Source: Candidatus Omnitrophota bacterium
Lineage (GTDB): Bacteria > Omnitrophota > Gorgyraeia > 2-02-FULL-51-18 > JAGOUK01
Direction of reading: 5' to 3'
Length of the DNA stretch: 60,469 bases
Assembly (NCBI GenBank): GCA_047639455.1
Contig: JBLINS010000004.1
Location: 1 to 60,469 of the forward strand
In this document: positions 1 through 60,469 of the stretch, piece by piece
How the letters are laid out: each line of letters opens with the position of its first letter
How positions within the stretch are numbered: position 1 is the stretch's first letter
Notes under the pieces: generated by a model
The model's database searches: none
What the model was told of the DNA's origin: nothing
Seen by the model: only the letters and a program-made list of their open reading frames with translations
Made by a program: the position numbers and the translations under genes

Positions 1-563
1 ACACCTAAGTCTTTCAAGCAATCAACGGCCTTATCGACCGCATAACCCTTGCCAATACCCCCCAAATCTAAACTCACTCCATTAGATGCTATTAATACGG
101 TGCCCTTATTTTTATCGACAAAAATATGTTGATAACCCGTTTCATTCAAAGCCTGATCAAGTTCGGATTTATCAGGCAATTTTTTATTCACTTTGGCTTG
201 TCGCCATAAATCTTGTATGCCTGCTAATGTGACATCGAATTGACCTTGTGACAATTCTCCAAAAAATACAGATGCCTGCAGGACTTCCTTACATTCTCTA
301 CTAATGGGTTTTGACTTATGTTGTGGTGTGGCATTAAGGCGACTAATATCACTACTTTCGATGAAACGACTTAGGAGGTTTTCGATGCGGCGCATTTCTT
401 CAAAGGCGGCATATATCGCTTCTATGCCCGGCGCTTCTTGCATGCCCGCGACTTCTATGGTGACCAATGTCCCCATGAGGTATTGCATACGCACAAGTGG
501 CTGGTCTAGGTTTTTTTTAGGAATAAAATTCTTGAAATAAGTGCAGAAGTTTTCGAATGCCAT
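1..563 (-). CDS. apbE: FAD:protein FMN transferase ApbE (3' end runs off the window)
   Basis: Not in the ORF track because there is no stop in the window. Manual minus-strand translation gives ...VRMQYLMGTLVTIEV...FDVT...SLDLGGIGKGYAVDKAV..., the ApbE MGT and DLGGIGKGY motifs. Start is either ATG 563 or GTG 494. Confidence 0.9.
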   Translation of the reverse strand, partial: MAFENFCTYFKNFIPKKNLDQPLVRMQYLMGTLVTIEVAGMQEAPGIEAIYAAFEEMRRIENLLSRFIESSDISRLNATPQHKSKPISRECKEVLQASVFFGELSQGQFDVTLAGIQDLWRQAKVNKKLPDKSELDQALNETGYQHIFVDKNKGTVLIASNGVSLDLGGIGKGYAVDKAVDCLKDLG

Positions 564-1143
564 TGGTCACTCCATTGGACGATATCGAAGCACCTGTTAT
601 GCCTTTAATATCCTTCATCACCTCAATAGAATCCGTTATGGTCTTGCCACGGAATTGTTTCAAGAAACGCGTTTTGGCAACCGGCTTGCCTCGTTTTTCT
701 CTATACTCTAATATAGCTACACTCTTAACAGCACCCTCGGGTGTTATGGCAAGCGCGTAATGGATAGGGTCCCATTTACCTCTCACATAGTCTTCAACAA
801 CATAACCAATAATATTTCCTGATTTCTGAATCACCCTAAAGTGAAAAGCGGCATCCAAATTCTCATCTAAGGTCACATCAGCTTGTTCTTTAATGCGAGC
901 TTTGATGTCAGGCGTAATTTGATGTATGGTTGATTCAAATGTTATATCGCCCGGATACGTCTTGTGTACAAATTCGTCCACTGTGGTTAATACAATGGCA
1001 TAGGCTTGTTTTAAAGTTATTATGGCTATATTGTCTTTGAGAATAAGGCGTTGATAAGCCGTCGTGACTAATTGAACAGGAGATAGACAAATAAGGAGTA
1101 TTTGGCTACACAAAAAGAATGCCGCTTTTTTAGCATGCTTCAT
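517..1143 (-). CDS. FMN-binding (flavinylated) extracytosolic protein
   Basis: N-terminal hydrophobic/signal segment. C-terminal ITGASISS matches the [S/T]GA[S/T] flavinylation motif. Adjacent to apbE. Confidence 0.8.
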   Translation of the reverse strand: MKHAKKAAFFLCSQILLICLSPVQLVTTAYQRLILKDNIAIITLKQAYAIVLTTVDEFVHKTYPGDITFESTIHQITPDIKARIKEQADVTLDENLDAAFHFRVIQKSGNIIGYVVEDYVRGKWDPIHYALAITPEGAVKSVAILEYREKRGKPVAKTRFLKQFRGKTITDSIEVMKDIKGITGASISSNGVTNGIRKLLHLFQEFYS

Positions 1144-1146
1144 AGA

Positions 1147-1725
1147 CTAACCTTGTTTATGCGAGTGTGGGAACCACAAGTCATATTGAACGCGCAAAAA
1201 CATCGTCAAAAAACACAATGCAAGCATGAGTCCAGACAAGGCTAATTGCCATGCGAATAAATCATTGTAGCGAATTAACCATGCCGATCCAATATCTGAC
1301 AGTATCAATACTGGCACGACAGCCGCAAATATACGCTTAAGTTGCTCGCTAGCTCGAGTGAATAAAAATAATAAAACCGTGATGGCAAAAGTAGCTACAA
1401 ACCAAGAAAGGTAACGAAACGTATGGTCAATTAAACCCATGAATTCAAAGTCGCCATAACCTTCAATAATCAATGGAATGGACATCTCCGTCTCAACCCA
1501 AATATTGCCCAATAATGCGCAATAACTCAAACCGATAACGCACATAAATGACGATATGAACATCTTTGTACTAATTGGCAAACGACATAATAAACCATCA
1601 TGCATGGGATGAACTACCTCTTCTTTAACAAACGTTGAGGAGACACCTCCCTCCGCCTGCTTAGGCGAAGGAGAGGCGTTCTCAACTACATTTGCATCAT
1701 TTGTTTGTAATTCAGTTAATTCCAA
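1147..1725 (-). CDS. Multi-pass membrane protein (~4 TM), unknown function
   Basis: Four hydrophobic segments; abuts the porin stop and the FMN-binding gene in one operon. Confidence 0.65.
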   Translation of the reverse strand: MELTELQTNDANVVENASPSPKQAEGGVSSTFVKEEVVHPMHDGLLCRLPISTKMFISSFMCVIGLSYCALLGNIWVETEMSIPLIIEGYGDFEFMGLIDHTFRYLSWFVATFAITVLLFLFTRASEQLKRIFAAVVPVLILSDIGSAWLIRYNDLFAWQLALSGLMLALCFLTMFLRVQYDLWFPHSHKQG

Positions 1726-3048
1726 TTAGAATCCCATGGCAACTGAGGCAGTTAGGCCTTCAGAGTCGCCTTTTTCTAATGTTTCATTATCTGTGTCATT
1801 CCATTGATAAGATAATTTGAATACCCAGCTTTCGACAGGTCTGTAATTGAAGCCGACAGTGAATCGATCTTCTTTATTATCGCCAGTTCCATTATCGCTG
1901 TCATCACTAATTTCGGCAGCGCCAAAACGACCAATGATTGCGAATTTTGGATCATCAAAGCTACGACCTAAGAAAGTGTCATCCAATGCATCACACCAGA
2001 AGTCATATGACAATTGCACGCTATAACCGTCAAAGTCATTAGCGACGTCACTGCCTGCAGGCTCATCAACATCAAAATGCGCCCATTCACCTGTTAATTC
2101 CCATGCACCCATGGTGAATAAACCGTCAATAGCAATACCAGTGATATCGTCCCCTGTAGTATTGTAACCGCCGCCATATCCACTAAAACCAATTTCAGTG
2201 CCTAAAGCAGGGCTAACAACTAAGCGGCCAACTAAGGCCTTATTGTTATTATTGTCAGTTTCAAGTGAACCTCGAGCTCCGCGCATACCTGTGTCTGAGA
2301 ACCCAGCGTTCAAACCATTGATGACATAGGCTTCATAACCGAATTCCCAATCTTCAAAGGCTTCGCCGCCTAATTCAAATTCACCATAAATACCAGCACC
2401 CGACTCAGTCCATGTTGTAGGAATAATGTCTCTGTTCACCAGAGCGCGTTGAGTCAAGTTTTGTTGATCTGAATCATGGTATAAGTTGAAACGACCAAAA
2501 GGTACGAGTACTGCACCCGCACGGATATTAAATTGCTCAACAATGAGGTAGTCTATCCAAGCTTGTTCAACCTTGGCTTCACCAACACTAGCAGAGTCAG
2601 GACCACCGTGTTCGATTTCGTATTCAGAATAGAATCGAAGGCGATCGCCTAATTCGGCACCAATATTGATAATCCAACGATGTTGATCGAAAGTAGACGC
2701 TGTATTGTCAAAGTCCTCGAATTCATGGTCCATATAACCACCGACGCTGACTTGTCCAAAACCAGATTCTTCTCTGACAATTAAACCACCCTTGCCAAAA
2801 GGACCATTTTGTCGGCCAACGTACTCAGTTGTTATACCGCTACCCAAGTTACTCACACGGTCAGATGTTGCTTCACTTTTGCGTGCAATACTATCAACTT
2901 GCGTCATTAACATAGCAATTTTTGATTCATAATCGGCTCTTAAAGAGGCCATTTCTCTTTTCAAATCACTAATTTCGTCAGCAAAAGCCATGGGTGCCGA
3001 TGAGCACACAACCATAATAGCTAATGCAGCTGTAAATAAACGTTTCAT
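1726..3048 (-). CDS. Outer-membrane beta-barrel porin (OprO/P-like) with N-terminal coiled coil
   Basis: Signal peptide (AMA/AFA site), coiled coil DEISDLKREMASLRADY, alternating beta-strands, C-terminal Phe (AMGF). RBS ggagaa. Confidence 0.8.
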   Translation of the reverse strand: MKRLFTAALAIMVVCSSAPMAFADEISDLKREMASLRADYESKIAMLMTQVDSIARKSEATSDRVSNLGSGITTEYVGRQNGPFGKGGLIVREESGFGQVSVGGYMDHEFEDFDNTASTFDQHRWIINIGAELGDRLRFYSEYEIEHGGPDSASVGEAKVEQAWIDYLIVEQFNIRAGAVLVPFGRFNLYHDSDQQNLTQRALVNRDIIPTTWTESGAGIYGEFELGGEAFEDWEFGYEAYVINGLNAGFSDTGMRGARGSLETDNNNNKALVGRLVVSPALGTEIGFSGYGGGYNTTGDDITGIAIDGLFTMGAWELTGEWAHFDVDEPAGSDVANDFDGYSVQLSYDFWCDALDDTFLGRSFDDPKFAIIGRFGAAEISDDSDNGTGDNKEDRFTVGFNYRPVESWVFKLSYQWNDTDNETLEKGDSEGLTASVAMGF

Positions 3049-3166
3049 TCATTCTCCTAAGTACATATTTTATATTCTAGTTATTTAGTTTTGCTAAGCA
3101 ATCCGCAGACCTAATCAAAATTCACCTCCCCTTTCGGCGTAATTTAGATCGCCATATATTCAGTTA

Positions 3167-3217
3167 TTTTAGCCTCGTCGGTGTTGCGTTGTTTTATCTC
3201 AACTCACGAGGCTAAAA
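3167..3217. promoter_or_regulatory. Stem-loop between the feo operon and the porin gene (terminator, processing site or leader structure)
   Basis: Perfect 12-bp inverted repeat ttttagcctcgt (3167-3178) / acgaggctaaaa (3206-3217). Confidence 0.4.
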
Positions 3218-3228
3218 CCTCAAGCGCG

Positions 3229-3242
3229 TTAGATAATCCTAA
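3229..3242. promoter_or_regulatory. Candidate DtxR/MntR-type operator
   Basis: TTAGATAATCCTAA fits the TTAG-N6-CTAA core of DtxR boxes. It lies upstream of the porin operon and just downstream of a DtxR-family gene. Confidence 0.35.
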
Positions 3243-3256
3243 TAAATTTTGTCTAT

Positions 3257-3454
3257 TTATTTCTGTTCTAAAGCCTGAACCAATTCTTCGCGTACTTCAC
3301 GTACTTTATTCGACTTAAAATGCCTTTTGGTATCTTCTAATTTACTTATCGCACCCATGATAATTGACTCCAAAGATTGAATGCGTTGAGCCAAATTTCC
3401 ATCCATTGACTGTTGTGATATTGGCTGATTATGCATATGACTCATCATCTCCAT
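3257..3454 (-). CDS. Small helical hypothetical protein (65 aa)
   Basis: ORF 8 bp downstream of the DtxR-family gene on the same strand; amphipathic/coiled-coil pattern. Confidence 0.6.
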   Translation of the reverse strand: MEMMSHMHNQPISQQSMDGNLAQRIQSLESIIMGAISKLEDTKRHFKSNKVREVREELVQALEQK

Positions 3455-3462
3455 TAATAAGC

Positions 3463-4140
3463 TTAATTCTTTGAAAACCTAACCTGTATCATGGACGCCA
3501 ATTCTCTATCCACAACAAATTGACTTTGGCCCATTTGAAACAAAAAACCAGGTTTGCGCTTAATCAGTTTAATAGGCAAGCCTGGCAAAACACCCATAGC
3601 CGTTAATTTATTCAATGTATCTTCCTGCTCAGTCTTTAAATAAGCAATCAGACCCGTTTCGCCTAATTCGCATTCAGTCAAATTACGGACCAATTTGCGC
3701 GGCATGCGTTTTTCATCCCGGCAACAGTCCCCTTCTGGAATAGGCTTGTCATGTGGGCACATGGTTGGATGACCTAATAAAGTGCAGATATTCTCAGCAA
3801 CTTCTGTTTGCAATAAATGCTCCATCTCACAACCCAATTCATGATTTTTATCTCCACGCACATGCAAAACATCAGCAAAGAGTTTTTCGGCCAAACGATG
3901 GCGTCTAACACAAGATCTGGCTTCAAGGCGACCATGATTCGTAATTGTTAAAACACCGTCCTTCCACACAGCCATATTTTTTTCCAATAGTTCTTTCGTA
4001 ATCGGTTCTGCATCGCCACCTGTGTAAGACCAAGCCAAACCCTTTTCTTCGGTTTCAACCCAATAATCCTCTAATATTTCATGAGCCAGATCAGATACCC
4101 CTATTTTCTCGTGATTGTGTTCAAGAGTGTTTTGCTCCAT
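3463..4140 (-). CDS. DtxR/MntR-family metal-dependent repressor with C-terminal FeoA (SH3-like) domain
   Basis: RRHRLAEKLFADVL, CEMEH, LLGHPTMCPHDKPIP dimerisation motifs; FeoA-like LTAMGVLPGLPI. RBS aagggag. Confidence 0.9.
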   Translation of the reverse strand: MEQNTLEHNHEKIGVSDLAHEILEDYWVETEEKGLAWSYTGGDAEPITKELLEKNMAVWKDGVLTITNHGRLEARSCVRRHRLAEKLFADVLHVRGDKNHELGCEMEHLLQTEVAENICTLLGHPTMCPHDKPIPEGDCCRDEKRMPRKLVRNLTECELGETGLIAYLKTEQEDTLNKLTAMGVLPGLPIKLIKRKPGFLFQMGQSQFVVDRELASMIQVRFSKN

Positions 4141-4340
4141 CTTTTGCTCCCTTCGCTAACTTTAGCAGCCAAATTCTTTAACCATACAATTTCTTGCGGA
4201 TTATCATACCCGCACTTTGGGCATTTAAGCATGCCACAACCACTTGGAGCTCCAGCACTATCGGACTGATGACAGCTATGACAACCACCTACAGCTGCCG
4301 TTGCTTCTGTGAATGACGTATTGCAATACGAGCAGTTCAA
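4101..4340 (-). CDS. Small Cys-rich protein (7 Cys) between feoB and the DtxR-family gene
   Basis: CxxC, CxxC, C, CxxC pattern; overlaps the feoB stop; no signal peptide. Confidence 0.7.
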   Translation of the reverse strand: MNCSYCNTSFTEATAAVGGCHSCHQSDSAGAPSGCGMLKCPKCGYDNPQEIVWLKNLAAKVSEGSKRWSKTLLNTITRK

Positions 4341-6379
4341 AGCTGTATACCTGTAAGGTTTAATATGCCATTAAGCACGTAACCGATAAAAAATGCGAAT
4401 GGAAAAATAAAGGCCGCCATGCCCATAGCCATGGCTCCACCGCGCTCTTTCCACATAACAGCAAATTGAGCTATGCAAGGCACGAATAGAGTCAAGACAA
4501 CCGTTGCAATCAACATGCCATTACCACTCAAAGTACCTTGATTGGCCATATCGAATAAACCGGCTGCACCAAAGTCGCGCCTAAAGAAACCATATAGGAA
4601 CACTGGCGCAACACCCTCGGGCATACCCACCCATGTCACGGGATAAGCGATGAGCTTGACTCCCATTTCAAAAAGACCTGTTAATTTACCAAACCAAATA
4701 ATGACTGATGCATACAAAAAGATTGGCACAATTTCAATAAAGTACCAAACCATGCGTGAATAAGTTTTGGTAAAAACATTCACAACACTTGGCATTCTAA
4801 GTGGGGGCAATTCCATAAAGAAAGATGTGCCCTCGCCCTTAAAGACTTGCTTTGCCATCCAACCACTTATAAGGAAGACAACGCCCATGGTAAGGGCCCA
4901 CAAAACAAGCATTTTGGGACTATTACCCAATATACCAAGAATAACACCCAATTGAGCTGAGCAAGGAATGGTTAAAGACAAAAGAAAAGTCGCAATAATT
5001 CTTTCCTTTTTAGACTCTAATGTACGCGTTGTGATGGTAGCCATCGTATCGCAACCGAATCCAAGCGTTATTGGAATAACAGCTCTTCCACTCAAACCTA
5101 TGGACTTAAACATCTTATCCACTAACATGGCCAAACGTGGCAAATAACCTGAATCCTCAATCATCGAAAAGGCTATAAAGAACGTAGATACAATTGGCAA
5201 AACAATCGCAAAGGCATATCGCACACCCAAAGTTATAATGCCGTAATCACCTGCGAATAAATCATAAAACATATTATCGCCAAACAAAAAGGCGAAAAAA
5301 GATTGAACGGGAGGGTTGATATACTGACCAAAAATAACCCCTTCAATAAAATTAACGCAAGTGCCAGCGCCAAATTCACCCACAAATTTGAATAAACCAA
5401 AATAAAGCACAGCTAGTAATATCGGCACGCCAAAAATTGGATGGATTAATAAATGGCTCAAATGCTCTTTCCAGGCCGGTTCTTTATTGGCCTCTTGTAC
5501 AAATTTGAGATGTTCAGCGATTAATTTGCGTGTGACCTTAAGGCGGTCTTGAATAAAAATTTGGGCAGATTGTCTAAAGGACAAGTCGCCCATAATCTCT
5601 TTAATTTTGTCGGACCCTATGCGCTTTTCTACTTTCTCTATCACTTCTGAATCACCTTGAGCAATTAATGCGGCAACTGTTCGATTCGAAACCTCATAAT
5701 CACCATCTAAAAATTCACAAATATTAGCTATGCGGTTTTCAATTTCGGGTGAATAATTTGTTTTGAACATATTGAATTTATAACGTTTGTCAGCCACCTC
5801 AACAATACGCGCTTTAAGGTTTTGCATACCTCGGCCGCGTGTAGCTACAGTTTCAATGACAGGTATGCCCAAATCATGTTCCAAGTGCGCCACATCTAAT
5901 TGCATACCGCGAGATTCTAATTCATCATATAAATTCAATACTAGAATAACGGGATGCCCCGTCTCTATAAGCTGTAATGTAAGCGGCAACATGCGCTCGA
6001 GATTCTTAGCATCCACAACATGTAATATGCAGGCGGGTATTTGTTCTAATAAATAATTACGGGCAACACTCTCTTCGCCTGTTATGGGTCGCATAGAATA
6101 CATACCAGGTGTATCAATAACTGAGAATTCATGATGACCGCCAATGCGCAATTTGCCAGAAGCTATTCCGACAGTTGTGCCTGGGTAATTACTAACAGTC
6201 ACATAACTATTTGTGAGCGCATTAAAGATGGAGCTCTTACCAACATTGGGATTTCCGACAAGAAATATTTTGCCCGTTTTTGAAGCACATTCATCATTGT
6301 GATCGTGGTTATTCTTAACTGTTTTAGCGGTGTTTACTTCAAGGTCTTCATTTTGCGCATTGGAAACGGGTTGGCTCAT
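4337..6379 (-). CDS. feoB: Ferrous iron transporter FeoB
   Basis: G1 GNPNVGKS, switch VSNYPGTTV, G3 DTPG, gate motifs LGFGC and LFVPCIA, multi-TM C-terminus. Confidence 0.97.
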   Translation of the reverse strand: MSQPVSNAQNEDLEVNTAKTVKNNHDHNDECASKTGKIFLVGNPNVGKSSIFNALTNSYVTVSNYPGTTVGIASGKLRIGGHHEFSVIDTPGMYSMRPITGEESVARNYLLEQIPACILHVVDAKNLERMLPLTLQLIETGHPVILVLNLYDELESRGMQLDVAHLEHDLGIPVIETVATRGRGMQNLKARIVEVADKRYKFNMFKTNYSPEIENRIANICEFLDGDYEVSNRTVAALIAQGDSEVIEKVEKRIGSDKIKEIMGDLSFRQSAQIFIQDRLKVTRKLIAEHLKFVQEANKEPAWKEHLSHLLIHPIFGVPILLAVLYFGLFKFVGEFGAGTCVNFIEGVIFGQYINPPVQSFFAFLFGDNMFYDLFAGDYGIITLGVRYAFAIVLPIVSTFFIAFSMIEDSGYLPRLAMLVDKMFKSIGLSGRAVIPITLGFGCDTMATITTRTLESKKERIIATFLLSLTIPCSAQLGVILGILGNSPKMLVLWALTMGVVFLISGWMAKQVFKGEGTSFFMELPPLRMPSVVNVFTKTYSRMVWYFIEIVPIFLYASVIIWFGKLTGLFEMGVKLIAYPVTWVGMPEGVAPVFLYGFFRRDFGAAGLFDMANQGTLSGNGMLIATVVLTLFVPCIAQFAVMWKERGGAMAMGMAAFIFPFAFFIGYVLNGILNLTGIQL

Positions 6380-6403
6380 ATTTTGTCTTTTCTCAATTAG
6401 GCT

Positions 6404-6856
6404 TTAATGACTATGTGGCGATTGATTGCATTTTTGACAAATGCCATAAACAAATAAACGGTGTTGGTTAACGGTGAATCCTTCTGCCTGTGTACTTTTT
6501 TCATAATAACGTGCGAGCTCTTTACCAGCAAATTCAGTGATTCGACCGCATAAATCGCATATCATATGATCATGTTCTTTATGACCATAATGATGCTCAT
6601 AACGCATAGCTTTTTGACCAACATTAAAACCTTCGCCAATGCCTGAATCGCATATAAGTTTCATGGCTCTATGCACAGTTGCATTACTAACCTCAGGGTA
6701 AGATTCCTTAACCTTTATGGCTAATTCATCGACAGTCATATGCCCCTCTTGTGTAAGGAAGACTTCTAGGACTTGATCGCGCTGCTTACTAAAGCGGATT
6801 TGATTCCTTTGTAGGTATTCTTCAAATTCTTTTTTTGGTTCTGCTAATTGACTCAT
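6404..6856 (-). CDS. fur: Fur-family transcriptional regulator
   Basis: HMTVDEL, ATVHR, HDHMICDLCG and CQKC motifs; directly upstream of feoB. Confidence 0.9.
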   Translation of the reverse strand: MSQLAEPKKEFEEYLQRNQIRFSKQRDQVLEVFLTQEGHMTVDELAIKVKESYPEVSNATVHRAMKLICDSGIGEGFNVGQKAMRYEHHYGHKEHDHMICDLCGRITEFAGKELARYYEKSTQAEGFTVNQHRLFVYGICQKCNQSPHSH

Positions 6857-6884
6857 CGGACCCTTTTGATTCGGTATAAATACT

Positions 6885-6903
6885 ACTGCAAGTGAGTTGC
6901 AGT
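6885..6903. promoter_or_regulatory. 19-bp palindrome upstream of fur-feoB, candidate Fur-family operator
   Basis: ACTGCAA-gtgag-TTGCAGT (7-5-7), 29 bp upstream of the fur start codon. Confidence 0.5.
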
Positions 6904-7051
6904 TAAGTTAAGTGCTTATTTTACACGAACTCAAATAGCTGTCAACTTAATTCTGCAGAATTATATCAAAAAAATCACACGCATGCACGCGCCAACATAA
7001 TCAACAATTTCTACAATTTATTAATTCACACTATAGCGAGGAAGAACCATT

Positions 7052-7211
7052 GTCATTGCCGGCAGGCAGGCGGGCGGAACGCGGCAATCTAGAGCTAATA
7101 ATGGCCAGTTTTGCTATATCGGATGAGGCTCAAATATTACTGTTTTGGATTGCGCCCGCGCCTGTTCGTGGCACGCCCTCCTTATTCGTCGGACACTCAC
7201 TCTCCCAATGA
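7052..7211. repeat. REP-like inverted pair (gtcattgc...gcaatct / ggattgc...caatgac family)
   Basis: Same terminal words as the copies at 9640, 22820, 32817, 33002 and 44855. Confidence 0.65.
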
Positions 7212-7252
7212 CGTGTGGGCTTTCCATGTATGTGCGCGCGTCTAAAGGGGAC

Positions 7253-9271
7253 TTACTTAAGTGCGGGGCAATATTTGGCGAGGATTTTATTTAACTCGTA
7301 GGTATTAATAGGCTTGGCCAAAAAGCCATTCATACCAGCCTCTTTGCTTTCTAGCTTATCTTCTGTCCGTGCGGCGGCTGTGAGAGCCACTATTGGCAAA
7401 TCAGGATTAATATCATTATGAATAATTTGAGCAGCCTCTAATCCGCCCATAATCGGCATTTGCAAATCCATAAGAATAAGGTGATAAGAATTTTTACGCG
7501 CCTGATCAACGCCTTCTTGGCCATTTGAAACAATGTCTACATTTGAACAAACTTTGTCTAATAATGCTCTAATCAATTCTTGATTAATGAAATTATCTTC
7601 AACCACAAGTATGCGCATGTCTTGAAAAACATCCTGACTCAATCCCGGACTTTTACCGTCATTCGATTCTTCAGTTTCAGCGCCATCCAATTGAGTCTTA
7701 ATAATTTGCGACATCGATCTTTCTAAACTCGGTTTAGGCATATAGGCATCAAAACCAGCTTCCAATGCATCGCGCATACCATCTTTTGTTGATTGAGCCG
7801 ATATAGCCATGAATAGAATAGAATTATATTTGGAAACTTTACGAATTTCTTGAATTAATTGGAGTCCGTCCATATTAGGCATAATAATATCTATCATCAT
7901 TAAATCAGGCAAAGCTTTAGTTTGCGCCAACCAAGCCAAAGCTTTTTCACCTGAATCAGCGGTGCCTTGTAATTCAATATTCATTTTTTCACAACGTTTA
8001 GAAAATAATACCAAGGCCTCAGGATTATCATCTACTATAAAGACTTTTTTGCCCTTAAAGCTTTCTACATCTATGGCTTTCATTTCTTGATCTGACTCCG
8101 ATGTGGCGCCAGCTAAATTAACTGTTACAATGAATCGACTGCCTTCATTCAGTTCTGATTCAACATGTATAGTTCCACCCATCATTTCAGTCAAAGACTG
8201 TGTTATAGCTAGACCTAAACCCGTGCCGCCATATTTGCGTGTCGTAGATTCATCCACTTGTACAAAATTGTCAAAAATATGACTGAGCTTTTCTTTAGGT
8301 ATGCCAATGCCTGAATCTTTAACCATCATGACCAAAGGATATATACCCTCTTCTGATTTAATATCCTTTTGCGCTTCTACGATTAAGGCCACCTCACCCT
8401 GCTCTGTGAATTTAACTGCATTAGATAGCAAGTTTAATGTCACTTGTCTAATAGCCGTTGGATCACCATGGATGCGCTCCGGCAAATCCTTGGAATATTT
8501 GAATTTCAAATGGACATCGCTACCCGATTTAATACGCGCTGAAGCGATATTAAGTGACTCCTCCAATAGGCTCTTCAAGTCAAAATCAATAAATTCCAGC
8601 TTTCTCTGATTGGCTTCAATTTTGGATATGTCCAAAATATCTTCGATGATTTCTAATAAACCCAAACCACTCGACTTTATAGTCTTTTGGTATTTATGCT
8701 GCTCTTTATTTAATTCTGTGTCTTGCATGAGTTCAGAAAAACCAATAATGGCATTCAATGGCGTGCGAATCTCATGTGACATATTCGCTAAAAATTGACT
8801 TTTGGCTTTATTGGATTGATCAGCATCAGCCTTAGCTTTGGTCAAATCATCAATCGTTTTCCTCAACTCACCTTCCCTCAATTTAATTTCTTCCTCTAAA
8901 TGATCTTGATACGAGCGTAATAAGTCACCCTGAGAAAGTATGCCGACAATTTGACCTTTGTCTGAAACTGGCATATGCCGAATCTTTTCCTTTTGCATCA
9001 ACTCAAGAACGTCTACCCAAGAAACTTCGGGGTCCACTGTTTTAAGGTCCCTAGTCATCACTTCTCCAATAAGCGTATTGCCAATATCATCAGCACTCCA
9101 ATTGATTTTGCGCGCACAATCCCTCTCGGTGAATATACCAGCGATGTCGCCGTTCTCTTCTATTAAAAGAGAGCTAATTTTTTTAGCTTTCATTAAGCCT
9201 ACAGCCTCTATCAAAGGCATATCACTTTTAATCACCTCTATGGGTGACATTAAATCAGAAATTGTCTGCAT
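7253..9271 (-). CDS. Soluble hybrid histidine kinase: CBS pair, HisKA, HATPase, two REC domains
   Basis: CBS motifs ([22 protein letters not shown]), H-box [16 protein letters not shown]1/G2 boxes, two receivers (DIIMP, DLQMP). No TM segment. Confidence 0.92.
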
Positions 9272-9609
9272 TCACTTAAACTTCTTTCTGGCAATTGAGC
9301 CATATAAGTATTACCGATTTAGCATAACTAATAAACTATTGCTATTTACAATTAGTAGTATGCATTAATAAGTATAAATAATCAAGACTAATTATAAATA
9401 TTATTTACATTATCTTAATATTGTGGGTATTAACTCAACTTCGCGTTCATTCATGGGGCCGAGGAAGGTTTTGGAGCGTATTTTAGCGTTTCCTAAATAG
9501 TAAAGGGCTAATTGAAGACCGTCATTATGAGGAGCCTGCCTGTTAGCAGGCGGCCAATGAGTTGCAATGGCTTTAGATTGCCGCAGGACTTGCTTCGCTT
9601 CCTTAGCGA

Positions 9610-9802
9610 TCAGGTCGTGTCATAAAGCTCATTAGCCCCGTCATTGCGAGACGCGCGTAGCAAGCGCCGCGGCAATCTAAGGTTAAATTAGCACCGGGTG
9701 AAAATATTAGTAAAGTTGAATAGTTAATAGTTTTTAGATTGCCACTTCGCTTGCTTCGCGCTCATCGCAATGACGGCAGTGGTACGTTATGACACGGCCT
9801 GA
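9610..9802. mobile_element. ~190-bp MITE/REP-doublet composite with 16-bp terminal inverted repeats (copy A)
   Basis: tcaggtcgtgtcataa ... ttatgacacggcctga enclose a gtcattgcgag...gcaatct / agattgc...cgcaatgac pair. Homologous copy at 32974-33163. Confidence 0.7.
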
Positions 9803-9812
9803 ATGACGCGTA

Positions 9813-11006
9813 TTACGCAGCGACGGCTAAAGACTTCCAGTATTTGGCGGGCATGCGTTTGGCCATTTTAAGCGCTCCATTGGCACCGGCGTAGACGGGT
9901 TCATCGACTCGGGTGACTTTACCTCCACCCAACTCTTCCATGCCCTCTTCTATCAGCTTGTCCAAGCCAATCATCTTACTACCTCCACCGGCAAGGATAA
10001 TCCTTGAGCGTATGTCTTCTTGGAATTCGGGGTCATAACTGGATATGAGCTTGGCAATAGCCTTAATCATTCCGGGCACAATAGACTTACATGATTTACG
10101 TAATTCAGCTGTGATGTCAAACTCCGTTGGCTTGCCTTTTACAGGTAGCTTAACAATGAGATTATCTGTTTGCTTGGAAACAAAACCATTCTTCTCTTTA
10201 AACGCTCTAATCATATTCGTATTGAATTGTGCTTCCGGATATTTTTTGGCAATGAGTTCAGACAACTTTTCATCCACATAGTCACCGGCTGTGTCTAAGG
10301 TGATTTGGTCATCCGCATCAGGCATGGTTCCATGCAAACGACATAAATCAGTCGTTCCAGCTCCAATATCAATAACTAATGCCCTGTCCAATACATCCAT
10401 GCCATAAGCCACAGAAAAAGGCTCGGAAACAATCATCACCGCATCCATGACGTTCTTGCCCGAATCAACTAAGATTTTTTGGCTATTAATAGAAGCGCGT
10501 GCTGGAGCGCCAATAACCGCATATATAGGCTGACCAGATTTAGGCTTAACTTGTTTCAACATATGTTTTAATAATTGCTGCACAGCCAATAGGTTTTTAT
10601 TTTTGTCGACTGCCCCATTTTGTTGTATGACACCTTTAGCTAGGGGTCTAACCAAGTTAACAGACAAGCGATGTTTGAGGGCTTGTTCGCCAAATAAAGT
10701 CTTGGAGCCTGTTAGTTCTTTAGAAATCATATCTTTAGAATACCCGACATAAGTCGGCATAACCAATCGCATGCCAGTGGATGTGGACATGGCTGTTTGC
10801 GATGTGCCCAAATCAATGCCCACATAAAGTGGCTCTCCTGAATAAGCAGGTTTTGGTGGCGGGAATGTTGAATTCATTATAGCCGAACTAGGTGTTTTCT
10901 TAGTCAATACAGAAGCATCAAATTTTGGTGCTTTAGCCCTGCTTCTTACCTTGGTCCCATTGCTTCCATTTTTCTTAGCAGTGGTTGTGCGCTTTGCCTG
11001 AGCCAT
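9813..11006 (-). CDS. mamK: Magnetosome actin-like protein MamK with a basic N-terminal extension
   Basis: GIDLGTS, VRPLAKGVI, VIGAPARA, VSEPFSVAYG, IDIGAGTTDLC, LAGGGS and the MamK-type C-terminus GALKMAKRMPAKYW; context among mam genes. Confidence 0.92.
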   Translation of the reverse strand: MAQAKRTTTAKKNGSNGTKVRSRAKAPKFDASVLTKKTPSSAIMNSTFPPPKPAYSGEPLYVGIDLGTSQTAMSTSTGMRLVMPTYVGYSKDMISKELTGSKTLFGEQALKHRLSVNLVRPLAKGVIQQNGAVDKNKNLLAVQQLLKHMLKQVKPKSGQPIYAVIGAPARASINSQKILVDSGKNVMDAVMIVSEPFSVAYGMDVLDRALVIDIGAGTTDLCRLHGTMPDADDQITLDTAGDYVDEKLSELIAKKYPEAQFNTNMIRAFKEKNGFVSKQTDNLIVKLPVKGKPTEFDITAELRKSCKSIVPGMIKAIAKLISSYDPEFQEDIRSRIILAGGGSKMIGLDKLIEEGMEELGGGKVTRVDEPVYAGANGALKMAKRMPAKYWKSLAVAA

Positions 11007-11007
11007 A

Positions 11008-11439
11008 TCAAGTTCTCCCTTGTAATACTAAGTTTTGTTTGAATATAGTTTCTAAAACCGATTTTTCTTCTTCGTCCAAGCCTTCTTCATCACTAATCGA
11101 ATCCACAGCATCCTGAAATTGTGCCTCACCCATAGGTTGGCGCGTATTAGACTGAGCAACCTGCTCTTGCAATTGCAAAACGGCTTCGCTAATCATTTCC
11201 AAACGCTTTTCCAAATCCGCATTAGGCGTATTACGCTCATTAAGCATAGCTCTGATTTCATCGGCTAAAGACGAGGCAACTTCTTCTCGGGGTGCTGATT
11301 TGGCCTTCGCCCCGACTTTACCAGCCCCACTCTTAAATGTTCGGCCCACACGATTAACCACTTCTTGGCTTTTACGCACAAAAACACCGAGGCTTTTGAT
11401 CAAATTACCTTGTTTGTGTTCAAAGCGCTTTCTGTCCAT
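11008..11439 (-). CDS. Coiled-coil protein with basic N-terminus and acidic C-terminus; Mad26-like cytoskeletal accessory candidate
   Basis: Heptads LEKRLEMISEAVLQLQEQV; acidic DEEGLDEEEK; terminal IFKQNLVLQ resembles, from memory only, Mad26-type ends. Stop 1 bp from the mamK start. Confidence 0.5.
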   Translation of the reverse strand: MDRKRFEHKQGNLIKSLGVFVRKSQEVVNRVGRTFKSGAGKVGAKAKSAPREEVASSLADEIRAMLNERNTPNADLEKRLEMISEAVLQLQEQVAQSNTRQPMGEAQFQDAVDSISDEEGLDEEEKSVLETIFKQNLVLQGRT

Positions 11440-11835
11440 TTAATAGCCCAAGACCATCAGATGGCCCACAATCAACATGGCCACCATAATCCAAAAAATG
11501 ATGATTTGCGAATGTAATAAGCGGACATATTTACGTATATCCCGATTCATATCTACTTTAGAGCGCATCAAGAAACCAGCCAAAGTTAACCAAGCCATAA
11601 TGACCATGGATGTATATAACATCCAATTGCTCTGGAACTCAAGTAGCATATGGAATATCCCAAAAATAAAGCCAATAATATTACATTTAATATGCGCTTT
11701 TAACAAATCGCCCATGCTTTGTCTCAAGGCCTTATTGTCTGGCATGAGCTTATTAGCGACATATTTAATAGGTGTATAGGTATTGGCTACTAAAAGAAAA
11801 AATAAAGCCAAATTACCAAAAAGGGCAGACATCAT
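11440..11835 (-). CDS. mad2: 4-TM membrane protein with conserved His, Mad2-like
   Basis: G.LALFFL..N.Y.P start, His in TM2/3 (AHIKC, IFHM, LHSQ, VGH), 131 aa, inside the MGC. Resemblance to Mad2 is recalled, not searched. Confidence 0.5.
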   Translation of the reverse strand: MMSALFGNLALFFLLVANTYTPIKYVANKLMPDNKALRQSMGDLLKAHIKCNIIGFIFGIFHMLLEFQSNWMLYTSMVIMAWLTLAGFLMRSKVDMNRDIRKYVRLLHSQIIIFWIMVAMLIVGHLMVLGY

Positions 11836-12728
11836 ACTTGCACCATCCGTTTCTTCCGCTTGCGTTTAATGGGCGCAGTATTTGCGATTTCACTGGCTTC
11901 TAAACCAAGTGCTAATTTATCTTGAATAAACCTTTTTCTATAAAGCATATAGGCATAAGTGGCCATTTCTTTGGTGAATAAATAATTGAATCCGCCGCTA
12001 ATAACAATCCCAACAATGGGGATGCCGCTTGACAACTTACGCCGAGCATACCATTGTATGATTTTGGTAATCGCCAATTCAGAAATTTCTTTAGCTGCCA
12101 TACCACGAAGTTCTGAGCCAATTAAATTGCGCTTAACCATGGACGAAATCGCCGCATTAATGTCGTCAATTGCCAATTGGCGATCTTTTTCACGTTCTGA
12201 AGCAACTAAACAAAATATTTTATAAGCAAAATCTCGTTCGCTCTTCAAGTCTGGGTCATAACCATAGCAGGCTCCGATTTGTAAGACCATTTTCATATTG
12301 TGCATGAATATCAAAGGGATGTCCAAAAGAGCTAATGCAAATCCGGCGGTCGCAAAACCAGCACCTTGCAAAGTGGTCACAATTTGATTACGGCTAAAGT
12401 AACTCTGTGCTAATTCATCTAAATAAGGGGTGGGTAATTCTTTCATTTCCAATAGGCTATCGACTTCAATGCCCGAGTCCGATGTTTTATCTAATAAAGC
12501 ATCAATATTCACAAAATTTGTTGACGTATCCTGTAATGATTTAAGTGTTTTTTTCATCGGACCAATGGCTTTACTAAGTAATTTTTGGGGTAATATTCTA
12601 TCTATAGCGGAATCTATGGGTGAGAAAAAAAAGCCAACTATCATAGCGGCTTTGCCAGTCCTAAAACGCTGATCTTCCCAGCGTTCAATTTCGACCAAAA
12701 TACGATCGTCTTCAGGATTCCACTTCAC
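11832..12728 (-). CDS. EcsC-family protein
   Basis: LDIPLIF..NMKMVLQIGACYGYD and GIPIVGIVISGGFNY motifs typical of EcsC; 4-bp overlaps with both neighbours. Confidence 0.75.
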   Translation of the reverse strand: MKWNPEDDRILVEIERWEDQRFRTGKAAMIVGFFFSPIDSAIDRILPQKLLSKAIGPMKKTLKSLQDTSTNFVNIDALLDKTSDSGIEVDSLLEMKELPTPYLDELAQSYFSRNQIVTTLQGAGFATAGFALALLDIPLIFMHNMKMVLQIGACYGYDPDLKSERDFAYKIFCLVASEREKDRQLAIDDINAAISSMVKRNLIGSELRGMAAKEISELAITKIIQWYARRKLSSGIPIVGIVISGGFNYLFTKEMATYAYMLYRKRFIQDKLALGLEASEIANTAPIKRKRKKRMVQV

Positions 12729-13690
12729 GCTATCGGTTCCAAATACACATCCACATGGGCTATTGCCTTAACACGTTTCTTCAAAAGTGCGGTGATTTTG
12801 GTCGATACCTCTTCTATTTGAGCCAAACTATGCCCATTATTAAAATCAATTGTGACACCCACCCATAATTTGGTACCCATACGAATGATGCGAATACCTT
12901 CAGTTTTATGATTGACACAAATTTCGCTGACTGTTTGATTGATTTTATTCGTCAATTCCGTGTCCGGCGCCACATCTAATAATACTTTCAAATTGGAATA
13001 CCAATGATGTCCTCCATCAACAACAATCATCAAGCCCACGATTAGTGCTGCCAAATGATCAGCTGCCGCAAATCCAGGTCCCAACTGGGAAAGAAGAATG
13101 CCCAAGGTCACAGCCGTTGACGACCACAAATCAGCCTTGGCCTGCAAGCCATTAGCCATCAAGCCCACACTGTCTAATTTTTGACCTGCGCAAACATTGT
13201 ATCTAAAAATCATATAAGTCATAAAAACCGAAATAATGACAAATGGCAAACCGATTAAATCAGGCGTGACTAATTTGCCTTCTAATAGATAAATGCCGCT
13301 TTCAATAGCAATAAAAAGTCCTAAAGCCATTAATATGCTAAATACACCTAGGGCAACCAAATACTCGACTTTGCCATAACCATAAGGGAATTTGGAATTA
13401 GGTGCTTTTTGAGCTAATTTGAGGCTTATCCATATCATCACACTCGCCAAAACACAGGATAGAGATTGCATTCCATCAGCCATCAAGCCTTTAGAACCCG
13501 ACCAATAACCGCCAAACATCTTCAAAACTGTCAAAAAGATATTCGCAATAATTGTCCAAAAAACGATTTGTGCGGCGCAATCCTGGCAAGTCTTCTTTGA
13601 CCAAGGCAGCCCTTTAAAATTCTTAGAACTAGGTGAGTCTAGGGCTTCATTATCAGCAGCCGTTCGTGGAGGTTTAGTTTGTGTGCTCAA
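12725..13690 (-). CDS. Second CDF transporter, divergent MamB-like paralog
   Basis: N-terminal CxxC (CQDC), SKGLMADG, FPYGYGKVEY, CAG..LDS.GL.AN, cytosolic CTD. The TM2 metal site reads QSLSC instead of HSxxD. Confidence 0.8.
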   Translation of the reverse strand: MSTQTKPPRTAADNEALDSPSSKNFKGLPWSKKTCQDCAAQIVFWTIIANIFLTVLKMFGGYWSGSKGLMADGMQSLSCVLASVMIWISLKLAQKAPNSKFPYGYGKVEYLVALGVFSILMALGLFIAIESGIYLLEGKLVTPDLIGLPFVIISVFMTYMIFRYNVCAGQKLDSVGLMANGLQAKADLWSSTAVTLGILLSQLGPGFAAADHLAALIVGLMIVVDGGHHWYSNLKVLLDVAPDTELTNKINQTVSEICVNHKTEGIRIIRMGTKLWVGVTIDFNNGHSLAQIEEVSTKITALLKKRVKAIAHVDVYLEPIA

Positions 13691-14547
13691 TGTCGGCTGA
13701 ATCCTATATTAGTTACATGTTCATGTGGCAAAGTATCTGTGAACTTTTGATTCACGTTTTGTAATATGTTTTTTAAATCAGACACGGAACTATTCTTAGG
13801 CATGCTCACTTGAGCAACCACTTCTAATGTGACGCCCACGCGCCGTACCTTCAATGTTTTTAATTTGAGTCTTTTATCAGCCTCACGGATATGATCTGAA
13901 ATTTGGCCCAATAAATGACTATTGGTTGATCCGTCCATCAAACCCTTACAGGAATCCCATAAGAAATAAACACTATACCCAAGCAAAGCAAATGTCACTA
14001 ATATGGCCACAATATAGTCGATAATCAAGAACCCATCCCAAGAAAGAACAATGGATATGGTCGTCATACAAGAAACAATGAAATCGACTTGTAATAAAAA
14101 TAAAATGTGTTCAATATCGGCACTAATGGCCCCAAATATCTTATTCTTCCATTGGCGTAATACATATACATCGGCCACGGCAATAAAGGCGGCAATCGTT
14201 GCACCCAATAAACCATCCGGATATAGGGTATGCCAAAAAGTCACATGAATAACAAAGTACAATAAAAAACCCGTCAAAACGGCAATGAGTATCGATGAGG
14301 CCGCGACAATGATGAATTCCAACTTTTCCAAATTCAAATCAAATTTGAACCACCTCGAATTCGGCTTTTTGATTTCATCACTCATGAATATACGCAATAA
14401 ACATATCATTGTGATGAATATGCCAAATAAAGCGAATGATCCCGAAATTAAAAGCGATTTTGAATTAGACAATAAACCAAAACTTGTCTTTATCAACAAG
14501 GAGGCCGCAAAAAATAACAATAAGGAGAGTATGGTCTGTTTATTCAT
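13687..14547 (-). CDS. Second CDF transporter, degenerate MamM-like paralog
   Basis: EKLEFII..S.I..VLTGFLL resembles MamM TM3; CKGLMDG and a CDF C-terminal domain. TM2 Asp absent. Probable start ATG 14547 (MNKQ). Confidence 0.7.
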   Translation of the reverse strand: MNKQTILSLLLFFAASLLIKTSFGLLSNSKSLLISGSFALFGIFITMICLLRIFMSDEIKKPNSRWFKFDLNLEKLEFIIVAASSILIAVLTGFLLYFVIHVTFWHTLYPDGLLGATIAAFIAVADVYVLRQWKNKIFGAISADIEHILFLLQVDFIVSCMTTISIVLSWDGFLIIDYIVAILVTFALLGYSVYFLWDSCKGLMDGSTNSHLLGQISDHIREADKRLKLKTLKVRRVGVTLEVVAQVSMPKNSSVSDLKNILQNVNQKFTDTLPHEHVTNIGFSRH

Positions 14548-14549
14548 AT

Positions 14550-15011
14550 TTATCCAATACGCATCATTTCTGGACCACACCGTGGGCAAAATTGTCTTTG
14601 ATTAGCCGGGCCCCTGGTTTGCCAAGAGCAAACCTGGCATTGAAAGGTGCCTTGATTATTTTGGCCCCTAGACTGCATCGGCATACCCTGCGTAGGCCAA
14701 GACTGCTGCAATTGCATATTTCCTTGCATATTATTTTGCATAGGCATTTGTTGGAATTGCATATTATTTTGCATACGACGACGCTGATTAACCATGGCCA
14801 CATTCTGCATACCCGGCGATGTCGTCATAGTAGGTAATCCTGCAGGGGGTGCCGGCATGGGTAGTAATACCGTTGTCAATACTGCCACGGCCGCACACGT
14901 ACCTATGCCTAATACCCAGATCTTGGCTATGCCTGTTTTGGTGCATTGACTAGGGCAGGCGCCACAACCGGTTGGCCCGCATGATTTATGATCTTTGGGA
15001 TCTGTCTTCAT
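14550..15011 (-). CDS. Membrane-anchored protein: N-terminal Cys cluster, 1 TM, M/Q/N-rich linker, C-terminal Cys4 ribbon
   Basis: CGPTGCGACPSQC before the TM; CQVC...CPRC at the C-terminus. Confidence 0.7.
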   Translation of the reverse strand: MKTDPKDHKSCGPTGCGACPSQCTKTGIAKIWVLGIGTCAAVAVLTTVLLPMPAPPAGLPTMTTSPGMQNVAMVNQRRRMQNNMQFQQMPMQNNMQGNMQLQQSWPTQGMPMQSRGQNNQGTFQCQVCSWQTRGPANQRQFCPRCGPEMMRIG

Positions 15012-15013
15012 AA

Positions 15014-15970
15014 TTATCTAATCCTTTGCATATTAGCGCCACATTGTTGACATTGCGGCGTTTGACCCATTGGGCCCATGGCTTTATTCGAGCATTGTGG
15101 GCATTGGAATTGAGCCTGCATTTGAATATTATTTGGATTGGCAAAAGCCATGGGAGCAGGTGCTAGCTTCCTTCTAACCGGGGGCGTGATCGGGCGAACA
15201 TTATTTAATTCTCCCTCACCAACCTTAATTTGAACCGTTTGAATATCACCTTGTCGCATTATCACCATGGGGTATGTGCGCTCATTGCGGACCATACGAA
15301 CCATGCTTTGTAACCCTTGCGGACCTTGTGTCACGCGTTTTTTATTAAAACGCAGTATGATATCATTACGTTTAAGTCCAGCTTTGGCACCCTTAGAATT
15401 TCCCATAACACCACTCACCACTGCTTGCCCGGAACCCAACGACTTAACTTCAATGCCAAATTCGCGTATCAATAAAGGTCGCGAACCTTGTTGTCCAGAT
15501 CTTCTAGTTAAAGATTGTTGCGGCGCGAGATTAGGATTGGCCATCATCATGGATTGTGGATTAGGTTGCATTGGCGACATCATATTGGGCATGGCATTGG
15601 TATTTTGTTGCATCAAGCGTTGCTGCGCTTGCAGGTTTTGTAAAAGCATTTGTTGCTGTTGCGCAGGATTCGTTTGCATGGGTTGATTAGACATCATATT
15701 GGGCTGCATGGGCATATTCATGGCCACGGGATTCGCATTTTGTATGGGCTGATGCAAATTACGTGACTGCATATATTGCAAAGTCCCGGATTGAATATGT
15801 GTAGGTATGCCACCCGCTCTATTTTGTTGCATCTTAACTGACGGGTTCATGCCGGCAAACGGATCACCACTCACTCTAGCGCGAGCCGAGCCAATGGCCA
15901 TACCAATCACCAAAACCAAAACCGTAACACCTATGCCACCAGCAATCATCAATATACGTTTGTCACCCAT
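15014..15970 (-). CDS. Membrane-anchored PDZ protein with M/Q/N-rich linker and C-terminal Cys4 ribbon (MamE-Cter-like)
   Basis: N-terminal TM; PDZ EFGIEV...AKAGLKRNDIILRFN; CPQC...CQQCG. Confidence 0.75.
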   Translation of the reverse strand: MGDKRILMIAGGIGVTVLVLVIGMAIGSARARVSGDPFAGMNPSVKMQQNRAGGIPTHIQSGTLQYMQSRNLHQPIQNANPVAMNMPMQPNMMSNQPMQTNPAQQQQMLLQNLQAQQRLMQQNTNAMPNMMSPMQPNPQSMMMANPNLAPQQSLTRRSGQQGSRPLLIREFGIEVKSLGSGQAVVSGVMGNSKGAKAGLKRNDIILRFNKKRVTQGPQGLQSMVRMVRNERTYPMVIMRQGDIQTVQIKVGEGELNNVRPITPPVRRKLAPAPMAFANPNNIQMQAQFQCPQCSNKAMGPMGQTPQCQQCGANMQRIR

Positions 15971-15989
15971 AATAATATCCTATTAAACC

Positions 15990-16157
15990 TTAAGCTGATC
16001 GACCAAGTAAATAATAAAGCACAAGTCCTAGGACTGGCAAGAATATAATCAATAATATCCAAAGAACTTTTTTTACTGTGTCATGGTTACCCTTAACAAT
16101 GTCAAATATAGCTAATATATTTAATACAAAAACCACAAATCCAAGAATAACACCCAT
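15990..16157 (-). CDS. 55-aa PLDc_N-like membrane hairpin protein (missed by ORF track)
   Basis: Manual translation MGVILGFVVFVLNILAIFDIVKGNHDTVKKVLWILLIIFLPVLGLVLYYLLGRSA; RBS aaggag; K.LW...I..LP.LG..LY...GR is the PLDc_N (PF13396) signature. Confidence 0.85.
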   Translation of the reverse strand: MGVILGFVVFVLNILAIFDIVKGNHDTVKKVLWILLIIFLPVLGLVLYYLLGRSA

Positions 16158-16180
16158 TTCTTCTCTCCTTTATCTATTTA

Positions 16181-17146
16181 CTAAATAAACAACTTCACGG
16201 CAAAAATAAAAATCACAATAACAAATAAATACATAATGAGTTTAGAATTCAACTTAGGCGCCAACCAAGCGCCTGCTTGTGCGCCGACCACAACGCCGAG
16301 ACCCATCCACAAAGCCTCACCCACATAAACATTATCAAAGAATAAATGTGGCATCACAGCAATGGCGCAAGTCAACATAGTGATGAAATGACTTGTGGCC
16401 GTTGCTATATGCGGCGGATAGCGTAATAAGAATAAAAGAATTGGCACTTGAAAGACACCGCCACCTATGCCTAAAAAACCGACAAAAAAGCCTAATAATA
16501 AATTCATGTATACGCCCAATTTATCATTGGACGCATAATTGAATTTGAGCCCAAAGTGATCAATGACGGATACGCGCCTATGGCTTGCTGGAGCATCTTT
16601 AATTTCTCTAGTTGTTTGCGCTTCGCGCATTTTACGAATACCAATGATGCAATAGACGGCCAGGAGTAACAAGAATACGCCAAAAATGATATTGAACATG
16701 CGTATATTGAAGTGATGATGCACCAACCCTGATAGCACAGCGCCCGGAAGTGCCGCTAAGGAAAATTTAACACCACCTCTATAGTCGATTCGTTTTTGAA
16801 CCGCATAACCAATAGAACCTGAGAACGCGTTTAAGAAAACAATCATCAAGGATGTTGCAACTAAGAATTCATTTTCCCAACCATAGAAGAAATACAGTAT
16901 GGGCACAATTAAGGGGCCGCCACCTATGCCGACAATGGTTCCATAACAACCAATGGCCACACCAATCAGCACAATCATCATAACGGATGGCACATGTACG
17001 GTTAAGCCGGATGGACCAAAAGCGCCTTGAGACGGGGCTTCAAACATTGCGATAATGCAAAGCAGGAGCAATACCGTGCTCATTACCGTCACCAATTTAT
17101 TTTTTTGATATGTATTGACTATATTATCGAAGTATTGTTTTAGCAT
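16181..17146 (-). CDS. mamO: TauE/SafE-family transporter, MamO-Cter
   Basis: Duplicated GIGGG..VP.L motifs, A.ATS; no N-terminal protease domain; located in the MGC. Confidence 0.8.
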   Translation of the reverse strand: MLKQYFDNIVNTYQKNKLVTVMSTVLLLLCIIAMFEAPSQGAFGPSGLTVHVPSVMMIVLIGVAIGCYGTIVGIGGGPLIVPILYFFYGWENEFLVATSLMIVFLNAFSGSIGYAVQKRIDYRGGVKFSLAALPGAVLSGLVHHHFNIRMFNIIFGVFLLLLAVYCIIGIRKMREAQTTREIKDAPASHRRVSVIDHFGLKFNYASNDKLGVYMNLLLGFFVGFLGIGGGVFQVPILLFLLRYPPHIATATSHFITMLTCAIAVMPHLFFDNVYVGEALWMGLGVVVGAQAGAWLAPKLNSKLIMYLFVIVIFIFAVKLFI

Positions 17147-17147
17147 A

Positions 17148-18983
17148 TTAAGACACTATCGGCAGAGAGCACAAAAATATAATATAAATAGTTGAAATAA
17201 AGAGCATAACGCCAGCAACGGGGGCACCAATGCGTGAATAAGCTCCAAAAGTTAATAAGTATTTTTTAGTCGCCTTAAGCCCATAAATGGGGTCTTCCTC
17301 AGTTATTGTTTGAGTCACAATTCCTGCTGTAGCACCTGTCAAAGTCGCTGATGACCCGACAAGTATACCCAGTGCCAAAGCCCACCAAACTATATCACTT
17401 GAAGATGCGAATGGGGATTGCATTACAACGGGTATGAAGAAAACGGATGCAGGACCGGCGTTTAAGAAGGCGGTGACTAAAGCCACACCCCAAAGCAAAT
17501 AAACGGTGTACAAATATCGATTAGCCCCTGCCACGCCATCCAATAAACCAGATACCTTTTCAAGCAAACCTGAATGCAAGGCGCCACCTACCAATATAAA
17601 TAAGGCGATAAAAAATATAATGTCTATGAAGCTGATTTGTTTAATGACATCGGCTATATCTTTGCGATTCAAAGCTAATAAAAGAAAACCGCCACCCAAA
17701 GTGATGGTTGCCGCTCCTAGTCCAAATGCTGGTAAAAAAATGAGGCATAAAATAACTATGCTTAATATAAAGAGCACTTGGTGAACAGCCGGCCAATCCA
17801 TATTAAGATCATCAATATCTTTAGATAATTTATTTAAAAATGCTCTATTGAGTTCTGGAGATTTAATGCGGGGTAACTTAGAAAATTCTGTCCATCTCAA
17901 ATACCAAAATAAAGAGGCTAAGAGAATGGCACATATAGGCATCATGAAAATAAGGAAGTCCATGAATTGCAAGCCTGTATTCGTCGATATCACAATATTC
18001 GGAAAGTCCCCGATCATGGTCGAGGCACCGCCTATATTAGAGGCAATGATTTCGGCGACTAAAACCGGTACAGGTGGTAATTTCATTTCATGACAAAGCC
18101 CTAAGGTGATGGGAATAATGACTAATATCGTCGTTAGATTATTCATGAGCATCGAAAGTACGTATGTTAATAAACACAAGCCGATAATGGCATGCATACT
18201 CTGCCCCTTAACCAATATCACTAGCGACTTGGCCGCATAATCAAAGAATTTGAGCCGTCCCAGAATAATAGAAAATATACTCATACCAATCAAGATTAAA
18301 ATCGGGCTCATTTGAATAGCCGCAAAGGCCTTGCTTTGATTATAAAAGCCAATCAAGGAACCGCATGCCAGCATTAATACAGCGCCCATAACCACACAAA
18401 TTAAACGATTGAATACATTCAGGAATAAACACGTGAATGTCAGCGCGAATATTCCAATCACTACCATGGAACTAACTACCGTGGGGCGGAACAAGCCATC
18501 AATGGTTGAGGGATAAGGAATAGTTGTGCGCATTCGATGCATTTCTCCCCCGCGAAATATGGAGAATTGCACTTTCTCCCCCGGCTTGCTTTGTGACATC
18601 AAGTGACCGAGGTGATGAGCTGATTGAATTTGTATGGCATTATATTTTTTGATAATATCGCCACGCTTAAGCCTCACTAAACGACGGGCTGATCCAGTTG
18701 GTATTTCATTCACCAATACACCCGTATGGTCAGCTAAACCAAATTGCTTGGCTATAACCCAATCGACATCCACCACATTCAATTCTAAGACTTGCGCAAA
18801 TCCCGTGGTGCGCACATGGGCGCTATGCCCTGCCCGACTCAAATGCTGACCAGCCAATAAAGCCACAATAATTAGCGTAAGTAAAAAAGCAACACCCGCT
18901 AAGCTATAAATGGGCTCATCAGCGATGAACTCCTTTAAAGTGCGTTGTTTGCGTTTTAGTTGACTGGGTTTTTTGACGGCCAT
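17148..18983 (-). CDS. mamN: PDZ domain fused to an SLC13/ArsB-NhaD permease, MamN-like
   Basis: TM, then PDZ (RLKRGDIIKKYN...IFRGG), then a permease with NNLTTIL, ASNIGGASTMIGDFPNIV, TAFLNAGP. Confidence 0.65.
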   Translation of the reverse strand: MAVKKPSQLKRKQRTLKEFIADEPIYSLAGVAFLLTLIIVALLAGQHLSRAGHSAHVRTTGFAQVLELNVVDVDWVIAKQFGLADHTGVLVNEIPTGSARRLVRLKRGDIIKKYNAIQIQSAHHLGHLMSQSKPGEKVQFSIFRGGEMHRMRTTIPYPSTIDGLFRPTVVSSMVVIGIFALTFTCLFLNVFNRLICVVMGAVLMLACGSLIGFYNQSKAFAAIQMSPILILIGMSIFSIILGRLKFFDYAAKSLVILVKGQSMHAIIGLCLLTYVLSMLMNNLTTILVIIPITLGLCHEMKLPPVPVLVAEIIASNIGGASTMIGDFPNIVISTNTGLQFMDFLIFMMPICAILLASLFWYLRWTEFSKLPRIKSPELNRAFLNKLSKDIDDLNMDWPAVHQVLFILSIVILCLIFLPAFGLGAATITLGGGFLLLALNRKDIADVIKQISFIDIIFFIALFILVGGALHSGLLEKVSGLLDGVAGANRYLYTVYLLWGVALVTAFLNAGPASVFFIPVVMQSPFASSSDIVWWALALGILVGSSATLTGATAGIVTQTITEEDPIYGLKATKKYLLTFGAYSRIGAPVAGVMLFISTIYIIFLCSLPIVS

Positions 18984-18993
18984 TATGTTTTAT

Positions 18994-19761
18994 TTATCTC
19001 AATATGGGTGTTTCTTCGGAATAATGCACACGATTAAATAGCCTCACATCAGCATCAACTTGAACATAGGGGTATTCTTTAAAGCCAAATATGAAAGCAA
19101 ATAGCTTTTGAGGCACTTGACGAATATAAGTCCCATAAATATTACAGGCATTATTATAAGCCATGCGACGTTCTACAATTTTGTCTTCAATATTAATCAA
19201 AGCATCCATTAACTTCTGAAAATTACCACTGAGTTTGAGTTGCGGGTAATTCTCAGCCAAAGCCATTAAGCTGCCTAACATACCTTCTAAAGAAGCCCCT
19301 TTAACACCTTTAACGTCCCCTGCACCCACCTTTTTTAATAAGCCCTGTAATCCCTTTTGTTGTTCAGCACCCAAACTGCCTATCATGGCTTTAAGGGATT
19401 CTTGAGGATTGGCCTTGGCCGAACGTGTGTCGGATATATAGCGAAATAGTCGGCTTTCATGCGTGCTATAGTCCATGACTGTTTTAGAGAGATTAACAAT
19501 CAAATCTTTACGCCGCTGCAAATGTGCCTCGATTTGAGCCTGCTCAGTGTCCACCTGCGTTTGCATGGTCACGAATTGATTATAAAAATAAATTGCATAA
19601 ACAGCCATCACAAAAGTAAGCAATGCCGCAGCCCAAAGCTTCCAGCCATCAACCACAGGCATCCAATCAATGCGTTGCCACCAATGGTCCTTAACCGGTA
19701 CCAATTCCTCAAATTCATTGGGGAACATTTTTTTGATGGTTTCAGAAATACGGTTCGGCAT
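18994..19761 (-). CDS. mamQ: LemA-family magnetosome protein MamQ
   Basis: TM, YNQFV, LQRRKDL, AENYPQLKLSGNFQKL, ERRMAYN...FP-type LemA motifs; lies between mamA and mamN-like. Confidence 0.9.
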   Translation of the reverse strand: MPNRISETIKKMFPNEFEELVPVKDHWWQRIDWMPVVDGWKLWAAALLTFVMAVYAIYFYNQFVTMQTQVDTEQAQIEAHLQRRKDLIVNLSKTVMDYSTHESRLFRYISDTRSAKANPQESLKAMIGSLGAEQQKGLQGLLKKVGAGDVKGVKGASLEGMLGSLMALAENYPQLKLSGNFQKLMDALINIEDKIVERRMAYNNACNIYGTYIRQVPQKLFAFIFGFKEYPYVQVDADVRLFNRVHYSEETPILR

Positions 19762-19762
19762 A

Positions 19763-20560
19763 CTATTTACTTTCTTTCTCTAATTCCATGGCTTTTCTAA
19801 AGCATGCAATAGCATCTTTATGATTGCCCTGATTCTCAAATACAAAACCCAAAGCATGGTAATACAAAGGGTCCCGAGGCTCTAAATCAATGGCCTTACG
19901 ATACTTTTCGGCGGCCAAAACAGGTTTTTCTGTTTTTTCTAGAGCTGAGCCCCAATAATAGTAATTAGAGGCGTTTTCCTTTTCTGGAACTAAGTCGATT
20001 AAACGCTCAGAATATGGCACCATTTCAGCATAGCGCTCGAGCTTGAATAGGCATTGTATGATTTCGGCGATGATATCGGCATTATCGTCACCGACATTTT
20101 CTGATTTTTGCAAACATTCCAAGGCCTCTTCATGGTCTTCCATATGAGCATAGGTTAGACCAAGGTAATAAAGCGTTTCTTGATCTTCCTCATCCTCATG
20201 CTCAATAGCTTCGAGTAAGTGCTCATTAGCTCTTTTGATATCACCTTTTTCAAAAGACTTAATGCCTCTTTCTTTATGAAAACCAACATCAACAGCTTCA
20301 TCAACCACAAAGACATTCTTATAACTATTGATTAGGCCATTGGATATTCTATCCGATATTTCAAGCATGGCTTGAATAGCATGCCCCACTTTGTCTTGAG
20401 GCGTATGTGTGGATCTCTTTTGAACTTTGGCCTTAAGTACATCCGTCTGGCCATTTGCATGATTTTTGACTAAACGGCTTTTGGTCTCAGCTTTTTTTGT
20501 TTTAACTTTTGTATTGCTATGGTCGTGATCATGGTCGTGATCATGGTTGTGCTTACTCAT
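19763..20560 (-). CDS. mamA: TPR protein MamA with N-terminal His-Asp repeat
   Basis: About five TPRs (RGIKSFEKG, YYLGLTY, YYWGSAL, YHALGFVF); adjacent to mamB and mamQ. Confidence 0.85.
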   Translation of the reverse strand: MSKHNHDHDHDHDHSNTKVKTKKAETKSRLVKNHANGQTDVLKAKVQKRSTHTPQDKVGHAIQAMLEISDRISNGLINSYKNVFVVDEAVDVGFHKERGIKSFEKGDIKRANEHLLEAIEHEDEEDQETLYYLGLTYAHMEDHEEALECLQKSENVGDDNADIIAEIIQCLFKLERYAEMVPYSERLIDLVPEKENASNYYYWGSALEKTEKPVLAAEKYRKAIDLEPRDPLYYHALGFVFENQGNHKDAIACFRKAMELEKESK

Positions 20561-20656
20561 AATTTAACTCCTACAATTCTCTCTTGAAGAACAACTTTGA
20601 TATTGATTCTAAAATGAATCGACTACCTAAAATAATGCCTCCGTTTAATGATGAGT

Positions 20657-21568
20657 TTATTTTTTGGCGAATAAACGCCTTTGTTTCTTTATAGCTATTG
20701 TTTCTGTACAAGTAAAAGCAATGGATACATCTTTAATTTGGTCAAAACGTCGCATCAAAGCCAATCGGATCTCTCTAATAACGGCAGACGCTTCTCTAAC
20801 GGACATCTTTAAATCCATAGCAATTTCTATGTCCAGCCAAACACTTTGGCCTATACGCCTCGCTTTAATGAAATTAATTTTCTTAACTCCGCGATAAGGC
20901 TTAATCGCATTTTCTAAAAGAACTAATTTATCCATGGGTAAGGACTTATCAATCAACTGCACCCATGAAGACTTAATCAAAAATATAGCCGTCTTCATAA
21001 TATAAAAAGCTACAAAAACTGCGGCAGCCGGATCCATCCAATAAAAACCCAAATTAGCGCCAATAATACCAATCATCACCGCTATGCTCGAATTCATATC
21101 GGCACGATTTTCTTCTGCATTCGCTACTAATGCCGGTGAATTTAATCTTGTTCCAGCGCAAAATGCATAACCGGACATCGTATAATTCAAAACAATTGAT
21201 ATCACCGTAGCAAAAAATGCCATCATCATTGGTGGCTCGGTAACACCCTCTTTCATCATCTTAATCGCGTCAACCAAAAGCACGCAGGACAAAAGAAAAA
21301 GAATCGTGTAAACAACCAAGGCGCCCGTGAATTCGACTTTGCCCCTGCCCCAAGGATGTTTGTCGTCATCCTTTTTATTAGCAATGAATAAAGTCACAAT
21401 AACCGTTACCGTACCAATAACATCCGTCATTGAATGTATTCCGTCAGCTATCAAACCTTTAGAGCCGGCGAATACACCCATCAGCACAGTGAACACTGCC
21501 AAAAAACTATTTCCAAAAAAACTTACCCATGGCACGCGTTTGCCACAATCAATGCATTTCTGTCTCAC
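20657..21568 (-). CDS. mamB: Magnetosome CDF transporter MamB
   Basis: CIDC, ADGIHSMTD, HPWGRGKVEF, CAG..LNSPALVANAEENRAD. Confidence 0.88.
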   Translation of the reverse strand: MRQKCIDCGKRVPWVSFFGNSFLAVFTVLMGVFAGSKGLIADGIHSMTDVIGTVTVIVTLFIANKKDDDKHPWGRGKVEFTGALVVYTILFLLSCVLLVDAIKMMKEGVTEPPMMMAFFATVISIVLNYTMSGYAFCAGTRLNSPALVANAEENRADMNSSIAVMIGIIGANLGFYWMDPAAAVFVAFYIMKTAIFLIKSSWVQLIDKSLPMDKLVLLENAIKPYRGVKKINFIKARRIGQSVWLDIEIAMDLKMSVREASAVIREIRLALMRRFDQIKDVSIAFTCTETIAIKKQRRLFAKK

Positions 21569-21589
21569 ATCACATCCTTAAACGTACTA

Positions 21590-22477
21590 TCAGGCAATAG
21601 ACATTGGTGTCGGCTTAATCTGCACCAATATACTACCCATGTATCGATCGCGTTTGCGTAAGTCTGCTTTAATATTTTGTACAATGTTTTTTGACTCCAA
21701 AACAGATAAATCAGGATTAATTTCTACGGTTAAGTCGAGTATCATTTTTGAACCAGAGGATCTCGCCAAAACTTGTGTGACATTATCAACTTCATCAATT
21801 TGTAGCACACTCTTCTTAACTTCTTCAATATAACCTTTGGGCGCACTTGCATCCATCATGCCCTTCAAACCTTCCGTCAGGATCGCATAACTACCATGAA
21901 TGATATGTATGGACTCAAATATCGCAATCACTGGATCCGCCCAATGAATCCCTATTCGGGTAGCTAGAACTCCAACAGCAACTAATAAAGAGCCATAAAC
22001 ATCAATCTTATTATGCTCGGCATGTGACCTTAATGTGGGGCTATTCAATTGTCTAGCTCCACAATTCGAAAACTTGTAAACCAAAGCACTAATCACAGAA
22101 GATATAATCGAAACAAAAAATACCAACATATGCGGAATAACCATAACTTGTTTATTCATATGAATGAACGAAGACGCAATCAAAGCAATCGTTCCGGCTA
22201 TCATGGCACCACTGATGCCCACTTGAGCTATGAATTCAATTTTGCCAAATCCATAAGGGTATCCCCTAGTCGCCGGTCTATGGGTATATTTCATTCCCAA
22301 AAAAACCACCATCGAAGAACCAATATCACTCACATTCGACATGCCACTCGCCACCAAAGCATGACTGCGACCCATAAAACCAAAGGTCAATTTAAAAATG
22401 GATAAGAATACCGCTGCTATAAATCCGAGCGAACTCGTGATTTTGGCGCATTTGCGACAAAGCTTTTCATCTTTCAT
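21590..22477 (-). CDS. mamM: Magnetosome CDF transporter MamM
   Basis: CRKC, SNVSD, YPYGFGKIEF, SPTLRSHAEHNKID, ADPVIAIFES. Confidence 0.88.
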   Translation of the reverse strand: MKDEKLCRKCAKITSSLGFIAAVFLSIFKLTFGFMGRSHALVASGMSNVSDIGSSMVVFLGMKYTHRPATRGYPYGFGKIEFIAQVGISGAMIAGTIALIASSFIHMNKQVMVIPHMLVFFVSIISSVISALVYKFSNCGARQLNSPTLRSHAEHNKIDVYGSLLVAVGVLATRIGIHWADPVIAIFESIHIIHGSYAILTEGLKGMMDASAPKGYIEEVKKSVLQIDEVDNVTQVLARSSGSKMILDLTVEINPDLSVLESKNIVQNIKADLRKRDRYMGSILVQIKPTPMSIA

Positions 22478-22479
22478 CT

Positions 22480-22770
22480 TTAGTGGTGATGACTTTCTTC
22501 TTCAATTAAGTCATCTTCATCATGGTCATCATGATCATCATGATCGTCATGGCCATGATCCATTATATGATCGAACTTCCTATATAAAAGAGCGCCAATA
22601 CAAGCACCCAAAAAAAGTGCGATAATTAATACTGCACTCATCGAAACATGATACGGTGGCCCAAATGGAAACTGTATCACCGTCGGCCGCCAATTCTGCG
22701 CAAAAAACATGGCCACCAATGCCCAAAATATCAAATAAAAGAATAACTTAAGCCAAGTCCAAGTCTTCAT
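22480..22770 (-). CDS. MamL/LapA-like 2-TM protein with His/Asp-rich C-terminal tail
   Basis: F..QN...V...F...-..S...V....LFLG..IG pattern of LapA/DUF1049 and MamL; tail HGHDDHDDHDDHDEDDLIEEESHHH. Confidence 0.65.
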   Translation of the reverse strand: MKTWTWLKLFFYLIFWALVAMFFAQNWRPTVIQFPFGPPYHVSMSAVLIIALFLGACIGALLYRKFDHIMDHGHDDHDDHDDHDEDDLIEEESHHH

Positions 22771-22817
22771 GCTTTAAACTCGCGTCATTACACGAAATGC
22801 GTCCTGGCTTTCACTCC

Positions 22818-22892
22818 ACGTCATTGCGAGGAGTGCGTAGCAACGACGCGACAATCTAGACTGAGATTGCTTCACTTCGCTCGTAGTGACGG
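22818..22892. repeat. Compact REP-like doublet inserted between mamP and the mamL-like gene
   Basis: cgtcattgcgag...acaatct-agactg-agattgc...cgtagtgacg. Confidence 0.7.
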
Positions 22893-22958
22893 AACTTCCG
22901 CCCGTGCTGACGGTGCCTCTGCTCGCCATAAAGGTGCTTTTACTCTCAAATGACATCA

Positions 22959-24071
22959 TCACCTCAAAATCACGTGGCAATTCTTGCATTTGCCTCTGTC
23001 TTCATGAGGCATGACCGCATCACGCATAATTGGTGGTGCCGTGGGTAATAAATCGCCCATATCAACCGCTAATTGCCCACCAGTACGCATAATAATATGA
23101 CAAGCCGTACAAGGTTTGTCCATTTTTCTATGCGGACTAATAGCGCCTGGTGGAATTGGCGAAGCGGCTTCATTTTGCGAAAAACCCAAAGTACGCTTGG
23201 AAGCCATGGTCAAGTTCAATAATTGACCTTTACGTGATATCAAAAGCTGGGCCTTGCGTTGATTCTTAACTTTACGAGTACCTTCAGTGAATAGGCGTAA
23301 ATCAGGAGTCGCTATACCATTCACAGCCAAGACAACATCGCCAGCCAAGAAGCCTGATTCAGCCGACTCTAAAGAAACCTCATCCACCAAAACACCCTTG
23401 GTATTCTCGGGAACGCCATTCATACGGGCCAATTGGGCTACTAAAGGAATTAATTCCATGCCCAACCAATGGCCTTCACTTAATATTTTGTCAGCTGCAT
23501 TTTGCTCGAGCGGTGTGGGTAACGGCGCTTGGGGCGTTTGCATGGCTATAGTCACCATGCCATTACCCCTATTACTAGGAATCATAACAGGCATAGCCAC
23601 ATGACCACCCGTGACAATTTTTTCTCTTAATACTTGACTGATTTTATTATGCGCTTTTTTGTGAAAAGAACGATGGTCTTTAATTGTGACAAAGAGTGGT
23701 TTTTTATTACGAATAAGGTCAACAAATACACCTTCCTCAATATCCAAATCTTTTGTCGCACTAAGAAAGTCGCGTATATTCCTAATAGGCCGTCCATTAA
23801 AAGATTTAATCAAATCACCTTGGCGTATGCCAGATTTATAACTGGGGTTATCAGCCCAGCTAACCACAACACCTTTTTCATCAATAGGCACATTGAATTC
23901 ATTAGCGAGCCTAAAACTTGAATTAGAAACTAATAATCCCGCCCATTTGGCTTCACCGACACCAAAACGCATCAAACTCGCCACAAACAATAAGGCCAAT
24001 GCGGTGACGATCACCACAATGATGAGTCTATTATTCCGTGAATCACTTTTACCAAATTTGTTATCAGCCAT
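22959..24071 (-). CDS. mamP: Magnetosome protein MamP (TM, two PDZ, two magnetochromes)
   Basis: EGHWLGMELIPL PDZ; magnetochromes PIPPGAISPH...CTACH and PPIMRDAVMPHEDRGKCKNCH. Confidence 0.93.
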   Translation of the reverse strand: MADNKFGKSDSRNNRLIIVVIVTALALLFVASLMRFGVGEAKWAGLLVSNSSFRLANEFNVPIDEKGVVVSWADNPSYKSGIRQGDLIKSFNGRPIRNIRDFLSATKDLDIEEGVFVDLIRNKKPLFVTIKDHRSFHKKAHNKISQVLREKIVTGGHVAMPVMIPSNRGNGMVTIAMQTPQAPLPTPLEQNAADKILSEGHWLGMELIPLVAQLARMNGVPENTKGVLVDEVSLESAESGFLAGDVVLAVNGIATPDLRLFTEGTRKVKNQRKAQLLISRKGQLLNLTMASKRTLGFSQNEAASPIPPGAISPHRKMDKPCTACHIIMRTGGQLAVDMGDLLPTAPPIMRDAVMPHEDRGKCKNCHVILR

Positions 24072-24079
24072 GTATGAAA

Positions 24080-24448
24080 TTATTCTTTATTATTTTGGAC
24101 GACTTCAGCATCAACTACTTTAGGTTTAGATCTAAAAGCCGACCAAGCATTATTCTTAGGTTTATTCACAATTTTTGTATTAGGCATTATTTTGAGCTCC
24201 AGCCTTTCTACGGCTGTATTACATGACCCACATACCCATAATTTGCGTTTTTTACCGGCCATATAGGCGCCAGCAATGACAATAGGTAATCCAAGTAATG
24301 GGCCAGTCCACAATAAAGTGCTGAATACGCCGCCGGCCATAATAGCCGCGCCCAATTTGCGATTATGCTTAGGGCCATTATAAGGTTGCATTTCACCTTG
24401 GCAATGTGCACAAATCAAATTAGCAGACATTTTTTGTATCCAATTCAA
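24080..24448 (-). CDS. Split Cys4 ribbon enclosing a hydrophobic hairpin (LITAF-like topology)
   Basis: CAHC, then a Gly-rich hydrophobic hairpin, then WVCGSC. Confidence 0.7.
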   Translation of the reverse strand: MNWIQKMSANLICAHCQGEMQPYNGPKHNRKLGAAIMAGGVFSTLLWTGPLLGLPIVIAGAYMAGKKRKLWVCGSCNTAVERLELKIMPNTKIVNKPKNNAWSAFRSKPKVVDAEVVQNNKE

Positions 24449-24627
24449 TGCGCTTCATCATGTTGCAATTCCTCTAGATCTGAATCTTTGGTGCGAGCAC
24501 CTTTGCGTTTCACTTTACGTTTGGCTTGTGTTTCTTTCCAATCATCATTGGGGCATTCACGTTTGAACATAATGCCTCCCACAGCCGTCAAACCAAGCAC
24601 AAGAATGGTCATGGTTAATGGGTCCAT
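24445..24627 (-). CDS. 60-aa single-TM protein with basic then acidic tail
   Basis: Overlaps its neighbours in operon fashion; TM followed by KRKVKRK and DSDLEE. Confidence 0.6.
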   Translation of the reverse strand: MDPLTMTILVLGLTAVGGIMFKRECPNDDWKETQAKRKVKRKGARTKDSDLEELQHDEAH

Positions 24628-24630
24628 GGT

Positions 24631-26292
24631 TTAACGCATTGATGCTTCTGTTTTGGCAACCGTACTACTGGCTGCACATGGTTGACCATTGACTTGATGA
24701 CAAGTCGCACATTTGCCACGCCATCCATGCGGCATTGGCGTATTGCAATTAATTGTCGGCAGGCCTCCGCCTGCACCACCAAATAGATCACTCAAAAAAC
24801 CCACATTTTGCATTTGCGCTTCATTAGCTCTGCGTCTTTCCTGACGCTCCATAATTGGCAAAGTTTGAGCAACGGTCATTTGACCTCTATTACCTGTCAT
24901 TTGAGCTACAGGTGTTCCCGTAGCGCAAGGCGCATCCAGAATTTGATGACAATTGGAGCAATTACCACGCCATCCATGCGGCATAATGGAATGACAAGTG
25001 ATTATAGGTGCGCCACCCAAAGCGATATTTTGCATATTGCCACCAAGATTTTCGGCTTGCATACGTCTATTTTGATTAATGTCCATCATACCTGCATTAA
25101 TACCAGCTTGAGATGTTTGAGCACCTGGGCTACCAGCTGGGCATGGGCCATCACGGAATTGATGGCAATTCTGACAAGCGCCACGCCATCCATGCGGCAT
25201 ACGTTTATTACAACTAATCGTGGGCGCTCCGCGCAAAGCCATATTTTGCATGGCAACCATATTCATATTACTCGAAGTTTGTGCGCCCGGAGAGCCTGCT
25301 GCGCATGGGCCGTCCCTGAATTGATGGCAATTCTGACAAGCGCCGCGCCATCCATGTGGCATACGTTGATTACAACCAACAGTTGGCGCACCTCCCATAG
25401 CAATATTTTGCATACCTCTATTTTGATTCATGGGCTCTTGGCGATTTTGATTATTATTCATGGGCCGAAGTTGATTTTGCATAGTTGTTCCACATAATGA
25501 ACAGCGCGGATTAGGCCAGACATTATTATTCTCTACGCGTAGTTTCCAACCGCATGTTGGGCAAAAAAAGTTCTTACGATCCAAATTCATATCATTGGCC
25601 ATCATAGCGTTTTGCTGCTGCATCATTGGGAATGATTGAGTGGGAGGCCCTAATTGAGGAGAAGCATTGGCAAAACCTTGCAATAAAGGATTCTGCATTG
25701 GAGCTATGGGTTGTTGCATGGGTTGCGGCTGAATCATAATGGGTTGATTCATGCGTCGATTTTGATTCACAACTTTAATGCCACCATCAATAGAGAATCT
25801 AGCTTGTCGGTACAAACTAAGGGCTTCTTTGACCTTGCCTTGATAACCGCCATAAGCGCGTATACCTGATTTGGTTAAGACATCATAAGCTTCTGGATTA
25901 ATACTACCGGCAATGACAGCGTCCTCTCCAAGTCCCGCGACAAAATAGGCCATTTGCGAAGAAGGAATCAACATACCCGCATAGGGGTTTTTGATTGATT
26001 CAATGAGTTTATTCCACTCGGGATTAATGACTAAATAATTCGTGGCCTGCGCCAAAGATAATGCGACATTCGAACGCATGGTCGGGCCATCAGCCGCAAC
26101 CACTACCCTGCCGCCGCCAACTGTATTAGCATCGGGATTATTTTTGTTGGGCGAATATAGGGCTAAGAGGCCTATGCCCAATACAAGCACAATGGCGCCG
26201 AATATATAAAACGCATTCAAGTCAGTTGTGTGCAAACGATTCTTAAAATCTTCTAGAGAAACTTCCGCTTTATTTTTGGATTTTTTTGCCAT
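24631..26292 (-). CDS. TM, NifX/NifB-like (Nitro_FeMo-Co) domain, Cys4 ribbon, four magnetochrome-like CxxCH repeats
   Basis: VVVAADG...YLVIN...IKNP...DAVIAGSINP.AY..L..SGI..Y..G.VKEAL; four P.I.C...MPHGWRG.C..CHQ...PC repeats. Confidence 0.8.
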   Translation of the reverse strand: MAKKSKNKAEVSLEDFKNRLHTTDLNAFYIFGAIVLVLGIGLLALYSPNKNNPDANTVGGGRVVVAADGPTMRSNVALSLAQATNYLVINPEWNKLIESIKNPYAGMLIPSSQMAYFVAGLGEDAVIAGSINPEAYDVLTKSGIRAYGGYQGKVKEALSLYRQARFSIDGGIKVVNQNRRMNQPIMIQPQPMQQPIAPMQNPLLQGFANASPQLGPPTQSFPMMQQQNAMMANDMNLDRKNFFCPTCGWKLRVENNNVWPNPRCSLCGTTMQNQLRPMNNNQNRQEPMNQNRGMQNIAMGGAPTVGCNQRMPHGWRGACQNCHQFRDGPCAAGSPGAQTSSNMNMVAMQNMALRGAPTISCNKRMPHGWRGACQNCHQFRDGPCPAGSPGAQTSQAGINAGMMDINQNRRMQAENLGGNMQNIALGGAPIITCHSIMPHGWRGNCSNCHQILDAPCATGTPVAQMTGNRGQMTVAQTLPIMERQERRRANEAQMQNVGFLSDLFGGAGGGLPTINCNTPMPHGWRGKCATCHQVNGQPCAASSTVAKTEASMR

Positions 26293-26310
26293 TATTAACC
26301 TTAATTAAAA

Positions 26311-28083
26311 TTAACCATTATTCATCATAGGGTCCCTATCTCTATGGACCATATTCATTTTACATTTGGGGCATACTGGATGGATGCCCATATCATTATT
26401 AATACTTAGCTGCCACCAACACTGTGGGCATACCAAAACGCGATCACGTCGCATTTCTGGCATTAAGCCATGTTGCATCAGAATGTTTCCATCAATATTT
26501 AAATTGTCTTGCATACCACCTCTAAACATCGGCCCAGCCTGTTGTCGATGAATTAGTATTGAGCCGTCAAAAGAGCATAGTGGGTGAACACCCATATCAT
26601 CATTGACACTCAAGCGCCATGAACAAGTTGGGCAAACCAAATTACGATCTTGGATATCCTCCCATATGCCATTATTGCCATTAATGCCATTCAGGCTAAA
26701 GCGTCCACCTCTATCATTATTGTTCATACCCATCATCATATTCATATTCAAATTATTCATATTATTCATGGGGCTAGTCGGCATATTTTGCATAGAATTC
26801 ATAGTAAAATTATTATTCGACATAACGGGCGCATTTTGCATAGCATTCATATTCATTGAATTAACACCCATGCCATTCATTGGCATATTATTGGTATTCA
26901 TCATATTCATATTGCCACCCATACCCATATTCATGCGCCGCCCCATGCCCACGTTTTGCATATTCATGGGTTGCATAGCCACATTTTGCATGCCGAGAAC
27001 ACGTCTATTTGGGTCCATGACGATTTGATCGCGGCCTTTGCCTGTGATGCCAAGTGCAGTGTCCATTTGATTTCCGTCCAAACGTTTTTGATTCTGTAAG
27101 GCCATATTTTGCATATTCGCATTATTGTTGCCACGCATATCCATATTCATGGGTTGCATAGCCATATTTTGCATATTATTATTGTTGCCACGCATATCCA
27201 TATTCATTGGTTGCATAGCCATATTTTGCATATTCATATTCATGGGTTGCATGCCCATATTGGGCATCGCTCCTCCCCGGCCAAACATGGCTAGGGTTTC
27301 GCGATGAATCATAGTCGTATTACAGCGCGGGCAGGCTGGATGTATGCCTTGATCGTCATTGACACTTAATCGAAATAAACATTGGGGACAAACCAGCATT
27401 TTGTCGCGTCTTGGATGCATCATCATATTCGTATTTGGAACCGGCTGCATGGGTGTTTGAATACCATTGGGATTGCCCATATGCGCATGCATTGCATGGG
27501 GATTCATGCCATTATTGCTTTGCACATTACCTAAACTAGTATGACCAGTAACATTGCGATGTTTGAGCACATATATTCGGATGGCTTGTTTCGCAGGCCC
27601 TGTATAACCCGCATGTACGCCCAAGCCTGATTGAGTCAAAATTTGTTGTGATTGGGGTGCAATTGAACCTGCAAGGACAGCTTCCTCTCCCATGCCACTA
27701 ACCAATATAGCCACTTGTTGAGGATTTGTGGGTGTATTAGCATAAGGGTTTTGAACAGCTTCGATGAGCTTAAAGGTATCTGGGTCAACTAACAAATAAT
27801 ATTTGGCTTGTGACATGATTGGCGCCACGGCGGAACGTAAAGATGGGCCATTCGCAGCTATCACAACAGGCTTTGAGTGACGAGCAATAGGATTGCTACC
27901 TTTTTGGGGTCCATAAAAAAATAAAAAGGCCAAGCCAAGCACGAGACTTATGGATGCGACCATAATAAAGGTAGTCAAATCCCAAGTCTTGAATAAATGC
28001 CTCAATTCCTCAATGGATGCATGCGTTACCTTCTCCGTCTGAGGCTTATTTGAAGTATTAGTTTTTTTACGTTTAGTTGCCAA
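26311..28083 (-). CDS. TM, NifX/NifB-like domain, three Cys ribbons and long Met/Asn/Gln-rich tracts
   Basis: Paralog of the flanking genes; three LVCP.C..(R/Q)LS(V/I)N(D/N)D.G.HP.C repeats; 57-bp tandem repeat near 27105-27235. Confidence 0.8.
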   Translation of the reverse strand: MATKRKKTNTSNKPQTEKVTHASIEELRHLFKTWDLTTFIMVASISLVLGLAFLFFYGPQKGSNPIARHSKPVVIAANGPSLRSAVAPIMSQAKYYLLVDPDTFKLIEAVQNPYANTPTNPQQVAILVSGMGEEAVLAGSIAPQSQQILTQSGLGVHAGYTGPAKQAIRIYVLKHRNVTGHTSLGNVQSNNGMNPHAMHAHMGNPNGIQTPMQPVPNTNMMMHPRRDKMLVCPQCLFRLSVNDDQGIHPACPRCNTTMIHRETLAMFGRGGAMPNMGMQPMNMNMQNMAMQPMNMDMRGNNNNMQNMAMQPMNMDMRGNNNANMQNMALQNQKRLDGNQMDTALGITGKGRDQIVMDPNRRVLGMQNVAMQPMNMQNVGMGRRMNMGMGGNMNMMNTNNMPMNGMGVNSMNMNAMQNAPVMSNNNFTMNSMQNMPTSPMNNMNNLNMNMMMGMNNNDRGGRFSLNGINGNNGIWEDIQDRNLVCPTCSWRLSVNDDMGVHPLCSFDGSILIHRQQAGPMFRGGMQDNLNIDGNILMQHGLMPEMRRDRVLVCPQCWWQLSINNDMGIHPVCPKCKMNMVHRDRDPMMNNG

Positions 28084-28112
28084 AATAATTGATCCCTTTG
28101 TTTGTATTCTGA

Positions 28113-29333
28113 TTAACCATTGTTGTTGTTATTATTATTATTGTTTCGCATATCCATATTCATGGGCATCATAGCCATATTTTGCATATTGTTATTGTTA
28201 CGATTATTATTGTTGTTTCGCATATCCATATTCATGGGCATCATATTATTATTGGCACCCATACCTTGATTCATGCCATTTTGATTAATCATATTCTGAT
28301 GTACTGTGGGTATGCCACAAAATGGGCAGCGCACATGATTGCCTATATCATTCTTAACTTGAATTCTCCACATACAATTCGGACAAACTAAAGTCCTATC
28401 CTTAGGCGTTTCCATCATAGGCTGATTCATAGCCACATTTTGCATCATCATAGGTTGCTGCTGCATCATCATGGATTGTTGCTGAGCCATGCTTGGCTGA
28501 GGATTGGACCAACCATACAATAATGGGTTTTGTGTATTTGATGACATGCCATTGGGTTGCATATTATTCATACCCATAGTTGGTTGCTGCATCATTCCTG
28601 GCTGTTGCATCATGGCGTTAGGATTCATGGGCATGTTTTGATTGCCTCTATTGCCTCCAATACCGACTTGTACGCCGGCAAGATTGCCCGTAGGGAATTG
28701 TTGAGGAGATGTTTTGCGTACGACCAAATATAAGTCAATCGCATTTTTGGCTCGTCCCGTGTAACCGCCATAGGCATTAATTCCCGATTGACTAAAGGCT
28801 ACATTTGACTGGGGGTTGATGAAGCCAGCAAGTACAGCTTCTTCACCCAGGCCGGCAACAAAATAGGCCACCTGAGTCATGGGCACTTGTTTTCCAAAAT
28901 AAGGATTTTTGATGGCTTCTAACAAACGACCATTAGCCGGATCAACCACTAAAAAATATTTGCCCGTAGATAAAGTTGGGGCCACATTGGAGCGTAAGGC
29001 TGGACCCGTTGCTGCAACCACAATTCTTTGACCAGCGGCAGTGACCATGCGGCCATTTTTATGCGCGCCACCCACATGCGGGTGATAAATGGCCAATACG
29101 GCTATACCGAGAACCAAAATAACAGCGGCAAATATAAAGAAAGTGTTCATATCCCATTTTTGTAAACGGCCTTTGATCACGTCATAAGACGGACCAATTT
29201 TGTCGCTTACTTGCTCTTTGATTTTTCCAAAAGTTTCGCCAACGGCGCTCGCACTCAAATTCTCAGCAATGCGTTGGCTGGTTTTTTTTCTAGGTGCCCG
29301 GGATACTTTTTTTCTTACTTTTTTTGCAGCCAT
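28113..29333 (-). CDS. TM, NifX/NifB-like domain, Cys4 ribbon and Met/Asn/Gln-rich tail
   Basis: IVVAATGPALRSNVAP...YFLVVDP...AIKNPY...EAVLAG; CPNC...CPFC; 72-bp repeat near 28141-28245. Confidence 0.8.
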   Translation of the reverse strand: MAAKKVRKKVSRAPRKKTSQRIAENLSASAVGETFGKIKEQVSDKIGPSYDVIKGRLQKWDMNTFFIFAAVILVLGIAVLAIYHPHVGGAHKNGRMVTAAGQRIVVAATGPALRSNVAPTLSTGKYFLVVDPANGRLLEAIKNPYFGKQVPMTQVAYFVAGLGEEAVLAGFINPQSNVAFSQSGINAYGGYTGRAKNAIDLYLVVRKTSPQQFPTGNLAGVQVGIGGNRGNQNMPMNPNAMMQQPGMMQQPTMGMNNMQPNGMSSNTQNPLLYGWSNPQPSMAQQQSMMMQQQPMMMQNVAMNQPMMETPKDRTLVCPNCMWRIQVKNDIGNHVRCPFCGIPTVHQNMINQNGMNQGMGANNNMMPMNMDMRNNNNNRNNNNMQNMAMMPMNMDMRNNNNNNNNNG

Positions 29334-29378
29334 TTCATTCTCCTCGAAGAGATCGTCTATTGATAAAAATTAAATGCA

Positions 29379-29951
29379 TTAAACTTGTTTTTGTTGAGCT
29401 AAATTGCCTGAATTCAAAGCGCCATAATCATAACTAAAAGGCACGCTCACATAAATTCCGCGGCCATTGCGATATACATCTAAAAGAATGCCATCTTGAT
29501 AAGGTATTTGACTGGTGGCGGCCTCAAAAGTTTTGCCATTTGAAACTGGCATGTGATTAACTGCGCGAATCACATCAAACATTTGAACCGATTGTAATGC
29601 GGCTAAGCCGTATTGTTTGTCCAAGCCATAAACAAATACACCCTGTACTTCTCTGGGTATACCAAATTCTTTGCGCAATGTCCTACTCAGTGGCAATAAA
29701 TCAATGCCTAACCAACGCAAAGCCTTGCTGTTGGGCAAACGCTGACTTGCTGGCACAACATTCATCACTGGTACAGCCTGTCGACTTTGCCTCATTGTAC
29801 GCAAACCTCTCACAGCTGGACGCATTGATTGTGTCACAGCCAAAAAGTAAGTTAATGCCACCACAATCAAGACAACTAAAGCCGCATAAATGGGATAAGT
29901 CTTACAAAGTTTTTTGATTGTTTCAATCCATTCCATCAAAGTTTGCATCAT
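29379..29951 (-). CDS. Membrane-anchored single-PDZ protein (MamE-Cter-like)
   Basis: TM, then RWLGIDL...GVFV...FDVIRAVN...VYRNG; overlaps the mamE stop. Confidence 0.75.
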   Translation of the reverse strand: MMQTLMEWIETIKKLCKTYPIYAALVVLIVVALTYFLAVTQSMRPAVRGLRTMRQSRQAVPVMNVVPASQRLPNSKALRWLGIDLLPLSRTLRKEFGIPREVQGVFVYGLDKQYGLAALQSVQMFDVIRAVNHMPVSNGKTFEAATSQIPYQDGILLDVYRNGRGIYVSVPFSYDYGALNSGNLAQQKQV

Positions 29952-31390
29952 ATCAATTCTATCTTTCGCGTTATGGTTTGACCGTTTCTTAATATAATGA
30001 CATCAACCACATCACCAGCTTTAAAAGTTGGCAATATCATCGGTATATCTTGGGTTCGTTGAATGGGTGTATTGGCCAAGGATATAATCACATCCCCTCT
30101 TTGCAATCCGCCAATTGCCGCAGGACTATTATCAATGACGCGATTAATCACAACACCTTCTGAGAGAGGTGCATTCAATTGCCGAGCCATAATACTATCC
30201 ATGGTTAGTCCCTCAACTCCAAACTGAACCGGCTTGGTGGGCGCCATCGCTTGCGCTGTTTGGTTATTACCAAAGAATTGCCCAAATAATGGGAACTTCG
30301 CTTGTTGAGGTCCGTAATTAGTTCCTAATTGTGTGCCAATGAATTGCTTGGCGTCATTAATCGGTATGGCAAAACCTGTACCATTAAAAAAACCATTGGG
30401 TGCATAAATGGCTGTATTCACACCAATGACTTCGCCATCCATATTCACCATGGGGCCACCTGATGATCCGCGATTAATCGGTGCATCGGTTTGAATTAAG
30501 TGGTCATACCTCACACCATCAATGCGTGTTGATTTGCGTATACCGCTGACAATACCGCTAGTCACGGTTTGATGCATGCCAAAGGGACTGCCAATGGCAA
30601 TCACAAAGTCAGCTGTTTGTAAGGCATCCGAATTACCAAAACGCGCTGGTGGAATTCGACTACCCGCTTGAATTTTGATCAAAGCCAAATCGCGGGTTGG
30701 GTCATGTGCTATAAATTCTGCGACATAATCACGATCAATTTTGCCAGGCACGGTGACACGGATATTTCTAGCGTTTTTGACCACATGGTAATTCGTGAGG
30801 ATATACCCACGTGCATCAAAAAAAGTGCCTGCACCTATATTTTCGAAGCCTTGATTATCAATAAATTTATCTATAGTGCCATCAAATGGTTTGACGAATT
30901 GGGGGTCTTGTGGATTTGTTGGAGTGGTGGGCGTGTTTTGCTGAACCCACATAGCGTGTATGTCCACAACAGATGGCAAGGCTGTATTGACTGCATCCTT
31001 GAGTGCGTTTTGTAAACCAATATGACCTTGTTGTTTAGTTGCACCTTGAATAGCAACTGGTTGCATATTGGATTGCATGCCATTATTCATACCAGCAACT
31101 TGCCGCATAGCCACTTGTTGAAAGCTGCCATTATTTTGATTACGCAAAAGTGGTGAATTAACCGGGATGTTTTGAATGGGACTAGCAATCAAAGGTTGAA
31201 CTGGCACGGCAACCAAAGGTTGTGTTTGAGCGGCAGTTGCGTCAACAGCACCAAATAACAGGTGATCACCCTGTAATACACCCCAACCTACAATGGCAAC
31301 TAATAGCAAAGACAACACAATTATCCAAGGCTTTTTGGGCTTATCGCAAAAGAAATCGTCTTCGTGAACTTGTTCGCTAAATCGTGACAT
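29948..31390 (-). CDS. mamE: HtrA-type magnetosome protease MamE (TM, trypsin, PDZ)
   Basis: Intact triad TNYHVV, DLAL, GSSGGP; TDAPIN; C-terminal PDZ; context next to mamI. No CxxCH in this chain. Confidence 0.88.
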   Translation of the reverse strand: MSRFSEQVHEDDFFCDKPKKPWIIVLSLLLVAIVGWGVLQGDHLLFGAVDATAAQTQPLVAVPVQPLIASPIQNIPVNSPLLRNQNNGSFQQVAMRQVAGMNNGMQSNMQPVAIQGATKQQGHIGLQNALKDAVNTALPSVVDIHAMWVQQNTPTTPTNPQDPQFVKPFDGTIDKFIDNQGFENIGAGTFFDARGYILTNYHVVKNARNIRVTVPGKIDRDYVAEFIAHDPTRDLALIKIQAGSRIPPARFGNSDALQTADFVIAIGSPFGMHQTVTSGIVSGIRKSTRIDGVRYDHLIQTDAPINRGSSGGPMVNMDGEVIGVNTAIYAPNGFFNGTGFAIPINDAKQFIGTQLGTNYGPQQAKFPLFGQFFGNNQTAQAMAPTKPVQFGVEGLTMDSIMARQLNAPLSEGVVINRVIDNSPAAIGGLQRGDVIISLANTPIQRTQDIPMILPTFKAGDVVDVIILRNGQTITRKIELI

Positions 31391-31415
31391 TAATATTTAT
31401 TCTCAAACTCCAAAA

Positions 31416-31703
31416 TTAAAAAACCAAAACATCTGGATTGTTATTTGTCTGTCCTGAAATAGGATTTGTCAAAGCTACATGTTGCATATTAGCTGCGTCA
31501 GGTTTTGGTGTCGCATGTCCCCCGCCACCGCCATGATCAGCAGCTCCAGCCGTAATCACATTTTGAACTGACGAAATAGAAAGTTCGCGTCCACTACTCA
31601 CATAAGTGATAGCCAAAATAATTAAGCTGGCACCCAAAATCCATAATAACCCTATCCACGCATTCCAGCAGGTGTCAGGGTCCTTTAGTTTCATAGCAGG
31701 CAT
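31416..31703 (-). CDS. 95-aa single-TM protein ending in -VLVF
   Basis: TM, Gly/His linker DHGGGGGH, NMQHVAL; lies between mamI and mamE. Confidence 0.65.
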   Translation of the reverse strand: MPAMKLKDPDTCWNAWIGLLWILGASLIILAITYVSSGRELSISSVQNVITAGAADHGGGGGHATPKPDAANMQHVALTNPISGQTNNNPDVLVF

Positions 31704-31828
31704 ATATATCTCTAAAAAAAGTAATTATATATTATTAACGTTGAATTGGACATTTATTTATTGAATATTTTGTGTAACTTTAACAATTGCAATTAGTTCG
31801 CACTTGCAAACTAGATATTGTGTCGTAT

Positions 31829-32005
31829 TTATTTCTTGCTCTTTTGGCCCTTGAGTTGCAACCCGCTGGATACAGCCACCAAACCACCAATTAATAAGAA
31901 CAAGGGCACAGATCCTCTTAAAAAATCACCAAAGTTTTCCCACCAACCAATAATCCCTAGAACACCTAAAGCTAAAGCTATCAAACCACCGATGATATGT
32001 GACAT
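31829..32005 (-). CDS. mamI: Magnetosome membrane protein MamI (58 aa, missed by ORF track)
   Basis: Manual translation MSHIIGGLIALALGVLGIIGWWENFGDFLRGSVPLFLLIGGLVAVSSGLQLKGQKSKK has the MamI G...WW....FLRG.VP..L..G.VA..SG signature; RBS ggag. Confidence 0.93.
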   Translation of the reverse strand: MSHIIGGLIALALGVLGIIGWWENFGDFLRGSVPLFLLIGGLVAVSSGLQLKGQKSKK

Positions 32006-32008
32006 TTC

Positions 32009-32470
32009 TTAATCTCCTTGAATTAACTTAATGGGAGTTAGTCCCTTGTTTATATTTTTATGATCAGTTTTTGCAGATTTATTCGAAATATTGCTTTTAA
32101 AAGAGGCTAAATATTTGCCTGATGCAAATAAACCTTTTTGAAATAGGCCATTGGACTCTTTTTTGCTATTAATATGGGCTGCAATGCGATTTGGCCGGCG
32201 AGTTTTTTTGGGAATAATAAACTTTTTTTGCTGTGCCATTTCTTCAGCCAATATTTCGACAGTGCTTTCTTTGAGGCGATTTAATAAAGCTTGGTCTGCC
32301 ATTTTGCGTTTGGACATCACGCGCAACAAAGTACTCACTTCTATACGTCTGTGGCCACCCAAAGTTTTGATGGATTTTAATAAATTGCGGTCAGCCCAAT
32401 TCATTACAGTGAAGCGCGAGACATTACATAAATTGGCAGCTTGAGTGGTGGTGATATACTTTTGGTTCAT
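32009..32470 (-). CDS. Excisionase/MerR-like (HTH_17, BldC-like) DNA-binding protein
   Basis: YITTTQAANLCNVSRFTVMNWAD...KTLGGHRRI; first gene of the minus-strand MGC run, 3 bp before mamI. Confidence 0.85.
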   Translation of the reverse strand: MNQKYITTTQAANLCNVSRFTVMNWADRNLLKSIKTLGGHRRIEVSTLLRVMSKRKMADQALLNRLKESTVEILAEEMAQQKKFIIPKKTRRPNRIAAHINSKKESNGLFQKGLFASGKYLASFKSNISNKSAKTDHKNINKGLTPIKLIQGD

Positions 32471-32587
32471 TAATAATCCTGTTTACGAAGAGCTCTTTAG
32501 CTCAAGTCTTATAACTGAAACCTAGTCAAAAATATTAAGCGGTACACAAATCCAGTGCAGAATTTACCATAACCCCCTATGAGCGTC

Positions 32588-32654
32588 AACAGCTTCCTGC
32601 TATTTCCTGCTATAACAGCTTCCTGCTATTTCCTGCCCTGCTATTTCCTGCTAT
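32588..32654. repeat. Short direct-repeat array (TTCCTGCTAT, ~6 cores) upstream of the MGC
   Basis: ttcctgctat at 32594, 32604, 32620 and 32645 plus partial cores at 32630 and 32637. Confidence 0.85.
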
Positions 32655-32816
32655 ATAGAGTAGAGCCTTATCAAAATTAATCAAATGTAGAAAATGTAGA
32701 CGCCTCCATTACCCTCTTTTTTCTACACTTGCTTGTTTGTGTTCAATGCTAATTGGTTGGTTGGGGTGTCGTTCAAGTGTCGCTTCAGCCGTCATTAGAC
32801 TATGTCACAACACCCC

Positions 32817-32942
32817 GTCATTGCGGGTGTATTATGGCCAAGCACGGGCACAATCCAGTAACAACAAATGATGCGAATGTATCGCATTTCCATAGCTAGC
32901 ATCTAGCGCACCTTCAGATTGCTACGCACTCCTCACAATGAC
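32817..32942. repeat. REP-like inverted pair
   Basis: gtcattgcggg...caatcc / agattgc...cacaatgac. Confidence 0.6.
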
Positions 32943-32973
32943 GAGGTTTTCTCATGCTACGCACTCCCCACAA

Positions 32974-33163
32974 TCAGACCGTGTCATAAAGCTTATAGCC
33001 ACGTCATTGCGAGGCGCGCGTAGCAGCAACGTGGCAATCTAGTGTTAATTAAATACAGGTGTCAAATGTAAATAAAATTGACTAGGCATTAGCCTTAGAT
33101 TGCCACTTCGCCGCTACCGCGCTCATCGCAATGACGGTGCTGGTACGTTGTGACGCGGTCTGA
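32974..33163. mobile_element. ~190-bp MITE/REP-doublet composite (copy B)
   Basis: tcagaccgtgtcataa ... ttgtgacgcggtctga; internal sequence clearly homologous to 9610-9802 and in the same orientation. Confidence 0.7.
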
Positions 33164-33449
33164 ATGACGAGGTTTTCTTCTGCTATGTGGCCTCGCACCA
33201 GCACCACGGTGTAACGACCTCCTAGAGCAGGCTTTTGCTGTGGGATCTACAAGGGTCTCGTCCCCTCGACCCATTCGTAAATAGGCCTTTGGCCACTCAC
33301 CGTCGCTACGCTCCTCAGGGTGACATACGCAAGCAGTCTTTGATTGCGTTAATTACAATTATAAAGACTTATACATAAATTAGCTTGCATGCTTAGCTTG
33401 TATACATTAGAATTGGCACAAATTTAAATATTGGAGACATGGAGAGATT

Positions 33450-34142
33450 ATGGAAATTCAAGACCTCGTTAAAACATTTAAACAAAATACTCGCGCGTGT
33501 GCTGCAGAATTCATTGGTGTCTTTGCATTAGTCTTTGTAGGCATGGGTGCGATTGCATCGGATATGATTACCGGTGGTCAAACAACTCTTTTGGGCGTTG
33601 CCCTAGCGCATGGCTTGACTATTGCTGTCATGGTCACGGTATTCATGAATGTCAGTGGCGGCCATCTCAATCCCGCTGTCACAATTGGTATGTTAGTCAC
33701 TAAGCGAATTGATGGTGTATTGGCCATTGCATATATCATTGCTCAATATCTAGGCGGTTTGGCGGGTGCAGTAGCCATTCAAACCATTATCGTTGGTGAA
33801 GTGCCGTTTGGAACCGGCGTCCCCGCTTTGGCTAGAGGCATATCGCCTGTTGTTGGTTTGCTTCTAGAAGTCATACTCACATTCTTCCTCGTGCTAAGTA
33901 TATTTGGCACAGCTGTAGATAAAAGCGCTCCTAAGATGGGCGGTTTGTTCATTGGCTTAACCGTGACATTGGGAATTCTTGTCGGCGGCCCCATATCGGG
34001 TGCGGCCATGAATCCAGCGCGTCACTTAGGTCCTGCTATTTTTGGTGGGGGTTTGGGCAGTGCTTGGCTTTATACTCTAGGACCCATTATCGGTGGTGTC
34101 ATAGCAGCTTTCGTTTACGAACAAGTCATCGAAAAGAAATAG
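33450..34142 (+). CDS. MIP-family channel (aquaporin)
   Basis: Two NPA motifs (HLNPAVT, AMNPARH), six TM segments. Confidence 0.95.
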   Translation: MEIQDLVKTFKQNTRACAAEFIGVFALVFVGMGAIASDMITGGQTTLLGVALAHGLTIAVMVTVFMNVSGGHLNPAVTIGMLVTKRIDGVLAIAYIIAQYLGGLAGAVAIQTIIVGEVPFGTGVPALARGISPVVGLLLEVILTFFLVLSIFGTAVDKSAPKMGGLFIGLTVTLGILVGGPISGAAMNPARHLGPAIFGGGLGSAWLYTLGPIIGGVIAAFVYEQVIEKK

Positions 34143-34183
34143 TTTACCGGACCCGTCCCCTTGGGACCTGGTCCAGTTAATAT

Positions 34184-36829
34184 TTAAGACCAGCGAGTCA
34201 AGATGGCTTGTAATTGCTCCGGTTGTATGGGCTTACTCAAAAAGTCATTCATGCCAGCTGCTAGACTGGCCTCTTTGTCTTCTTTCATCACGGCAGCAGT
34301 GACTGCAATAATCGGTATGTCTGGATTGGTTTTGCGAATTTCGACAGCGGCCTCAACGCCTCCCATAATAGGCATTTGAAGATCCATGAGAATAAGCTGG
34401 TAATCATTCTCTCCAGATATTTTTTCAATGGCTTCTTGACCATTATCCACTACATCAACTTCACAATTTAAGTCATCTAATAGGCATTTGATTAATTCTT
34501 GATTAATCATATTGTCTTCGGCAACCAGAATTTTTGTGGTTTGCATGATTTCATTAGACAAGTAGCGCGTGATAAATTTGCCTGGAGGGTGATGACCGCT
34601 CAACATGGTTTGAACGACTTTGCTAAAATCAGACTCCAAAATAGGCTTGGCCAAAAAAGCATCAAAACCAGCTGTCTGCACGCGTGAAGCAACACCAGGC
34701 ATACTATCTGAAGTGATGGCCATGAGCTTGATATCTTGATAAGCGGTTATTGCTTTAATCTTTTGAGCAAACATACACCCATCAATGCCCGGCATCATAA
34801 TGTCTGAAATAATAAGGCCAGGCAAATCACTTGCCTGAGCTAACCAATCCAGCGCATTTGCCGCTGATGAATTCTCGTATATGACTTCTAAGCCCATTTT
34901 TTGACAATGTTCGAGAATGATATGTCTGGCATGCTCATTATCATCAACAATGGCAACAGTTTGACCAGCCAATTTTGCAACTCCAATGGGTAGCGCTTTT
35001 TGTATGAATGCCTCTTTAGCATCATGTAATTCGAAAGTGAGCGTGAATGTGCTACCCTCGCCCACCTTAGACTCAACTCGAATATCACCATGCATGAGTT
35101 CAATTAAAGACTTAGAAATAGCCAGACCCAGACCTGTGCCGCCATATTTACGCGTTGTTGTGAAATCAACTTGAGTGAATTGGCCAAATACGTGCTCAAC
35201 TTTGTCTTCGGGTATGCCTATGCCCGTGTCTTTTATCGCTATACTTAACTTTCTTTTGCCTGAATCATCCTGGCTCTCTTGAGTGACAATGACTCCGACA
35301 GAACCAATTTCGGTAAATTTAATTGAATTACTCAAGAAGTTGAGCAGGATTTGGCGAATAGCGGTTGGATCACCATTCAAGCGTGGCGGTATATTGGATG
35401 CATACCTCCAAAATAATTCAACTTCACTGCCTTTTTTGAGACGGGCGGAGGCTATTTGTGCGCTCTCTTCAATTAATTTGGGAAAATCAAAATCGATTAA
35501 TTCGAGCTTTCTTTCTTTGGCTTCAATTTTTGAAAAGTCGAGTATATCGGTGATGATGTCCAATAAGCCCCGCCCACTAGTTAAAACCGTATTTGAATAT
35601 TTGCTTTGTTTTTCGTTCAAATCCGTCTTTTGCATGAGTTCACTAAAGCCAATAATGGCATTTAAGGGGGTGCGGATTTCATGCGACATATTGGCCAAGA
35701 ATTGCGACTTGGCTTGGCTAGCATTAACCGCTGCTTCTTTGGCCTCTATTAATTCTTTTTCTTGAATCTTGCGCTCACTAATATCTTTAGCTATAGTCAC
35801 AATACCTTGCAATTTAGAGTCCACGTCCCGCAAAGGCGAAGCTGAATACAGCATTTGGATACTGCGACCGTCACTCGTGACAAAATCCACATCAAAATCG
35901 CGAATGCCTTTTTTGATCATAGAAATAGTTCGAAGACTCTTAAACATCTCATCTGGCGGCATAATCATTTTGGCCTTGGAGCCCAAAAGCTCCTCTTCGC
36001 TATAACCCAGTAACTTGCAAGCAACCTTATTAACCATCGTGATATTTGTCTGCATATCAAATATAATCAAAGCATCATTAATATTCGATAGTATATTATT
36101 AAAGTAATCTTTGGAAACGGTGCTTTGGGCCAATTGATTAGACATAGTATTAAATTCAGCTACCAATTGACCCAATTCATCATGCGAATCAATATTAATA
36201 TGTTGCTCAAAATCACCCTGCTTAATCTTGGTAATGGACTCCAATAGTGCATGTATAGGTCGAACAAGGATATTGGCGACAATGGAAGCAGCTACAATTC
36301 CGAAGAGTAAAAAAAATAGGCCCAAACTCAAACTTTGATTACGCGAGCGCGTCAAAGCCAAATTCAATTCATTTAATGAAATGTCTAATCTAATCGATCC
36401 AACTTTATTTTTGCCTAAATAGACGGGCTCCAAAATATGTAGAACATTTTGCTCAAATATCGCATCCGCTCTCAAAAAGCGAGACGACTTCCCAAAGGAG
36501 TCATCCATATATTGGCCTCTGAATTCATTCTCTACGGTTCCATCAGTCAATACGCGGCTTTTTTTATCTAGAACATAAGCGGCCCTGACATTTTCGTTTT
36601 TTTTGATATCATCAACTATCTTGCGTAAATCACCCAAGCGAAACAGAGCTAAGGCGTCTGTCGCATTAGCTCCAAATACATTCGTGGTATACCTCGCTTG
36701 TTGAAGCAAATCTTTGCGTAAGAACTTGGCTTGAGTTTGGGTATTAAAATAAGTGGAAGTGGCTATGAATGCGGTTAATAAAAAGCATAAGCTGACAATG
36801 AGTTTGGTTCTGATGTTTAGCTTTAACAT
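34184..36829 (-). CDS. Hybrid histidine kinase: periplasmic sensor, HAMP, PAS, HisKA, HATPase, two REC domains
   Basis: Two TMs, DELGQL HAMP, PAS (GYSEEEL, DISERK), [10 protein letters not shown], two receivers. Confidence 0.93.
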   Translation of the reverse strand: MLKLNIRTKLIVSLCFLLTAFIATSTYFNTQTQAKFLRKDLLQQARYTTNVFGANATDALALFRLGDLRKIVDDIKKNENVRAAYVLDKKSRVLTDGTVENEFRGQYMDDSFGKSSRFLRADAIFEQNVLHILEPVYLGKNKVGSIRLDISLNELNLALTRSRNQSLSLGLFFLLFGIVAASIVANILVRPIHALLESITKIKQGDFEQHINIDSHDELGQLVAEFNTMSNQLAQSTVSKDYFNNILSNINDALIIFDMQTNITMVNKVACKLLGYSEEELLGSKAKMIMPPDEMFKSLRTISMIKKGIRDFDVDFVTSDGRSIQMLYSASPLRDVDSKLQGIVTIAKDISERKIQEKELIEAKEAAVNASQAKSQFLANMSHEIRTPLNAIIGFSELMQKTDLNEKQSKYSNTVLTSGRGLLDIITDILDFSKIEAKERKLELIDFDFPKLIEESAQIASARLKKGSEVELFWRYASNIPPRLNGDPTAIRQILLNFLSNSIKFTEIGSVGVIVTQESQDDSGKRKLSIAIKDTGIGIPEDKVEHVFGQFTQVDFTTTRKYGGTGLGLAISKSLIELMHGDIRVESKVGEGSTFTLTFELHDAKEAFIQKALPIGVAKLAGQTVAIVDDNEHARHIILEHCQKMGLEVIYENSSAANALDWLAQASDLPGLIISDIMMPGIDGCMFAQKIKAITAYQDIKLMAITSDSMPGVASRVQTAGFDAFLAKPILESDFSKVVQTMLSGHHPPGKFITRYLSNEIMQTTKILVAEDNMINQELIKCLLDDLNCEVDVVDNGQEAIEKISGENDYQLILMDLQMPIMGGVEAAVEIRKTNPDIPIIAVTAAVMKEDKEASLAAGMNDFLSKPIQPEQLQAILTRWS

Positions 36830-36853
36830 GGGTCTTGAATGGTCACATATACT

Positions 36854-37768
36854 TTATAATTCTTTAACCAAGTTAATAATCGGATTCATTTGAGCATCAA
36901 TGTCACCATCAAAATCATCAAATCGCTTGGTTTTCTTGAAGGCTGCCAAAACAGCTTGGCCATCCTCGGTCTTATCCATATTCACTAGAATATCTTTTAG
37001 AGCATTAATGATTTTTGGATCCAAATCCGCTCGATGTGAAACGACTTGCCTAGGGACATCAATGGTTTCTTTAATAATAGTCAAATCCACCAAATCAGAA
37101 CCAGCCAATTCCTCAAAGTCAATATTGTTCACAGCACCTGCGGCAACGATGCCTCTGGCAACCCAAAGCACAGTGGCTTCATCGTCTTCAGAAAATACAT
37201 AGCCTATTTTGCCATCAGGTATATTGTCCTCAGGTGATTTTAATTCACTCATTTGAAGTCCTTGCTTCAATATAGTGGCTTTTGGAAGAAAATAAGCTGA
37301 AGTTGAAAAAGGTTCTTCAAATGCAATCACCTCATCAACCAAATCACCCAAATTCTCTATGCCGCTATCTTTATGAGTAAAAATCAGGCTGCGATATTCT
37401 TTAACGCCCTTTTTCCAGCGCCTCAGGAATATCTCGGAGCCAGATTTATTAGCAACTTGAATGGCTGGGAATGGGCTGTCGAAATAAATATCAACCTTGC
37501 CCTTCTTTAGTAATTTGGCCATTTTGACCATAGTAGTCGTTGCCACAACTTGGCAACTCTCTATGCCAACAGCCTTTAAGTGTTGGCCCAAATAATCGGC
37601 TAAGGGCTGAAATTTGATAACTTCTTCTGATGGAGAACCTCCAATAGAGCCAATAGTCAGAATCGATTCTTCGGCATGCAAAAGAAAAGGGCCAGCACAA
37701 AATACCGCCATAAGCATGAATGATTTGAATATGTATTTTGGACTTAACATTATTTGAAGACCTCCCAC
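36854..37768 (-). CDS. PhnD-like phosphate/phosphonate substrate-binding protein
   Basis: Signal peptide, FQPLADYL, STSAYFLP, VDIYFDSP; no ABC permease nearby, directly upstream of a kinase. Confidence 0.85.
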   Translation of the reverse strand: MGGLQIMLSPKYIFKSFMLMAVFCAGPFLLHAEESILTIGSIGGSPSEEVIKFQPLADYLGQHLKAVGIESCQVVATTTMVKMAKLLKKGKVDIYFDSPFPAIQVANKSGSEIFLRRWKKGVKEYRSLIFTHKDSGIENLGDLVDEVIAFEEPFSTSAYFLPKATILKQGLQMSELKSPEDNIPDGKIGYVFSEDDEATVLWVARGIVAAGAVNNIDFEELAGSDLVDLTIIKETIDVPRQVVSHRADLDPKIINALKDILVNMDKTEDGQAVLAAFKKTKRFDDFDGDIDAQMNPIINLVKEL

Positions 37769-37942
37769 ATATGGATGATTTCTACCTATTGGTAAATTTA
37801 TTTAAAATTAAACTTATCTATCTAATACTATACATAATTACACTATAATAACCAAATTGTAAAGGGTTAATGGGAAAAAGTGTGTGTTTTGGTGGTGATT
37901 CTGGGTTTTGCCTACAAATCGCAGACAAAACCCAGAATGTTT

Positions 37943-39178
37943 TTAGAATTGATATTCCAATTGGAGCATGAGCTCATTATTATTGATGTCGCGAGCACCC
38001 GTCTCTTCTTCAGCAATGGTGTATTCTGTTTTAAGCTTCATGTTTTCTGCAATTTGCGTAATCAAAGCAAAGGTATACTCTTCCCTATCCCAAGTTCCAG
38101 GCAAATTGAATGTAGCATCATTATCAATCATGAGCTGACCGTAACGGAATAACAACTGTTGTTCAGTGCCATACTTCCAATCAACTGGAAGCGTGAAGTC
38201 AAACGTGGGTTGTAAATACCAAGCATAACGATCAAAGTCGCCGTCTCTAGCATCGATGAATTGGCCGGCTAAACCCAAACTACCTATGCTGTATTCAAAG
38301 TTAAGGCCTATTCTGGTTTGATCATCGTCTGTTGAGGAGTAATTGTTCAAACTCGTAGTCAAAAAGGCCTTGTCAGCATTACTTAATTTGCTAATCAAAC
38401 CCCAAGCTAATATTTCTAATTGGCCCGCTTCACCCAAGTCAAATTCATAACCCAATCCACCAGAGAATTCATGGAAGCCATTATAAGCAGCTCCACGCGA
38501 ATCATCATGAATCAGCGCATAAGCGTCACCCGTAGAGTCATCCTCGCCTATATCGCGCGTATCCAACTCCAACCCTTGTGACAAGGAAAATGCTATATAA
38601 ACATCATTGACCTCAGCTTCCCAAAGAAGACCCAATTCTTCATCCCTCCAAAAAGCATTGGCTGCCAATGGATAACGCTCTGTACCTCTAGGGCCTTTGA
38701 AAAACCTATCATCCAAACCCACTTGCAAAGTGGAGTTTAAGGGCAAGTTTTGAAATATGAAGTAATATTCATCCAAATCAACACCGCCGTCTGCAAAGTC
38801 TATATCAGCTTCGAAACGCATGTCTTCATTAATTTGCACCTCTAGCTCCAAGCGTACCTTGTCAATTTGCATATGCTGCTCGGGTTCACCGGTAGCCACG
38901 TCATCCTCTGTGTCCACAATTTCAATTTCAACTTCCCCACCCAATTCAATGCCTTGAACCGGTAATTTGGTCCGAAAAACTTGCGGGCCTTTAATTAATT
39001 GTGACGGCTCTAGACCCTTTAAAGAAGCCATTTCAATGCGCATAGCCTGCATTTCTGCCTGCATGACTTGCATTTGATCTCGTAATATCGAAATCTCATC
39101 TGCTGAAGCTGGCAATATGAGCATATAAGTGCTCACTATCGCCAAGGTTAATATTCGTTTAAAATGCATCATATTCAC
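37943..39178 (-). CDS. Outer-membrane beta-barrel porin
   Basis: Signal peptide (ASA), coiled coil, beta-strands, C-terminal LEYQF. Confidence 0.75.
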   Translation of the reverse strand: MNMMHFKRILTLAIVSTYMLILPASADEISILRDQMQVMQAEMQAMRIEMASLKGLEPSQLIKGPQVFRTKLPVQGIELGGEVEIEIVDTEDDVATGEPEQHMQIDKVRLELEVQINEDMRFEADIDFADGGVDLDEYYFIFQNLPLNSTLQVGLDDRFFKGPRGTERYPLAANAFWRDEELGLLWEAEVNDVYIAFSLSQGLELDTRDIGEDDSTGDAYALIHDDSRGAAYNGFHEFSGGLGYEFDLGEAGQLEILAWGLISKLSNADKAFLTTSLNNYSSTDDDQTRIGLNFEYSIGSLGLAGQFIDARDGDFDRYAWYLQPTFDFTLPVDWKYGTEQQLLFRYGQLMIDNDATFNLPGTWDREEYTFALITQIAENMKLKTEYTIAEEETGARDINNNELMLQLEYQF

Positions 39179-39327
39179 TCCCTAATCTATTCGTTATAAA
39201 TGTTAGTTTATGATTAATATTATATGTTTAAACTTAATAAAAGTCAATATAATTGAATACATATGGCTAGAGACAAGTATGGTGCTGTATTGAGTTTATT
39301 TGATTGGTTACCTAAAGAAGCTGGGGA

Positions 39328-39942
39328 TTACGATTGGGGCTTGGGAGGTTTTTTACTAGGGCGGTTTTGCACATAATGAGCAAAGGCCATGAATCCACCG
39401 ACCAGGGCGATGACAGATAACATGAGCAACCAATTCAAATTGGCCATGACTAATTCACGAATATGTTTACCCAAAAAGAAGAAGAATGTCGCAATTAAGA
39501 AATACCTAGCCCCTCTCGAAATGAATGTCATCAGCATGAAGCGCCATGGATCAATCTTAAATGCGCCGCCCGATATAGCAAACATTTTATACGGCAAAGG
39601 CGTGAAACCCGCTATGCCTATCGTCCATAAATCATACTTTTTATAAAAACTCTCAATGGTTTCTACATATTTGGCGGGCACCATCTTCTTAATAATCGGC
39701 CTGCCTCCCTTAAGTCCAATTGTGTAACCCACTATGGCTCCTAATAACGAGCCAGCCAAAGCAATTGAAGCATAAAAGTAAGCATACTCATGCCGAATCG
39801 CGGACATTGGTATTTGTAAAACATCTGAAGGAATAGGTGAAATACAGGATTCTAAAAAAGCCAAAACAAATAAAGCCAACGCCCCTTCTGGAGTGCTCGC
39901 TAAAGTGTTTAACCATATTTCTAAGTGCTGCATCATATCCAT
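39328..39942 (-). CDS. DedA/YqaA (VTT) family membrane protein
   Basis: FLESCISPIPSDVL, GSLLGA..GY.IG, FTPLPYKMF, SRGARY; probable start MDMMQ at 39942 (ORF track extends to 40005). Confidence 0.88.
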   Translation of the reverse strand: MDMMQHLEIWLNTLASTPEGALALFVLAFLESCISPIPSDVLQIPMSAIRHEYAYFYASIALAGSLLGAIVGYTIGLKGGRPIIKKMVPAKYVETIESFYKKYDLWTIGIAGFTPLPYKMFAISGGAFKIDPWRFMLMTFISRGARYFLIATFFFFLGKHIRELVMANLNWLLMLSVIALVGGFMAFAHYVQNRPSKKPPKPQS

Positions 39943-40003
39943 AAGACTGCTATTATAAGCATGCCCACCCCAAAACACAACCCGCTTAACCCAATCACCC
40001 AGC

Positions 40004-41427
40004 AAAACCTGTACCTATATAGTTAGTATGTCCGAACTCCCGTCATCCTGAGACACCGCGGAGCAGGTGGCGTGAGGATCTCAGTAAGTCTGTACCTGCA
40101 TAATCACCATGTCCGTCACAAAATGATTGTTCTGACTAATTTTGTCATCTAGAGCTCCAACTCAAATGGCATGAACATACAATCCTGACTACAGCACGCC
40201 ATTTGCGTGGAGCTTCTTTTAATCACAAAATACGTCAACAATCATAAAGTTCCGGACACGGTAACTATGCAGGTACAAATAAATACAAGGTTGCCACAAC
40301 TAAACTAAATCGTATGTGTAATGCGGTATAAAAATAAAACAAAATGATGCGCCTATAGGCAGTGGGCTTCCAGCACCACTGCAGGAGCCTATGAAAAAGG
40401 AGATCCTACAATGCCTCCGGCTAAAGAAATAATGAGGCGCCTGGAATGAGCTTTAGGACTGTCTAAAACCTGGCGGTTTTAGAGGCGTCAGTCTAGGAGC
40501 GTAGCCCATTAAGAGTCTTAAGGTATTAAATTCGGGAACTTCTAACTTCCTAATACACGTATCAATATATGTGTCCCTTGAGCCCTGTGTCTACGGCATT
40601 CATTATTGAACTTACCTTGTTCCGAACTTTCTCCGCACCCAATGCTTGAATTGAAACCAATTTTGATCATCCAATAAATACAACTCTTCGTACCTTTGTC
40701 TATGTTTGTGAGCATTGATAGATAGACGCAAAGAGCGCGCCTCAAGTCGGTACAATAACTCGTTGATCCAGACATTAAATTCAACCAGAGCATAATGGCT
40801 TACAATGCTGGATCGAAACCTTAAAATGAATCTGCCTTTAGATAGACTGAAGAGTCGATGGTTCGGATTATAACTCGTGTTATATATCAATTTATAAATA
40901 TACTAGCGTAATTGTTTTAAGGCTCTTAATAGGCTACCTACTAACCGGCGCTTCCAAAACCGTCAGGTTTTGGATAGCCTCTTAGACTCATCCAGGCGCC
41001 TCATTATTTCTTTAGCCGGAGGCATTGTAGGATCTCCTTTTTCATAGGCTCCTGCAGCGGTGCTGGAAGCCCGCTGCCTATAGGCGCCACATTTAGTTTT
41101 ATTTTTTTACTTTCTTTATTTTTTTTAGGTATGTAATTGCATTAATAATTAGTGCCTGCATAATCACCATGTCCGGAACTTTATGATTGTTGACGTATTT
41201 TGTAATTAAAAGAAGCTCCACTCAAATGGCATGCTGTAGTCAGAATTATATGTTCATGCCATTTGAGTTGGAGCTCTGAATTGCAAAATTAGTCAAAACA
41301 ATCATTTTGTGACGGACATGGCAATTATGCGGGTACTGACTTTTACTGTGAGATCCTCACGTCGGAGTTAACGCGCTCCTCAGGATGACGGGAGTTAGGA
41401 CATGTGACTATGTAGGTACAGGGTTTT
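40004..41427. mobile_element. Nested long inverted repeat (~520-bp arms, ~395-bp loop) built from MITE/REP modules
   Basis: Arm 40004-40522 is the diverged reverse complement of 40918-41427. Each arm holds a ~187-bp MITE with TIR tgtacctgcataatcaccatgtcc. Confidence 0.8.
40612..40890 (-). CDS. Hypothetical 92-aa ORF in the loop of the long inverted repeat
   Basis: ORF only; no recognisable motif. Confidence 0.3.
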   Translation of the reverse strand: MIYNTSYNPNHRLFSLSKGRFILRFRSSIVSHYALVEFNVWINELLYRLEARSLRLSINAHKHRQRYEELYLLDDQNWFQFKHWVRRKFGTR

Positions 41428-41437
41428 ACTAAGGGTT

Positions 41438-43237
41438 TTATTGAGAGCGCCAGATTTTGAGTGGTAGGGAGCCTAGGGCCATGAATAGTATTTGGGTGAC
41501 TATGAAACTGATTAGCCAGAAAAAGGCTTTGTCCATAAAGCCGTAAGAATGCAACCCAACGCCAAGCATATTCACACCAAACCAAGAAAAGCTCGTAACA
41601 ATATTACCAAAGATCACACTGACCATTAATCCGCGTGTCTGAATCACACGTGCTTTGAGTGAGTGTAGCACAATCAAATTCCATAGGACGATTAATAGAG
41701 CCCCATTCTCTTTAGGATCCCAGCCCCAAAAACGGCCCCATGATTGATCAGCCCATATACCGCCCAAAGCCGTACCAACAAAACTAAAAAATAAACTAAA
41801 ACAAACAATTCCATAAACCATGGAATGCGCTTCTTGTTTTTCTTGTGCGCTAAAGTTAGTCGTGAATAAACCACGTAATATATAGGCAATGCCCATAAAC
41901 CCAGCTAAAAAAGTACCGCTATAGCCCATGGTCACAGTAATCACATGTGTTGATAACCAAAAATTAGAATCCAAAACAGCTTGCATCATTTCTAAGGTAT
42001 CGCCTGAGAGTGACAAGTGGTGTGCGATAATTAAAGTTGTGAAGCCTATCGCGCTTGCGGTCAATATTCCCATGCGGTTTTTATAAAAATACTCTAAAAT
42101 TTGACTCACGAATATTGCTATCCACCCGACAAAAACAGCGGATGCATACAAATTCGTGACAGGCGGCCTGCCCTGCAAAACCATGCGGCTAATCAAACCT
42201 ATGGTGTGAATAATAAAGGCTAGCAAAAGCATATTGCCTGCTAAACGACCCAAGCCTTTAGGCCAAAAAAGCCAAGACAAAATAATCAAAATAAAGCTCA
42301 GTAAGTACAAAACCACACTTTTGTAAAATGGCTCAAAGTCATTAAATAATACTTCGAAACGAGCTTTTTGATAGGCCTGTCGCAACTCGCTATTGGACGT
42401 TTGATTTAATTCATTAAGCGTTTCATTTAAGCTTGGCCAATCTTGAGTATTGTATTGATCTAATAATTGTGCATAAGCACTCAGACCTGGGTGAAAGAGT
42501 TTTGTTTGCATAAAATTCATAAAGCTATGGCCTGTATTTAGCCAGTCCTCGGGTTCCGAGCTCTGCCCTTCCAAAGGCGCAATGGGCGCAAATAATGCCA
42601 CGCGACTCGAGAATTCATACTTCTCTTGTAGCTGTGCCAAATCATTACCATCAGAACCCGGAACATGGGACATCATAATAGACTTATCCTCTTCTAAAAC
42701 ATGATTAGCGTCTAAAAATAGGTATTCAGAAAACAAAGTATTTTTTAATCGGGAATAGAGCATCAGGTGATCTTTTAAACTAATTAAGGCGCGTTGATAA
42801 GGCGACCAAAGTTTTTTTGTATATTGACCGACTTGTTGAGATTGAGCGTGGATTTGGGCCAAATGCGGCATGAGTTCAGCATAACTAAACATTTTCTTTT
42901 TTAAGTCACGCATACCTAAGAAGACTTTGACATCTGGATTATGAATTAAGAATATTGGGTATTGATCAGCAATTTCAGCGCGGGTCAAAACGTCCACAAG
43001 CCATTGAGTTGCATTTAACTGTTTATCTTTTAAGCGTAGTTTTTGTTTACCGTGAATTAAAATCAAAGACAAACGCGCCACTGAATCTAGAGGCTTGAGG
43101 CGTCCATTATGCAATACCGGGATATGTCCAATTTGTTCTTGGTGAATAGCTTCAATCGTTTTGGGTTTTTGAAGCATGGGCATGCTCAAACCAATTAAAA
43201 GCATTAGTGGAATGAGGGCACATAATATTTTCTTCAT
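41438..43237 (-). CDS. ccsA: System II cytochrome c synthase CcsA/ResC with large N-terminal soluble domain
   Basis: GRPPVTNLY, WLSTHV, WWD motif GGIWADQSWGRFWGWDPKE, GLHSYG. Confidence 0.93.
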   Translation of the reverse strand: MKKILCALIPLMLLIGLSMPMLQKPKTIEAIHQEQIGHIPVLHNGRLKPLDSVARLSLILIHGKQKLRLKDKQLNATQWLVDVLTRAEIADQYPIFLIHNPDVKVFLGMRDLKKKMFSYAELMPHLAQIHAQSQQVGQYTKKLWSPYQRALISLKDHLMLYSRLKNTLFSEYLFLDANHVLEEDKSIMMSHVPGSDGNDLAQLQEKYEFSSRVALFAPIAPLEGQSSEPEDWLNTGHSFMNFMQTKLFHPGLSAYAQLLDQYNTQDWPSLNETLNELNQTSNSELRQAYQKARFEVLFNDFEPFYKSVVLYLLSFILIILSWLFWPKGLGRLAGNMLLLAFIIHTIGLISRMVLQGRPPVTNLYASAVFVGWIAIFVSQILEYFYKNRMGILTASAIGFTTLIIAHHLSLSGDTLEMMQAVLDSNFWLSTHVITVTMGYSGTFLAGFMGIAYILRGLFTTNFSAQEKQEAHSMVYGIVCFSLFFSFVGTALGGIWADQSWGRFWGWDPKENGALLIVLWNLIVLHSLKARVIQTRGLMVSVIFGNIVTSFSWFGVNMLGVGLHSYGFMDKAFFWLISFIVTQILFMALGSLPLKIWRSQ

Positions 43238-44379
43238 TGAGCGGACCGGCTACCCCTTTGAACAAAATTCTTTAATTGGCTCATGAATTGAATCAATAAG
43301 CCTAGGGCCACTAAAGCGCAAGAAATATAAGGCACAATCCACCCGGGATTATGAATCACATCCAGTATGGACATAGTGTCATTTTGACCAAAGCTAGCTT
43401 GATAATAAGTCTTTCCACGATGACGTAAAGGGTGATTCATATAAATCAGAGCATCCCTTTCTTCACCGCGCTTTGGATCTGATAAATATATTTCACTAGA
43501 AAAGTTTTTAGGAATTTGGGTGCCTGCATAGATTTCATGTTTGAAGTCTTTAAGCGTAATATCGTAATCATTATAATAGCGTTTGGCTCTAATTTGCATA
43601 TCATAGGCAATGCCTTTGAATTCAAAACGTTGTGGAGCCGCCATAACCAAAGAGAATAACCACGTACCCAAACGCTCAGAGCCGTCCCACAACTCAACAA
43701 AAGCGGTGGCTTGTTCGGGCCGCACATCGCTATTAAATAAATCTAGGGCCGTTACATGCGCTCCCTGCCCAAGGCCTTGGTCCACGCTTGGGTATAGCGG
43801 GTCTTCAACAGCATGTTCGTGAATCACGACATCCGCATTAGGTAAGTATTTTTGCACTTTGATTTGAAAAGGCAAATCACCCTCTTGAATTAAAGTATTC
43901 TTTTTAAGTCGCGACTCGGGAATGCTAGTAATGGTGTCAATGAGCGGATGGGACTTATTAATAATGGCTAATTCTACTTTGCTATAAGACTCTGAATAAT
44001 TCTTAGTCTCGCCCTCTGATATCATCATAAAGCCATCATTGGATAATACCGACGTGATGCCACCGCCTATCATCAGCACCATTATGCCCGCATGAATAAT
44101 AATAAGACCTATATTTTGTTTTTTGAATTTGAAACGCGTCAAAAAAACAGCCGTCAAATTAACAATTAAGATCAACCCGACTAAATAACCCCCAGGGAAA
44201 ACGGGGACTCGATAAGAGCCTATAGGGTGAAACACAAAAAAGGTGAGGAAGTATTTCTTTTGCACGGCATATATACCTAAATTCACCTGATCCATTGTGC
44301 CGACGAATATTAGCAGCATATAAATCATCAAACAAATGATAACGACCCGCAGTGATGTGAAAAAACGTAGAATGGCCAT
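43234..44379 (-). CDS. resB: System II cytochrome c biogenesis protein ResB/CcsB
   Basis: GT..Q, IHAG, MNHPL.H.G..YYQASF, NPG..VPY; overlaps ccsA. Confidence 0.88.
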   Translation of the reverse strand: MAILRFFTSLRVVIICLMIYMLLIFVGTMDQVNLGIYAVQKKYFLTFFVFHPIGSYRVPVFPGGYLVGLILIVNLTAVFLTRFKFKKQNIGLIIIHAGIMVLMIGGGITSVLSNDGFMMISEGETKNYSESYSKVELAIINKSHPLIDTITSIPESRLKKNTLIQEGDLPFQIKVQKYLPNADVVIHEHAVEDPLYPSVDQGLGQGAHVTALDLFNSDVRPEQATAFVELWDGSERLGTWLFSLVMAAPQRFEFKGIAYDMQIRAKRYYNDYDITLKDFKHEIYAGTQIPKNFSSEIYLSDPKRGEERDALIYMNHPLRHRGKTYYQASFGQNDTMSILDVIHNPGWIVPYISCALVALGLLIQFMSQLKNFVQRGSRSAQ

Positions 44380-44395
44380 AGGTATGTGCTTAATC

Positions 44396-44791
44396 TTAGG
44401 AATGAATTAAACGACCACCGGTATAACCGGTCAATAATATGAGTAAAGTGCCGATTAAGGCCGTGAAGAGATGGTATTTTTGATAATAACCTTCTTTCGG
44501 ATCCGCCCATTTCCAATAAGCGCCCCTAAAGATATAAACATATAATGTGCCAATAGAATTAATATAATGCGTACGGCCCACGCCATTAAAGCCACCCCAA
44601 GCCTCCATATCCATAAATCCAGATATCATACTTAAGATCAGAAAAATAAATCCAGCTATGAAATTAATACGTGCGAATCGCAAATAAGCCGGATCTTTTT
44701 TATAGACCCATAAACATAAAAGTACGAATTCAAAAAATAATAAAGTTATCGGAAAATGAATAACTATAATGTGATTAAAAAAGTTCAGCAT
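44396..44791 (-). CDS. DUF2231-like membrane protein
   Basis: HIIVIHFPI start and TGYTGGRL end; four TM segments. Confidence 0.7.
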   Translation of the reverse strand: MLNFFNHIIVIHFPITLLFFEFVLLCLWVYKKDPAYLRFARINFIAGFIFLILSMISGFMDMEAWGGFNGVGRTHYINSIGTLYVYIFRGAYWKWADPKEGYYQKYHLFTALIGTLLILLTGYTGGRLIHS

Positions 44792-44854
44792 GGTCTAATT
44801 TTCATTCTATTAATTTTAAAAAGTTCATTTGTTATTCAGGGTACGCTATCCCCC

Positions 44855-44985
44855 GTCATTGCGAGGCCGTTTTGTGGCCGCGGCAATCTAAGCCCCGTAA
44901 CTAATCAATTTTATTTATATTTGACACCTAATATCTAATCTTACACTAGATTGCCGCGTTGCTGCTCCGCGCAACTCGCAATGAC
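44855..44985. repeat. REP-like inverted pair
   Basis: gtcattgcgagg...ggcaatct / agattgcc...ctcgcaatgac. Confidence 0.75.
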
Positions 44986-45056
44986 GTGATGACTACTCCG
45001 CGCCTGTCTGCCGACAAGCAGGCAACGTTCACCGGTCGTAGTCGAAAGATCTTATT

Positions 45057-45842
45057 TTAATGCAAACCTTGTGCTTGTGCAATTAAAGTTACATAAACTT
45101 CATCTTTAACTTGCTCATCATGTAATTCAAGGCAATCAATGTTCCAATGCTTTGGGTCTAATATATTAATGGGTCTATGCACTTCTTCTTTGCGGCCGCC
45201 CGAAATAATTAACCATTCGGGTATCCCAACAGGTTTATGACCACTGCCCTTTGCCGTTTTGACCTGACTTTGCAAATACTCCCGCCCAAACTGCCAACCT
45301 GTATTCATAGCCAAAACAGATCCTTGAACATTTTTTGGCTTAATGCGCGCAATATTCTGCATGATTTGAAAGTCTTTATATTCTACCATGCCATTTAAGG
45401 CGGCATTCTTTCGAACCGCCACATGAAATTTTTTGTATTTTTCGACAAAGTAGACAGCTTTGGCGCCATAACGATGCGCCAAAATACCATAATTACCTCG
45501 GCCCGCACCAAAATCGATGAATATCCTACCCTCTATCTTAGACCTTAAATACTCCATAGCACGTACTACACCAATTCGTGAGAGTATGGGTGCGAATGGC
45601 TGGGCATTGGCTACGCTATCCATACAAACAGTATGCAAATCTCTAGCCTGGCCATTAGTAACAAATTGTATTGGCTTAGCCCAGGGCTGTTCTTTTGATT
45701 CCAAATCTTTCTGACGTTCAGACTGTACAAAGGTTACACCACCATAACGATGTGCAATCTCGCCTGTCTCATCCCAGACATAGTCCACATAATCATTCAA
45801 ACTACCCTGTTTATCTTTAATAATTATAGGTGCTAGAGGCAT
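45057..45842 (-). CDS. Class I SAM-dependent methyltransferase (PrmA-like motif I)
   Basis: FIDFGAGRG, GAKAVYFVE, AVRKNAALNG. Confidence 0.7.
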   Translation of the reverse strand: MPLAPIIIKDKQGSLNDYVDYVWDETGEIAHRYGGVTFVQSERQKDLESKEQPWAKPIQFVTNGQARDLHTVCMDSVANAQPFAPILSRIGVVRAMEYLRSKIEGRIFIDFGAGRGNYGILAHRYGAKAVYFVEKYKKFHVAVRKNAALNGMVEYKDFQIMQNIARIKPKNVQGSVLAMNTGWQFGREYLQSQVKTAKGSGHKPVGIPEWLIISGGRKEEVHRPINILDPKHWNIDCLELHDEQVKDEVYVTLIAQAQGLH

Positions 45843-45865
45843 ATGGTAGGGTCGAAATAAATGAT

Positions 45866-46492
45866 TTAGACTTGAATCACTTTTCTAATTTCGGGAATCA
45901 TTTTTTTAAGCCTGCGTTCGACGCCAACTTTTAATGTCGTCATGGCGCTTGGGCATGACTTGCATGCGCCCTGCATATGCAGAGAAACAATGTGCTTCTC
46001 ATAACTCTTGAATAGTATATCCCCTCCATCTTGCGCGACTTCAGGCCGTATTTCTTTATCCAAAATTTCTTGTATCAGCAAAGCGATGGGGTCATCAGAT
46101 GGGCTATGACTTTGAGAAACGTTCTTTGCATCACCCAATAAATCAGATTCATCACTCAAAATGCGAGCCAAACTATCCGCCAAAGGCCTCGCCACATCAG
46201 CCCATTCATAAGACTTCTTCTTCGTAATCGTCACAAAGTCCTTAGCTACATAAATTCCGTCAACAGAGTCCTCTTCAAACATAGCCTTAGCCAAAGGTGA
46301 CCCTTGAACCAAATGACCAAACTTCGTCCTAAAGTCCATAGATCCCCGCTCCATTAGCTGCCTATGCACATTAAATTTATAAGCCTGCGGATTAGGCGTC
46401 TCCTCAAAAGTAATTGGCTTAGGTCCTGCATCCAAAACCTCTGGCTCCTCCGCCTCAATTCTACGTTTTTTAAACCAACTCAATGATATCAT
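45866..46492 (-). CDS. NifU/Nfu1-family Fe-S carrier (N-terminal scaffold domain plus NifU C-terminal domain)
   Basis: ETPNPQAYKF, DFVTITK, IRPEVAQDGGDI, GACKSCPSA..TLK.GVE. Confidence 0.9.
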   Translation of the reverse strand: MISLSWFKKRRIEAEEPEVLDAGPKPITFEETPNPQAYKFNVHRQLMERGSMDFRTKFGHLVQGSPLAKAMFEEDSVDGIYVAKDFVTITKKKSYEWADVARPLADSLARILSDESDLLGDAKNVSQSHSPSDDPIALLIQEILDKEIRPEVAQDGGDILFKSYEKHIVSLHMQGACKSCPSAMTTLKVGVERRLKKMIPEIRKVIQV

Positions 46493-46612
46493 TCTATTCT
46501 CTTAACCCCAATTACCACATTGACTTACTATAATAGAGCATGAATATATCAAGCCACAAAGAACCCGTCAAGCTAGTCTTGTGGCGATATATAGTTTAAA
46601 TCGATTGGGTGA

Positions 46613-49093
46613 CTAAGACCACTTATGTAATATATCTTTTAGGGATTGGATTTGGATAGGTTTTGATAAAAAATCATTCATGCCAGCGGCGAAGCTCTGC
46701 TCTCTATCTTCTTTGAAGACAGATGCCGTGAGAGCAATGATTGGTATTTTGGGGTGATTCAAGCGTATAGCCTTAGTGGCTGCTATGCCGCCCATAATCG
46801 GCATTTGGAGATCCATAAAAATGAGTTCAAAACCCGCTTCGGCCGCATTCATTTTATCGACCGCTTCCTGGCCATTACAGGCTATTTCAAAATCACAATC
46901 CAATTGAACTAAATATTCTTTCATCAATTCTTGATTAATCATATTGTCTTCAGCGACAAGAATTTTGGTTTTGGCAATGACTTCATTGGATAGGTGGCGA
47001 TTGACAATCGGTCCTTCGCTGCGTTCATCACCTAAGGTGGTTTGAATCATCTTAATAAGATCAGCCTCAATAATTGGTTTGGGTAAAAAAGCGTCAAATC
47101 CAGCCTCTTTGGCTTTAGGCGCTACACCTGGCATGCCATCAGACGTGACCGCCATGAGTTTAATTCCCTTACATGCAGGATTAGATGTAATGACTTTGGA
47201 TAATTCACAACCGTCCATGCCAGGCATCAAAATATCCGTGATTATTAAATCTGGCAAGTCCTTAGCTTCTGATAACCACTTCAGAGCTAGGGCCCCCGAA
47301 GAAACATTGCCCAACACTTGCATGCCCTGCTTGTTACAATGTTCTAATAATATATGCCTAGCATGCTCATCATCATCCACAATAAATACTTTTGCGCCTC
47401 TTAATTGAGCACAAGTTAAAGGTTCAATGCCAATCCCCAGCTCTTCTTTTGCACTTCCCAGCGCTAATTGTACAGTGAATTCACTGCCATGCCCCTCTTC
47501 TGACTCAACATCAATAGAGCCATGCATTAACTCAACCAATGCTTTAGAAACAGCCAAGCCTAAACCCGTGCCGCCAAATTCACGCGTCGTAGAAAAATCT
47601 GCTTGCGTGAATTTTCCAAATATATGCTCAATTTTGTCTTGGGCAATGCCAATACCTGTATCCTTAATAGAAATTTTTAAATTGAAAATATCGTCCTTAA
47701 TTAACGCCCCAGTAATGTGCACACGCACGGAACCCTCGGCCGTGAATTTAATCGAATTACTAATAAAATTAAGCAAAATTTGGCGAATAGCTGTTGGATC
47801 ACCATTCAAGCGCGGAGGCAAATCAGATGCATATTTCCAATACAATTCAACCTCGCTACCTTTCTTTAATCTAGCCGAAGAGATTTGAATGCACTCTTCC
47901 AATAGTTTGGGGAAGTCAAAATCAATATTCTCGAGCTTTCTCTCTTTAGCTTCTATTTTGGAAATATCAAGAATGGCTTCGATGATACTTAGTAGACCAC
48001 GCCCGCTAGCCAATACCGTTTTGGCATATTTATCCTGCTTTTCATTGAGTTCAGTGCTTCGTAATAACTCAGAGAAGCCAATGATGGCATTCAAAGGTGT
48101 TCGGATCTCATGTGACATATTAGCCAAGAATTCAGTTTTGGCCGCATTGGCCTTTTGCGCCGCCTCACCCAATATAACGGCAAACTCACGCTCACTTTTT
48201 AAGTCAGCCATTAAATTTGCCATAGATGCTTTGGCTTTTTCTGCTAAACGATTTTGTTCAGCAATTTGTTTTATTTTTTCTTCTAAATTTGTGGCCTGCA
48301 CTGCCAAGACATCTTTAGAAACCGTGGTGACCTTCAAATTGTGAGCCATTGAATTAAACGCCTGCGCTAATTTGCCCAAATCATCATTGGACTGCAGTCT
48401 CACCGTTTGATCCATATCACCTTTAGTTATAGCAGTTGCCGCTTTAGCTAATTTGCGTAGCGGCTTAGAAAGTGCGCTGCCCATAAAAATAGCCACCAAA
48501 AGACCGGCCAAAAGACCAATAGCGCCTACAATAAAGGTGACTTTACGGACTAATTTCATAGACGTGACTAAGGCTTCATCACCTACTCTCAAATCTTCAG
48601 AAATGCCCTTTTTAAGGTTAATAATGGATATATAAAGGAGTAGTTCCGATTTCTTTAATGCCCGCGCAATATCGCTGGTTTCATTTGTTGATTGTGCGAC
48701 TATGGTTGACTGGGCGTATTCCAAGGCAATGCTTTTGAAAGTTATCGCATTAGAATGTAAAGACTTTGCACTAGATAGGTGAGCATCCTTTTCTATGGCT
48801 AAGACATCACACAAAACCTGACTCTCTTGAATTAAACTATCGGCGCTGTGAATAATGATGTCTAAATCGCTTATTTTTTTGAGCATATAATCCGTATAAT
48901 CGCGGTTGACGCGATTAAATAAACTTTGAATTTTTTCAATACGAATCAATTCAGCATCGCGTACATGTATATTTCGATCTAATTCCACATTCAAACGATT
49001 TGTGGCAACAAAAGAAAATACGCCAAAGGCTAGAATGATACCGACTAATAAACCTAAGCCTAAATTACGTATAGTTGTGAAAGATAAGTTCAT
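46613..49093 (-). CDS. Hybrid histidine kinase: periplasmic helical sensor, HAMP, HisKA, HATPase, two REC domains
   Basis: Two TMs, [23 protein letters not shown]; core closely similar to 34184-36829. Confidence 0.93.
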
Positions 49094-49699
49094 TTATAAA
49101 CCCAGCAGTTCTCCAGTTAGGGCATCCAAATTAATGGCCACCGTCATAGCTCCAATTGCCAATTCCGACTGAGGATCAATAATGGGCACTGAGACTTGTA
49201 CAGAATAGGTTTCACTACTATCGTCATATTCAGGTTCATCAATGAAGACATTGCCTCTACCATCAGCGAATGATTTGATAAATTTAGCTTCATCACCTTG
49301 CCAATAATCGGATGTTTTGTCCGTTTCAGAAACAATATTGCCCTGTCTATCCATAATGAATATTTCTGGATATAATACACGCTTGCCTTTGACCTTATTC
49401 TGAAATTCCTTAAGACGCACAACTACAGGGTTATTTGAAAAACTCGCCACCCATGCATCACCATCTTCAGCCTGACGCCAACGACCATCTAATTCCAATA
49501 TTTGCGCTTCTGTCTTATTAGCCTCTTTATTAGCCTGCCTAATCGCTTCCAAAACGACAGTGTCTTTAGACCATATAAGAATTTTGCTATTCACAGTTTC
49601 CTTAATCACATCCTCCAAAGCCGCATCCATCGACCAAACCACCGTATTAGGAAAAATTAAAAGCACAACCACCCCTATAATCAAACCCATGTATTTCAT
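49094..49699 (-). CDS. Stand-alone Cache/PDC-type periplasmic sensor protein
   Basis: EIFIMDRQG, TSDYWQGDEAKF, VQVSVPI; start MKYMG with RBS ggag; stop abuts the kinase start. Confidence 0.8.
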   Translation of the reverse strand: MKYMGLIIGVVVLLIFPNTVVWSMDAALEDVIKETVNSKILIWSKDTVVLEAIRQANKEANKTEAQILELDGRWRQAEDGDAWVASFSNNPVVVRLKEFQNKVKGKRVLYPEIFIMDRQGNIVSETDKTSDYWQGDEAKFIKSFADGRGNVFIDEPEYDDSSETYSVQVSVPIIDPQSELAIGAMTVAINLDALTGELLGL

Positions 49700-49942
49700 A
49701 TCTCTTCTCTCCACTCCAAATACCTCGCCATCACGATCATAATCACAAAATCCCAATTAGCCCCAACAAACACAATGCTACCTATTACTAACCTATATAC
49801 ACTATAAATAAGTACAAATCAATATTACCAACTAAAAACATATAAAAAACATATAAAAAACACATAAATCTAACCAAAATTCCCCCAAAATACCTACATT
49901 ATGAGATATGTGTCCTCGATTCAAAGAATTGTAAGTCAAACA

Positions 49943-50960
49943 TAGGGGTCAAGTCTTTGGTTTTAGTATAGATTGCGCTAATTTCTCCCAAATTTCAACG
50001 TCACCCTTCATCATGTAAAAGGCGCTGCCAATGGTGTTGTAGCTTAGTCCGCCAAGTAAAGATCCAATATGCTTGTATGTTAGCTGACATTCGTTCCTGA
50101 GCATGTATATGGCCAATTTTCTAGGTATATTCCTTTTAGAAGAACATCTGCCCGTGATATGTGTTGCTGCAACATTGTAATGGGCGGCTATCAACGAAAT
50201 GATACTCTCAGGACTAGGAAGATCTTTTATTTCGTTTAGCTGTGGAATTTCTCTCTGATGTTTTACTTGTTTCTTATAGAAAGTAGATTTAATTTTTTCC
50301 ATAAATGCCTTTGTCCCCATAACCGACGGCCATTTACTTGATTTCATAACCTTGAGTAGCGTTTCGTCTTCATCCTCGTTTACAAATTTATCCAACTCTT
50401 TTTTAGCAGCAGACTCATACTTTGAGAACATGGACAGCACTGTTGATGTCGTCAGCCATTTGGGCTTCTTATTCAAAATCATATAGCATCTATGACTTCC
50501 ATGCATGTCTTCTATGGCGCAGTTAAACTTACGTGCCCTAACAGCATTCAAATGAATATATCTAACGAGTGTCGTCAGATAGCTATCTTTATCGATGAGA
50601 ATCGATTTATATCTGCCTTTGAATAAGGCCCCGTCCCTATTATGGCGTCGATTATACCGTTGAGTATAGATTCCATCGATATGTCGCATGGCTCGTGATA
50701 AGTTTCCTAGAGGGGTTTCTATGATAATGTGGTAATGATTACTCATTAAATTGAATGCATGCACTCTTATCTTCCACAAGTTTACACTTTCTTCCAATAA
50801 TTTTAGAAAAGCATTGTAGTCGCTTTCGCCATTAAAGATAATGCGACGATTTAATCCGCGGTTCATGATGTGATAAAAAGCATTGGGATATTGAATTCTT
50901 AGCGGTCTGGACATGTGGCTATGATACCATATTTTATGATAACCAAAGACTTGACCCCTA
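49943..50960. mobile_element. RAYT-type element bounded by perfect 20-bp terminal inverted repeats
   Basis: taggggtcaagtctttggtt (49943-49962) and aaccaaagacttgaccccta (50941-50960). Confidence 0.85.
49949..50914 (-). CDS. REP-associated tyrosine (Y1 HUH) transposase with C-terminal DnaA-like HTH
   Basis: MSRPLRI...YHIMNRG, HUH motif NHYH, FKGRYKS, catalytic Tyr in VRYIHLN; C-terminal PRKLAIYMLR..CQLTYKHIG. Real start probably ATG 50914. Confidence 0.9.
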   Translation of the reverse strand: MSRPLRIQYPNAFYHIMNRGLNRRIIFNGESDYNAFLKLLEESVNLWKIRVHAFNLMSNHYHIIIETPLGNLSRAMRHIDGIYTQRYNRRHNRDGALFKGRYKSILIDKDSYLTTLVRYIHLNAVRARKFNCAIEDMHGSHRCYMILNKKPKWLTTSTVLSMFSKYESAAKKELDKFVNEDEDETLLKVMKSSKWPSVMGTKAFMEKIKSTFYKKQVKHQREIPQLNEIKDLPSPESIISLIAAHYNVAATHITGRCSSKRNIPRKLAIYMLRNECQLTYKHIGSLLGGLSYNTIGSAFYMMKGDVEIWEKLAQSILKPKT

Positions 50961-50995
50961 AGTCTAAGTTTGAGTTGAGAAATTGATAGTTGCAT

Positions 50996-52528
50996 TCATT
51001 CATGCGCCAAAGCGCTTCTTAAGAAATCCATATGTTTTTTTAGCGCAGGCCTCAATTGCCCCAAACGAATGGCTTGATCATAAAAGTGGTGTGCTTTTTG
51101 TCTTCGATCAGTTTGCAAATAAAGTAGGCTGAGATTAATTAAGGCTTCAGGGTAATTGGGATAAACTTGTAGGGCTTGCAAATAAAATTTCTCGGCCTCC
51201 GCGGATTGCCCCCGTCTTTTTAAGGCATTACCCAAATTCAAATAGGCCACAAATACATTAGGCCTATGTTTGATCGTGTGTCGATATAGGCTTTCATTAT
51301 TTCGCCAATGTTCTATTTGATAAGTGGAAAGGAGGCTTAGGGTGCCTATCAGCCCAATCCCTAAGACGCAGCTAATACTTTTTTTCCATGGGAGACTAGA
51401 CAATACATCGCGCATACCCCATACAAGCATGACTGCCAGTCCGCATAGTGGAAAATACATGAAACGATCTGCTGGCCTTTCTATCACAAGCATTGGAGTT
51501 AAAGCAACCACAAACCACATAAATCCAATAATCAAATAGGAGGCTTTTAGCCTCCATTTCCACACACCAAAGAGGATTGTCCCCATGCCTATCATCGACA
51601 CAATTACCCTATAAGGCTCTATGTGGATTTGCGCGACGGGCCCATATAATGAAAGGTTCATTGGATAAAATGCATTGCATACGTAAAAAAGGTAGTCTGT
51701 AAATACCCTAGAAATCATTGCAGGAAATCTAATAAGCCCTAAATTCAACCCCTGATCCATAGCGTGCGCATTACCCACAAAAGGTATTGGGATGTACAAA
51801 ATCGCTATAACTAAAAGAGGCCATTTTTCATAAAAAAGATTTTTGAATATGTTCTGAATGCTTAAAGTAGGCATTCTTCTAAGCGGCCAATAGTCTAGCA
51901 ATACCATAATGATTGGCAATATAAGCATAGTCGCCTTAGTCATCAATGCTAATCCAAATAGTGTAGCCAAAACTCCTTGCTGAACAAAAGTGCGTTTGTC
52001 CAAATGCTTCACATAATAGTGCATTATGAGCAGACCCCAAAATAAGGCCAAAATATGTTTGCGGGATGTGATCCAAGCAACGCTTTCTACTTGAATCGGG
52101 TGCATGGCAAAAATCAACGCCACTAACAGGCTCAATCCATATGCGCGGGTTATAGATTTGAATAAGAAAAATAGTAACAAAACATTGAGAGTGTGAATAA
52201 TCACATTCGTCCAATGGTGAGCGCCTGCCTTATAACCAAAAAGCTGTATATCCAACATATGCGAAATCAAAGTGACGGGTTGCCAATAGTCTGAATAATC
52301 TGATGCTATTAATAAATCTGCTTTGAATGCCCAAAAAATACCAGACAAACTAATACCTTCACGTAGATGCGGATTATTCAGGATATATTGCCCATCATCT
52401 AGGCTTAAGAATTCAAAATCTAGAACCGGATAATACACATATCCGACCAAGCATAGAATGAGGAAGCAAATGCCAAATAAATATATGAAAGAATTTTGCT
52501 GAAAACTACGCATAGAATCTGTCAACAT
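50996..52528 (-). CDS. GT-C (TMTC/O-mannosyltransferase-like) membrane protein with C-terminal TPRs
   Basis: DD..YI..NP, WQPVT..SH.LD, HP.QVESVAWI..RK, DRFMY, WRNNESLY, TPR tail. Confidence 0.85.
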   Translation of the reverse strand: MLTDSMRSFQQNSFIYLFGICFLILCLVGYVYYPVLDFEFLSLDDGQYILNNPHLREGISLSGIFWAFKADLLIASDYSDYWQPVTLISHMLDIQLFGYKAGAHHWTNVIIHTLNVLLLFFLFKSITRAYGLSLLVALIFAMHPIQVESVAWITSRKHILALFWGLLIMHYYVKHLDKRTFVQQGVLATLFGLALMTKATMLILPIIMVLLDYWPLRRMPTLSIQNIFKNLFYEKWPLLVIAILYIPIPFVGNAHAMDQGLNLGLIRFPAMISRVFTDYLFYVCNAFYPMNLSLYGPVAQIHIEPYRVIVSMIGMGTILFGVWKWRLKASYLIIGFMWFVVALTPMLVIERPADRFMYFPLCGLAVMLVWGMRDVLSSLPWKKSISCVLGIGLIGTLSLLSTYQIEHWRNNESLYRHTIKHRPNVFVAYLNLGNALKRRGQSAEAEKFYLQALQVYPNYPEALINLSLLYLQTDRRQKAHHFYDQAIRLGQLRPALKKHMDFLRSALAHE

Positions 52529-52743
52529 TCACTTAATCAGATTTCGCTGCGACTCTTGCCGCTTTGTGAGGTCGGGTCACAATTATTATGTGAGGCTACC
52601 CACAGCTTTGAGCGCAGCTATTTGCATTGGTTGGATAAGTTTGACATACAATTTTGCTTGGCGTGAAATCGCAATTTTGCTCTTAACTCTCTGTTTGACA
52701 CTTCTGTTCAATAGTAAAATAGTTTTTCCAAGACTAAAAATAG

Positions 52744-53184
52744 CTACAAATCCAGGCGCACAATTGAATCTGCATCTTTCAGAATAACGTGATCTATAAA
52801 TATTTGTAAAATCACTTTATCTTGAATAAGATCGCCTTCGTAGAGAACATTGCCATTAATAAATGCTCTTGGTTTATCAATACTCCAGGCTATGGCTGAT
52901 ACACTCAACTTATCTTCAATAACATCAAAAGGATTTCTGCCCCAATTTTTAAACTCGCTTCTAGGTCGCTGTTCTTGAACCCTCGTTAATTCAGTATGTA
53001 TGTTTACATCGGGAAGCATTGGATCAATGCTATGGTGTGCTGAAGAGTTAGTTGGATTGTCTAAGGGCGCCTGTGCTGAGGAAGCGCTCTTTTTTACAAC
53101 AGGGTCGGCTGTCATTCCATAAATAAGACTGCCCAATGCTCCTAAAGTCAATGCAATCAAAATGATGGTTTTTTTATCTTTCAT
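52744..53184 (-). CDS. PilP/GspC-like pilus assembly protein
   Basis: N-terminal TM, WGRNPF, A.ING....GD.I motif; operon position. Confidence 0.55.
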   Translation of the reverse strand: MKDKKTIILIALTLGALGSLIYGMTADPVVKKSASSAQAPLDNPTNSSAHHSIDPMLPDVNIHTELTRVQEQRPRSEFKNWGRNPFDVIEDKLSVSAIAWSIDKPRAFINGNVLYEGDLIQDKVILQIFIDHVILKDADSIVRLDL

Positions 53185-53691
53185 CTAAAAGTCCCGAACA
53201 TGTATATGCAATACCAAATTAGCATGAATGATGTTCTGATTATCTACACTGGGTCTAATGTCAAACTTATTGACTAACAATACCCCTAAATTCTCAGATT
53301 TAAACATTCCTAATAATTTGCCTAACGTTTGATAGGTTGACTCAATTTCTAAATGAATAACGCGCAATTGTTGAGACTCTAATTCTATGGGTGTGGCTGG
53401 CCTTTCATTTAAAGCCATTATTGATATATCTTCAACGCCTATTCGCTGAATCACTTCTTTAATAATTGATTTGGCATTATGCGTGCTTTTATAAAATTTG
53501 TATTTAGGTACGCTAAGCGCATTCGTTTCTTCAATAATATGCTTAATCTCCAATCTAACTTGAGATAATTTTTCTTTATTCCTGTCTATTTCGCTATACA
53601 ATGGGCTAAAAATGAGGCTGTGAACACCCGCCAAACTCAAAATAACCCCAAATGTGATTATTAATGGCTTTTTGTGTTTATTCCATTTCAA
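53185..53691 (-). CDS. PilO/GspM-like protein
   Basis: TM, coiled coil, ESTYQ.LG.LL ferredoxin-like tail; follows pilM. Confidence 0.6.
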   Translation of the reverse strand: MKWNKHKKPLIITFGVILSLAGVHSLIFSPLYSEIDRNKEKLSQVRLEIKHIIEETNALSVPKYKFYKSTHNAKSIIKEVIQRIGVEDISIMALNERPATPIELESQQLRVIHLEIESTYQTLGKLLGMFKSENLGVLLVNKFDIRPSVDNQNIIHANLVLHIHVRDF

Positions 53692-55273
53692 AGCTCAACC
53701 CCACCGCTTCCAAAACTTCGTCTCCAGAAAATACTCGTCTAGTTATCTTGGTGTTTTTAAATAGCCCTGAATTCAATTGCTTCAATAACGGCTCTATCGA
53801 TTGGGAGCCTTCAAGCTTCACATTCGCTTTGATTAGCATGGGCTGTCCCGCTTCATAGACCCATGAAGTCAATTGTGTGTGACGTGGTAATAAATGGCTC
53901 AATTCCTTAAACACATCTTCCCAATAAGGTTCACTCGCCGCAAGATAATCCGCTTGCATATGCCCTTTAGAAGAATCATAAATTCGCTTTAGATTATTAA
54001 ATTTTTTATTCTCAATTTGTATTTGCTTACCCAATTGTATAGACTTATTTTTAAATTGCATAAAACATATAAGCACAAATAAACAAATCAAACTAACCCC
54101 AATGCCTAAGAATAATCGCTTTAGCATTCTTTGCGTTTTATAACGAATTTCGGGAGGCAAAAAATTAATGCCCTCACCCAAGCTCATCCCTGCCCCTAAA
54201 GCACGTGCGTAAGAAACGACCCCAAATTCCGGCAAATCAATTTTAGACTCAATATTCAGCTTCTTTAAGTTCTCAATTACTTCTGCCTCAATATCAAGCT
54301 CACTAGAAATATAATTCTTAAGGCCCTTAAGCATAGATCCGCGCCCGAACAAATACAATGTATCGATTTTTTGATTATGCTCCTCGCGATAATAACCAAG
54401 GCAGCGATGTATTTGTTCAGTTAGATTTTCAAGTGGCACACGTAACATTGACATCAATTCATGCGTCGTGATTTTGCCTAAGATTAACTCCTCATCAAAA
54501 CTCTCGGGTATACCAACCTCTCGCTTAAATTGCTCAGCCTCTTCAAAGCTAAGCTGCACAGAACCCCTTTCTGTTGAAAGGGGCTGAGTCATAGCTTTGG
54601 TAAAATCTTGTGATGAAATAGGTATTTTTCTAAAAAAAGCTAAGGTCTTTTCTTTGATAATCGCAAATTCTGTGTGTTGCGCCGACAAATCGACTAAACA
54701 TAAGGGGTCCACATTCAAAGATGAAGAATCCAATATTTTTTTTAGAGCATTGCCTGCTGGAATCACAGAAGTAGGTTGCACACCTACGCGCTTAAGTAAT
54801 TTGAGTGTATCTGCAATACTTTGTTTAGAAATCACAATTAACGCTATGCGCAATTGCTTAATGTTATCAACAACAATCTCATTTAAGACATCAAAATCAA
54901 AGTAAACATTATCTGCAGGCATATTAAAGTATTGTTGGATGTTTAAGCGCAAGGATGCGCTTAATTCTTCTTCTGGAATAACAGGCGTTGTTACAATTTT
55001 GGTAATGACTTGGTCTGAGTTAATGCAAATATTGAAGTCATATTTCTTTACATTGATGTCTTTGAATAATTCCTTAACTGCCTCAAGCATAAGCTTGTTC
55101 CGTAAGTGAGCTTTATCTTCAAGTTTAATTTCTTTGATAGCTACTTTTTCTAAAACAAGTGTTTTTCCAACATGCGAAAAAATGGCGAGCTTTATGGAAC
55201 TAAAGCCTATATCCAAACCCATAACCATTTTTTTGAAGTTAAATAAATTCATATCAAGCTTCAGCCCAATCAC
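53678..55273 (-). CDS. pilM: PilM (actin-like) with fused PilN-like C-terminus
   Basis: GLDIGFSSIK, VDLSA, LFGRGS.L, INFLPPE followed by a TM and periplasmic domain. Confidence 0.85.
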   Translation of the reverse strand: MIGLKLDMNLFNFKKMVMGLDIGFSSIKLAIFSHVGKTLVLEKVAIKEIKLEDKAHLRNKLMLEAVKELFKDINVKKYDFNICINSDQVITKIVTTPVIPEEELSASLRLNIQQYFNMPADNVYFDFDVLNEIVVDNIKQLRIALIVISKQSIADTLKLLKRVGVQPTSVIPAGNALKKILDSSSLNVDPLCLVDLSAQHTEFAIIKEKTLAFFRKIPISSQDFTKAMTQPLSTERGSVQLSFEEAEQFKREVGIPESFDEELILGKITTHELMSMLRVPLENLTEQIHRCLGYYREEHNQKIDTLYLFGRGSMLKGLKNYISSELDIEAEVIENLKKLNIESKIDLPEFGVVSYARALGAGMSLGEGINFLPPEIRYKTQRMLKRLFLGIGVSLICLFVLICFMQFKNKSIQLGKQIQIENKKFNNLKRIYDSSKGHMQADYLAASEPYWEDVFKELSHLLPRHTQLTSWVYEAGQPMLIKANVKLEGSQSIEPLLKQLNSGLFKNTKITRRVFSGDEVLEAVGLSFEME

Positions 55274-56321
55274 TTTGAATGATTAAGCCAGCACCGCCGC
55301 CAACAACGCTCGTTAAAGGACCTAGGGTAATCGCGCCATACGTTATCGTTAAAGCATTGTTTCTCTCTATTATCATCTCTTTGCCAGCTGCTAAAGCACC
55401 AGTGATGGTGGTGTTATCAGATTCCTCAATTTGAATATTCTTTTTGGCATAAACCAAACCTGTAATGGTCAAATGATCAGATTCCTCAATTTGAATATTC
55501 TTTTTGGCATATACCATACCTGTAATGGCCAAATGATCAGCCTTTATAATTTTAATATCTTTATCGGCAACAAGGGCTGCACCGCCGGCGCCTGCTGTGA
55601 TCGCTATATTATCTTCATTTTCTTTGATTTCAATTTGTTTGGTCGAAACAACTGTTCCGACGATAATCACATTGGCTTCGATTTCAACATCTCCATCGAT
55701 ATACCATATACCTGTATAAACTCCGGCCGTAAAGATTTTATCACCATTAACCACCGTATCGGCAATAGCTTCATATGCACTTAAACTAAGCGCTGGTGGA
55801 GACGTGGTGGAGTTTTCGGTAATAGTGCCTGTATGTATCATATCATCAGTATCTTTGACTTCTTTCTTCGATTCAATATTGCCCGTAACTGTGCCATTCG
55901 TATCTTTAAAACTAATATCGTTCCCACCCGTTTTAACTGCAGAAGTAAAACTACTAGCTGCGGTTCCAGTCGTACCGGTTCGAGTAATGACTTTACTAAT
56001 TCCATCCACTGTTCCTGTTGAGGTTAAAGTGTAATCATCACCGTCCTTAACAACTGCTGTGGAATACGTGCCTGCGCCCAAACTTGCTGCAACCGTTGTC
56101 GGTGTTGTTCGGTAATCTGAGTCATTCAGCAAATTATAAAAAACTTGCTGTAATCCCGCTTCTGCTAAAGACAAAGCTTGGGCTCGTGCCATGGTATGCG
56201 ATATATTTTTAGAACGCACTACATTAACACCTATATAACTAGATGTTAAGATTGTGAGTGTTGACAAAACCATTAATGCCATTAACAAAACCACCCCTTT
56301 TTGATTCTTTAAGGATTGCAT
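55254..56321 (-). CDS. PilX-like minor pilin with beta-helix repeats
   Basis: QKGVVLLMAL, QALSLAEAG; 60-bp tandem repeat at 55416-55540 (20-aa repeat). Confidence 0.75.
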   Translation of the reverse strand: MQSLKNQKGVVLLMALMVLSTLTILTSSYIGVNVVRSKNISHTMARAQALSLAEAGLQQVFYNLLNDSDYRTTPTTVAASLGAGTYSTAVVKDGDDYTLTSTGTVDGISKVITRTGTTGTAASSFTSAVKTGGNDISFKDTNGTVTGNIESKKEVKDTDDMIHTGTITENSTTSPPALSLSAYEAIADTVVNGDKIFTAGVYTGIWYIDGDVEIEANVIIVGTVVSTKQIEIKENEDNIAITAGAGGAALVADKDIKIIKADHLAITGMVYAKKNIQIEESDHLTITGLVYAKKNIQIEESDNTTITGALAAGKEMIIERNNALTITYGAITLGPLTSVVGGGAGLIIQSDWAEA

Positions 56322-56890
56322 TATAAATTCCTTGGAGTGATTTGAGATCTCAGACGAACCGTTGCGTTAGCTGTAATGGTCGTAAGGTCAATCGTGATAA
56401 TATTACCCGACAAAGACAGGTCAGATGTAGTTGGTGCCGATATAGCACGTATCATTAAAAATCCGCTGCCATAGGTAAAGGTACCGTCAATTCCTCCAAT
56501 TAAAGTCGCTTGGCGCAATTCATAAGAAGTTTGATCAAAAGCTGGAGGAGGCACGTAACTATCGGCCGAGTTATAAAAATAATATATATAGAATGTAGAA
56601 CCATCCTTGGTATACCGTATTTCATCACGACCAGCTACAGACCGAACAACTGTTGCTTGACGCAATTCACTCGTGATTTCAGCCATGCCGCGTTCAAGAG
56701 TAATTTTGAGGCCTGCACGATCATTTTCTGCCGACCAGCTCAGAAGCACTGTTTTAAAGATATTTGTTGTTAAGCTGAGTGTAATGGTCAGTAGCATTAA
56801 AACAATTAGCACTTCAATTAAAGTAAAACCAGCTAGAACGTGGTGATGTTCACCGAGCGTACGACGTGGTAATCGCGATTTATTAAACAT
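56321..56890 (-). CDS. Prepilin-type minor pilin (PilW/GspJ-like)
   Basis: GFTLIEVLIVL; probable start MFNKS at 56890. Confidence 0.8.
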   Translation of the reverse strand: MFNKSRLPRRTLGEHHHVLAGFTLIEVLIVLMLLTITLSLTTNIFKTVLLSWSAENDRAGLKITLERGMAEITSELRQATVVRSVAGRDEIRYTKDGSTFYIYYFYNSADSYVPPPAFDQTSYELRQATLIGGIDGTFTYGSGFLMIRAISAPTTSDLSLSGNIITIDLTTITANATVRLRSQITPRNL

Positions 56891-57314
56891 CGGACACCAA
56901 GGTTGTGAGTTCAACGTCACTTTTGGCAGAAGCATCCCACGCATCCCATTCAACCTTAACCACCACCGTCTTAGGGTCTGAGCCCGTAACTGTTACAGTG
57001 ACATCATAATCTGAGAAAGTTGAGTCGGCAGTGGATCCGCTAGTAATAACACTGGCGAAAGCCGTATCTTTAATAGTCTCTATATTGGTTTGGGCAATTT
57101 CTAAAGCAACACTAATTTGATCTGCATCGGTTGAAGTGAGTATGCCCTTGGAAAAAACTTGAGTCAGTGTGAATATACCCAATCCGAGAACAGTGATTGT
57201 GATTAGGACTTCTATTAAAGAAAATCCTGTGTTGGATGAATTGAATTTCTTATGGAGCAGAATCCACCGTCGCCATATTAGAAATATAAATACAACTAGA
57301 CCCATTAGTCTCAC
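56883..57314 (-). CDS. Prepilin-type minor pilin (PilV/GspI-like)
   Basis: GFSLIEVLITI, A..IAQ..IE.IK; start uncertain. Confidence 0.8.
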   Translation of the reverse strand: MRLMGLVVFIFLIWRRWILLHKKFNSSNTGFSLIEVLITITVLGLGIFTLTQVFSKGILTSTDADQISVALEIAQTNIETIKDTAFASVITSGSTADSTFSDYDVTVTVTGSDPKTVVVKVEWDAWDASAKSDVELTTLVSDV

Positions 57315-57711
57315 TCACATCATCACTCGAAATAGCTGCCGAACCATTAGCGCCCGTACCGATCGAATAAATGACATAGTACTTATTGCCTGTACCACCA
57401 CGCACATAGACGTATTTTGTTCCCGAGGCAGCAAATGGGTCATCAGGAAGTGTAGCCACCACTAATGGTGTGGCGCTAGTTATGGCCGTTATTGCAGCAG
57501 GGTAGGCATAACTATTATGAATATAATAACTTTCAACTGCCGTTTGCAATGTTTTGAGCTCGCCTTTAGACTTAGCAATATTCCCTTCATCTTGCATGCC
57601 TTGAATTCGAGGCAAGCTAACGCCAACTAATATCGTGATAATCATAATCACAATAAGCATTTCGATAAGCGTAAAACCGCTATCTTTAAGTTTTAATAAG
57701 TTTTTTAGCAT
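57250..57711 (-). CDS. Major pilin/pseudopilin (GspG-like)
   Basis: SGFTLIEMLIVI.II.IL, ELKTLQTAVESY, DPF. Confidence 0.85.
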   Translation of the reverse strand: MLKNLLKLKDSGFTLIEMLIVIMIITILVGVSLPRIQGMQDEGNIAKSKGELKTLQTAVESYYIHNSYAYPAAITAITSATPLVVATLPDDPFAASGTKYVYVRGGTGNKYYVIYSIGTGANGSAAISSDDVSETNGSSCIYISNMATVDSAP

Positions 57712-57758
57712 TTTTTATTATTTTACACATCTCTTCTACACAATAGTATACAATAAAA

Positions 57759-58979
57759 TTACTTCCTTAGCAACTTCATCATGTCTAATACGGGCAAAAG
57801 CATCGCAGCCATAATCAAACCCACCAAAGCACCTATAATGAGCAAACATAATGGCTCAATTAAAGTCATTAAGTTTTTTAAAGTCTGAGCAACTTCTTTC
57901 TCATTGAGATTACTGATTTTTTCCAACATATGCTCGACATTGCCAGACTCTTCACCGACCTCTATCATTTGCATGGTCTCTTCAGGGAATTCACGACTTA
58001 TGCGTAGAACGGAGCACATGGTCGCGCCGCCCTCTACAGCCATTTTTACTTTGGCAATAATTTGTCTATAGACGCTATTCGAGAGTACTTTACGTGTCGT
58101 TTCTAAAGCCTGTAGCATTGGTATACCGCTTACCATCAACATTCCCAATGTATGCGTGAATTTAACCACTTCCAGCTTACATTCCAGCTGACCCCATATT
58201 GGCAATTTAAGCTTGAGTTTGTCCCAATATGGTCTGGTTTTTTTATGTTTAATAGCCCCACCAATACCCCCCACCAACGCCAAGGGTACAAACATGATCA
58301 CATACCAATATTGCCTTATACTAATGCCCACCACATTTAAAATATATGTAGGTAATGGCAATGGCACATCTGCTTTGACAAAAATTTGAGCGAATTGCGG
58401 CACAACAAAGGTAATCAAATAAAAGGTTACTAAAAAACCTCCGCCCAATAACATCGCAGGATAAATCAAAGCGCCTCTAACTTTTTGCTGAATATCATAT
58501 TGCCCTTCTAAGTATTCAGCATGCTTTATCAATATATTATCCAAATTACCGCTTAGCTCGCCTGCCCTAACCATACTAATCAATAAGTTAGAAAAAATCT
58601 TTGGATGTGCGTTCATGGCCTCAGATAAACTGGTTCCAGACTGTACTTTACGATCAATATCACCAAATGTTTTTTTCAGGGTTTCATTCTTGCTTTGTTT
58701 AGTAAGCATTTGAATAGATTTTAATATAGGTATGCCTGCATTAATTAAATTAGATAGCTGGTTTATCGCCACCACTAACTCTGGAAGCTTGACTCCGTTG
58801 GACCCAAAGCTTATATTGATGCGACGCCAATCAATATTGGATATACCTTCGGATATTTTTGAAACCATATAATCCATTCCACGCAATTTTTGCATCAATT
58901 CATCACGTGTCTCAGCAACCATATTTCCCGTGATTAACTTACCGTTTTTATCTCGGGCTTTATAGCTAAAATTAGGCAT
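57759..58979 (-). CDS. pilC: PilC/GspF inner-membrane platform protein
   Basis: QLSNLINAGIP, AGELSGNL, ALIYP, GEESG, LIEP. Confidence 0.92.
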   Translation of the reverse strand: MPNFSYKARDKNGKLITGNMVAETRDELMQKLRGMDYMVSKISEGISNIDWRRINISFGSNGVKLPELVVAINQLSNLINAGIPILKSIQMLTKQSKNETLKKTFGDIDRKVQSGTSLSEAMNAHPKIFSNLLISMVRAGELSGNLDNILIKHAEYLEGQYDIQQKVRGALIYPAMLLGGGFLVTFYLITFVVPQFAQIFVKADVPLPLPTYILNVVGISIRQYWYVIMFVPLALVGGIGGAIKHKKTRPYWDKLKLKLPIWGQLECKLEVVKFTHTLGMLMVSGIPMLQALETTRKVLSNSVYRQIIAKVKMAVEGGATMCSVLRISREFPEETMQMIEVGEESGNVEHMLEKISNLNEKEVAQTLKNLMTLIEPLCLLIIGALVGLIMAAMLLPVLDMMKLLRK

Positions 58980-58983
58980 ATAC

Positions 58984-59370
58984 TTAATTTTTAGAAATTA
59001 ATTTCTCAATTGTAGATAGTAGCAGATCTACTTGTACGGGCTTTTTAAGGTATGCGTCAAAACCTACATCTTTGCTGATCTCTTCTGTGTCGGGGCTATT
59101 ACTTGCGCTTAAAAGTATGATTGGAATCATGGCATATTGAGAATTGTTTTTAAGCAACCCACAAACTTTGTATCCATTCATCTTCGGCAACATTAAATCT
59201 AATAAAATGAGGTCAGGACTGGAAGATTGAGCTATGGCATAAGCCTCTTGCCCATCCATTGCTGTAATGATTTCATAATTTTCATTACTTAAAATCAGCG
59301 AATTCATTTCAAGGCAGACCATGTCATCATCTACCACGAGGATTTTTTTTCTAGCTTCTCCATCACTCAT
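58984..59370 (-). CDS. Single-domain response regulator receiver
   Basis: ILVVDDD, DLILLDLMLP, KKP. Confidence 0.88.
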   Translation of the reverse strand: MSDGEARKKILVVDDDMVCLEMNSLILSNENYEIITAMDGQEAYAIAQSSSPDLILLDLMLPKMNGYKVCGLLKNNSQYAMIPIILLSASNSPDTEEISKDVGFDAYLKKPVQVDLLLSTIEKLISKN

Positions 59371-60469
59371 CTTGAGTCACCCGAACCACTTCTTCAATAG
59401 TGGTGAGCCCTTCTTTGATCTTAGCTTTTCCATCGACTTGTAACGTTGTCATACCCAATGTCTTGGCCTGTTTCCTAATCTCGTCAATTGAACTCCTTTT
59501 AGAAACCAAATCACGTATATGGCGATCGGGAATCATGAGCTCATATATACCTACCCTACCTTTATAACCTGTTTGATTACATTTGGCACATCCCTTGCCG
59601 CGATAATAGACACCATCCTTGGGTAAATCCAAATCATCTAAAGCTGTCTTAGTTGGGATGTATTCCTCCTTACAATTCGAACAAATAGTACGTACTAATC
59701 TTTGTGCCAAAACAGCAATAACTGAAGAGGCTACCAAAAAAGGTTCAACATTCATGTCAATCAAGCGCATAATAGAACTCGGCGCATCATTGGTATGTAA
59801 TGTAGAAAAAACTAGATGGCCCGTCATGGCCGCTTGCACAGCTATACCCGCTGTTTCAGAATCTCGAATTTCACCAATGAGTATAACATCCGGATCTTGA
59901 CGTAATATAGACCTAAGACTATTTGCAAACGTCAATTTGACTTTAGTATTAATTTGAATTTGCCTAATACCCGGCAAACGATATTCCACAGGATCCTCAA
60001 CCGTCATAATATTGTTTTGTTTTGTGTCTATTTGCGCCAAACATGTATACAGCGTAGTTGTTTTACCACTACCTGTAGGCCCTGTGACCAAAATTATTCC
60101 ATGGGCTGCCCTTTGAACTTTTTGCATTTGGTTTAGCAATTCTTCCGAAAAGCCCAGTTGTTGTTGGGTTGGTAATGAACTTGTAGAATTCAGTACACGC
60201 ATAACAATATTTTCTCCGTGAATGGTTGGGAGGGTTGCTATGCGTATATCGGCACTCGTTCCATTCCTATCGAACTCGAAACGTCCATCTTGAGGAATGC
60301 GGTGTTCGGCTATATTTAATTCAGCCATGACTTTAATGCGTGATAAAATTGCAGCCTGAAAATTCTTAGGACAAGAAGCCACCTCTACCAAAACACCATC
60401 AACACGATAACGTATATTTAGGGACTCATCCTCGGGTTGGATATGAATATCACTAGCTCCCTCCTTCAT
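59363..60469 (-). CDS. pilB: PilB/GspE secretion ATPase (5' end outside the window)
   Basis: ASDIHI, GPTGSGKTTT, VEDPVEY, LRQDPDVI.IGEIRD, STLHTN, CSNC/CAKC zinc motif. Confidence 0.93.
   Translation of the reverse strand: MKEGASDIHIQPEDESLNIRYRVDGVLVEVASCPKNFQAAILSRIKVMAELNIAEHRIPQDGRFEFDRNGTSADIRIATLPTIHGENIVMRVLNSTSSLPTQQQLGFSEELLNQMQKVQRAAHGIILVTGPTGSGKTTTLYTCLAQIDTKQNNIMTVEDPVEYRLPGIRQIQINTKVKLTFANSLRSILRQDPDVILIGEIRDSETAGIAVQAAMTGHLVFSTLHTNDAPSSIMRLIDMNVEPFLVASSVIAVLAQRLVRTICSNCKEEYIPTKTALDDLDLPKDGVYYRGKGCAKCNQTGYKGRVGIYELMIPDRHIRDLVSKRSSIDEIRKQAKTLGMTTLQVDGKAKIKEGLTTIEEVVRVTQDE

Follow-up and report, generated by a model that had tools for sequence, protein, structure and literature searches.

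A probable magnetosome gene cluster of an uncultured Omnitrophota bacterium with an architecture common to known magnetotactic Omnitrophota

The segment at 9813-32470 of the window, the whole stretch of 60,469 nucleotides analysed here, is very probably (about 0.88) a magnetosome gene cluster of an uncultured Omnitrophota bacterium, with an architecture common to known magnetotactic Omnitrophota. The cluster is genuine and complete, and its gene inventory is normal for published Omnitrophota clusters; the window's own peculiarities are, first and foremost, the triplication of a NifX/ribbon gene with an iron/redox role, the loss of haem motifs in several paralogues and a contiguous EcsC-x-x-mamK-fur-feo tail. 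The source metagenome was apparently obtained without magnetic enrichment, and magnetosome formation by the source population is inferred.

Results

Cluster layout and core genes

Twenty-seven credible genes and one probably spurious ORF lie on the minus strand with -40 to +188 nt between neighbours; together with the Mam model matches and the magnetochrome domains, this bears out the contiguous, single-strand magnetosome cluster proposed in an earlier note. The count of 28 consists of the 27 ORFs listed first and the 58-aa MamI at 31829-32005. TM segments are predicted in 22 of the 28 products. Of the six CxxCH magnetochrome haem motifs, MamP has two and g07 has four, and the magnetochrome domains of both proteins exceed the Pfam threshold. 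The core genes that had been named (mamK, B, M, A, Q, O-Cter, P, E and I, with L- and N-like genes) were verified against Pfam and NCBIfam models and are all present:

31829..32005, minus: MamI, 58 aa, two TM helices; NF040963 60.3 bits, sole match
29948..31390, minus: MamE-type HtrA protease, TM, trypsin and PDZ; Trypsin_2 110 bits, PDZ_2
22959..24071, minus: MamP (g10), TM, two PDZ, two CxxCH magnetochromes; NF040965 206 bits
22774..22989, minus: g11, 71-aa ORF overlapping the 3' end of mamP
22480..22770, minus: g12, MamL-like/LapA-like, two TM, His/Asp/Glu-rich tail; LapA_dom 17 bits, weak
21590..22477, minus: CDF1 (g13), MamM/MamB-type iron transporter; TM2 SxxxD, TM5 HxxxD
20657..21568, minus: CDF2 (g14), MamB/MamM-type iron transporter; TM2 HxxxD
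19763..20560, minus: MamA (TPR); NF040959 128 bits, next family 45
18994..19761, minus: MamQ (LemA family); NF040966 128 bits, sole match; LemA 115 bits
17148..18983, minus: MamN-like transporter, N-terminal TM and PDZ; NF040989 MamN 303 bits vs ArsB 31
16181..17146, minus: TauE/SafE permease ('MamO-Cter'); TauE 204 bits, matching the C-terminal part of the MamO model
13687..14589, minus: CDF3 (g22), degenerate CDF
12725..13690, minus: CDF4 (g23), MamB-like; TM2 QxxxC, TM5 QxxxD; NF033616 MamB 174 bits
9813..11006, minus: MamK, actin-like; NF040964 425.5 bits, cut-off 400; MreB 80 bits

Most Mam scores are below the NCBIfam equivalog cut-offs, which only MamK passes and which appear to be tuned to close relatives of proteobacterial Mam proteins. 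When compared with housekeeping homologues, the Mam models were favoured (CDF1: NF033615 MamM 204 bits vs FieF 104; CDF2: MamM 237 and MamB 227 bits vs FieF 96), with the exception of MamE, for which the generic model scored slightly higher (NF040960 251 bits vs 285 bits for the DegP subfamily). MamE is 42-48% identical across all loci, lacks a magnetochrome motif and contains one Cys in the whole protein. MamI, for whose identical product PF26391 is precomputed, shows 57-81% identity across 18 loci, MamP (MCR 44 bits, PDZ_2 55 bits) 46-52% in 17 loci, and MamK 63-77% to MamK-family proteins of Omnitrophota and Planctomycetota MAGs. MamA carries an N-terminal His-Asp repeat and its gene a 12-nt repeat at 20519-20551, and the MamN-like protein matches CitMHS (174 bits) and PDZ_2 in Pfam. 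In L004, L029 and L035, as in 12 Omnitrophota loci, an orthologue of g12 separates mamP from the CDF genes. Since g11 has no homologue in any locus, nor a family, it is probably not a gene.

According to the metal-site residues read from alignment A5, CDF3 has lost those of TM2 (FALFG), a loss common to the related loci L006 and L008; it reaches just 34 bits for Cation_efflux, and its start codon is uncertain (a gene caller chose 14547, 286 aa). The CDF3-CDF4 pair also occurs in L011 and L036. Magnetite formation in RS-1 depends on a stand-alone tauE (PMC4287615).

The reported absence of mamJ, mms6, mamGFDC and mamXY-type genes holds for the cluster and the larger flanking ORFs scanned (43 of the window's larger ORFs): among the 28 cluster products there is no NCBIfam match to MamJ, Mms6, MamC/D/F/G or MamY/Z, and the MamX model was matched solely via the common magnetochrome motif. 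A protease-type MamO is absent from the cluster, and promoter and terminator scans of the cluster yielded nothing above chance.

Lineage-specific genes

The further items of the earlier note, namely a NifX-like triplet, PDZ/Cys-ribbon proteins, EcsC, a PLDc_N hairpin and a second CDF pair, were likewise found, and the extra genes form a lineage-specific set:

32009..32470, minus: g01, HTH_17/excisionase-type DNA-binding protein; Pfam HTH_17 38 bits
31416..31703, minus: g02, 95 aa, single TM, conserved between mamI and mamE
29379..29951, minus: g04, TM and PDZ only, in the FmpA/'MamE-Cter' position
28113..29333, minus: g05 (paralogue a), basic N-tail, TM, NifX-like domain, Met/Asn/Gln-rich linker, one Cys4 ribbon
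26311..28083, minus: g06 (paralogue b), TM, NifX-like domain, three ribbon-type modules, repeated MQNMAMQPMNMDMR units
24631..26292, minus: g07 (paralogue c), TM, NifX-like domain, one ribbon, four magnetochrome units
24445..24627, minus: g08, 60 aa, single TM
24080..24448, minus: g09, 122 aa, CxxC - TM hairpin - CxxC
15990..16157, minus: g19, PLDc_N two-TM hairpin, 55 aa; PF13396 57 bits
15014..15970, minus: g20, TM, Met/Gln/Asn-rich linker, PDZ, C-terminal Cys4 ribbon; PDZ_6, PDZ_2
14550..15011, minus: g21, N-terminal Cys cluster, TM, one Cys4 ribbon, no CxxCH
11832..12728, minus: EcsC-family protein; PF12787 131 bits
11440..11835, minus: g25, 131 aa, four predicted TM, conserved His, no family
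11008..11439, minus: g26, 143-aa soluble acidic protein immediately upstream of mamK

The homologue of g01, which also exceeds the TIGR01764 cut-off (32.9 bits), is the first gene in all 17 longer related loci and in L036, and this first gene of the cluster is a candidate cluster regulator. In the Jackhmmer search g02, which matches nothing in Pfam or NCBIfam, was found at the same position in 18 loci of other genomes and in the window's own L005. The PDZ match of g04 is weak (MamP model 41.8 bits), and the gene is conserved in 17 loci, as is g09 (E ~1e-45, no family match). For g08 no significant sequence match was obtained; positional analogues ('MEPIS...' plus TM, 62-77 aa) exist in four of five inspected loci (L011, L012, L018, L024), none being seen in the fifth, L021.

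Further downstream, g19 follows tauE in L006, L008, L035, L011, L012, L015, L016, L018, L024 and L026, and its homologue adjoins mamK in L030. Orthologues of g20 follow PLDc_N in L006, L008, L012, L021 and L035, those of g21 occur in L006 and L008; proteins of similar architecture without significant sequence match to g21 precede the CDF pair in L011 and L036 (two and one magnetochrome units, respectively). A search of 5.8 billion proteins yields just seven relatives of the EcsC-family protein at E<=1e-20, and all six with examined context lie inside a magnetosome cluster. The g25 protein is confined to the clade of the window (L006 88%, L008 48%). Homologues of g26 are located directly upstream of mamK in L004, L006, L008, L009, L010, L029 and L030, making g26 a candidate MamK partner.

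The NifX-like triplet

Judged by their sequences, g05-g07 are paralogues that stand in tandem and derive from one ancestral gene, and they belong to a family of predicted membrane-anchored NifX, Cys4-ribbon and magnetochrome proteins. The basic N-tails of g05-g07 imply an N-in topology. Relatives have one copy of this gene, the window three diverged ones. CxxCH is missing from g05 (A3 profile match 4e-62, alignment A1; tail with 17% Met and 21% Asn) and from g06 (A3 profile 6e-54, DZR), in which the second CxxC of the middle ribbon module is imperfect and a 57-nt tandem repeat spans 27101-27237. In g07, PF18509 MCR is matched with 57.7 bits in four stretches, and the MamT and MamP models match via these units. 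Nitro_FeMo-Co exceeds its cut-off in g07 (27.6 bits) and stays below the Pfam threshold in g06 (22.4 bits), the Pfam NifX matches of g05 and g06 being at or below threshold. As the AlphaFold model of the domain is poor (pLDDT 51.5), the NifX-like fold rests on profile-sequence matches, which include PDB 1rdu, 1eo1, 1o13 and 2wfb (ORP) with E values of 3e-16 to 1e-8.

The TM-NifX-ribbon-MCR architecture is common to 26 representative clusters, after which the next-best matches show an FmpB-like MCR+PDZ+NifX architecture. By domain content, the nearest known analogues are FmpA and FmpB of Desulfovibrio magneticus RS-1, which provide an experimental precedent for magnetosome proteins with NifX-like domains. 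In RS-1 both proteins are enriched on early magnetosomes, and loss of their Fe-Mo (NifX) domains leads to fewer, smaller and misshapen crystals (PMC4287615, PMC12748827).

Related loci and flanks

The order HTH-mamI-x-mamE-PDZ-NifX-x-mamP-mamL-CDF-CDF-mamA-mamQ-mamN-tauE-PLDc_N-PDZ is common to 16 other Omnitrophota genomes, most of which are MAGs obtained from cells enriched magnetically (Lin et al. 2020; PMC7602337). From HTH to g20 the cluster is collinear in 11 full-length Omnitrophota-type loci (~30-80% identity), and its upstream part in 17. The 3' half, with the ribbon proteins, the second CDF pair, EcsC, two small genes, mamK and fur-feoB-feoA, is syntenic in the two related metagenome contigs L006 and L008. 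Comparison with other Omnitrophota clusters revealed a collinear order, and the proposed lineage-specific toolkit stands in so far as the cluster is real and contains lineage-specific genes. The inventory itself, which had been regarded as atypical, is normal for Omnitrophota clusters: nearly every gene called unnameable has a positional orthologue in at least 16 public Omnitrophota genomes, most of which were published as bearing a magnetosome gene cluster.

Adjoining the cluster, outside the interval first described, is an iron module (Pfam precomputed):

3463..9271, minus: iron module
7253-9271, minus: hybrid HK-RR
6404-6856, minus: Fur
4337-6379, minus: FeoB
3463-4140, minus: FeoA/DtxR-type fusion

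In L008 mamK is followed by fur-feoB-feoA and in L006 by fur-feoB, where the contig ends, with no histidine kinase between mamK and fur in either; in L035 feoB-feoA comes after EcsC. A system II cytochrome c maturation pair (ResB/CcsA-type) is encoded at 41438-44379.

Discussion

Every core family has housekeeping homologues and MamE scores slightly better on the DegP subfamily, yet the chance that an ordinary envelope-stress and metal-homeostasis locus (DegP, FieF, LemA, MreB, TPR) was mistaken for a magnetosome cluster is negligible. This reading is effectively refuted by family scores, magnetochrome domains and collinearity: two proteins have magnetochrome domains, MamI matches its own family, MamK is over its family cut-off with about five times its MreB score, the MamM/B, MamN, MamP, MamA and MamQ models beat their generic counterparts, and the locus is collinear with published magnetosome clusters. 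An intact but relic or re-purposed cluster, with no magnetosomes or with a different iron inclusion or iron-storage organelle, is unlikely. It would fit the haem motifs lost from several paralogues, and also the MamK-plus-partner modules that other Omnitrophota MAGs carry outside the main cluster, which show that the system can come apart into uncoupled parts. All 27 credible genes are, however, open and tightly packed, the core genes are still 40-77% identical across divergent lineages, which points to purifying selection, and the orthologous clusters come from magnet-responding cells.

The source was proposed to be non-proteobacterial and Omnitrophota-like, and this is supported: contigs of an NCBI MAG labelled 'Candidatus Omnitrophota bacterium' match the DNA at 99.9-100% identity, and Omnitrophota MAGs hold the clusters closest to it in synteny. 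Recent horizontal acquisition, or mis-binning of a contig from a host outside the Omnitrophota, has quite a low probability. The phylum assignment rests on that MAG label, two of the 18 closest loci are labelled Planctomycetota/Planctomycetales, Fe3O4-type Planctomycetota and Omnitrophota Mam proteins group together (Lin et al.), and an IS200-like gene lies at 49949-50995, but the other 16 loci are labelled Omnitrophota, GC stays even over the 60 kb (0.37-0.44) and does not change abruptly where the cluster begins and ends, neither a tRNA gene in the window nor an integrase among the scanned ORFs adjoining the cluster was found, and the fur-feoB-feoA-porin-FMN_bind-ApbE flank is common to the window and L008. 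That the three NifX-like genes are an assembly artefact, through repeat-driven expansion or a strain chimera, is highly improbable. Although the JGI assembly made from the same sample is interrupted from 28976, within g05, to 14096, the region holds internal tandem repeats and 22849-28975, which contains the triplet, is covered by no independent assembly among those compared, the N-terminal TM and NifX regions are only 43-48% mutually identical and the architectures differ, showing that g05-g07 are not copies of one template; moreover, on L031, from another metagenome, a g07 orthologue with 85% identity comes after the terminal part of a g06-like gene.

For the favoured reading, a magnetosome cluster of an Omnitrophota bacterium, a division of labour may be drawn by analogy with the Mam homologues of Magnetospirillum and D. 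magneticus RS-1. MamI, the MamL-like g12, MamQ, MamB and MamA would remodel membranes and sort proteins, together with the MamE protease and two PDZ proteins, g04 and g20. Iron and counter-ions would be supplied by the CDF pair g13/g14, the second pair g22/g23 (one degenerate), the PDZ-MamN-like permease, TauE and the downstream FeoAB/Fur. Lumenal Fe(II) may be oxidized by the c-type magnetochromes of MamP (two) and g07 (four), and chain assembly would rely on MamK and its constant upstream partner g26.

The lineage-specific extra genes may serve crystal control, as the earlier note proposed. The ancestral NifX-like gene product would have been an N-in, single-pass membrane protein, whose lumenal part combined a predicted metal-cluster-binding domain of the NifX/NifB/ORP type with Cys4 ribbons and magnetochrome. 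We propose that the triplet acts early in iron-precursor handling, nucleation and crystal maturation, like FmpA/FmpB in RS-1, and that its roles may have split after the triplication, with g07 retaining the redox haems and g05 and g06 having lost them and gained Met/Asn-rich repeats.

Core genes and layout of the cluster

Twenty-eight minus-strand ORFs tile the DNA from 32470 down to 9813, every sizeable one co-oriented and neighbours either overlapping by 4 nt or lying at most 188 nt apart. The ORF at 22774-22989 overlaps the end of mamP, has a homologue in none of the related loci and is probably not a gene. The GC content stays at 0.37-0.44 throughout the 60-kb window without a step at the edges of the cluster, and tRNA and Rfam scans returned no tRNA genes and no Rfam matches in the window. 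Consensus promoters within the cluster were counted at or below shuffled expectation, and no terminator-like sites above shuffled controls were found there, a slight enrichment being seen only in 1-13600. Gene packing is thus the only pointer to an operon structure, whose boundaries these scans could not define. A simple hydropathy scan predicted at least one transmembrane (TM) segment in 22 of the 28 products, as is expected of magnetosome-membrane proteins.

Gene identities were assigned by Pfam and NCBIfam scans of the cluster products.

Scores of core products against Mam models and against generic or next-best families
MamI (31829-32005, minus, 58-aa ORF, also in the public gene call of matching DNA): 60 bits; no generic alternative
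MamE: 251 bits; DegP subfamily, 285 bits
MamP: 206 bits, plus an above-threshold magnetochrome domain; DegP subfamily, 65 bits
MamM/MamB (CDF genes g13 and g14): 204 and 237 bits; FieF, 104 and 96 bits
MamA: 128 bits; next family, 45 bits
MamQ: 128 bits; no other NCBIfam match, Pfam LemA 115 bits
MamN-like g17 (PDZ and CitMHS): 303 bits; ArsB, 31 bits
MamK: 425.5 bits (cut-off 400); MreB, 80 bits

The genes mamA, B, M, K, P, Q, E and I, described as the set 'present in all MGCs' (magnetosome gene clusters; PMC7449369), all occur together here, and the NCBIfam Mam model is the best or only match for each except MamE, for which a DegP subfamily scores higher. MamE is the sole core product ambiguous by score, and its identity appears to be settled by position and conservation. 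The core names proposed in the earlier note are thus upheld by the family scores, which gave no grouping of the core proteins with MreB, FieF, LemA or DegP of the kind that would have spoken against them. A generic DegP/FieF/MreB locus was rejected, as the Mam models outscore the generic families for the core products other than MamE. All Mam scores except that of MamK lie below the NCBIfam equivalog cut-offs, which we read as tuned to close relatives of proteobacterial Mam proteins.

The stand-alone TauE product (204 bits) scores 33.5 bits against the MamO model, in the C-terminal part of that model, and the cluster has a single trypsin-type gene. TauE probably corresponds to the C-terminal half of MamO, with no second protease in the cluster; such a 'MamO-Cter' state (TauE only) has been reported for deep-branching magnetotactic bacteria. 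Two clusters that are not of the Omnitrophota type (GCA_030615025.1 and GCA_004196275.1) carry a single 845-858-aa fusion of trypsin, PDZ and CitMHS in place of g17. Because of these fusions, g17 may descend from a protein that joined protease and transporter, and might then correspond to the protease half of MamO that is missing here.

The magnetochrome domain (PF18509, with CxxCH haem motifs) was matched at 57.7 bits over four stretches in g07 and at 44.1 bits in MamP, the six haem motifs of the cluster being concentrated in these two proteins (four and two, respectively). MamJ, Mms6, MamC/D/F/G and MamY/Z had no NCBIfam or Pfam match among the 28 products, and the MamX model matched only MamP, at 22.9 bits via the common haem motif; the reported absence of mamJ, mms6, mamGFDC and mamXY from the cluster accordingly stands. 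Judged by its gene content and order, we regard the interval as a genuine, unusually complete Omnitrophota-type MGC.

Two in-frame tandem repeats encode His-Asp runs, one at the N-terminus of MamA (20519-20551, HNHDHDHDHDHS) and one in the tail of the MamL-like g12 (22510-22551, HGHDDHDDHDDHDEDD...HHH); the g12 orthologues have an acidic tail without His runs.

The MamK protein was also found on contigs of the JGI metagenome 3300054976 and of two SRA runs (SRR28416755 and SRR28416802); the identity of these contigs to the window is 99.94-100%. One contig, at 99.99% identity, is deposited at JGI and NCBI, where a g05 fragment is titled 'Candidatus Omnitrophota bacterium', and the phylum label is that of such database titles. 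The JGI assembly, made from the same sample, splits the cluster (Ga0535667_0000717 stops at 28976 inside g05, Ga0535667_0001771 starts at 14096 inside g22), so that the window is more complete than the public MAG, which holds no contiguous copy of 14097-28975. Logan contigs span 9748 to ~22848; among the JGI/NCBI and Logan contigs, none gave independent support for 22849-28975.

Gene order in related loci

A search of one genome for each GTDB species with a profile of the N-terminal TM and NifX-like region gave 18 loci, 16 titled Candidatus Omnitrophota/Omnitrophica and two Planctomycetota/Planctomycetales. Most of the 16 bear isolate names of the MAG set of Lin et al. 2020 (nCal2_bin1, nS315_bin20, nDJH6_bin18), whose genomes come from cells enriched magnetically and were screened for magnetosome clusters (PMC7602337). 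A genome scan with a single MamB-like protein gave 136 pattern matches and no relatives, exact peptide patterns being too strict.

Gene order was compared in the 18 genome loci by tblastn and iterative HMM searches (jackhmmer) on six-frame ORFs. The common order starts with an HTH regulator, mamI, a g02-like small TM gene, mamE, a PDZ-only gene, one NifX-type gene and a g09-like gene, and continues with mamP, a LapA/MamL-like gene with an acidic tail, two CDF genes, mamA, mamQ, PDZ-mamN, tauE, PLDc_N and PDZ. The g09-like product, placed before MamP in the related loci, is a Cys4/TM-hairpin protein, and a g08-like small TM protein lies between the NifX-type gene and g09 in four of five loci inspected. 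Protein identities between the window and the Omnitrophota loci range from ~30 to 80%.

From the HTH gene to the PDZ gene after PLDc_N, the window has the same order as the Omnitrophota MAG clusters (nS315_bin20, JADGBA010000003.1; nCal2_bin1, JADFWS010000003.1; nDJH13_bin20; also UBA10174 and ELA581), and the likeness extends to the small genes g02, g09 and g12 and to the gene combining TM, NifX, ribbon (a Cys4 module) and magnetochrome. The inventory had been called atypical in the earlier note, with many genes that could not be named; this view was not borne out, as these genes are conserved members of a known cluster type. The MAG clusters differ in having one NifX-type gene instead of three paralogues, and no EcsC orthologue from them surfaced in a search of 5.8 billion proteins. 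In nCal2_bin1 the second CDF pair is upstream of the HTH gene and mamK is on another contig, whereas both lie within the cluster in the window. The GC content is ~41% in the window, compared with 51.5% and 57% MAG-wide in two Omnitrophota MAGs, 37% in a third and 39-57% in the related loci.

The NifX-like proteins

Three tandem genes encode NifX-like paralogues:
28113-29333, minus, g05, NifX-like, without CxxCH motif
26311-28083, minus, g06, NifX-like, without CxxCH motif
24631-26292, minus, g07, NifX-like, with four CxxCH motifs

All three products have a basic N-terminal tail, one TM helix and a ~110-aa domain, followed by linkers rich in Met, Asn, Gln and Pro that contain ribbons (consensus F-x-C-P-x-C-x-W-R ... 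P-x-C-P-N-C). Pfam Nitro_FeMo-Co (PF02579) was matched only at threshold and in g07 alone (27.6 bits). The profile of the family, searched against PDB, matched NifX/NifB-like and Mo-Cu-cluster 'orange protein' structures with E-values from 3e-16 to 1e-8 (1rdu at 2.6e-16, 1eo1, 1o13, 2wfb), which places the domain in the NifX/NifB-C/ORP superfamily (~100-aa domain) at the level of sequence profiles. An AlphaFold2 model of the domain from a three-sequence alignment reached a pLDDT of 51.5, too poor for a fold search. The ribbon matched only generic zinc-ribbon/zinc-finger fragments in a profile search of PDB, which does not discriminate Zn from Fe (rubredoxin-like) binding.

A word-indexed search with the NifX alignment of the three paralogues found only two matches, a near-uniqueness that is misleading given the 988 matches of a full HMMER search of 1.8 billion representatives. 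Among these, 26 representative clusters have the whole TM-NifX-ribbon-magnetochrome architecture, most of them ending in one or two magnetochrome motifs (APPI..MPHxYRGxCxNCHQ), and the next tier combines two or three magnetochromes with PDZ and two NifX-like domains. The sole database name found for representative proteins is 'predicted Fe-Mo cluster-binding NifX family protein'; Mam and Mad labels are absent.

All 18 related loci have a single NifX-type gene with 0-4 ribbons, and in 16 of them it has one or two CxxCH motifs; the three copies mark the window as a variant, still within the Omnitrophota-type MGC. In the tails of g05 and g06, Met makes up 17% and Asn 18-21% of the residues, and a MQNMAMQPMNMDMR unit is repeated. 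The N-terminal TM and NifX regions of the three paralogues are only 43-48% identical to each other, and in a different metagenome, one contig starts within a g06-like gene, of which only the end is present, and continues with a g07 orthologue at 85% identity. Because of this divergence and the recurrence of the pair, we consider that the tandem array is real and older than the population sampled in the window.

Attachment of haem depends on export; with the N-in topology, this would put both the ribbons and the NifX-like domain in the lumen of the magnetosome, a space derived from the periplasm. A ResB-like and a CcsA-like (Cytochrom_C_asm) gene, together a system II pair for cytochrome c maturation, lie at 41438-44379 on the minus strand, 9 kb upstream of the cluster; machinery of this kind is required for haem attachment to the six magnetochrome motifs. 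The hexapeptide MQN[VMI]A[ML] occurs ten times in g05, g06, g07 and the ribbon protein g21 (14550-15011, minus), whereas 12,412 residues from ORFs beyond the cluster contain no copy. In g07, a copy stands before three of the four magnetochrome units. Relatives have QQVAF or NQVAM at comparable places and often end in ...VAFG..C[VI][IL][RK]. The hexapeptide might mark a boundary between modules, or might act as a signal for sorting or for cleavage.

The 3' half and neighbouring genes

The closest MamK proteins are encoded on two metagenome contigs, L006 (77% identity) and L008 (69%), which have the same order as the window: mamN, tauE, PLDc_N, PDZ, ribbon, a degenerate CDF, CDF, EcsC, two small genes, mamK, fur and feoB. 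L006 stops within feoB, and L008 goes on with a feoA/dtxR-type fusion, a porin and further genes. As feoB with fur and/or feoA lies downstream in three lineages, and feoB is usually part of such clusters (Lin et al., PMC7602337), the functional unit was extended to ~3463. Between mamK and fur, the window contains one gene that has no counterpart in L006 or L008:
7253-9271, minus, hybrid histidine kinase/response regulator with CBS domains
Given its absence from these closest relatives, it looks like a lineage-specific insertion.

At E<=1e-20, a search of 5.8 billion proteins found only seven relatives of EcsC, and all six whose context was examined are in magnetosome clusters, two of these with an architecture other than that of the window; a metagenome scan with the EcsC alignment returned only three irrelevant short contigs. 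In one of these two loci, EcsC follows MamL-like, CDF, CDF, MamA, MamQ, MamN, TauE, PLDc_N and PDZ and precedes two further genes, FeoB and FeoA. The other, L036 (ENA ERZ28669879, 34% GC), a different cluster type, has the order HTH, short TM-NifX with ribbon, NapH-like Fer4_5, PDZ, ribbon with magnetochrome, CDF pair, two EcsC, HEAT, ParA-like and two volactin-like actins, which shows, as far as gene order goes, a PDZ/haem-ribbon/CDF-pair/EcsC module common beyond Omnitrophota-type clusters. In g21 the ribbon is kept and the magnetochromes are missing; proteins of similar architecture at the same position in L036 and in a further related locus, L011, have magnetochromes.

CDF3 (g22) has FALFG instead of the polar metal-site residues HxxxD/DxxxD of TM2. 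Since this loss is common to its orthologues, it suggests that CDF3 may be a non-transporting partner of a heterodimer. The longest CDF3 ORF (13687-14589, minus) starts at TTG and overlaps g21 by 40 nt, its true start being uncertain; the public gene call (286 aa, start ~14547) would leave a 2-nt gap to g21.

The small acidic g26 is likely a MamK partner, because its gene directly precedes mamK in seven loci, which belong to three cluster types. In three other Omnitrophota MAGs (GCA_015232235.1, GCA_002753465.1 and, on contig 35, nCal2_bin1), mamK and a g26-like partner stand apart from the main cluster; the next gene is TPR/MamA-like in the first two and PLDc_N in the third, and beyond these neighbours the stretches covered show no other recognisable mam gene. 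To judge from gene content, the actin module is separable from the biomineralisation module.

Further genes of the window are:
33450-34142, aquaporin, divergent from the cluster
34184-36829, hybrid sensor kinase
46613-49093, hybrid sensor kinase
49949-50995, minus, IS200-like Y1 transposase domain joined to a DnaA-C-type HTH; no other window ORF scanned resembles a mobile element
53678-60469, minus, type IV pilus/T2SS genes (PilM-like, T2SSF, T2SSE), at the window end

Discussion

The window shares with the Magnetospirillum mamAB operon MamI, E, K, L-like, M, N-like, O (TauE part), P, A, Q and B as well as magnetochrome haems. In contrast to that system, no homologues of MamJ, MamH, MamR/S/T, MamXY, Mms6 or MamGFDC were detected in the window cluster, MamE is without a haem motif and MamO is present only as TauE, while extra CDF, EcsC, NifX/ribbon and PLDc_N genes are added. 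A conserved Mam core combined with unnamed genes that are conserved within one phylum is the same concept as in the accessory sets mad (Desulfobacterota/Nitrospirota), man (Nitrospirota) and mae (Elusimicrobiota; bioRxiv 10.1101/2022.07.08.499144). Domain-defined Mad proteins (HEAT Mad23, second actin-like Mad28, NapH-like Fer4 Mad6, ParA-like ATPases) were not found in the cluster by Pfam, and all of them occur in L036. No name for the Omnitrophota accessory gene set was found in the literature searched. Published work is divided on whether Omnitrophota Mam proteins are magnetite-type or greigite-type.

In Desulfovibrio magneticus RS-1, mamE-fmpA-fmpB has the same order as the window, namely protease, PDZ protein and NifX/haem protein. 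FmpA and FmpB are enriched on early magnetosomes, and alleles lacking their Fe-Mo domains result in fewer, smaller and misshapen crystals (PMC4287615, PMC12748827). Magnetochrome and NifX are joined in one polypeptide in both FmpB and g07, whereas g05 and g06 are NifX-like only, and the next-tier matches of the NifX profile have the published FmpB architecture of MCR (magnetochrome), PDZ and NifX. However, the g05-g07 family has the NifX-like domain N-terminal and the haems C-terminal, an order reversed in FmpB; it has a TM anchor where a signal peptide is reported for FmpB, and it has added ribbons and no PDZ. Because PDZ is missing and the NifX-like domain directly follows the N-terminal TM, we consider g05-g07 to be analogues of FmpB, or distant relatives via the NifX domain, rather than members, the RS-1 side being taken from published descriptions. 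No paper on the Omnitrophota NifX/ribbon family beyond FmpA and FmpB of RS-1 was found in the literature.

On a less likely reading, with a probability of only about 0.2, the TM-anchored NifX, ribbon and magnetochrome proteins would form an undescribed iron-handling machine in the lumen of Omnitrophota-type magnetosomes, split in the window by triplication. The NifX-like domain would bind an iron or iron-sulfur precursor, electrons would be shuttled via ribbon-bound iron and haem, and the family would take the nucleation and shape-control role held elsewhere by Mms6/MamGFDC or Mad proteins. The triplication would have parted a redox protein, g07 with its four haems, from the haem-less, Met/Asn-rich g05 and g06, which may be a scaffold or condensate for the growing crystal, in a role possibly tied to a different mineral or crystal habit.

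To our knowledge, no Omnitrophota are in culture, and in MAGs their magnetosome clusters are mostly broken into pieces. The window, with a contiguous ~23-kb cluster and an iron-uptake tail, offers a good reference for the Omnitrophota-type architecture and for heterologous expression. The current picture of magnetosome evolution is unchanged by it. The cluster type itself is already known, and what is particular to the window, as judged by comparison of the loci, is the lineage-specific triplication and sub-division of an FmpB-like NifX/ribbon/magnetochrome gene. FmpA and FmpB, which affect crystal number and shape, are the only experimentally studied analogues of the NifX/ribbon family. The window thereby brings into focus the TM-NifX-ribbon-magnetochrome proteins as a conserved, unnamed and unstudied family, for whose functions the haem-bearing and haem-less paralogues are a ready-made natural dissection.

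Follow-up and report, generated by a model that had tools for sequence, protein, structure and literature searches.

What is the role of a second MamM/MamB-like gene pair, within a magnetosome operon that already encodes a canonical pair, when the metal-ligand aspartate of TM2 has been replaced in both of its products? MamB and MamM are core iron-handling and membrane-forming proteins of the magnetosome, and mechanistic work on their Asp/His site comes from two Alphaproteobacteria. The question is raised here by a 60,469-nucleotide stretch of DNA from a Candidatus Omnitrophota bacterium (positions 1 to 60,469 of contig JBLINS010000004.1, assembly GCA_047639455.1; hereafter, the window), which contains two genes that we call M2 (MamM-like) and B2 (MamB-like) in the same operon as the canonical MamM/MamB pair. 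A preliminary description of the sequence had proposed that the two proteins are duplicated pseudo-transporters specialised for membrane remodelling or regulation or, for the variant with Cys at the aspartate position, that it handles a different metal. The features used in the analysis are as follows.

11832..12728, minus strand: EcsC-family gene; overlaps the B2 end by 4 nt; L001-L003 also have it downstream of the pair
12725..13690, minus strand: B2, 321-aa MamB-derived CDF with site Q75, C79 / Q183, D187 and an N-terminal CxxC (ORF, Pfam, NCBIfam, AF2, Foldseek)
13130..13144, minus strand: B2 TM5 site, with Q183 at 13142-13144 and D187 at 13130-13132
13454..13468, minus strand: B2 TM2 motif QSLSC, in which C79 (codon 13454-13456) replaces the metal-ligand Asp
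13577..13588, minus strand: B2 N-terminal C35-x-x-C38, a motif common to MamB
13687..13690, minus strand: TTGA start/stop overlap of M2 and B2, read from the sequence (translational coupling)
13687..14547, minus strand: M2, 286-aa MamM-derived CDF with transport-site positions F38, G42 / L151, D155 (ORF, Pfam, NCBIfam, AF2, Foldseek)
14083..14097, minus strand: M2 TM5 residues L151 and D155, from alignment
14230..14247, minus strand: His pair H101/H106 of M2, 97% conserved and specific to the M2 family, where TM3 is predicted to end on the lumenal side
14422..14436, minus strand: M2 TM2 motif FALFG, with G42 (14422-14424) at the Asp position; Gly in all M2 family members
14550-15011, minus strand: gene for a 153-aa protein, upstream of M2 in the operon; product ends in a CxxC...CxxC tail
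15014-15970, minus strand: PDZ protein gene, upstream of M2 in the operon; product ends in a CxxC...CxxC tail
20657..21568, minus strand: canonical MamB (303 aa), HSMTD at 21422-21436, site H45, D49 / E, D, CxxC present
21590..22477, minus strand: canonical MamM, SNVSD at 22325-22339, site S47, D51 / H, D

The four TM2 motifs named in the preliminary description (HSMTD and SNVSD in the canonical pair, QSLSC and FALFG in the second) all lie where it had placed them, on the minus strand and correct to the base. Its end coordinate of 14547 is likewise the true ATG of M2, which falls inside a longer ORF (13687-14589), 2 nt past the stop codon of the upstream gene and at the position where an M2 homologue (P0024) begins. 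The flanking genes encode MamK, MamQ, MamA, MamN-like, MamO-Cter/TauE, MamP and MamE, which places the pair within a magnetosome cluster. The region 12600-14700 was recovered with 0 differences from two independent runs, and part of it from a third, ruling out an assembly artefact; the M2-B2 sequence was matched in DNA runs only. Rfam and promoter/terminator scans of the M2-B2 region returned nothing relevant. In public annotation, these genes are merely 'cation transporter' and 'hypothetical protein'.

Both proteins belong to the CDF superfamily by sequence and by predicted fold. Each exceeds the cut-off (26.6 bits) of the Pfam Cation_efflux model PF01545 (B2, 127.2 bits; M2, 34.4 bits, E-value 2.5e-8), and at the more stringent TIGR01297 cut-off (82.35) B2 passes (173 bits) and M2 falls below (51.8 bits). 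AF2 models of both contain six TM helices and an alpha-beta-beta-alpha-beta C-terminal domain (pLDDT 84.1 for B2 and 83.7 for M2), with the site residues within TM2 and TM5. In Foldseek searches against the PDB, the best matches of both were YiiP and ZnT structures only (TM-scores of 0.84 for B2 against YiiP 5vrf_A and 0.55-0.65 for M2 against YiiP). Neither protein has the usual tetrahedral CDF site A, to which TM2 contributes (H/D/N/E)-D and TM5 (H/D)-D.

Within the superfamily, several comparisons indicate that B2 derives from MamB and M2 from MamM. The best NCBIfam models were CDF_MamB NF033616 for B2 (174.3 bits) and CDF_MamM NF033615 for M2 (76.7 bits, versus 62.2 for MamB); neither reached the equivalog cut-off of 350 bits, a threshold evidently tuned to Pseudomonadota sequences, as the canonical MamB of the window itself scores merely 227 bits. 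The FieF model NF050169 scored lower (86.7 bits for B2 and 32.6 for M2, against FieF equivalog cut-offs of 420 and 447). Profile comparison by hhalign gave 504 for the B2 family against MamB and 367 against non-MTB CDFs, and 246 for the M2 family against MamM and 193 against non-MTB CDFs. In an NJ tree (Kimura distances, 100 bootstraps), both families were nested among the Mam CDFs and apart from non-MTB CDFs, with B2 grouping with the H-D-E-D MamB clade; bootstrap values were 86% for the B2 family, 99% for the M2 family and 85% for M2 plus intermediates, with weak deep nodes (31-37%). The intermediates carry Y-N/E-H-D and L-D-L-D sites. As first described, the pair is thus a true duplication product of the MamM/MamB lineage, and a FieF-like origin is rejected on the NCBIfam scores, the tree and hhalign. 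A recent DNA duplication is also rejected, because the similarity between the two pairs is only motif-level.

The pair could also be the CDF part of a second magnetosome gene set, specific to one mineral such as greigite. Some genomes, of Omnitrophota among others, contain both Fe3O4-type and Fe3S4-type clusters (PMC7602337), one analysis found the Mam proteins of Omnitrophica to group with the greigite group (PMC7449369), and a thiolate ligand would be suggestive in a sulphide setting. However, the CDF pair alone is duplicated in the window, where MamA, MamQ, MamK, MamE, MamP and MamN-like are single-copy and share the operon with M2-B2, and B2 groups with H-D-E-D MamB rather than with the Planctomycetota CDFs (putatively of greigite type, none being from proven clusters). 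We therefore consider a second mineral-specific set very unlikely. The Planctomycetota-type MamB-like CDF does resemble B2 in having a CxxC, no TM2 Asp (its site is Q/E-N-V/I-D) and a position directly after a MamM gene, but it has Asn and Val/Ile rather than Cys, is partnered by a canonical Y-D-H-D MamM, forms a separate clade and is further from B2 (hhalign 320) than canonical MamB is.

The four transport-site positions read Q-C/Q-D in B2 and F-G/L-D in M2, compared with H-D/E-D in MamB and S-D/H-D in MamM of the window and with D-D/H-D in YiiP (D47, D51, H155 and D159 in S. oneidensis numbering). In a HMMER alignment to S. oneidensis YiiP, Q75/C79 of B2 fell on D47/D51 and Q183/D187 on H155/D159; L151/D155 of M2 likewise align with H155/D159, and F38/G42 fall on the TM2 site positions in MAFFT and NCBIfam alignments. 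The alignment to YiiP also bears out the earlier observation that TM5 retains the Asp alone in both proteins. Among 103 diverse CDF cluster representatives, the TM2 position is Asp in 76 and never Cys or Gly, and in both canonical Mam clades aligned here the Asp is 100% conserved.

The two replacements differ in kind. In B2, Cys79 is invariant in all true family members (17 aligned sequences plus those of L118 and L119), encoded by TGT in 8 of 16 loci and by TGC in the other 8, and the family admits only side chains able to coordinate metal at its site positions (Q/E, C, Q/H/N and D), with one subfamily gaining a second Cys beside a TM5 His; in the window's B2, where the other two positions are both Gln, the strong ligands are the Cys and Asp only. 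Asp to Cys79 is the sole switch between B2 and MamB at positions 100% conserved in both families. B2 otherwise retains nearly every MamB-invariant residue, including the CxxC, C167, K107 and D239; C35, C38 and C167, the last being the TM4-5 loop Cys equivalent to C138 of MSR-1 MamB, each reach 94% conservation among B2 proteins, against 100% in the MamB clade. One exception is the conserved C-terminal-domain Asp, lost in B2 (G278), and the protein might therefore not be metal-regulated, or not be active. In M2, by comparison with MamM Y46, D50, H155 and D159 (MSR-1 numbering), the site has become F38, G42, L151 and D155, and substitutions of this F-G-L kind occupy three of the four positions throughout the family. 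Also lost are the MamM-invariant TM2 Y/H/D, HPYGxG loop, C135, H148/H151/H152, E184, H187, R235, W242 and D244 (in place of the C-terminal-domain Asp, which is conserved at 85% among MamM proteins, M2 has Val244, and Glu replaces the MamM Trp); K75, E77, D177, the GLMD hinge and D205 are kept, as are the fold and the helices presumed to form the dimer interface. In M2, conservation is highest in TM3, TM6 and the hinge; in B2, MamB and MamM it is highest in TM2, loop 2-3 and TM5, with these regions of B2 constrained as strongly as in working MamB. A Lys/Asp pair aligned with the charge interlock of YiiP is conserved in both proteins.

M2 and B2 are rare families whose members come from genomes of Omnitrophota and Fibrobacterota and from unbinned metagenome contigs; for M2, a word-indexed search recovered 2 relatives, a profile run via the word index 8, and an exhaustive HMMER profile search approximately 27 clusters. 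Both families retain ~35-48% identity across different phyla. The pair is additional to the canonical one rather than a replacement, as a canonical H-D-E-D MamB is also present in the Omnitrophota locus L118 and in locus L043. When the window is compared with L003, its closest relative, dN is 0.19 for both M2 and B2, similar to 0.16 for MamK and 0.15 for TauE (given without a dN/dS ratio because dS is saturated), and the ORFs of the pair are intact in every locus; M2 and B2 are under purifying selection. Loss of the canonical ligands, and an M2 so diverged that Pfam barely recognises it, might suggest functionless relics of a duplication in decay. We find this scarcely credible given the intact ORFs, the cross-phylum identity, the low dN against saturated dS, the confident AF2 folds of both proteins and the conserved family-specific residues; pseudogene decay is effectively refuted by this conservation.

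The two genes also travel together. M2 lies immediately upstream of B2 in all 13 loci with upstream DNA available, and ORF coordinates place a 4-nt overlap between them in 10 of 13 homologous pairs. On one contig (L120), the two are fused in a single 601-aa ORF, although this contig is the only case, comes from one sample and has no magnetosome genes close to the fusion. At L119, a Fibrobacterota locus, the two genes belong to a small island, and a canonical pair is absent from the surrounding 10 kb.

On this evidence, we somewhat favour the interpretation that M2-B2 is an asymmetric CDF heterodimer, in which M2 is a dead auxiliary protomer and B2 carries a remodelled, thiolate-containing site; that the two proteins pair, that B2 transports and which metal it carries are inferred from comparative analysis. 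The pair would be an ancient tandem duplicate of mamM-mamB, retained as an accessory module in the magnetosome clusters of deep-branching magnetotactic bacteria, both Omnitrophota-like ones and their relatives. We propose that the translationally coupled genes yield M2 and B2 in a fixed ratio and that the two proteins assemble, in the cytoplasmic or the magnetosome membrane, as an asymmetric heterodimer. In this complex, M2 would act as the auxiliary protomer and transport nothing; it retains the fold of six helices with TM3 and TM6 as scaffold, and its GLMD hinge and Lys/Asp interlock are intact, but neither its membrane part nor its C-terminal domain has metal ligands left. B2 would be the operative protomer, a MamB framework with its site rebuilt around the invariant Cys (Q/E, Cys, Q/H, Asp), and this should provide a softer ligand field, suited to a thiophilic divalent cation such as Fe(II), with proton coupling altered relative to canonical MamB/MamM. 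No CDF studied by experiment is known to us to have Cys at site A, and the transport competence of B2 is for that reason conjectural.

The adjacency and shared phylogeny would also be expected of two independent homodimers. M2 and B2 could form separate homodimers, or the cross-pairs B2-MamM and M2-MamB, with their adjacency simply inheriting the ancestral mamM-mamB order; the canonical genes have the same M-then-B order, and the Lys/Asp interlock and hinge kept in both proteins are needed by any CDF dimer. Yet the canonical pair in the window is separated by a 21-nt gap rather than joined by the conserved 4-nt overlap, M2 adjoins B2 in every one of the 13 loci, a natural M2-B2 fusion exists, the L119 island offers no canonical partner nearby and a homodimer of dead M2 would have no obvious function. 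We thus regard independent homodimers or cross-pairs as unlikely.

The proposed heterodimer has two close points of comparison. MamB/MamM of Magnetospirillum share with M2-B2 the superfamily, lineage, M-then-B order and magnetosome-cluster location, and MamB shares its CxxC and C138-like Cys with B2; MamM and MamB interact, and MamM stabilises MamB (PMC3905215). M2-B2 differs in that the TM2 Asp is Cys (B2) or Gly (M2), that M2 also has no TM5 histidines, HPYGxG loop or C-terminal-domain ligands, that its scores of 174 and 77 bits are far under 350, and that it is additional to a canonical pair. In ZnT5-ZnT6 (yeast Msc2-Zrg17), ZnT6 has lost two site residues through hydrophobic substitution and serves as the auxiliary protomer (PMC7949119), a loss matched by F, G and L in M2. 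However, that system is eukaryotic, handles zinc in the secretory pathway, is related to M2-B2 only via the superfamily and has an operative partner with a canonical site, whereas that of B2 is non-canonical (Cys for Asp). YiiP/FieF has the same fold but is a homodimer with a D-D/H-D site. The mae6 gene of Elusimicrobiota clusters is an extra cation-efflux gene in a magnetosome cluster, outside MamB/MamM (bioRxiv 10.1101/2022.07.08.499144), and is likened to B2/M2 here by description alone, the paper not discussing site residues or pairing. Across the literature on MamB/MamM copies, Omnitrophota clusters and mae6, we found no published description of the M2-B2 pair (the supplements of Lin et al. 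2020 contain no per-gene annotation).

Alternatively, neither protein transports, and the pair is kept either for the transport-independent job of MamB (membrane invagination, protein recruitment and scaffolding of PDZ proteins) or to regulate or stabilise canonical MamB/MamM. The TM2 Asp is gone from both proteins, the conserved C-terminal-domain Asp is lost in B2, and B2 retains the MamB-specific CxxC and C138-equivalent Cys; in MamB, mutation of the conserved cysteines abolished function (MamM was unaffected), and C138 is needed for oligomerisation (PMC3905215). A PDZ protein gene precedes the pair in all related loci, and MamB has been reported to bind a MamE PDZ domain (PMC3905215). However, a purely structural role leaves unexplained an invariant Cys at the exact ligand position, the limitation of the other three positions to Q/E, Q/H/N and D, a constraint on TM2, TM5 and loop 2-3 equal to that of working transporters, and a subfamily with a second Cys next to a TM5 His. 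We consider this alternative doubtful, albeit far from negligible, and specialisation of the pair for membrane remodelling, as originally suggested, has no specific support. The 'pseudo-transporter' label accordingly suits M2, in which the site is degenerate and the HPYGxG loop, TM5 histidines and C-terminal-domain Asp are gone, but probably not B2, in which the Cys is invariant, the site positions are ligand-capable and TM2, TM5 and loop 2-3 remain constrained; for B2, this site conservation makes the suggestion of a different metal the better reading.

In its strongest form, which we advance only tentatively, the favoured interpretation would make B2 the first natural thiolate-site CDF, forming an obligate heterodimer with dead M2 as a second metal route into the magnetosome. 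If so, the conserved lumenal His pair of M2 would face the crystal compartment, the second route would be chemically distinct (for Fe(II) under sulphidic/reducing conditions, or for a dopant or thiophilic metal), and the M2-B2 module would have an effect on which mineral forms or on the bullet shape of the crystals.

More broadly, a conserved second pair in which the site is broken in two ways amounts to a natural separation-of-function experiment on the scaffold and transport roles of these proteins. As a candidate thiolate-based CDF site, B2 would extend what is known of how CDFs select metals, and M2-B2 may represent a bacterial counterpart of the ZnT5-ZnT6 arrangement of operative and auxiliary subunits. 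Where MamB and MamM serve as phylogenetic markers of magnetosome evolution, M2 and B2 should be scored separately.

The magnetosome gene cluster (MGC) of the window, transcribed on the minus strand, holds a second pair of CDF genes, a MamM-derived gene (M2) and its MamB-derived partner (B2), which is additional to the canonical genes and does not replace them. The genes of the cluster run as follows, from upstream to downstream.

minus strand: HTH regulator
minus strand: MamE (trypsin and PDZ domains)
26311-28083 and 24631-26292, minus strand: two large proteins with a dinitrogenase FeMo-cofactor-binding-type (Nitro_FeMo-Co) domain, one also with a magnetochrome domain, the other with weak sub-threshold matches to zinc-ribbon-type domains
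minus strand: MamP (PDZ and magnetochrome domains)
21590-22477, minus strand: canonical MamM
20657-21568, minus strand: canonical MamB
minus strand: MamA
minus strand: MamQ
17148-18983, minus strand: MamN-like CitMHS transporter with an N-terminal PDZ domain
minus strand: TauE (MamO C-terminal type)
15990-16157, minus strand: 55-aa ORF, a two-helix membrane protein between TauE and the PDZ gene
15014-15970, minus strand: PDZ protein
14550-15011, minus strand: 153-aa protein
13687-14547, minus strand: M2, 286 aa
12725-13690, minus strand: B2, 321 aa
minus strand: EcsC-family gene
minus strand: two small genes
minus strand: MamK
3463-9271, minus strand: iron-uptake and regulation block directly downstream of MamK, with a CBS-domain hybrid histidine kinase (two receiver-domain matches), Fur, FeoB and a DtxR-FeoA fusion

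Proteins of this MGC were nearest to those of two related loci (L003 and L002) and next to those of Omnitrophota loci, with identities to related loci of 60-62% for TauE and 48% for MamB, which makes an Omnitrophota-like bacterium the probable source; in L002 and L003, Fur, FeoB and DtxR-FeoA are also syntenic with the window's genes. MamK scored above its NCBIfam subfamily cut-off (425 versus 400 bits), and the MamN-like transporter scored 303 bits against NCBIfam MamN, below the cut-off of 500; L005 and L118, both Omnitrophota loci, encode a transporter with the same PDZ-CitMHS architecture. At the position equivalent to the 55-aa ORF, L002, L003 and L118 carry small ORFs annotated PLDc_N. 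Both proteins encoded just upstream of M2 have a high content of Q, M, N and P and end in a CxxC-x(10-12)-CxxC tail of zinc-ribbon-like appearance; the smaller had no family match. Smaller Nitro_FeMo-Co genes occur in L001, L118 and L119 within a conserved block (Nitro_FeMo-Co, one or two small ORFs, Fer4_5, PDZ, MCR, M2, B2). The window's canonical MamM has Ser where most MamM have Tyr (Y46 in MSR-1), and related metagenome loci (L045, L047, L049, L050, L052 and L054) encode a MamM with Cys at this position (C-D-H-D). Elsewhere in the window, a 348-aa ORF (49949-50995, minus strand), flanked by a TPR protein and a sensor-kinase region, joins an IS200-like Y1 transposase domain to a DnaA C-terminal HTH domain.

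The mechanical ORF of M2 begins at a TTG at 14589, and we place the true start at the ATG at 14547, on the basis of its position 2 nt past the upstream gene's stop codon and of the starts of homologues. The M2 stop and B2 start overlap as TTGA, and a further 4-nt overlap joins B2 to the EcsC gene. Between the tightly packed genes of the M2/B2 region, nothing resembling a promoter or terminator stood out, and these genes therefore appear to form one operon. Two runs labelled 'ice metagenome', assembled independently, yielded the 2.1-kb stretch with 0 differences, and a third run carried parts of it. In public annotation such proteins appear as 'cation transporter' and 'hypothetical protein'.

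The preliminary description had reported that this second pair lacks the TM2 Asp of the CDF transport site (QSLSC in B2 and FALFG in M2), and all four of its pentapeptides, from the canonical and second pairs alike, were located exactly where it had placed them; the altered site was borne out by HMMER alignment to YiiP, multiple alignments, AlphaFold2 models and the reproducible assembly. Both proteins exceeded the Pfam Cation_efflux cut-off. In HMMER alignments to Shewanella oneidensis YiiP structures, B2 'ADGMQSLSC' aligned to 'SLTDSFAD' and B2 'ANGLQAKAD' to 'EADSLHYKSD', so that Q75/C79 and Q183/D187 of B2 fall on the site-A positions D47/D51 and H155/D159, respectively, in YiiP numbering. 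L151/D155 of M2 aligned to YiiP H155/D159, and F38/G42 occupied the TM2 ligand positions in every multiple alignment. Confident AlphaFold2 models (B2, pLDDT 84.1 and pTM 0.73; M2, pLDDT 83.7 and pTM 0.69) had six TM helices, an alpha-beta-beta-alpha-beta C-terminal domain (CTD) and the four site positions within TM2 and TM5. Foldseek searches of the PDB returned CDF transporters only for both proteins (B2 versus YiiP 5vrf_A, TM-score 0.84, rmsd 3.2 Å; M2 versus YiiP and ZnT structures, TM-scores 0.55-0.68).

Exhaustive HMMER searching of 1.84 billion cluster representatives with an M2 profile yielded 27 clusters at E ≤ 1e-30, beyond which scores fell abruptly, from 130 bits to roughly 90 or less. 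Close relatives of B2 (37-72% identity) came from metagenome contigs, four Omnitrophota MAGs (L118 and three found in the genome scan) and one Fibrobacterota MAG. M2 lay directly upstream of B2 in all 13 loci with available DNA upstream of B2 (the window, L001-L006, L039, L041, L042, L043, L118 and L119), with a 4-nt overlap in 10 of the 13 pairs. On one contig (L120), protein P0033 (3110-4915) is an in-frame M2-B2 fusion, a single 601-aa ORF with a 24-residue linker free of internal starts or stops; such a fusion is topologically plausible because the M2 C-terminus and B2 N-terminus are both cytoplasmic. This contig of 11 kb has acetyltransferase, methyltransferase and radical-SAM genes beside the fusion and no magnetosome genes, a context from which the M2-B2 module may also exist outside MGCs. 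Obligate adjacency, translational coupling and the fusion ORF together argue for pairing of M2 with B2. The alternative that each forms an independent homodimer, or cross-pairs with the canonical proteins, is weakened by the natural fusion and the conserved gene overlap, as well as by a Fibrobacterota island (L119) with no canonical pair within 10 kb, and we consider it improbable.

Across the B2 family the transport site reads Q/E - C - Q/H/N - D, the Cys being present in all members except an early-branching copy in L043 (Val); in the M2 family it reads (F/M/L/V/I/Y/A/P) - G - (L/I/M/V/A/F) - (mostly D), with the Gly invariant and the remaining three positions hydrophobic or variable. Of 103 other representatives of CDF clusters, a set taken from M2-profile matches and hence enriched for odd CDFs, 76 had the TM2 Asp and none had Cys or Gly there. 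Omnitrophota-type B2 proteins (L004-L006, L038, L040-L042 and L118) form a subfamily with TM5 'AN(G/A)CHAGAD', in which an extra Cys immediately precedes the TM5 His, beside the invariant TM2 Cys. Between the window and L003, dN was 0.19 for both M2 and B2 with synonymous sites saturated, and 0.16, 0.15 and 0.27 for the neighbouring MamK, TauE and EcsC genes; the Cys79 codon was split evenly between TGT and TGC (8 loci each). The idea that M2 and B2 are decaying relics, which we find scarcely credible, is refuted by the conservation data.

Compared with the MamB clade, B2 retains nearly all MamB-conserved residues, including the N-terminal CxxC, the FPYGxGK loop, the TM5 Asp, the Cys of 'YNVCAG' (the MamB C138 counterpart), and K107 and D239, which align with the charge-interlock residues of the YiiP dimer. 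The change from Asp to C79 is the sole position that is 100% conserved in both families and yet different; a CTD Asp conserved in 78% of MamB is Gly278 in B2. Relative to the MamM clade, M2 has lost the Y/H/D residues of TM2, the HPYGxG loop, a conserved Cys, the NSP motif, three TM5 histidines, Glu and His of TM6, and Arg, Trp, Asp and Glu of the CTD; it retains K75, E77, S85, G172, D177, A181 and the GLMD hinge, and has gained two conserved histidines (His101/His106) at the end of TM3 predicted to be lumenal. Segment by segment, MamB and MamM were relatively most conserved in TM2, loop 2-3 and TM5 (ratios 1.11-1.19), a pattern shared by B2, whereas in M2 the peak was shifted to TM3 (1.17), TM6 (1.10) and the hinge (1.34), with loop 2-3 at only 0.71; TM3 and TM6 form the dimer interface in YiiP. 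The main reading of the preliminary description, that both proteins are non-transporting scaffolds or regulators, leaves unexplained the invariant Cys and the constrained TM2 and TM5 of B2, and we regard it as rather unlikely, if a serious contender.

With regard to ancestry, the top NCBIfam families were CDF_MamB for B2 (174 bits) and CDF_MamM for M2 (77 bits), FieF models scoring much lower, so that the pair does not belong with ordinary FieF proteins; the equivalog cut-off of 350 was reached neither by these nor by the window's canonical MamB (227) and MamM (204). Profile-profile scores were likewise highest against deep-branching H-D-E-D MamB for the B2 family (504, versus 376 for MamM and 367 for non-MTB CDFs) and against MamM for the M2 family (246, versus 202 for MamB and 193 for non-MTB CDFs). 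In a distance-based NJ tree of 117 representatives, the B2 and M2 families were monophyletic (bootstrap 86% and 99%), M2 joined a few intermediates (Y-N-H-D, Y-E-H-D, F-N-L-D and L-D-L-D; 85%) and B2 was sister to the canonical MamB of L043 (73%); deeper groupings were weak (31-37%). No DNA-level similarity between the canonical and second pairs was found outside conserved motifs. L043 has the second pair beside canonical MamM and MamB, and L118 has a canonical H-D-E-D MamB, a MamA-position gene, MamQ, MamN/PDZ and TauE, followed by M2-B2. From these sequences, we read the pair as probably originating in an old tandem duplication of mamM-mamB within a deep-branching MGC, after which the M copy would have lost its site stepwise and the B copy would have changed Asp to Cys. 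Our statements on the conservation and ancestry of M2 and B2 are made with high confidence. Membership of a greigite-type second gene set is very doubtful, as the duplication is limited to the CDF pair and B2 groups with magnetite-type deep-branching MamB (in a comparison without proven greigite-cluster sequences).

By sequence and fold, M2 and B2 are members of the CDF superfamily that fail its defining site-A feature; by ancestry they belong to the MamM and MamB lineages, and as they fail the equivalog scores and ligand residues we assign them to neither MamB nor MamM. No description of the pair was found in the literature that could be searched; the nearest item, by description only, is 'mae6', an unplaced cation-efflux gene of Elusimicrobiota MGCs (bioRxiv 10.1101/2022.07.08.499144). 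In Planctomycetota-type MGCs (L008, L009, L011-L013, L019 and about 40 metagenome loci, for example, L069 336-2123; the type being defined by the named Planctomycetota genomes L008-L013 and L019), a canonical MamM (Y-D-H-D) is followed directly by a CxxC-bearing MamB-like CDF with the site Q/E-N-V/I-D, lacking both the TM2 Asp and the TM5 His, and some of these loci also have a separate H-D-D-D MamB; this CDF represents a second lineage of MamB paralogues with degenerate sites, independent of the first. Two genes past the M2-B2 pair in L004, a 385-aa CxxC-bearing CDF (5140-6297; site H-D-Q-N) matches the MamB model with its N-terminal half only, its C-terminal part being weakly MrpORP-like.

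We lean, with moderate confidence, towards an asymmetric M2-B2 heterodimer of an auxiliary M2 and an operative B2. M2 would be unable to bind metal in the membrane or the CTD while preserving the parts required for folding and dimerisation; the operative role would fall to B2, whose rebuilt site would include a thiolate. Every member has ligand-capable residues at all four B2 site positions, which, together with the extra Cys that the Omnitrophota-type subfamily has beside its TM5 His, argues that the site is not the product of relaxed selection on a dead one. The obvious candidate metal here would be Fe(II), with another thiophilic cation as a possibility. ZnT5-ZnT6, where hydrophobic substitution has deprived ZnT6 of two site residues, offers a precedent for such an asymmetric CDF heterodimer (PMC7949119), and the interaction of MamM with MamB, which MamM stabilises, offers one for M2-B2 pairing (PMC3905215). 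The pair, a moderate surprise for specialists, opens the way to testing directly the separation of transport from scaffold roles in magnetosome CDFs.

Follow-up and report, generated by a model that had tools for sequence, protein, structure and literature searches.

In Magnetospirillum magneticum AMB-1, MamE promotes the processing of MamE, MamO and MamP (bioRxiv 10.1101/047555), in agreement with what a sequence-only reading of the present locus had held. The sole mapped MamE site is ...PQTQTV↓AAGS in MamO (Hershey et al. 2016, bioRxiv 10.1101/047555). The fluorogenic peptide TQTVAAGS is cut by MamE in vitro (bioRxiv 10.1101/047555), and a peptide of the MamO site stimulates MamE autoproteolysis. 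MamE-dependent cleavage also frees soluble MamP from its membrane anchor, and MamE itself is trimmed domain by domain in a MamE-dependent manner. The PDZ domains of AMB-1 MamE prefer internal over C-terminal peptides, and peptides that bind them activate the protease. The peptides obtained for these domains by phage display are WSQEMEDWFWQMPLSG and MEDYGIFMTSPEGPWA. E. coli DegP has a strong P1 preference for Val, Ala, Thr or Ile (PMC3195437), which matches the taste for small aliphatic P1 residues that the same reading ascribed to HtrA proteases.

The window analysed here, the whole stretch of 60,469 nucleotides, contains a magnetosome cluster with its own MamE-type protease. The catalytic residues His202, Asp234 and Ser310 are invariant in a 91-sequence alignment, and the predicted triad is intact. 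The NCBIfam MamE model scores 251 bits on this protein, below the equivalog cut-off of 800 because the heme units and the second PDZ domain are absent.

Copies of the motif in the window

The motif MQN(V/M/I)A(M/L), claimed earlier to recur in many cluster proteins, is borne out. The strict pattern MQN[VMI]A[ML] matches ten times in four magnetosome-cluster ORFs, always on the minus strand, and a search of all six frames across the 60 kb shows none outside these four ORFs. Composition-preserving shuffles of eight proteins (whole or in 20-60-residue blocks, 5000 trials) gave a mean of 0.003-0.014 matches, with a maximum of 1. The instances listed in the sequence-only reading, including the variants in MamE and ORF 31416, were all found on the minus strand of the ORFs named for them, while MQNVGF, MQNVGM, NPVAM, PMAFANP, GHVAM and TIAMQ had been overlooked. 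Two window copies carry Gly in place of the conserved Ala. The copies and the genes for their putative readers are as follows.

14793-14810, minus strand: MQNVAM (GMQNVAM), ORF 14550-15011
15134-15154, minus strand: PMAFANP, second copy of the generalised core, ORF 15014-15970
15719-15733, minus strand: NPVAM, generalised core, ORF 15014-15970
23538-23552, minus strand: TIAMQ, linker of the MamP-like ORF 22959-24071
23592-23606, minus strand: GHVAM, linker of the MamP-like ORF 22959-24071
24796-24813, minus strand: MQNVGF, variant, ORF 24631-26292, upstream of magnetochrome core 4 (24697-24732)
25018-25035, minus strand: MQNIAL (NMQNIAL), ORF 24631, before magnetochrome core 3 (24946-24981)
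25234-25251, minus strand: MQNMAL (AMQNMAL), ORF 24631, before magnetochrome core 2 (25162-25197)
25396-25413, minus strand: MQNIAM (GMQNIAM), ORF 24631, before core 1 (25324-25359), at a position common to three NifX-like paralogues
26944-26961, minus strand: MQNVGM, variant, ORF 26311-28083
26974-26991, minus strand: MQNVAM (GMQNVAM), ORF 26311-28083
27097-27237, minus strand: three repeat copies, unit NNNNMQNMAMQPMNMDMRG, 57-bp tandem repeat of ORF 26311
27097-27114, minus strand: NMQNMAL, ORF 26311, in the tandem repeat
27157-27174 and 27214-27231, minus strand: NMQNMAM twice, ORF 26311, in the tandem repeat
28170-28187, minus strand: MQNMAM (NMQNMAM), C-terminal tail of ORF 28113-29333, related to the ORF 26311 repeat unit
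28428-28445, minus strand: MQNVAM (MMQNVAM), ORF 28113-29333, 12 residues before the zinc ribbon
29379-29951, minus strand: membrane-anchored stand-alone PDZ protein, overlapping the end of mamE by 4 nt and kept in related clusters
29948-31390, minus strand: MamE-type HtrA protease (membrane helix, linker, trypsin-like domain, one PDZ)
31049-31066, minus strand: MQPVAI (NMQPVAI), MamE N-terminal linker
31088-31105, minus strand: RQVAGM, MamE N-terminal linker
31106-31123, minus strand: FQQVAM, MamE N-terminal linker, between membrane helix and protease domain
31470-31487, minus strand: MQHVAL (NMQHVAL), tail of the small single-pass ORF 31416-31703

In the protein of ORF 14550-15011, a Cys cluster and a single membrane helix are joined by a Q/N/M-rich linker to a zinc ribbon at the C-terminus. 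Its N-terminal part is similar to two proteins (P0264 and P0286) that both carry 3-4 copies of QxVA[FL] before magnetochromes. ORF 15014-15970 combines a membrane helix, a Q/N-rich linker, a PDZ domain and a zinc ribbon. Across the cluster ORFs the generalised core has a density of 3.14 per 1000 residues, against 0.56 in the other ORFs of the window; the comparison set for MGC specificity was about 10.6 k residues of non-cluster window ORFs together with flanks of related loci.

The copies represent roughly 4-7 independent contexts. Three lie within the 57-bp (19-aa) tandem repeat of ORF 26311 (27101-27237, 93% matches), and those before the magnetochromes of ORF 24631 are duplicates of a single module. 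Behind the first zinc ribbon, one copy occupies the same position in three adjacent NifX-like paralogues; of the 12 columns there in which all three agree, five are the motif itself. The motif Ala is encoded by GCT in 8 of the 10 copies, against a background of 35%, which suggests common ancestry of the copies. The tandem repeat, the codon bias, the presence of three NifX-like paralogues where relatives have one, and the composition of the carriers (6-14% each of Met, Gln and Asn) would all suit a low-complexity by-product, in which replication slippage and gene conversion spread one oligopeptide among the three paralogues and other M/Q/N-rich proteins, and which would act at most as a prion-like self-association 'sticker'. 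We consider this origin quite improbable. The motif is carried by non-homologous proteins, its DNA flanks differ between contexts, it is directional, with the reversed pattern depleted in MamP linkers, and it is kept at aligned positions in orthologue linkers of another composition.

Conservation in related clusters

In 20 syntenic MamE-containing clusters, mostly from Candidatus Omnitrophota, five protein families share a consensus Q-x-(V/I/A)-A-(F/M/L) at aligned positions: MamE (in its N-terminal linker), the MamP-like proteins (in the linker ahead of the PDZ domains), the NifX-magnetochrome proteins (among other places just ahead of the magnetochrome unit), the small membrane protein that follows MamI and the PDZ protein that follows TauE. 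The MQN-V/I/M-A-M/L form of the window is a local, sharpened version of this broader consensus. The linkers of the orthologues are rich in Ala, Gly, Pro and Gln and free of Met/Asn runs, and the motif is kept in them though the rest cannot be aligned.

Orthologues of the small protein (70-81 aa, 20 related loci) mostly have AAVQ[AV]AFP at the place of MQHVAL. The ORF 31416 protein and its orthologues also end in a conserved K-[LFV]-x-F. MamE orthologues carry V[TQ][QP]AA[FMY], AAITKATPNGG and GGMQLVAN at the aligned linker positions; AAITKATPNGG is part of a longer conserved block, which may have a structural role of its own. In MamP-like orthologues Q[AVI]AFANRSPAETAEAG stands at the place of the window motif, and a relative with 84% identity retains GHVAL and VTIAMQTP. 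In orthologues of ORF 15014 (L024/L025) the stretch that links the membrane helix to the PDZ domain contains LQQVAMPG, LTQIAFPN and GNPVAIDP. In relatives, strings of the QTVA type occur in MamP linkers (AFQTVAL, AFQTVAV) and in a MamE linker (NMQTVAN). The putative P1 residue of the orthologues is mostly V, I or A, and one relative (P0254) has Leu or Val in place of the conserved Ala (QPVLFG, QPVVFG).

Shuffle tests, which treat orthologues without regard to shared ancestry, place these matches above chance. The core is present in 18 of the 20 NifX-magnetochrome orthologues, with 29 matches against about 4 in shuffles, and in 9 of 13 it precedes the first magnetochrome (0.24 expected). MamP-like pre-PDZ linkers from several phyla contain [AVI]A[FML] in 91 of 113 proteins, against 25 in shuffles and only 6 for the reversed pattern. 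Upstream of the heme units of 47 diverse magnetochrome proteins, a preset pattern (that of the sequence-only reading plus the MamO site) matched 6 times where 1.1 were expected (P ~0.0007); the dipeptide VA was found 56 times (31 expected) and AV 30 times (31 expected). A test on seven canonical MamE proteins is not evidence: conserved strings of the catalytic domain raised its reversed-pattern control too. The motif is non-random and directional, lies outside recognised domains and is conserved in position in five protein families of many genomes.

Placement relative to folded domains

The motif had been said to sit just before folded modules, and it does so at the magnetochromes, the zinc ribbon of ORF 28113 and the MamE protease domain. 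In every carrier the motif follows a single N-terminal membrane helix, and it probably shares the lumenal or periplasmic compartment of the c-type heme and protease domains. All listed instances are outside Pfam domains. In the MamP-like protein, the GHVAM/TIAMQ region (23538-23606) is directly upstream of the MamP-homologous part, of which residues 180-369 align to MamP 4JJ0. The MamE linker (residues 47-118) has an AlphaFold2 pLDDT below 50, and the model of ORF 24631 is too poor beyond residue 274 to place the motif beside the heme units. As is typical of a short linear motif (SLiM, 3-10 residues), the motif is short, forms conserved islands in variable flanks and is shared by non-homologous carriers, with disorder indicated by the MamE model and weakly by that of ORF 24631.

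The magnetochrome repeat MCR (PF18509) is known from MamP, MamE, MamT and MamX. The motif precedes four of the four heme units of ORF 24631 as well as heme units in many other magnetochrome proteins. In ORF 24631, 12 residues separate the motif end from the PH of three magnetochrome cores; a motif ending at residue 425 is 3 residues before the Pfam MCR match, which begins at residue 429. In most NifX-magnetochrome orthologues, too, the first heme unit follows the motif, and xVA-x is enriched ahead of the heme units of diverse magnetochrome proteins. This arrangement would suit an N-terminal extension of the magnetochrome module, copied with the heme unit and serving a structural or redox role such as packing on the heme or a partner, with the other occurrences coincidental. 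However, the spacing from the motif to APPI, with which the heme unit starts, ranges from about 2 to over 20 residues, the motif is beyond the Pfam MCR model and the second unit of tandem pairs lacks it. It is also conserved where there is no heme unit: in ORFs 26311 and 28113, in the tail of the small protein, and in the linkers at the N-terminus of MamE and ahead of the PDZ domains of MamP-like proteins. We judge such an extension highly improbable, and the motif as an integral part of PF18509 was rejected given its position outside the model, the variable spacing to the heme unit and its presence without heme.

The LPXTG/sortase, PEP-CTERM/exosortase and GlyGly-CTERM/rhombosortase systems likewise combine a short motif in many proteins with a clustered protease gene. 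Their tripartite signals stand at the C-terminus, where a membrane helix and a basic tail follow the motif. The present motif is internal, often repeated and preceded by an N-terminal helix. A C-terminal sorting signal of the sortase or exosortase type was rejected, as the single helix is N-terminal and the motifs are internal and repeated. The proposal of a sorting signal in the sequence-only reading is unsupported in general, because the motif is internal and every carrier is already N-terminally anchored. A canonical C-terminal PDZ ligand, with a free hydrophobic residue at the C-terminus, was rejected as well, all motif copies being internal, in contrast to the conserved K-[LFV]-x-F end of the ORF 31416 protein; the motif could turn into such a ligand only once cut.

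Recognition and cleavage by MamE as a candidate function

We assign a probability of about 0.45 to the reading that the motif would be a recognition and cleavage signal for the MamE HtrA/PDZ machinery, as judged from sequence comparison. The motif resembles the MamO cut site and is kept in a looser form in relatives, making it a candidate MamE recognition code; with one mapped MamE site, the resemblance rests on a single example. Both have a Gln two residues before an aliphatic residue followed by Ala, in a lumenal inter-domain linker of a magnetosome protein. MQNV-AM-G and the MamO site have in common Q at -2, V, A and a following G, and some relatives show the identical QTVA core. In both systems a presumably active MamE is encoded in the same cluster, that of the window being recognised by its catalytic residues. 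The AMB-1 MamP cut region corresponds to the linker that bears the motif in MamP-like proteins, and the places at which AMB-1 MamP and MamE are cut are the kinds of places where the motif occurs; both correspondences support the cleavage reading.

There are also differences from the MamO system. The conserved Ala is followed by Ala in MamO, in contrast to a bulky hydrophobic residue (M/L/F) here, where many copies per protein are spread over at least five families and the cluster encodes TauE but no MamO protease domain. The putative P1 is often Met: with a cut before Ala, the ten strict copies would have V in 3, I in 2 and M in 5, and Met is absent from the DegP preference. The cleavage or activation code put forward in the sequence-only reading stands in part, favoured by the MamO-site resemblance, the MamP-linker location and the orthologue islands, and weakened by Met at half of the strict sites (5/10).

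A putative P1 that is often aliphatic, unstructured segments and a PDZ protease are shared with HtrA, DegP and DegS, whose peptides are both substrate and activator, a likeness that may extend to the motif by analogy. DegP has little specificity past P1 and degrades unfolded proteins, whereas a defined motif of 5-6 residues is found at fixed places here. Its conservation at specific positions implies site-specific processing or docking, not bulk quality control.

The likeliest reader of the motif would be the MamE HtrA protease of the same operon, cutting after V/I/M and before the conserved Ala. Such cuts would detach folded modules from their anchors in the membrane and also from one another; the modules concerned are the protease domain of MamE, the core of MamP, zinc ribbons and individual magnetochrome units. 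If the MamO peptide of Magnetospirillum is a guide, linkers with the motif would also stimulate MamE, and multi-copy proteins would serve as substrate-activators in a switch-like processing step. The stand-alone PDZ protein (29379-29951) is an alternative candidate reader.

Arrays of 4-5 copies without an intervening module are found in ORF 26311 and in a related locus (L008, 1294-2127). Such arrays are not explained by module release, and docking or activation fits them at least as well. They would also suit the avidity of an internal PDZ docking site that is bound and never cut. The resulting multivalent network would serve to assemble or concentrate the redox proteins at the magnetosome membrane, or to gate MamE allosterically. 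The cluster has at least six PDZ domains (MamE, the stand-alone protein, two in the MamP-like protein, PDZ-CitMHS and ORF 15014) for more than 20 motif copies, and PDZ domains are unusually frequent and conserved in related clusters. The motif is a short strand-like run with alternating hydrophobic residues, and the internal-peptide preference and activation described for AMB-1 MamE point in the same direction. However, the AMB-1 phage-display peptides are unlike Q-x-V-A-hydrophobic, and the AlphaFold2 model of MamE shows no linker motif docked on the chain's own protease or PDZ domain. Docking alone also leaves the likeness to a cleaved site and the mapped processing locations unexplained, and we regard it as rather unlikely. 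It is compatible with recognition and cleavage by MamE, because HtrA substrates can be both bound and cut. Examples of motif-type peptides are NRGMQNIAMGGAP and GAQQVAFQPG.

Magnetosome gene cluster of the window

The magnetosome gene cluster spans 9.8-32 kb of the window on the minus strand. The window itself derives from a metagenome. Twenty loci keep the gene order of the cluster, and all of them come from Candidatus Omnitrophota genomes except one from a Planctomycetales MAG and one short Planctomycetota MAG fragment. The 58-residue MamI gene lies below the 80-residue threshold of the ORF list. Its product scores 60 bits against the NCBIfam MamI model, below the cut-off of 80, and the orthologues match Pfam MamI.

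Cluster features in transcription order
first gene, minus: HTH regulator
31829-32005, minus: MamI, 58 residues
31416-31703, minus: small single-pass protein (ORF 31416)
29948-31390, minus: MamE-type HtrA protease
29379-29951, minus: membrane-anchored PDZ protein
ORFs 28113, 26311 and 24631, minus: three paralogues with a membrane helix, a NifX-like domain, zinc ribbons and Q/N/M-rich linkers
24631-26292, minus: third of these paralogues, with four magnetochrome heme units
next gene, minus: small zinc-ribbon protein
22959-24071, minus: MamP-like protein
downstream of the MamP-like gene, minus: two cation-diffusion facilitators (CDF), MamA, MamQ, a PDZ-CitMHS permease and TauE
ORFs 15014 and 14550, after TauE, minus: two Q/N-rich proteins
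last genes, minus: two further CDF-like proteins and MamK

Each of the 20 syntenic clusters contains one NifX-magnetochrome gene, whereas the window contains three adjacent paralogues (24631-29333, minus strand), in two of which the heme units were lost and Met/Asn-rich repeats and further zinc ribbons acquired. We know of no role proposed for a lumenal NifX-like domain in a magnetosome protein. The stop of mamE shares 4 nt with the start of the PDZ gene that follows it (29948-29951), which suggests translational coupling, and the two products, taken together, look like the canonical multi-PDZ MamE split in two. His/Asp-rich runs at the C-terminus of ORF 22480 (22480-22770, minus; DHGHDDHDDHDDHDEDD…HHH) and the N-terminus of MamA (19763-20560, minus; HNHDHDHDHDHS) are possible metal-binding tails. 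In the related locus L026 (11203-21168), heme biosynthesis and cytochrome c assembly genes directly follow the MamP-like gene (Pfam matches GlutR_N, Porphobil_deam, HEM4, ALAD, radical SAM/SPASM, NirdL-like_HTH and Cytochrom_C_asm), in the place of the CDF/MamA/MamQ block found elsewhere. The same arrangement is probably present in L009, L011, L015, L018 and L019.

A recurrent motif in the linkers of cluster proteins

The sequence-only reading had listed 13 MQNVAM-like strings in cluster proteins as a candidate MamE processing or sorting signal, and all 13 are present. In a six-frame translation of the window, the strict pattern MQN[VMI]A[ML] has 10 matches, located in only four cluster ORFs, and 0 elsewhere. 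The expectation is 0.003-0.014, with a maximum of 1 in 5000 shuffles of eight proteins, taken whole or in blocks of 20-60 residues. Copies beyond the original list include MQNVGF (before the fourth heme unit) and MQNVGM, NPVAM and PMAFANP in ORF 15014, and GHVAM and TIAMQ in the MamP-like protein. The generalised core has a density of 3.14 per 1000 residues in the cluster ORFs compared to 0.56 in other ORFs of the window. Candidate substrate peptides with the motif are NRGMQNIAMGGAP, NNNMQNMAMQPMN and GAQQVAFQPG.

The ten strict copies are not all independent: three lie inside a 57-bp tandem repeat (27101-27237), the copy following the first zinc ribbon is common to all three NifX-like paralogues, and the pre-heme copies of ORF 24631 are duplicated together with their module. 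Past the zinc ribbon the paralogues can barely be aligned, yet 5 of the 12 columns that stay invariant belong to M-Q-N-x-A-M. The motif Ala is encoded by GCT in the three listed variants and in 8 of the 10 strict copies, against a gene background of 35%, likely due to shared ancestry of the copies. The tandem repeat and the codon skew would fit a by-product of low complexity, or a self-association sticker, but this origin is improbable given that the motif is directional and conserved in linkers of quite different composition. A cause at the DNA or RNA level (a nucleotide motif or internal ATG starts) was rejected, as the Gln and Asn codons are at background usage and only Ala is skewed; internal translation starts would also leave the lumenal modules in need of export signals.

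All motif carriers are single-pass proteins, with one N-terminal helix and the motif C-terminal to it. This is the expected side of c-type heme attachment and of the MamE protease domain. All listed copies fall outside Pfam domains. In the AlphaFold2 model of MamE, two copies lie at pLDDT <50, past the membrane helix and ahead of the first protease-domain helix, and the linker motifs are docked nowhere. The model of ORF 24631, calculated without heme, is uninformative outside the NifX-like domain (pLDDT ~33) and of too low quality past residue 274.

The motif of ORF 24631 stops 3 residues short of the Pfam magnetochrome match, while the spacing to the heme unit in orthologues ranges from ~2 to >20 residues. 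Judged from this position outside the match and the variable spacing, the motif is an element separate from the heme fold. That it simply extends the magnetochrome module is quite improbable, since the spacing varies and conserved copies occur at places without heme units. The motif Met was also considered as a heme ligand and rejected, as relatives contain F or L at this position.

Conservation in related clusters and beyond

Comparison with relatives shows the window string to be one regional form of a broader motif, roughly Q-x-(V/I/A)-A-(F/M/L), that holds its aligned place in linkers which otherwise vary. For the small protein after MamI, AAVQ[AV]AFP stands in most of the 20 orthologues where the window has NMQHVAL. 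The N-terminal linker of MamE contains FQQVAM, RQVAGM and MQPVAI in the window, and V[TQ][QP]AA[FMY], AAITKATPNGG and GGMQLVAN in orthologues; parts of this pattern are retained in more distant MamE-like proteins. MamP-like orthologues have Q[AVI]AFANRSPAETAEAG directly upstream of the part aligning to the MamP crystal structure, and a MamP-like relative of 84% identity retains GHVAL and VTIAMQTP with changed flanks. In orthologues of the PDZ protein after TauE, the stretch linking the membrane helix to the PDZ domain contains LQQVAMPG, LTQIAFPN and GNPVAIDP.

The NifX-magnetochrome orthologues contain [QNP][VI]A[MLF] in 18 of 20 cases; the total of 29 matches compares with ~4 in shuffles (at most 14 in 2000). 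The motif typically reads TQVAFGQG in mid-linker and GNQVAMTQ ahead of the heme unit, and 9 of 13 pre-heme segments contain it (0.24 expected). Unassigned ORFs of the related loci have 0.23 matches per 1000 residues, as opposed to 2.3-2.9 in the two main families. A looser pattern, Q.[VI]A[FMLW], gave 14 matches in 66 k residues of related clusters and 9 in 37 k 'non-cluster' residues, of which 5 are in a misclassified second magnetochrome protein and 3 are the ABC-transporter signature LSGGQRQRIALARA. This apparent lack of enrichment was discounted because of the contaminated background and a shifted register, the relatives often having N-Q-V-A-M. The core was redefined after this result; later patterns are thus partly post hoc, and a pattern fixed in advance is reported alongside.

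No orthologue of ORF 14550 was found at the syntenic place in L024 and L025. The N-terminus of this ORF (14550-15011, minus), a Cys cluster followed by a helix, resembles by eye the magnetochrome-carrying proteins P0264 and P0286 and L008 1294-2127. Proteins of the P0264/P0286 type contain 3-5 copies of QxVA[FL] alternating with C..CP..[AS]QCFP, ahead of 2-3 heme units; this Cys-rich repeat is, to our knowledge, undescribed.

The motif extends beyond this cluster type. In 113 MamP-like proteins from several phyla, the pre-PDZ linker contains [AVI]A[FML] in 91 (for example NMQQVAMTAP, AFQTVAL and EQAAFAP), compared to 25 in shuffles (maximum 39) and 6 for the reversed pattern. In 85 pre-heme segments of 47 diverse magnetochrome proteins, collected by an exhaustive search, a broader pattern occurs 27 times (5.2 expected; reverse 4 against 5.2). 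All these tests, also those that follow, control for composition and ignore shared ancestry, and the broader patterns took shape with the data in view. The pattern fixed in advance, which combined the sequence-only reading with the MamO site, occurs 6 times in these segments against 1.1 expected (P ~0.0007), and the dipeptide VA 56 times against 31, compared to 30 against 31 for AV. In canonical MamE representatives, strings of the PVAA- or PVA[FMW]-type precede heme units and also lie at domain junctions, an observation that did not prove statistically sound; the enrichment test on seven canonical MamE proteins was dropped, as the reversed control was as high, through the catalytic strings QTDAAINRGNSGG and GFAVP.

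Candidate recognition by MamE

Proteolysis that depends on MamE acts as a checkpoint of magnetite biomineralisation. Attempts to map a cleavage site in MamD were unsuccessful. Only one MamE site has been mapped, …QTQTV|AAGS, which lies in the linker of MamO from Magnetospirillum magneticum AMB-1; the peptide TQTVAAGS is cut by purified MamE and stimulates its autoproteolysis (bioRxiv 10.1101/047555). In this strain, MamE-dependent cleavage frees the soluble part of MamP from its membrane anchor, and MamE loses its own C-terminal parts step by step until the protease domain remains (bioRxiv 10.1101/047555). At P1, DegP favours V, A, T or I (PMC3195437).

The MamO site and the window motif share a Q-x-aliphatic-Ala core, and some relatives have an identical QTVA. 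In MamP-like proteins, the motif lies in the linker corresponding to the region of anchor removal in AMB-1. The catalytic triad of the window MamE is intact. Together with the P1 preference of DegP and the processing places in MamP and MamE, this leaves recognition through the protease/PDZ machinery of MamE as the best supported reading: the motif is a putative recognition element, most simply a cleavage site, with a probability of roughly 45%. Against this reading, Met occupies the putative P1 position in half of the strict copies, and the Ala has exceptions (Gly in two window copies, Leu/Val in the related protein P0254). Arrays of copies without an intervening module are better explained by docking or activation than by module release.

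It is possible, if rather doubtful, that the motif is an internal PDZ docking site in a multivalent network, which would be compatible with recognition by MamE. The cluster encodes many PDZ domains, and those of AMB-1 MamE favour internal peptides, but the motif is unlike their phage-display peptides. A conserved K-[LFV]-x-F end is found in the orthologues of the small protein after MamI (L003-L022), with VLVF in the window (31416-31430). It resembles the C-terminal PDZ ligands that activate DegS (OMP YxF), and this protein could be a dedicated MamE/PDZ activator.

Tentatively, Q-x-(V/I/A/M)-A-hydrophobic might be a general MamE processing and activation code across magnetotactic phyla, marking lumenal domain boundaries. 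ORF 24631 would then be a polyprotein giving rise to single-heme magnetochrome mini-cytochromes, and multi-copy proteins (ORF 26311, the P0264-like family) substrate-activators that set the protease switch; we regard this joint reading as unlikely. If true, MamE substrates and cut sites would be predictable from sequence. A motif predictive of MamE action would make the substrate question testable with peptides, Magnetospirillum point mutants and heterologous Omnitrophota-type clusters, and offers a way to annotate the numerous unnamed low-complexity proteins that such clusters contain. Full-text literature searches yielded only Komeili-laboratory papers on MamE cleavage, and no description of a conserved MamE recognition motif. 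Protease or PDZ recognition motifs are known as a kind; what appears to be new is the motif itself, how widely it occurs and the conservation of its positions.

Heme units of ORF 24631 (24631-26292)
25324-25359, minus: first heme unit
25162-25197, minus: second heme unit
24946-24981, minus: third heme unit
24697-24732, minus: fourth heme unit

The four units share an extra Cys pair, located 6 residues before PH and 7 after the CxxCH His (6 intervening). The pair is absent from the Omnitrophota orthologues and present in P0254, a MamE-type protease fused to two Cys-pair heme units. Such units may represent a disulfide-clamped variant of magnetochrome.

Follow-up and report, generated by a model that had tools for sequence, protein, structure and literature searches.

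The window analysed here, that is, the whole stretch of 60,469 nt from Candidatus Omnitrophota bacterium (GCA_047639455.1, contig JBLINS010000004.1, positions 1-60,469), carries a magnetosome gene cluster that holds MamK, CDF pairs, TPR, LemA, PDZ-CitMHS, TauE, MamP, and MamE and is syntenic with three Omnitrophota clusters (L015, L016, and L017). Between the MamE/PDZ genes and the MamP gene, in the same slot as in these three loci, lies the gene of a 553-aa protein with four magnetochrome (MCR) motifs, which by position is the orthologue of the Omnitrophota NifX-zinc ribbon-MCR magnetosome gene (Table 1). Three NifX-like paralogues lie here in tandem, this gene being the third; the triplication sets the window apart from the Omnitrophota orthologues. 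The window also encodes System II cytochrome c biogenesis, the machinery required for covalent haem attachment. For the GspE/PilB ATPase of the window the taxon-named best matches, among the matches listed, were all from Omnitrophota, with 59-66% identity. On these matches and on the Omnitrophota-like cluster synteny, an assignment of the window to Nitrospinota was rejected.

Table 1. Features of the magnetosome locus and of the 553-aa protein (positions in the window; Cys1 and Cys2, the first and second extra Cys of each repeat).
Feature	Position	Strand	Details
MamP	22959..24071	-	2 PDZ-like domains and canonical tandem MCR pair
553-aa protein (TM + NifX-like + Zn ribbon + 4 MCRs)	24631..26292	-	ORF; Pfam MCR and Nitro_FeMo-Co; homologues P0002-P0013; synteny with L015-L017
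Single N-terminal TM helix, aa 27-46	26155..26214	-	Kyte-Doolittle maximum 2.6 at aa 27; AF2 helix aa 25-45
NifX/NifB-C/orange-protein-like domain, aa ~60-165	25798..26115	-	PF02579, AF2, Foldseek
Zinc-ribbon-like CPxC...CxxC, C244/C247/C264/C267	25483..25569	-	Alignment A3, Cys columns (nearly) invariant
MCR repeat 1, aa 303-330	25303..25386; Cys1 to Cys2 25303-25374	-	PTVGC307NQRMPH313GWRGAC319QNC322H323QFRDGPC330
MCR repeat 2, aa 357-384	25141..25224; Cys1 to Cys2 25141-25212	-	Extra Cys 361 and 384; CxxCH 373-377
MCR repeat 3, aa 429-456	24925..25008; Cys1 to Cys2 24925-24996	-	Extra Cys 433 and 456; CxxCH 445-449
MCR repeat 4, aa 512-539	24676..24759; Cys1 to Cys2 24676-24747	-	Extra Cys 516 and 539; CxxCH 528-532
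Tandem paralogue 2	26311..28083	-	TM + NifX-like + 3 Zn ribbons, N/M/Q-rich linkers, no MCR
Tandem paralogue 3	28113..29333	-	TM + NifX-like + 1 Zn ribbon, no MCR; no Pfam match, aligns with the family
MamE-like trypsin-PDZ protease	29948..31390	-	No MCR
System II cytochrome c biogenesis	41438..44379	-	ResB-like 43234..44379; CcsA-like 41438..43237

The 553-aa protein has the architecture of its Omnitrophota family, in which a TM helix is followed by a NifX-like domain, one or more CPxC..CPxC ribbons, and C-terminal MCRs (alignment A3, Pfam). According to the positive-inside rule the Lys-rich N-terminus before the TM helix points to an N-in topology, in which the periplasm or magnetosome lumen would contain everything that follows the helix. 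The NifX-like domain was matched by PF02579 at 27.6 bits (cut-off 26.3), was modelled by AF2 at pLDDT ~84-95, and retrieved 1rdu, 2wfb, 1o13, 9ian_F, and 1p90 in Foldseek with E of 4e-8 to 5e-4 and TMt of 0.57-0.81; in alignment A3 the residues N102-P103 and E123, among others, are invariant in this domain, and no conserved Cys or His lies inside it. The Pfam DZR match to the zinc-ribbon-like motif is weak. The domain order is NifX and then MCR, and no PDZ domain was matched by Pfam in this protein.

Compared with the twelve Omnitrophota NifX-like/Zn-ribbon/MCR proteins (P0002-P0013, e.g., GCA_015231405.1), which share this architecture at 27-48% identity, the window protein lacks both the conserved Cys after the TM helix (NPAC[GD], 12 of 12 orthologues) and the C-terminal C-x-x-[KRQ] (10 of 12). 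The orthologues possess 1-2 MCRs, where Ser (or Arg, Pro, or Ala) stands at the Cys1 position and Cys2 is missing. The present analysis thus documents an uncharacterised family of TM + NifX/ORP-like + zinc ribbon + MCR proteins with a fixed position in Omnitrophota magnetosome clusters. The combination of magnetochromes with a NifX/NifB-type domain is also found in FmpB/MamP* of Desulfovibrio magneticus RS-1 (DMR_41100; PMC4287615, PMC3971196) and, by Pfam, in its relative P0014; however, these proteins show the reversed order MCR-PDZ-NifX, contain a PDZ domain, and have neither a zinc ribbon nor a bracketing Cys pair.

The first-pass annotation had described four repeats with the consensus P-x-[VI]-x-C-x3-MPHGWRG-x-CxxCHQ-x4-PC as magnetochromes, and all four were recovered on the minus strand in the ORF, where their CxxCH motifs start at aa 319, 373, 445, and 528. 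Their identity as magnetochrome domains is supported by Pfam MCR (PF18509), which scored 57.7 bits over 4 stretches against a cut-off of 30.4, and by the psi1-x6-PH-x5-CxxCH-psi2 signature, which is in register with MCR1 of MamP 4JJ0, the sole solved relative; psi1 is V or I in P-x-[VI] and psi2 is F, I, or V at His+2. The distal-ligand PH is present as MPHGWRG-x-C in 4 of 4 repeats with 5 residues from H to C, within the distance of 5-9 residues upstream of CxxCH that characterises the [P/T/H]H motif of magnetochromes, and on these motifs each repeat would carry a covalent bis-His low-spin haem c. A degenerate DNA pattern, C-x4-[PA]H-x3-G-x-CxxCH-x5-PC, gave 4 matches in the window versus 0 in 100 dinucleotide shuffles. 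The two added conserved Cys of each repeat (psi1+2 and His+7) distinguish it from MamP-type MCRs, including those of the MamP in the same cluster, whose two MCRs lie 41 aa apart without extra Cys, as had been noted previously, and serve as an internal control.

Aligned over 41 aa, the four repeats share 18 invariant columns, both extra Cys among them, while pairwise identity ranges from 54 to 83% and repeats 3 and 4 share just 54%. At both extra-Cys positions the codons TGT and TGC interchange. The earlier statement that repeats 1 and 2 are nearly identical in DNA as a result of recent expansion does not hold: the 41 codons are 80.5% identical and the best-matching 116 nt 86%. Of the codons that differ, 13 do so synonymously and 7 non-synonymously, and the number of synonymous differences makes a recent expansion an overstatement. 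The 162-nt duplication of repeats 1 and 2 was not reported by TRF, being too diverged. The identical 553-aa protein is encoded in the independent Logan assembly SRR28416802; thus, the repeats are not an assembly artefact.

In an exhaustive profile search of 1.84 billion representative proteins, which yielded 344 MCR motifs, both extra Cys were present in 9, and 4 of these 9 belong to the protein studied here. The first Cys alone and the second alone were found once each, the latter in a protein that begins within the motif, and 333 motifs had neither. On this distribution the two Cys behave as a unit, almost always occurring together. They are absent from all 12 Omnitrophota orthologues and from the three syntenic Omnitrophota clusters, and literature searches on magnetochromes found no description of a Cys-bracketed MCR. 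According to these data, and in line with the initial proposal of a variant magnetochrome, the bracketing Cys pair is supported as a genuine rare variant within a known domain; it does not amount to a new system, nor is it a standard or widespread subtype.

When GTDB genomes and JGI metagenomes were scanned with DNA patterns, the only other proteins with the identical Cys spacing were a few MamE-like proteases of Nitrospina-type bacteria. Of the pattern matches, 4 of 5 from genomes and 4 of 8 from metagenomes were rejected as chance, being out of frame or containing stop codons; these included matches in Rossellomorea, Streptomyces, Prevotellaceae, and Kitasatospora. The MamE-like HtrA proteases in question are P0081 (cluster of MBT5548874.1), L004 (Nitrospinota MAG_09705_ntspn_70), L012, and P0015, in which the named records are from Nitrospina/Nitrospinota only. 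Their MCRs read PTISC-x3-[MIL][PA]H-x3-G-x-CxxCH-x3-[GA]PC, the spacing being kept among proteins 45-66% identical to one another, and repeats 1 and 2 find their best match in MCR1 of P0015 even with the Cys columns left out. The host protein differs, since these proteases have the order trypsin-MCR-PDZ and the MamE-like protein of the window has no MCR; the window MamK is ~38% identical to MamK of Nitrospina-type bacteria. P0044 and P0090, whose architecture is unrelated, have a second type of pair on MCR1, its spacing shifted by a Cys that comes one residue sooner (CH-x4-C).

The most likely function of the extra Cys pair, as judged from sequence conservation and spacing, is an intradomain disulfide clamp, and the best explanation of the whole, to which a probability of about 0.6 is assigned, is a one-TM redox protein of the magnetosome lumen with four independent haem modules, each closed by a disulfide. 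The protein would be held in the periplasm-derived lumen by its single TM anchor and would carry the NifX/orange-protein-like domain and zinc ribbon followed by four MCRs arranged as beads on flexible Q/N/M-rich linkers. Each MCR would bind one c-type haem via CxxCH, with the His of this motif and the His of PH as axial ligands. Cys1, two residues past psi1, and Cys2, which follows a D/N-G/A-P turn seven residues past the CxxCH His, would be joined as a disulfide that ties the N-terminal arm with the distal His loop to the C-terminal tail and so closes the ~28-residue fold covalently, whereas canonical MCRs have nothing but the psi1-psi2 hydrophobic contact and the packing on a tandem partner to close theirs. 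Such a staple may keep a lone MCR folded and probably tunes haem exposure and potential, and the four haems could then participate in Fe(II)/Fe(III) redox control during biomineralisation.

Several observations bear on this clamp. The closest Cys-less relatives read PPIS-S-N...CHQILD[AT]P-A, which indicates that the D-x-P tail turn pre-exists and that small residues occupy both Cys positions. The different spacing of the pair in P0044 and P0090 fits a fold-closing link rather than a precise ligand geometry. Non-haem Cys pairs near the haem pocket form a disulfide in Rhodobacter cytochrome c1 and plant cytochrome c6A, where it stabilises a ligand loop and affects the midpoint potential; the folds of these proteins are unrelated and much larger, so that the likeness to the Cys-bracketed MCR is functional only. 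The lumenal domains of Mam proteins transit the periplasm, and normal magnetosome formation in MSR-1 needs DsbA/DsbB (PMC7676999); the 60 kb window yielded no Dsb-type oxidase. Across the psi1-psi2 bridge, Cys1 (psi1+2) and Cys2 (psi2+5) do not stand in simple register, so that the tail must turn back. Four Cys within 24 residues also carry a greater risk of mispairing in cytochrome c maturation, which counts against a disulfide. The full-length AF2 model (15-row MSA) covered only the TM helix, the NifX-like domain, and part of the ribbon, the MCR region having pLDDT <50. A focused 51-aa model (mean pLDDT 62.6) contained an I359 (psi1)-F379 (psi2) bridge and a helix 373-376 in repeat 2 at low confidence, and in Foldseek its similarity to MamP did not reach significance (E=3, 24 columns, rmsd 1.9 A).

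The arrangement of the modules is also relevant to the clamp. The single TM anchor and the magnetosome-cluster context are shared with MamP of strain MO-1 (PDB 4JJ0/4JJ3, Pfam PF18509; PMC3971196); however, MamP-type MCRs form a tight tandem of two copies, while the four copies of the window protein are not tandem, with CxxCH spacings of 54, 72, and 83 aa and long, variable, low-complexity linkers. The MCRs of the Nitrospina-type proteins are likewise isolated, being single or 84 aa apart, with N/M/G-rich linkers. Altogether, MCRs with the same-spacing Cys pair are isolated in 7 of 7 cases (the next CxxCH at least 54 aa off, or single), in comparison with Cys-less MCRs, 81% of which have a partner within 45 aa; the median CxxCH spacing elsewhere is 32 aa (318 other motifs having a neighbour). 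With the two pair types pooled, isolated MCRs number 7 of 9 (Fisher p=3e-4, uncorrected for phylogeny), an association that represents only 2-3 independent lineages. Single MCRs without the pair in the Omnitrophota orthologues mean that the staple is not required for a stand-alone MCR. In PMC3971196 magnetochromes were presented as the smallest known mono-haem cytochrome domains (19-28 residues), with very exposed haems and a fold closed through the psi1-psi2 contact, and it was left as an open question why they are nearly always tandem. A disulfide-braced MCR that occurs in isolated modules only would suggest a testable answer, namely, that stability requires either a partner domain or a staple.

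Among other explanations, the extra Cys might be metal ligands, with pairs from two repeats or protomers binding Fe, Zn, or a small Fe-S centre beside the haem and thereby continuing the metallocluster theme set by the NifX-like domain and zinc ribbons. The 553-aa protein already combines a NifX/ORP-like cluster-carrier fold with a Cys4 ribbon, its four repeats hold eight extra Cys, and the organism mineralises iron; nevertheless, this explanation is unlikely in view of the Nitrospina-type MamE-like proteins, where one MCR carries one pair, the differing spacing of the second pair type, the lack of additional conserved His or Cys alongside the pair, and the length, variability, and low complexity of the linkers between repeats. 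Equally doubtful is a redox-active dithiol/disulfide in electron exchange with thiol partners or the haem, by which the MCR would be gated according to the redox state of the lumen. It would account for the same co-conservation as the staple, the Cys lie near the haem ligands in sequence, and the Dsb pathway affects magnetosome formation (PMC7676999), but there is no CxxC-like or thioredoxin-like context, the two Cys are 22 residues apart with the entire haem site between them, and a partner oxidoreductase is not evident in the cluster. A broader scheme, in which the eight Cys form redox-active thiol/disulfide or iron-thiolate sites of a haem-plus-sulfur relay, with the NifX/ORP-like domain handling iron or iron-sulfur in the magnetosome, has a similarly small chance of being correct; if true, the smallest cytochrome domain known would have its cofactors arranged in a new way.

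The pair may also be a neutral, functionless trait of the lineage that was spread by repeat duplication. All four copies arose by internal duplication and the orthologues work without the pair; even so, neutrality is still less probable, as both Cys are invariant despite the 54% identity of repeats 3 and 4, their codons have undergone synonymous TGT/TGC changes at both sites, and MamE-like proteins attributed to a different phylum have kept the same pair. The third covalent haem link that had been suggested for an extra Cys is implausible, since CxxCH takes up the only two vinyl groups of haem b. With the PH and CxxCH axial His invariant in 4 of 4 repeats, a Cys axial ligand fares no better, and the co-conserved Cys number two instead of one; sequence proximity to the haem-binding residues is the only point in favour, and a third thioether or Cys ligation was rejected as highly improbable.

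If the disulfide clamp is correct, the Cys-bracketed MCR could serve redox-protein engineering as a compact, self-contained haem peptide scaffold, with a practical impact limited to specialists until the chemistry is tested. Finally, the Cys-bracketed MCRs of MamE-like proteins are under-detected by Pfam, scoring 28.4 and 20.5 bits against the cut-off of 30.4.

The four Cys-bracketed haem motifs reported by the first-pass annotation are all present in a single ORF encoding a 553-aa protein, where the CxxCH motifs at aa 319, 373, 445 and 528 each lie within the consensus P-x-[VI]-x-C-x3-MPHGWRG-x-CxxCHQ-x4-PC. The sole window matches of the corresponding degenerate DNA pattern are 25303-25374, 25141-25212, 24925-24996 and 24676-24747, and 100 dinucleotide shuffles gave 0 matches. 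Their assignment to the magnetochrome (MCR) domain was borne out by Pfam, which calls four MCR stretches (57.7 bits vs cut-off 30.4) and also a Nitro_FeMo-Co domain, and the identical protein is encoded in an independent Logan assembly. The observation is confirmed, and its interpretation is partly supported.

Features of the window discussed in the text
Feature	Position	Strand	Remark	Source
ResB-like and CcsA-like System II genes	41438..44379
Paralogue, one ribbon, no MCR	28113..29333
Paralogue, three ribbons, no MCR	26311..28083
Paralogue, one ribbon and four MCRs (553-aa protein gene)	24631..26292	-		ORF
CPxC...CxxC ribbon of the 553-aa protein	C244, C247, C264, C267		reached via Q/P/M-rich linker after NifX/ORP-like domain	alignment A3
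MamP, canonical tandem MCR pair, no extra Cys	22959..24071			Pfam and motif scan

A profile built from the four repeats, run exhaustively against 1.84 billion representative proteins, matched 192 of them at E<=1e-3, and the motif census covered 344 MCR-like motifs across 163 proteins. Neither Cys is found in 333 motifs, both in 9 (4 of them from the window gene), the upstream one alone in 1 and the downstream one alone in 1, whose protein begins inside the motif; the extra-Cys form is, as had been proposed, a variant and not a standard subtype. In this set the window spacing (type A) recurs in two proteins only, both MamE-like: P0015 with two MCRs 84 aa apart, and P0081 with one MCR, whose 90% cluster contains a Nitrospina sp. 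MAG protein. MCR1 of P0044 and of P0090 bears a shifted pair (type B), with Cys one position earlier and CH-x4-C; both proteins carry three MCRs and then a C-terminal His-containing multi-TM domain that Pfam does not match and that may be a redox partner in the membrane. Among 185,579 GTDB species genomes the DNA pattern had one genuine match, in Nitrospinota MAG_09705_ntspn_70 (Uzun et al. 2020, PMC7449369), and JGI metagenomes gave four genuine contigs including that of the same MAG, all genuine matches being MamE-like genes; the remaining matches were out of frame and due to chance. No mention of a Cys-bracketed MCR was found in the literature search. Thus, the variant is real, rare and undescribed, and not unique to the window gene. 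It is under-detected in public annotation because its MamE-like carriers score under the Pfam gathering threshold (28.4 and 20.5 bits for P0015 and P0081 vs 30.4); both are annotated as protease or PDZ proteins only.

The 553-aa protein consists of a single TM helix (aa 27-46) preceded by a Lys-rich N-terminus, a NifX/ORP-like domain (aa ~60-165, pLDDT ~90 in AF2), a linker, the ribbon and then four MCRs spaced by 54, 72 and 83 aa with Q/N/M/G-rich linkers. The best PDB neighbours of the NifX/ORP-like domain are TM1290 NifB-like, D. gigas orange protein, TM1816, NifX and NafY (TMt 0.57-0.81), and it has no conserved Cys or His in alignment A3 of window proteins with 12 Omnitrophota homologues. 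According to the positive-inside rule the part past the TM helix is predicted to be periplasmic or lumenal, a location that covalent haem attachment requires. As a whole the protein probably shuttles electrons in the lumen with several haems while anchored to the membrane, so as to balance Fe(II) and Fe(III), a role comparable to that of MamP/MamT and of FmpB from D. magneticus RS-1; FmpB ("fewer magnetic particles") likewise combines MCRs with a NifX-type domain (PMC4287615).

The MCR is defined as psi1-x5-9-PH-x5-9-CxxCH-psi2, is closed by the psi1-psi2 hydrophobic contact alone, holds a highly solvent-exposed haem and is almost always tandem (PMC3971196). Here Cys1 is at psi1+2, on the arm towards the distal His, and Cys2 is at His+7, after a D/N-G/A-P turn; judging from sequence, the two most likely form an intradomain disulfide clamping the MCR fold. 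This is proposed because both Cys are gained or lost together in the 344-motif census, are kept despite silent TGT/TGC codon swaps in repeats that share as little as 54% identity, arose with different spacing on an unrelated MCR, and because type-A MCRs are isolated. The nearest neighbour of all 7 type-A MCRs is at least 54 aa off or lacking, and among ordinary MCRs 81% have one within 45 aa; with types A and B combined (7/9 isolated) the association of isolation with the Cys pair gives Fisher p=3e-4, on 2-3 independent lineages only. Such a clamp would stand in for the absent tandem partner and would probably adjust both how far the haem is exposed and its potential. Lumenal Mam domains travel through the periplasm, and in M. 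gryphiswaldense DsbA/DsbB mutants magnetosomes are fewer or defective (PMC7676999). A focused AF2 model of low confidence has a bridge of psi1 (I359) and psi2 (F379) and the CxxC helix, its top PDB match being MamP, non-significantly.

Ligation of a metal or Fe-S cluster by the Cys pairs is unlikely, since it is hard to square with MamE-like proteins that have a single MCR and with the differing spacing of the pair; a redox-active dithiol, itself a variant of the disulfide idea, is given equally little weight. It is still less probable that the pair is neutral, which the conservation pattern contradicts. The third haem link suggested by the first-pass annotation can hardly be credited, being chemically implausible: haem has two vinyl groups only, and both His ligands are invariant. 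The finding as a whole is specific and testable, and incremental unless the cysteines prove to do redox or metal chemistry.

The near identity of repeats 1 and 2 in DNA was overstated, as they share 80.5% over 41 codons (13 synonymous and 7 non-synonymous differences) and reach 86% in their best 116-nt stretch, and the duplication was not called by TRF. With both Cys columns left out of the comparison, MCR1 of P0015 is the nearest match to repeats 1 and 2, tail DGPC-x-AG-x-PGA included, and Omnitrophota-type MCRs such as PPISSNAVMPHGYRGVCSNCHQILDTPA are nearest to repeats 3 and 4. These Omnitrophota-type relatives have Ser and Ala at the two Cys positions and already possess the D-x-P tail turn, so the variant differs from an existing scaffold by two small substitutions. 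The MamE-like type-A carriers (mutual identity 45-66%) all keep both Cys. Over these ~30 residues type A may have a single origin with movement between MamE-like and NifX-type proteins, or two origins.

The orthologous slot of the window is occupied by three tandem paralogues. The 12 sequence homologues, at 27-48% identity, carry either one MCR or two, which read APPIxSNAxMPHxYRGVCSNCHQI, and the extra Cys are absent from the MCRs of all 12 and from every MCR of three syntenic Omnitrophota loci. These loci share with the window the order HTH17-MamI-x-MamE-PDZ-[NifX-ZnR-MCR]-small-small-MamP, which in L015 and L017 goes on as CDF-CDF-(TPR)-LemA-PDZ/CitMHS-TauE. NifX-ZnR-MCR is a family of Omnitrophota magnetosome proteins that keeps its place in the cluster and has been little described, and the Cys-bracketed MCR is its variant domain here. 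A Cys just after the TM helix (NPAC[GD]) is found in 12/12 orthologues and a C-terminal C-[IVP]-[LVI]-[KRQ] ending in 10/12 (alignment A3), both missing from all three window paralogues (24631..29333); they could form a long-range disulfide or a C-terminal processing/sorting signal. The MCR-less paralogues (TM, NifX-like domain, zinc ribbons) have extreme N/M/Q-rich linkers with a 57-nt tandem repeat at 27101..27237, and the N/M/G-rich linkers of Nitrospina-type MamE-like proteins (Nitrospinota locus L004, P0081) resemble those of the window paralogues.

Upstream of the four-MCR gene are the other two paralogues, a PDZ-like protein, a MamE-like protein of trypsin-PDZ type that has no MCR, and an HTH_17 gene. 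Downstream, all on the minus strand, follow two small ORFs, MamP (its tandem MCR pair correctly noted earlier as lacking the extra Cys), two CDF transporters, a TPR and a LemA protein, and further on PDZ-CitMHS, TauE and PDZ proteins, another pair of CDF genes, a member of the EcsC family and actin-like MamK. The two separate MamM/MamB-like CDF pairs are at 12725..14589 and 20657..22477, the member at 13687..14589 being highly diverged (Pfam E 2.5e-8). Past the MamK end, at 3463..6856, a DtxR-FeoA fusion, FeoB and Fur adjoin the cluster, and a small ORF at 4104..4370 (-) has one CxxC and one CxxCH motif. Genes for System II cytochrome c biogenesis (CcsA-like and ResB-like), a DUF2231 membrane protein and an Nfu/NifU scaffold (41438..46492) lie upstream of the magnetosome cluster at a distance of ~10-15 kb. 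For the window GspE/PilB ATPase the taxon-named proteins among the best matches listed were all from Omnitrophota (59-66% identity). Together with the shared gene order, this assigns the window to an uncultured magnetotactic member of the Omnitrophota. At 49949..50995 a DnaA C-terminal HTH domain is fused to an IS200-like Y1 transposase domain. In another Omnitrophota genome (L016, JGI 3300041085, 12900..21311) the genes directly after MamP encode an NAD-binding and a CcsA-like protein, and with them comes a haem-biosynthesis run of HemA, HemC, HemD/methylase, HemB and two radical-SAM/SPASM genes resembling the alternative haem pathway.
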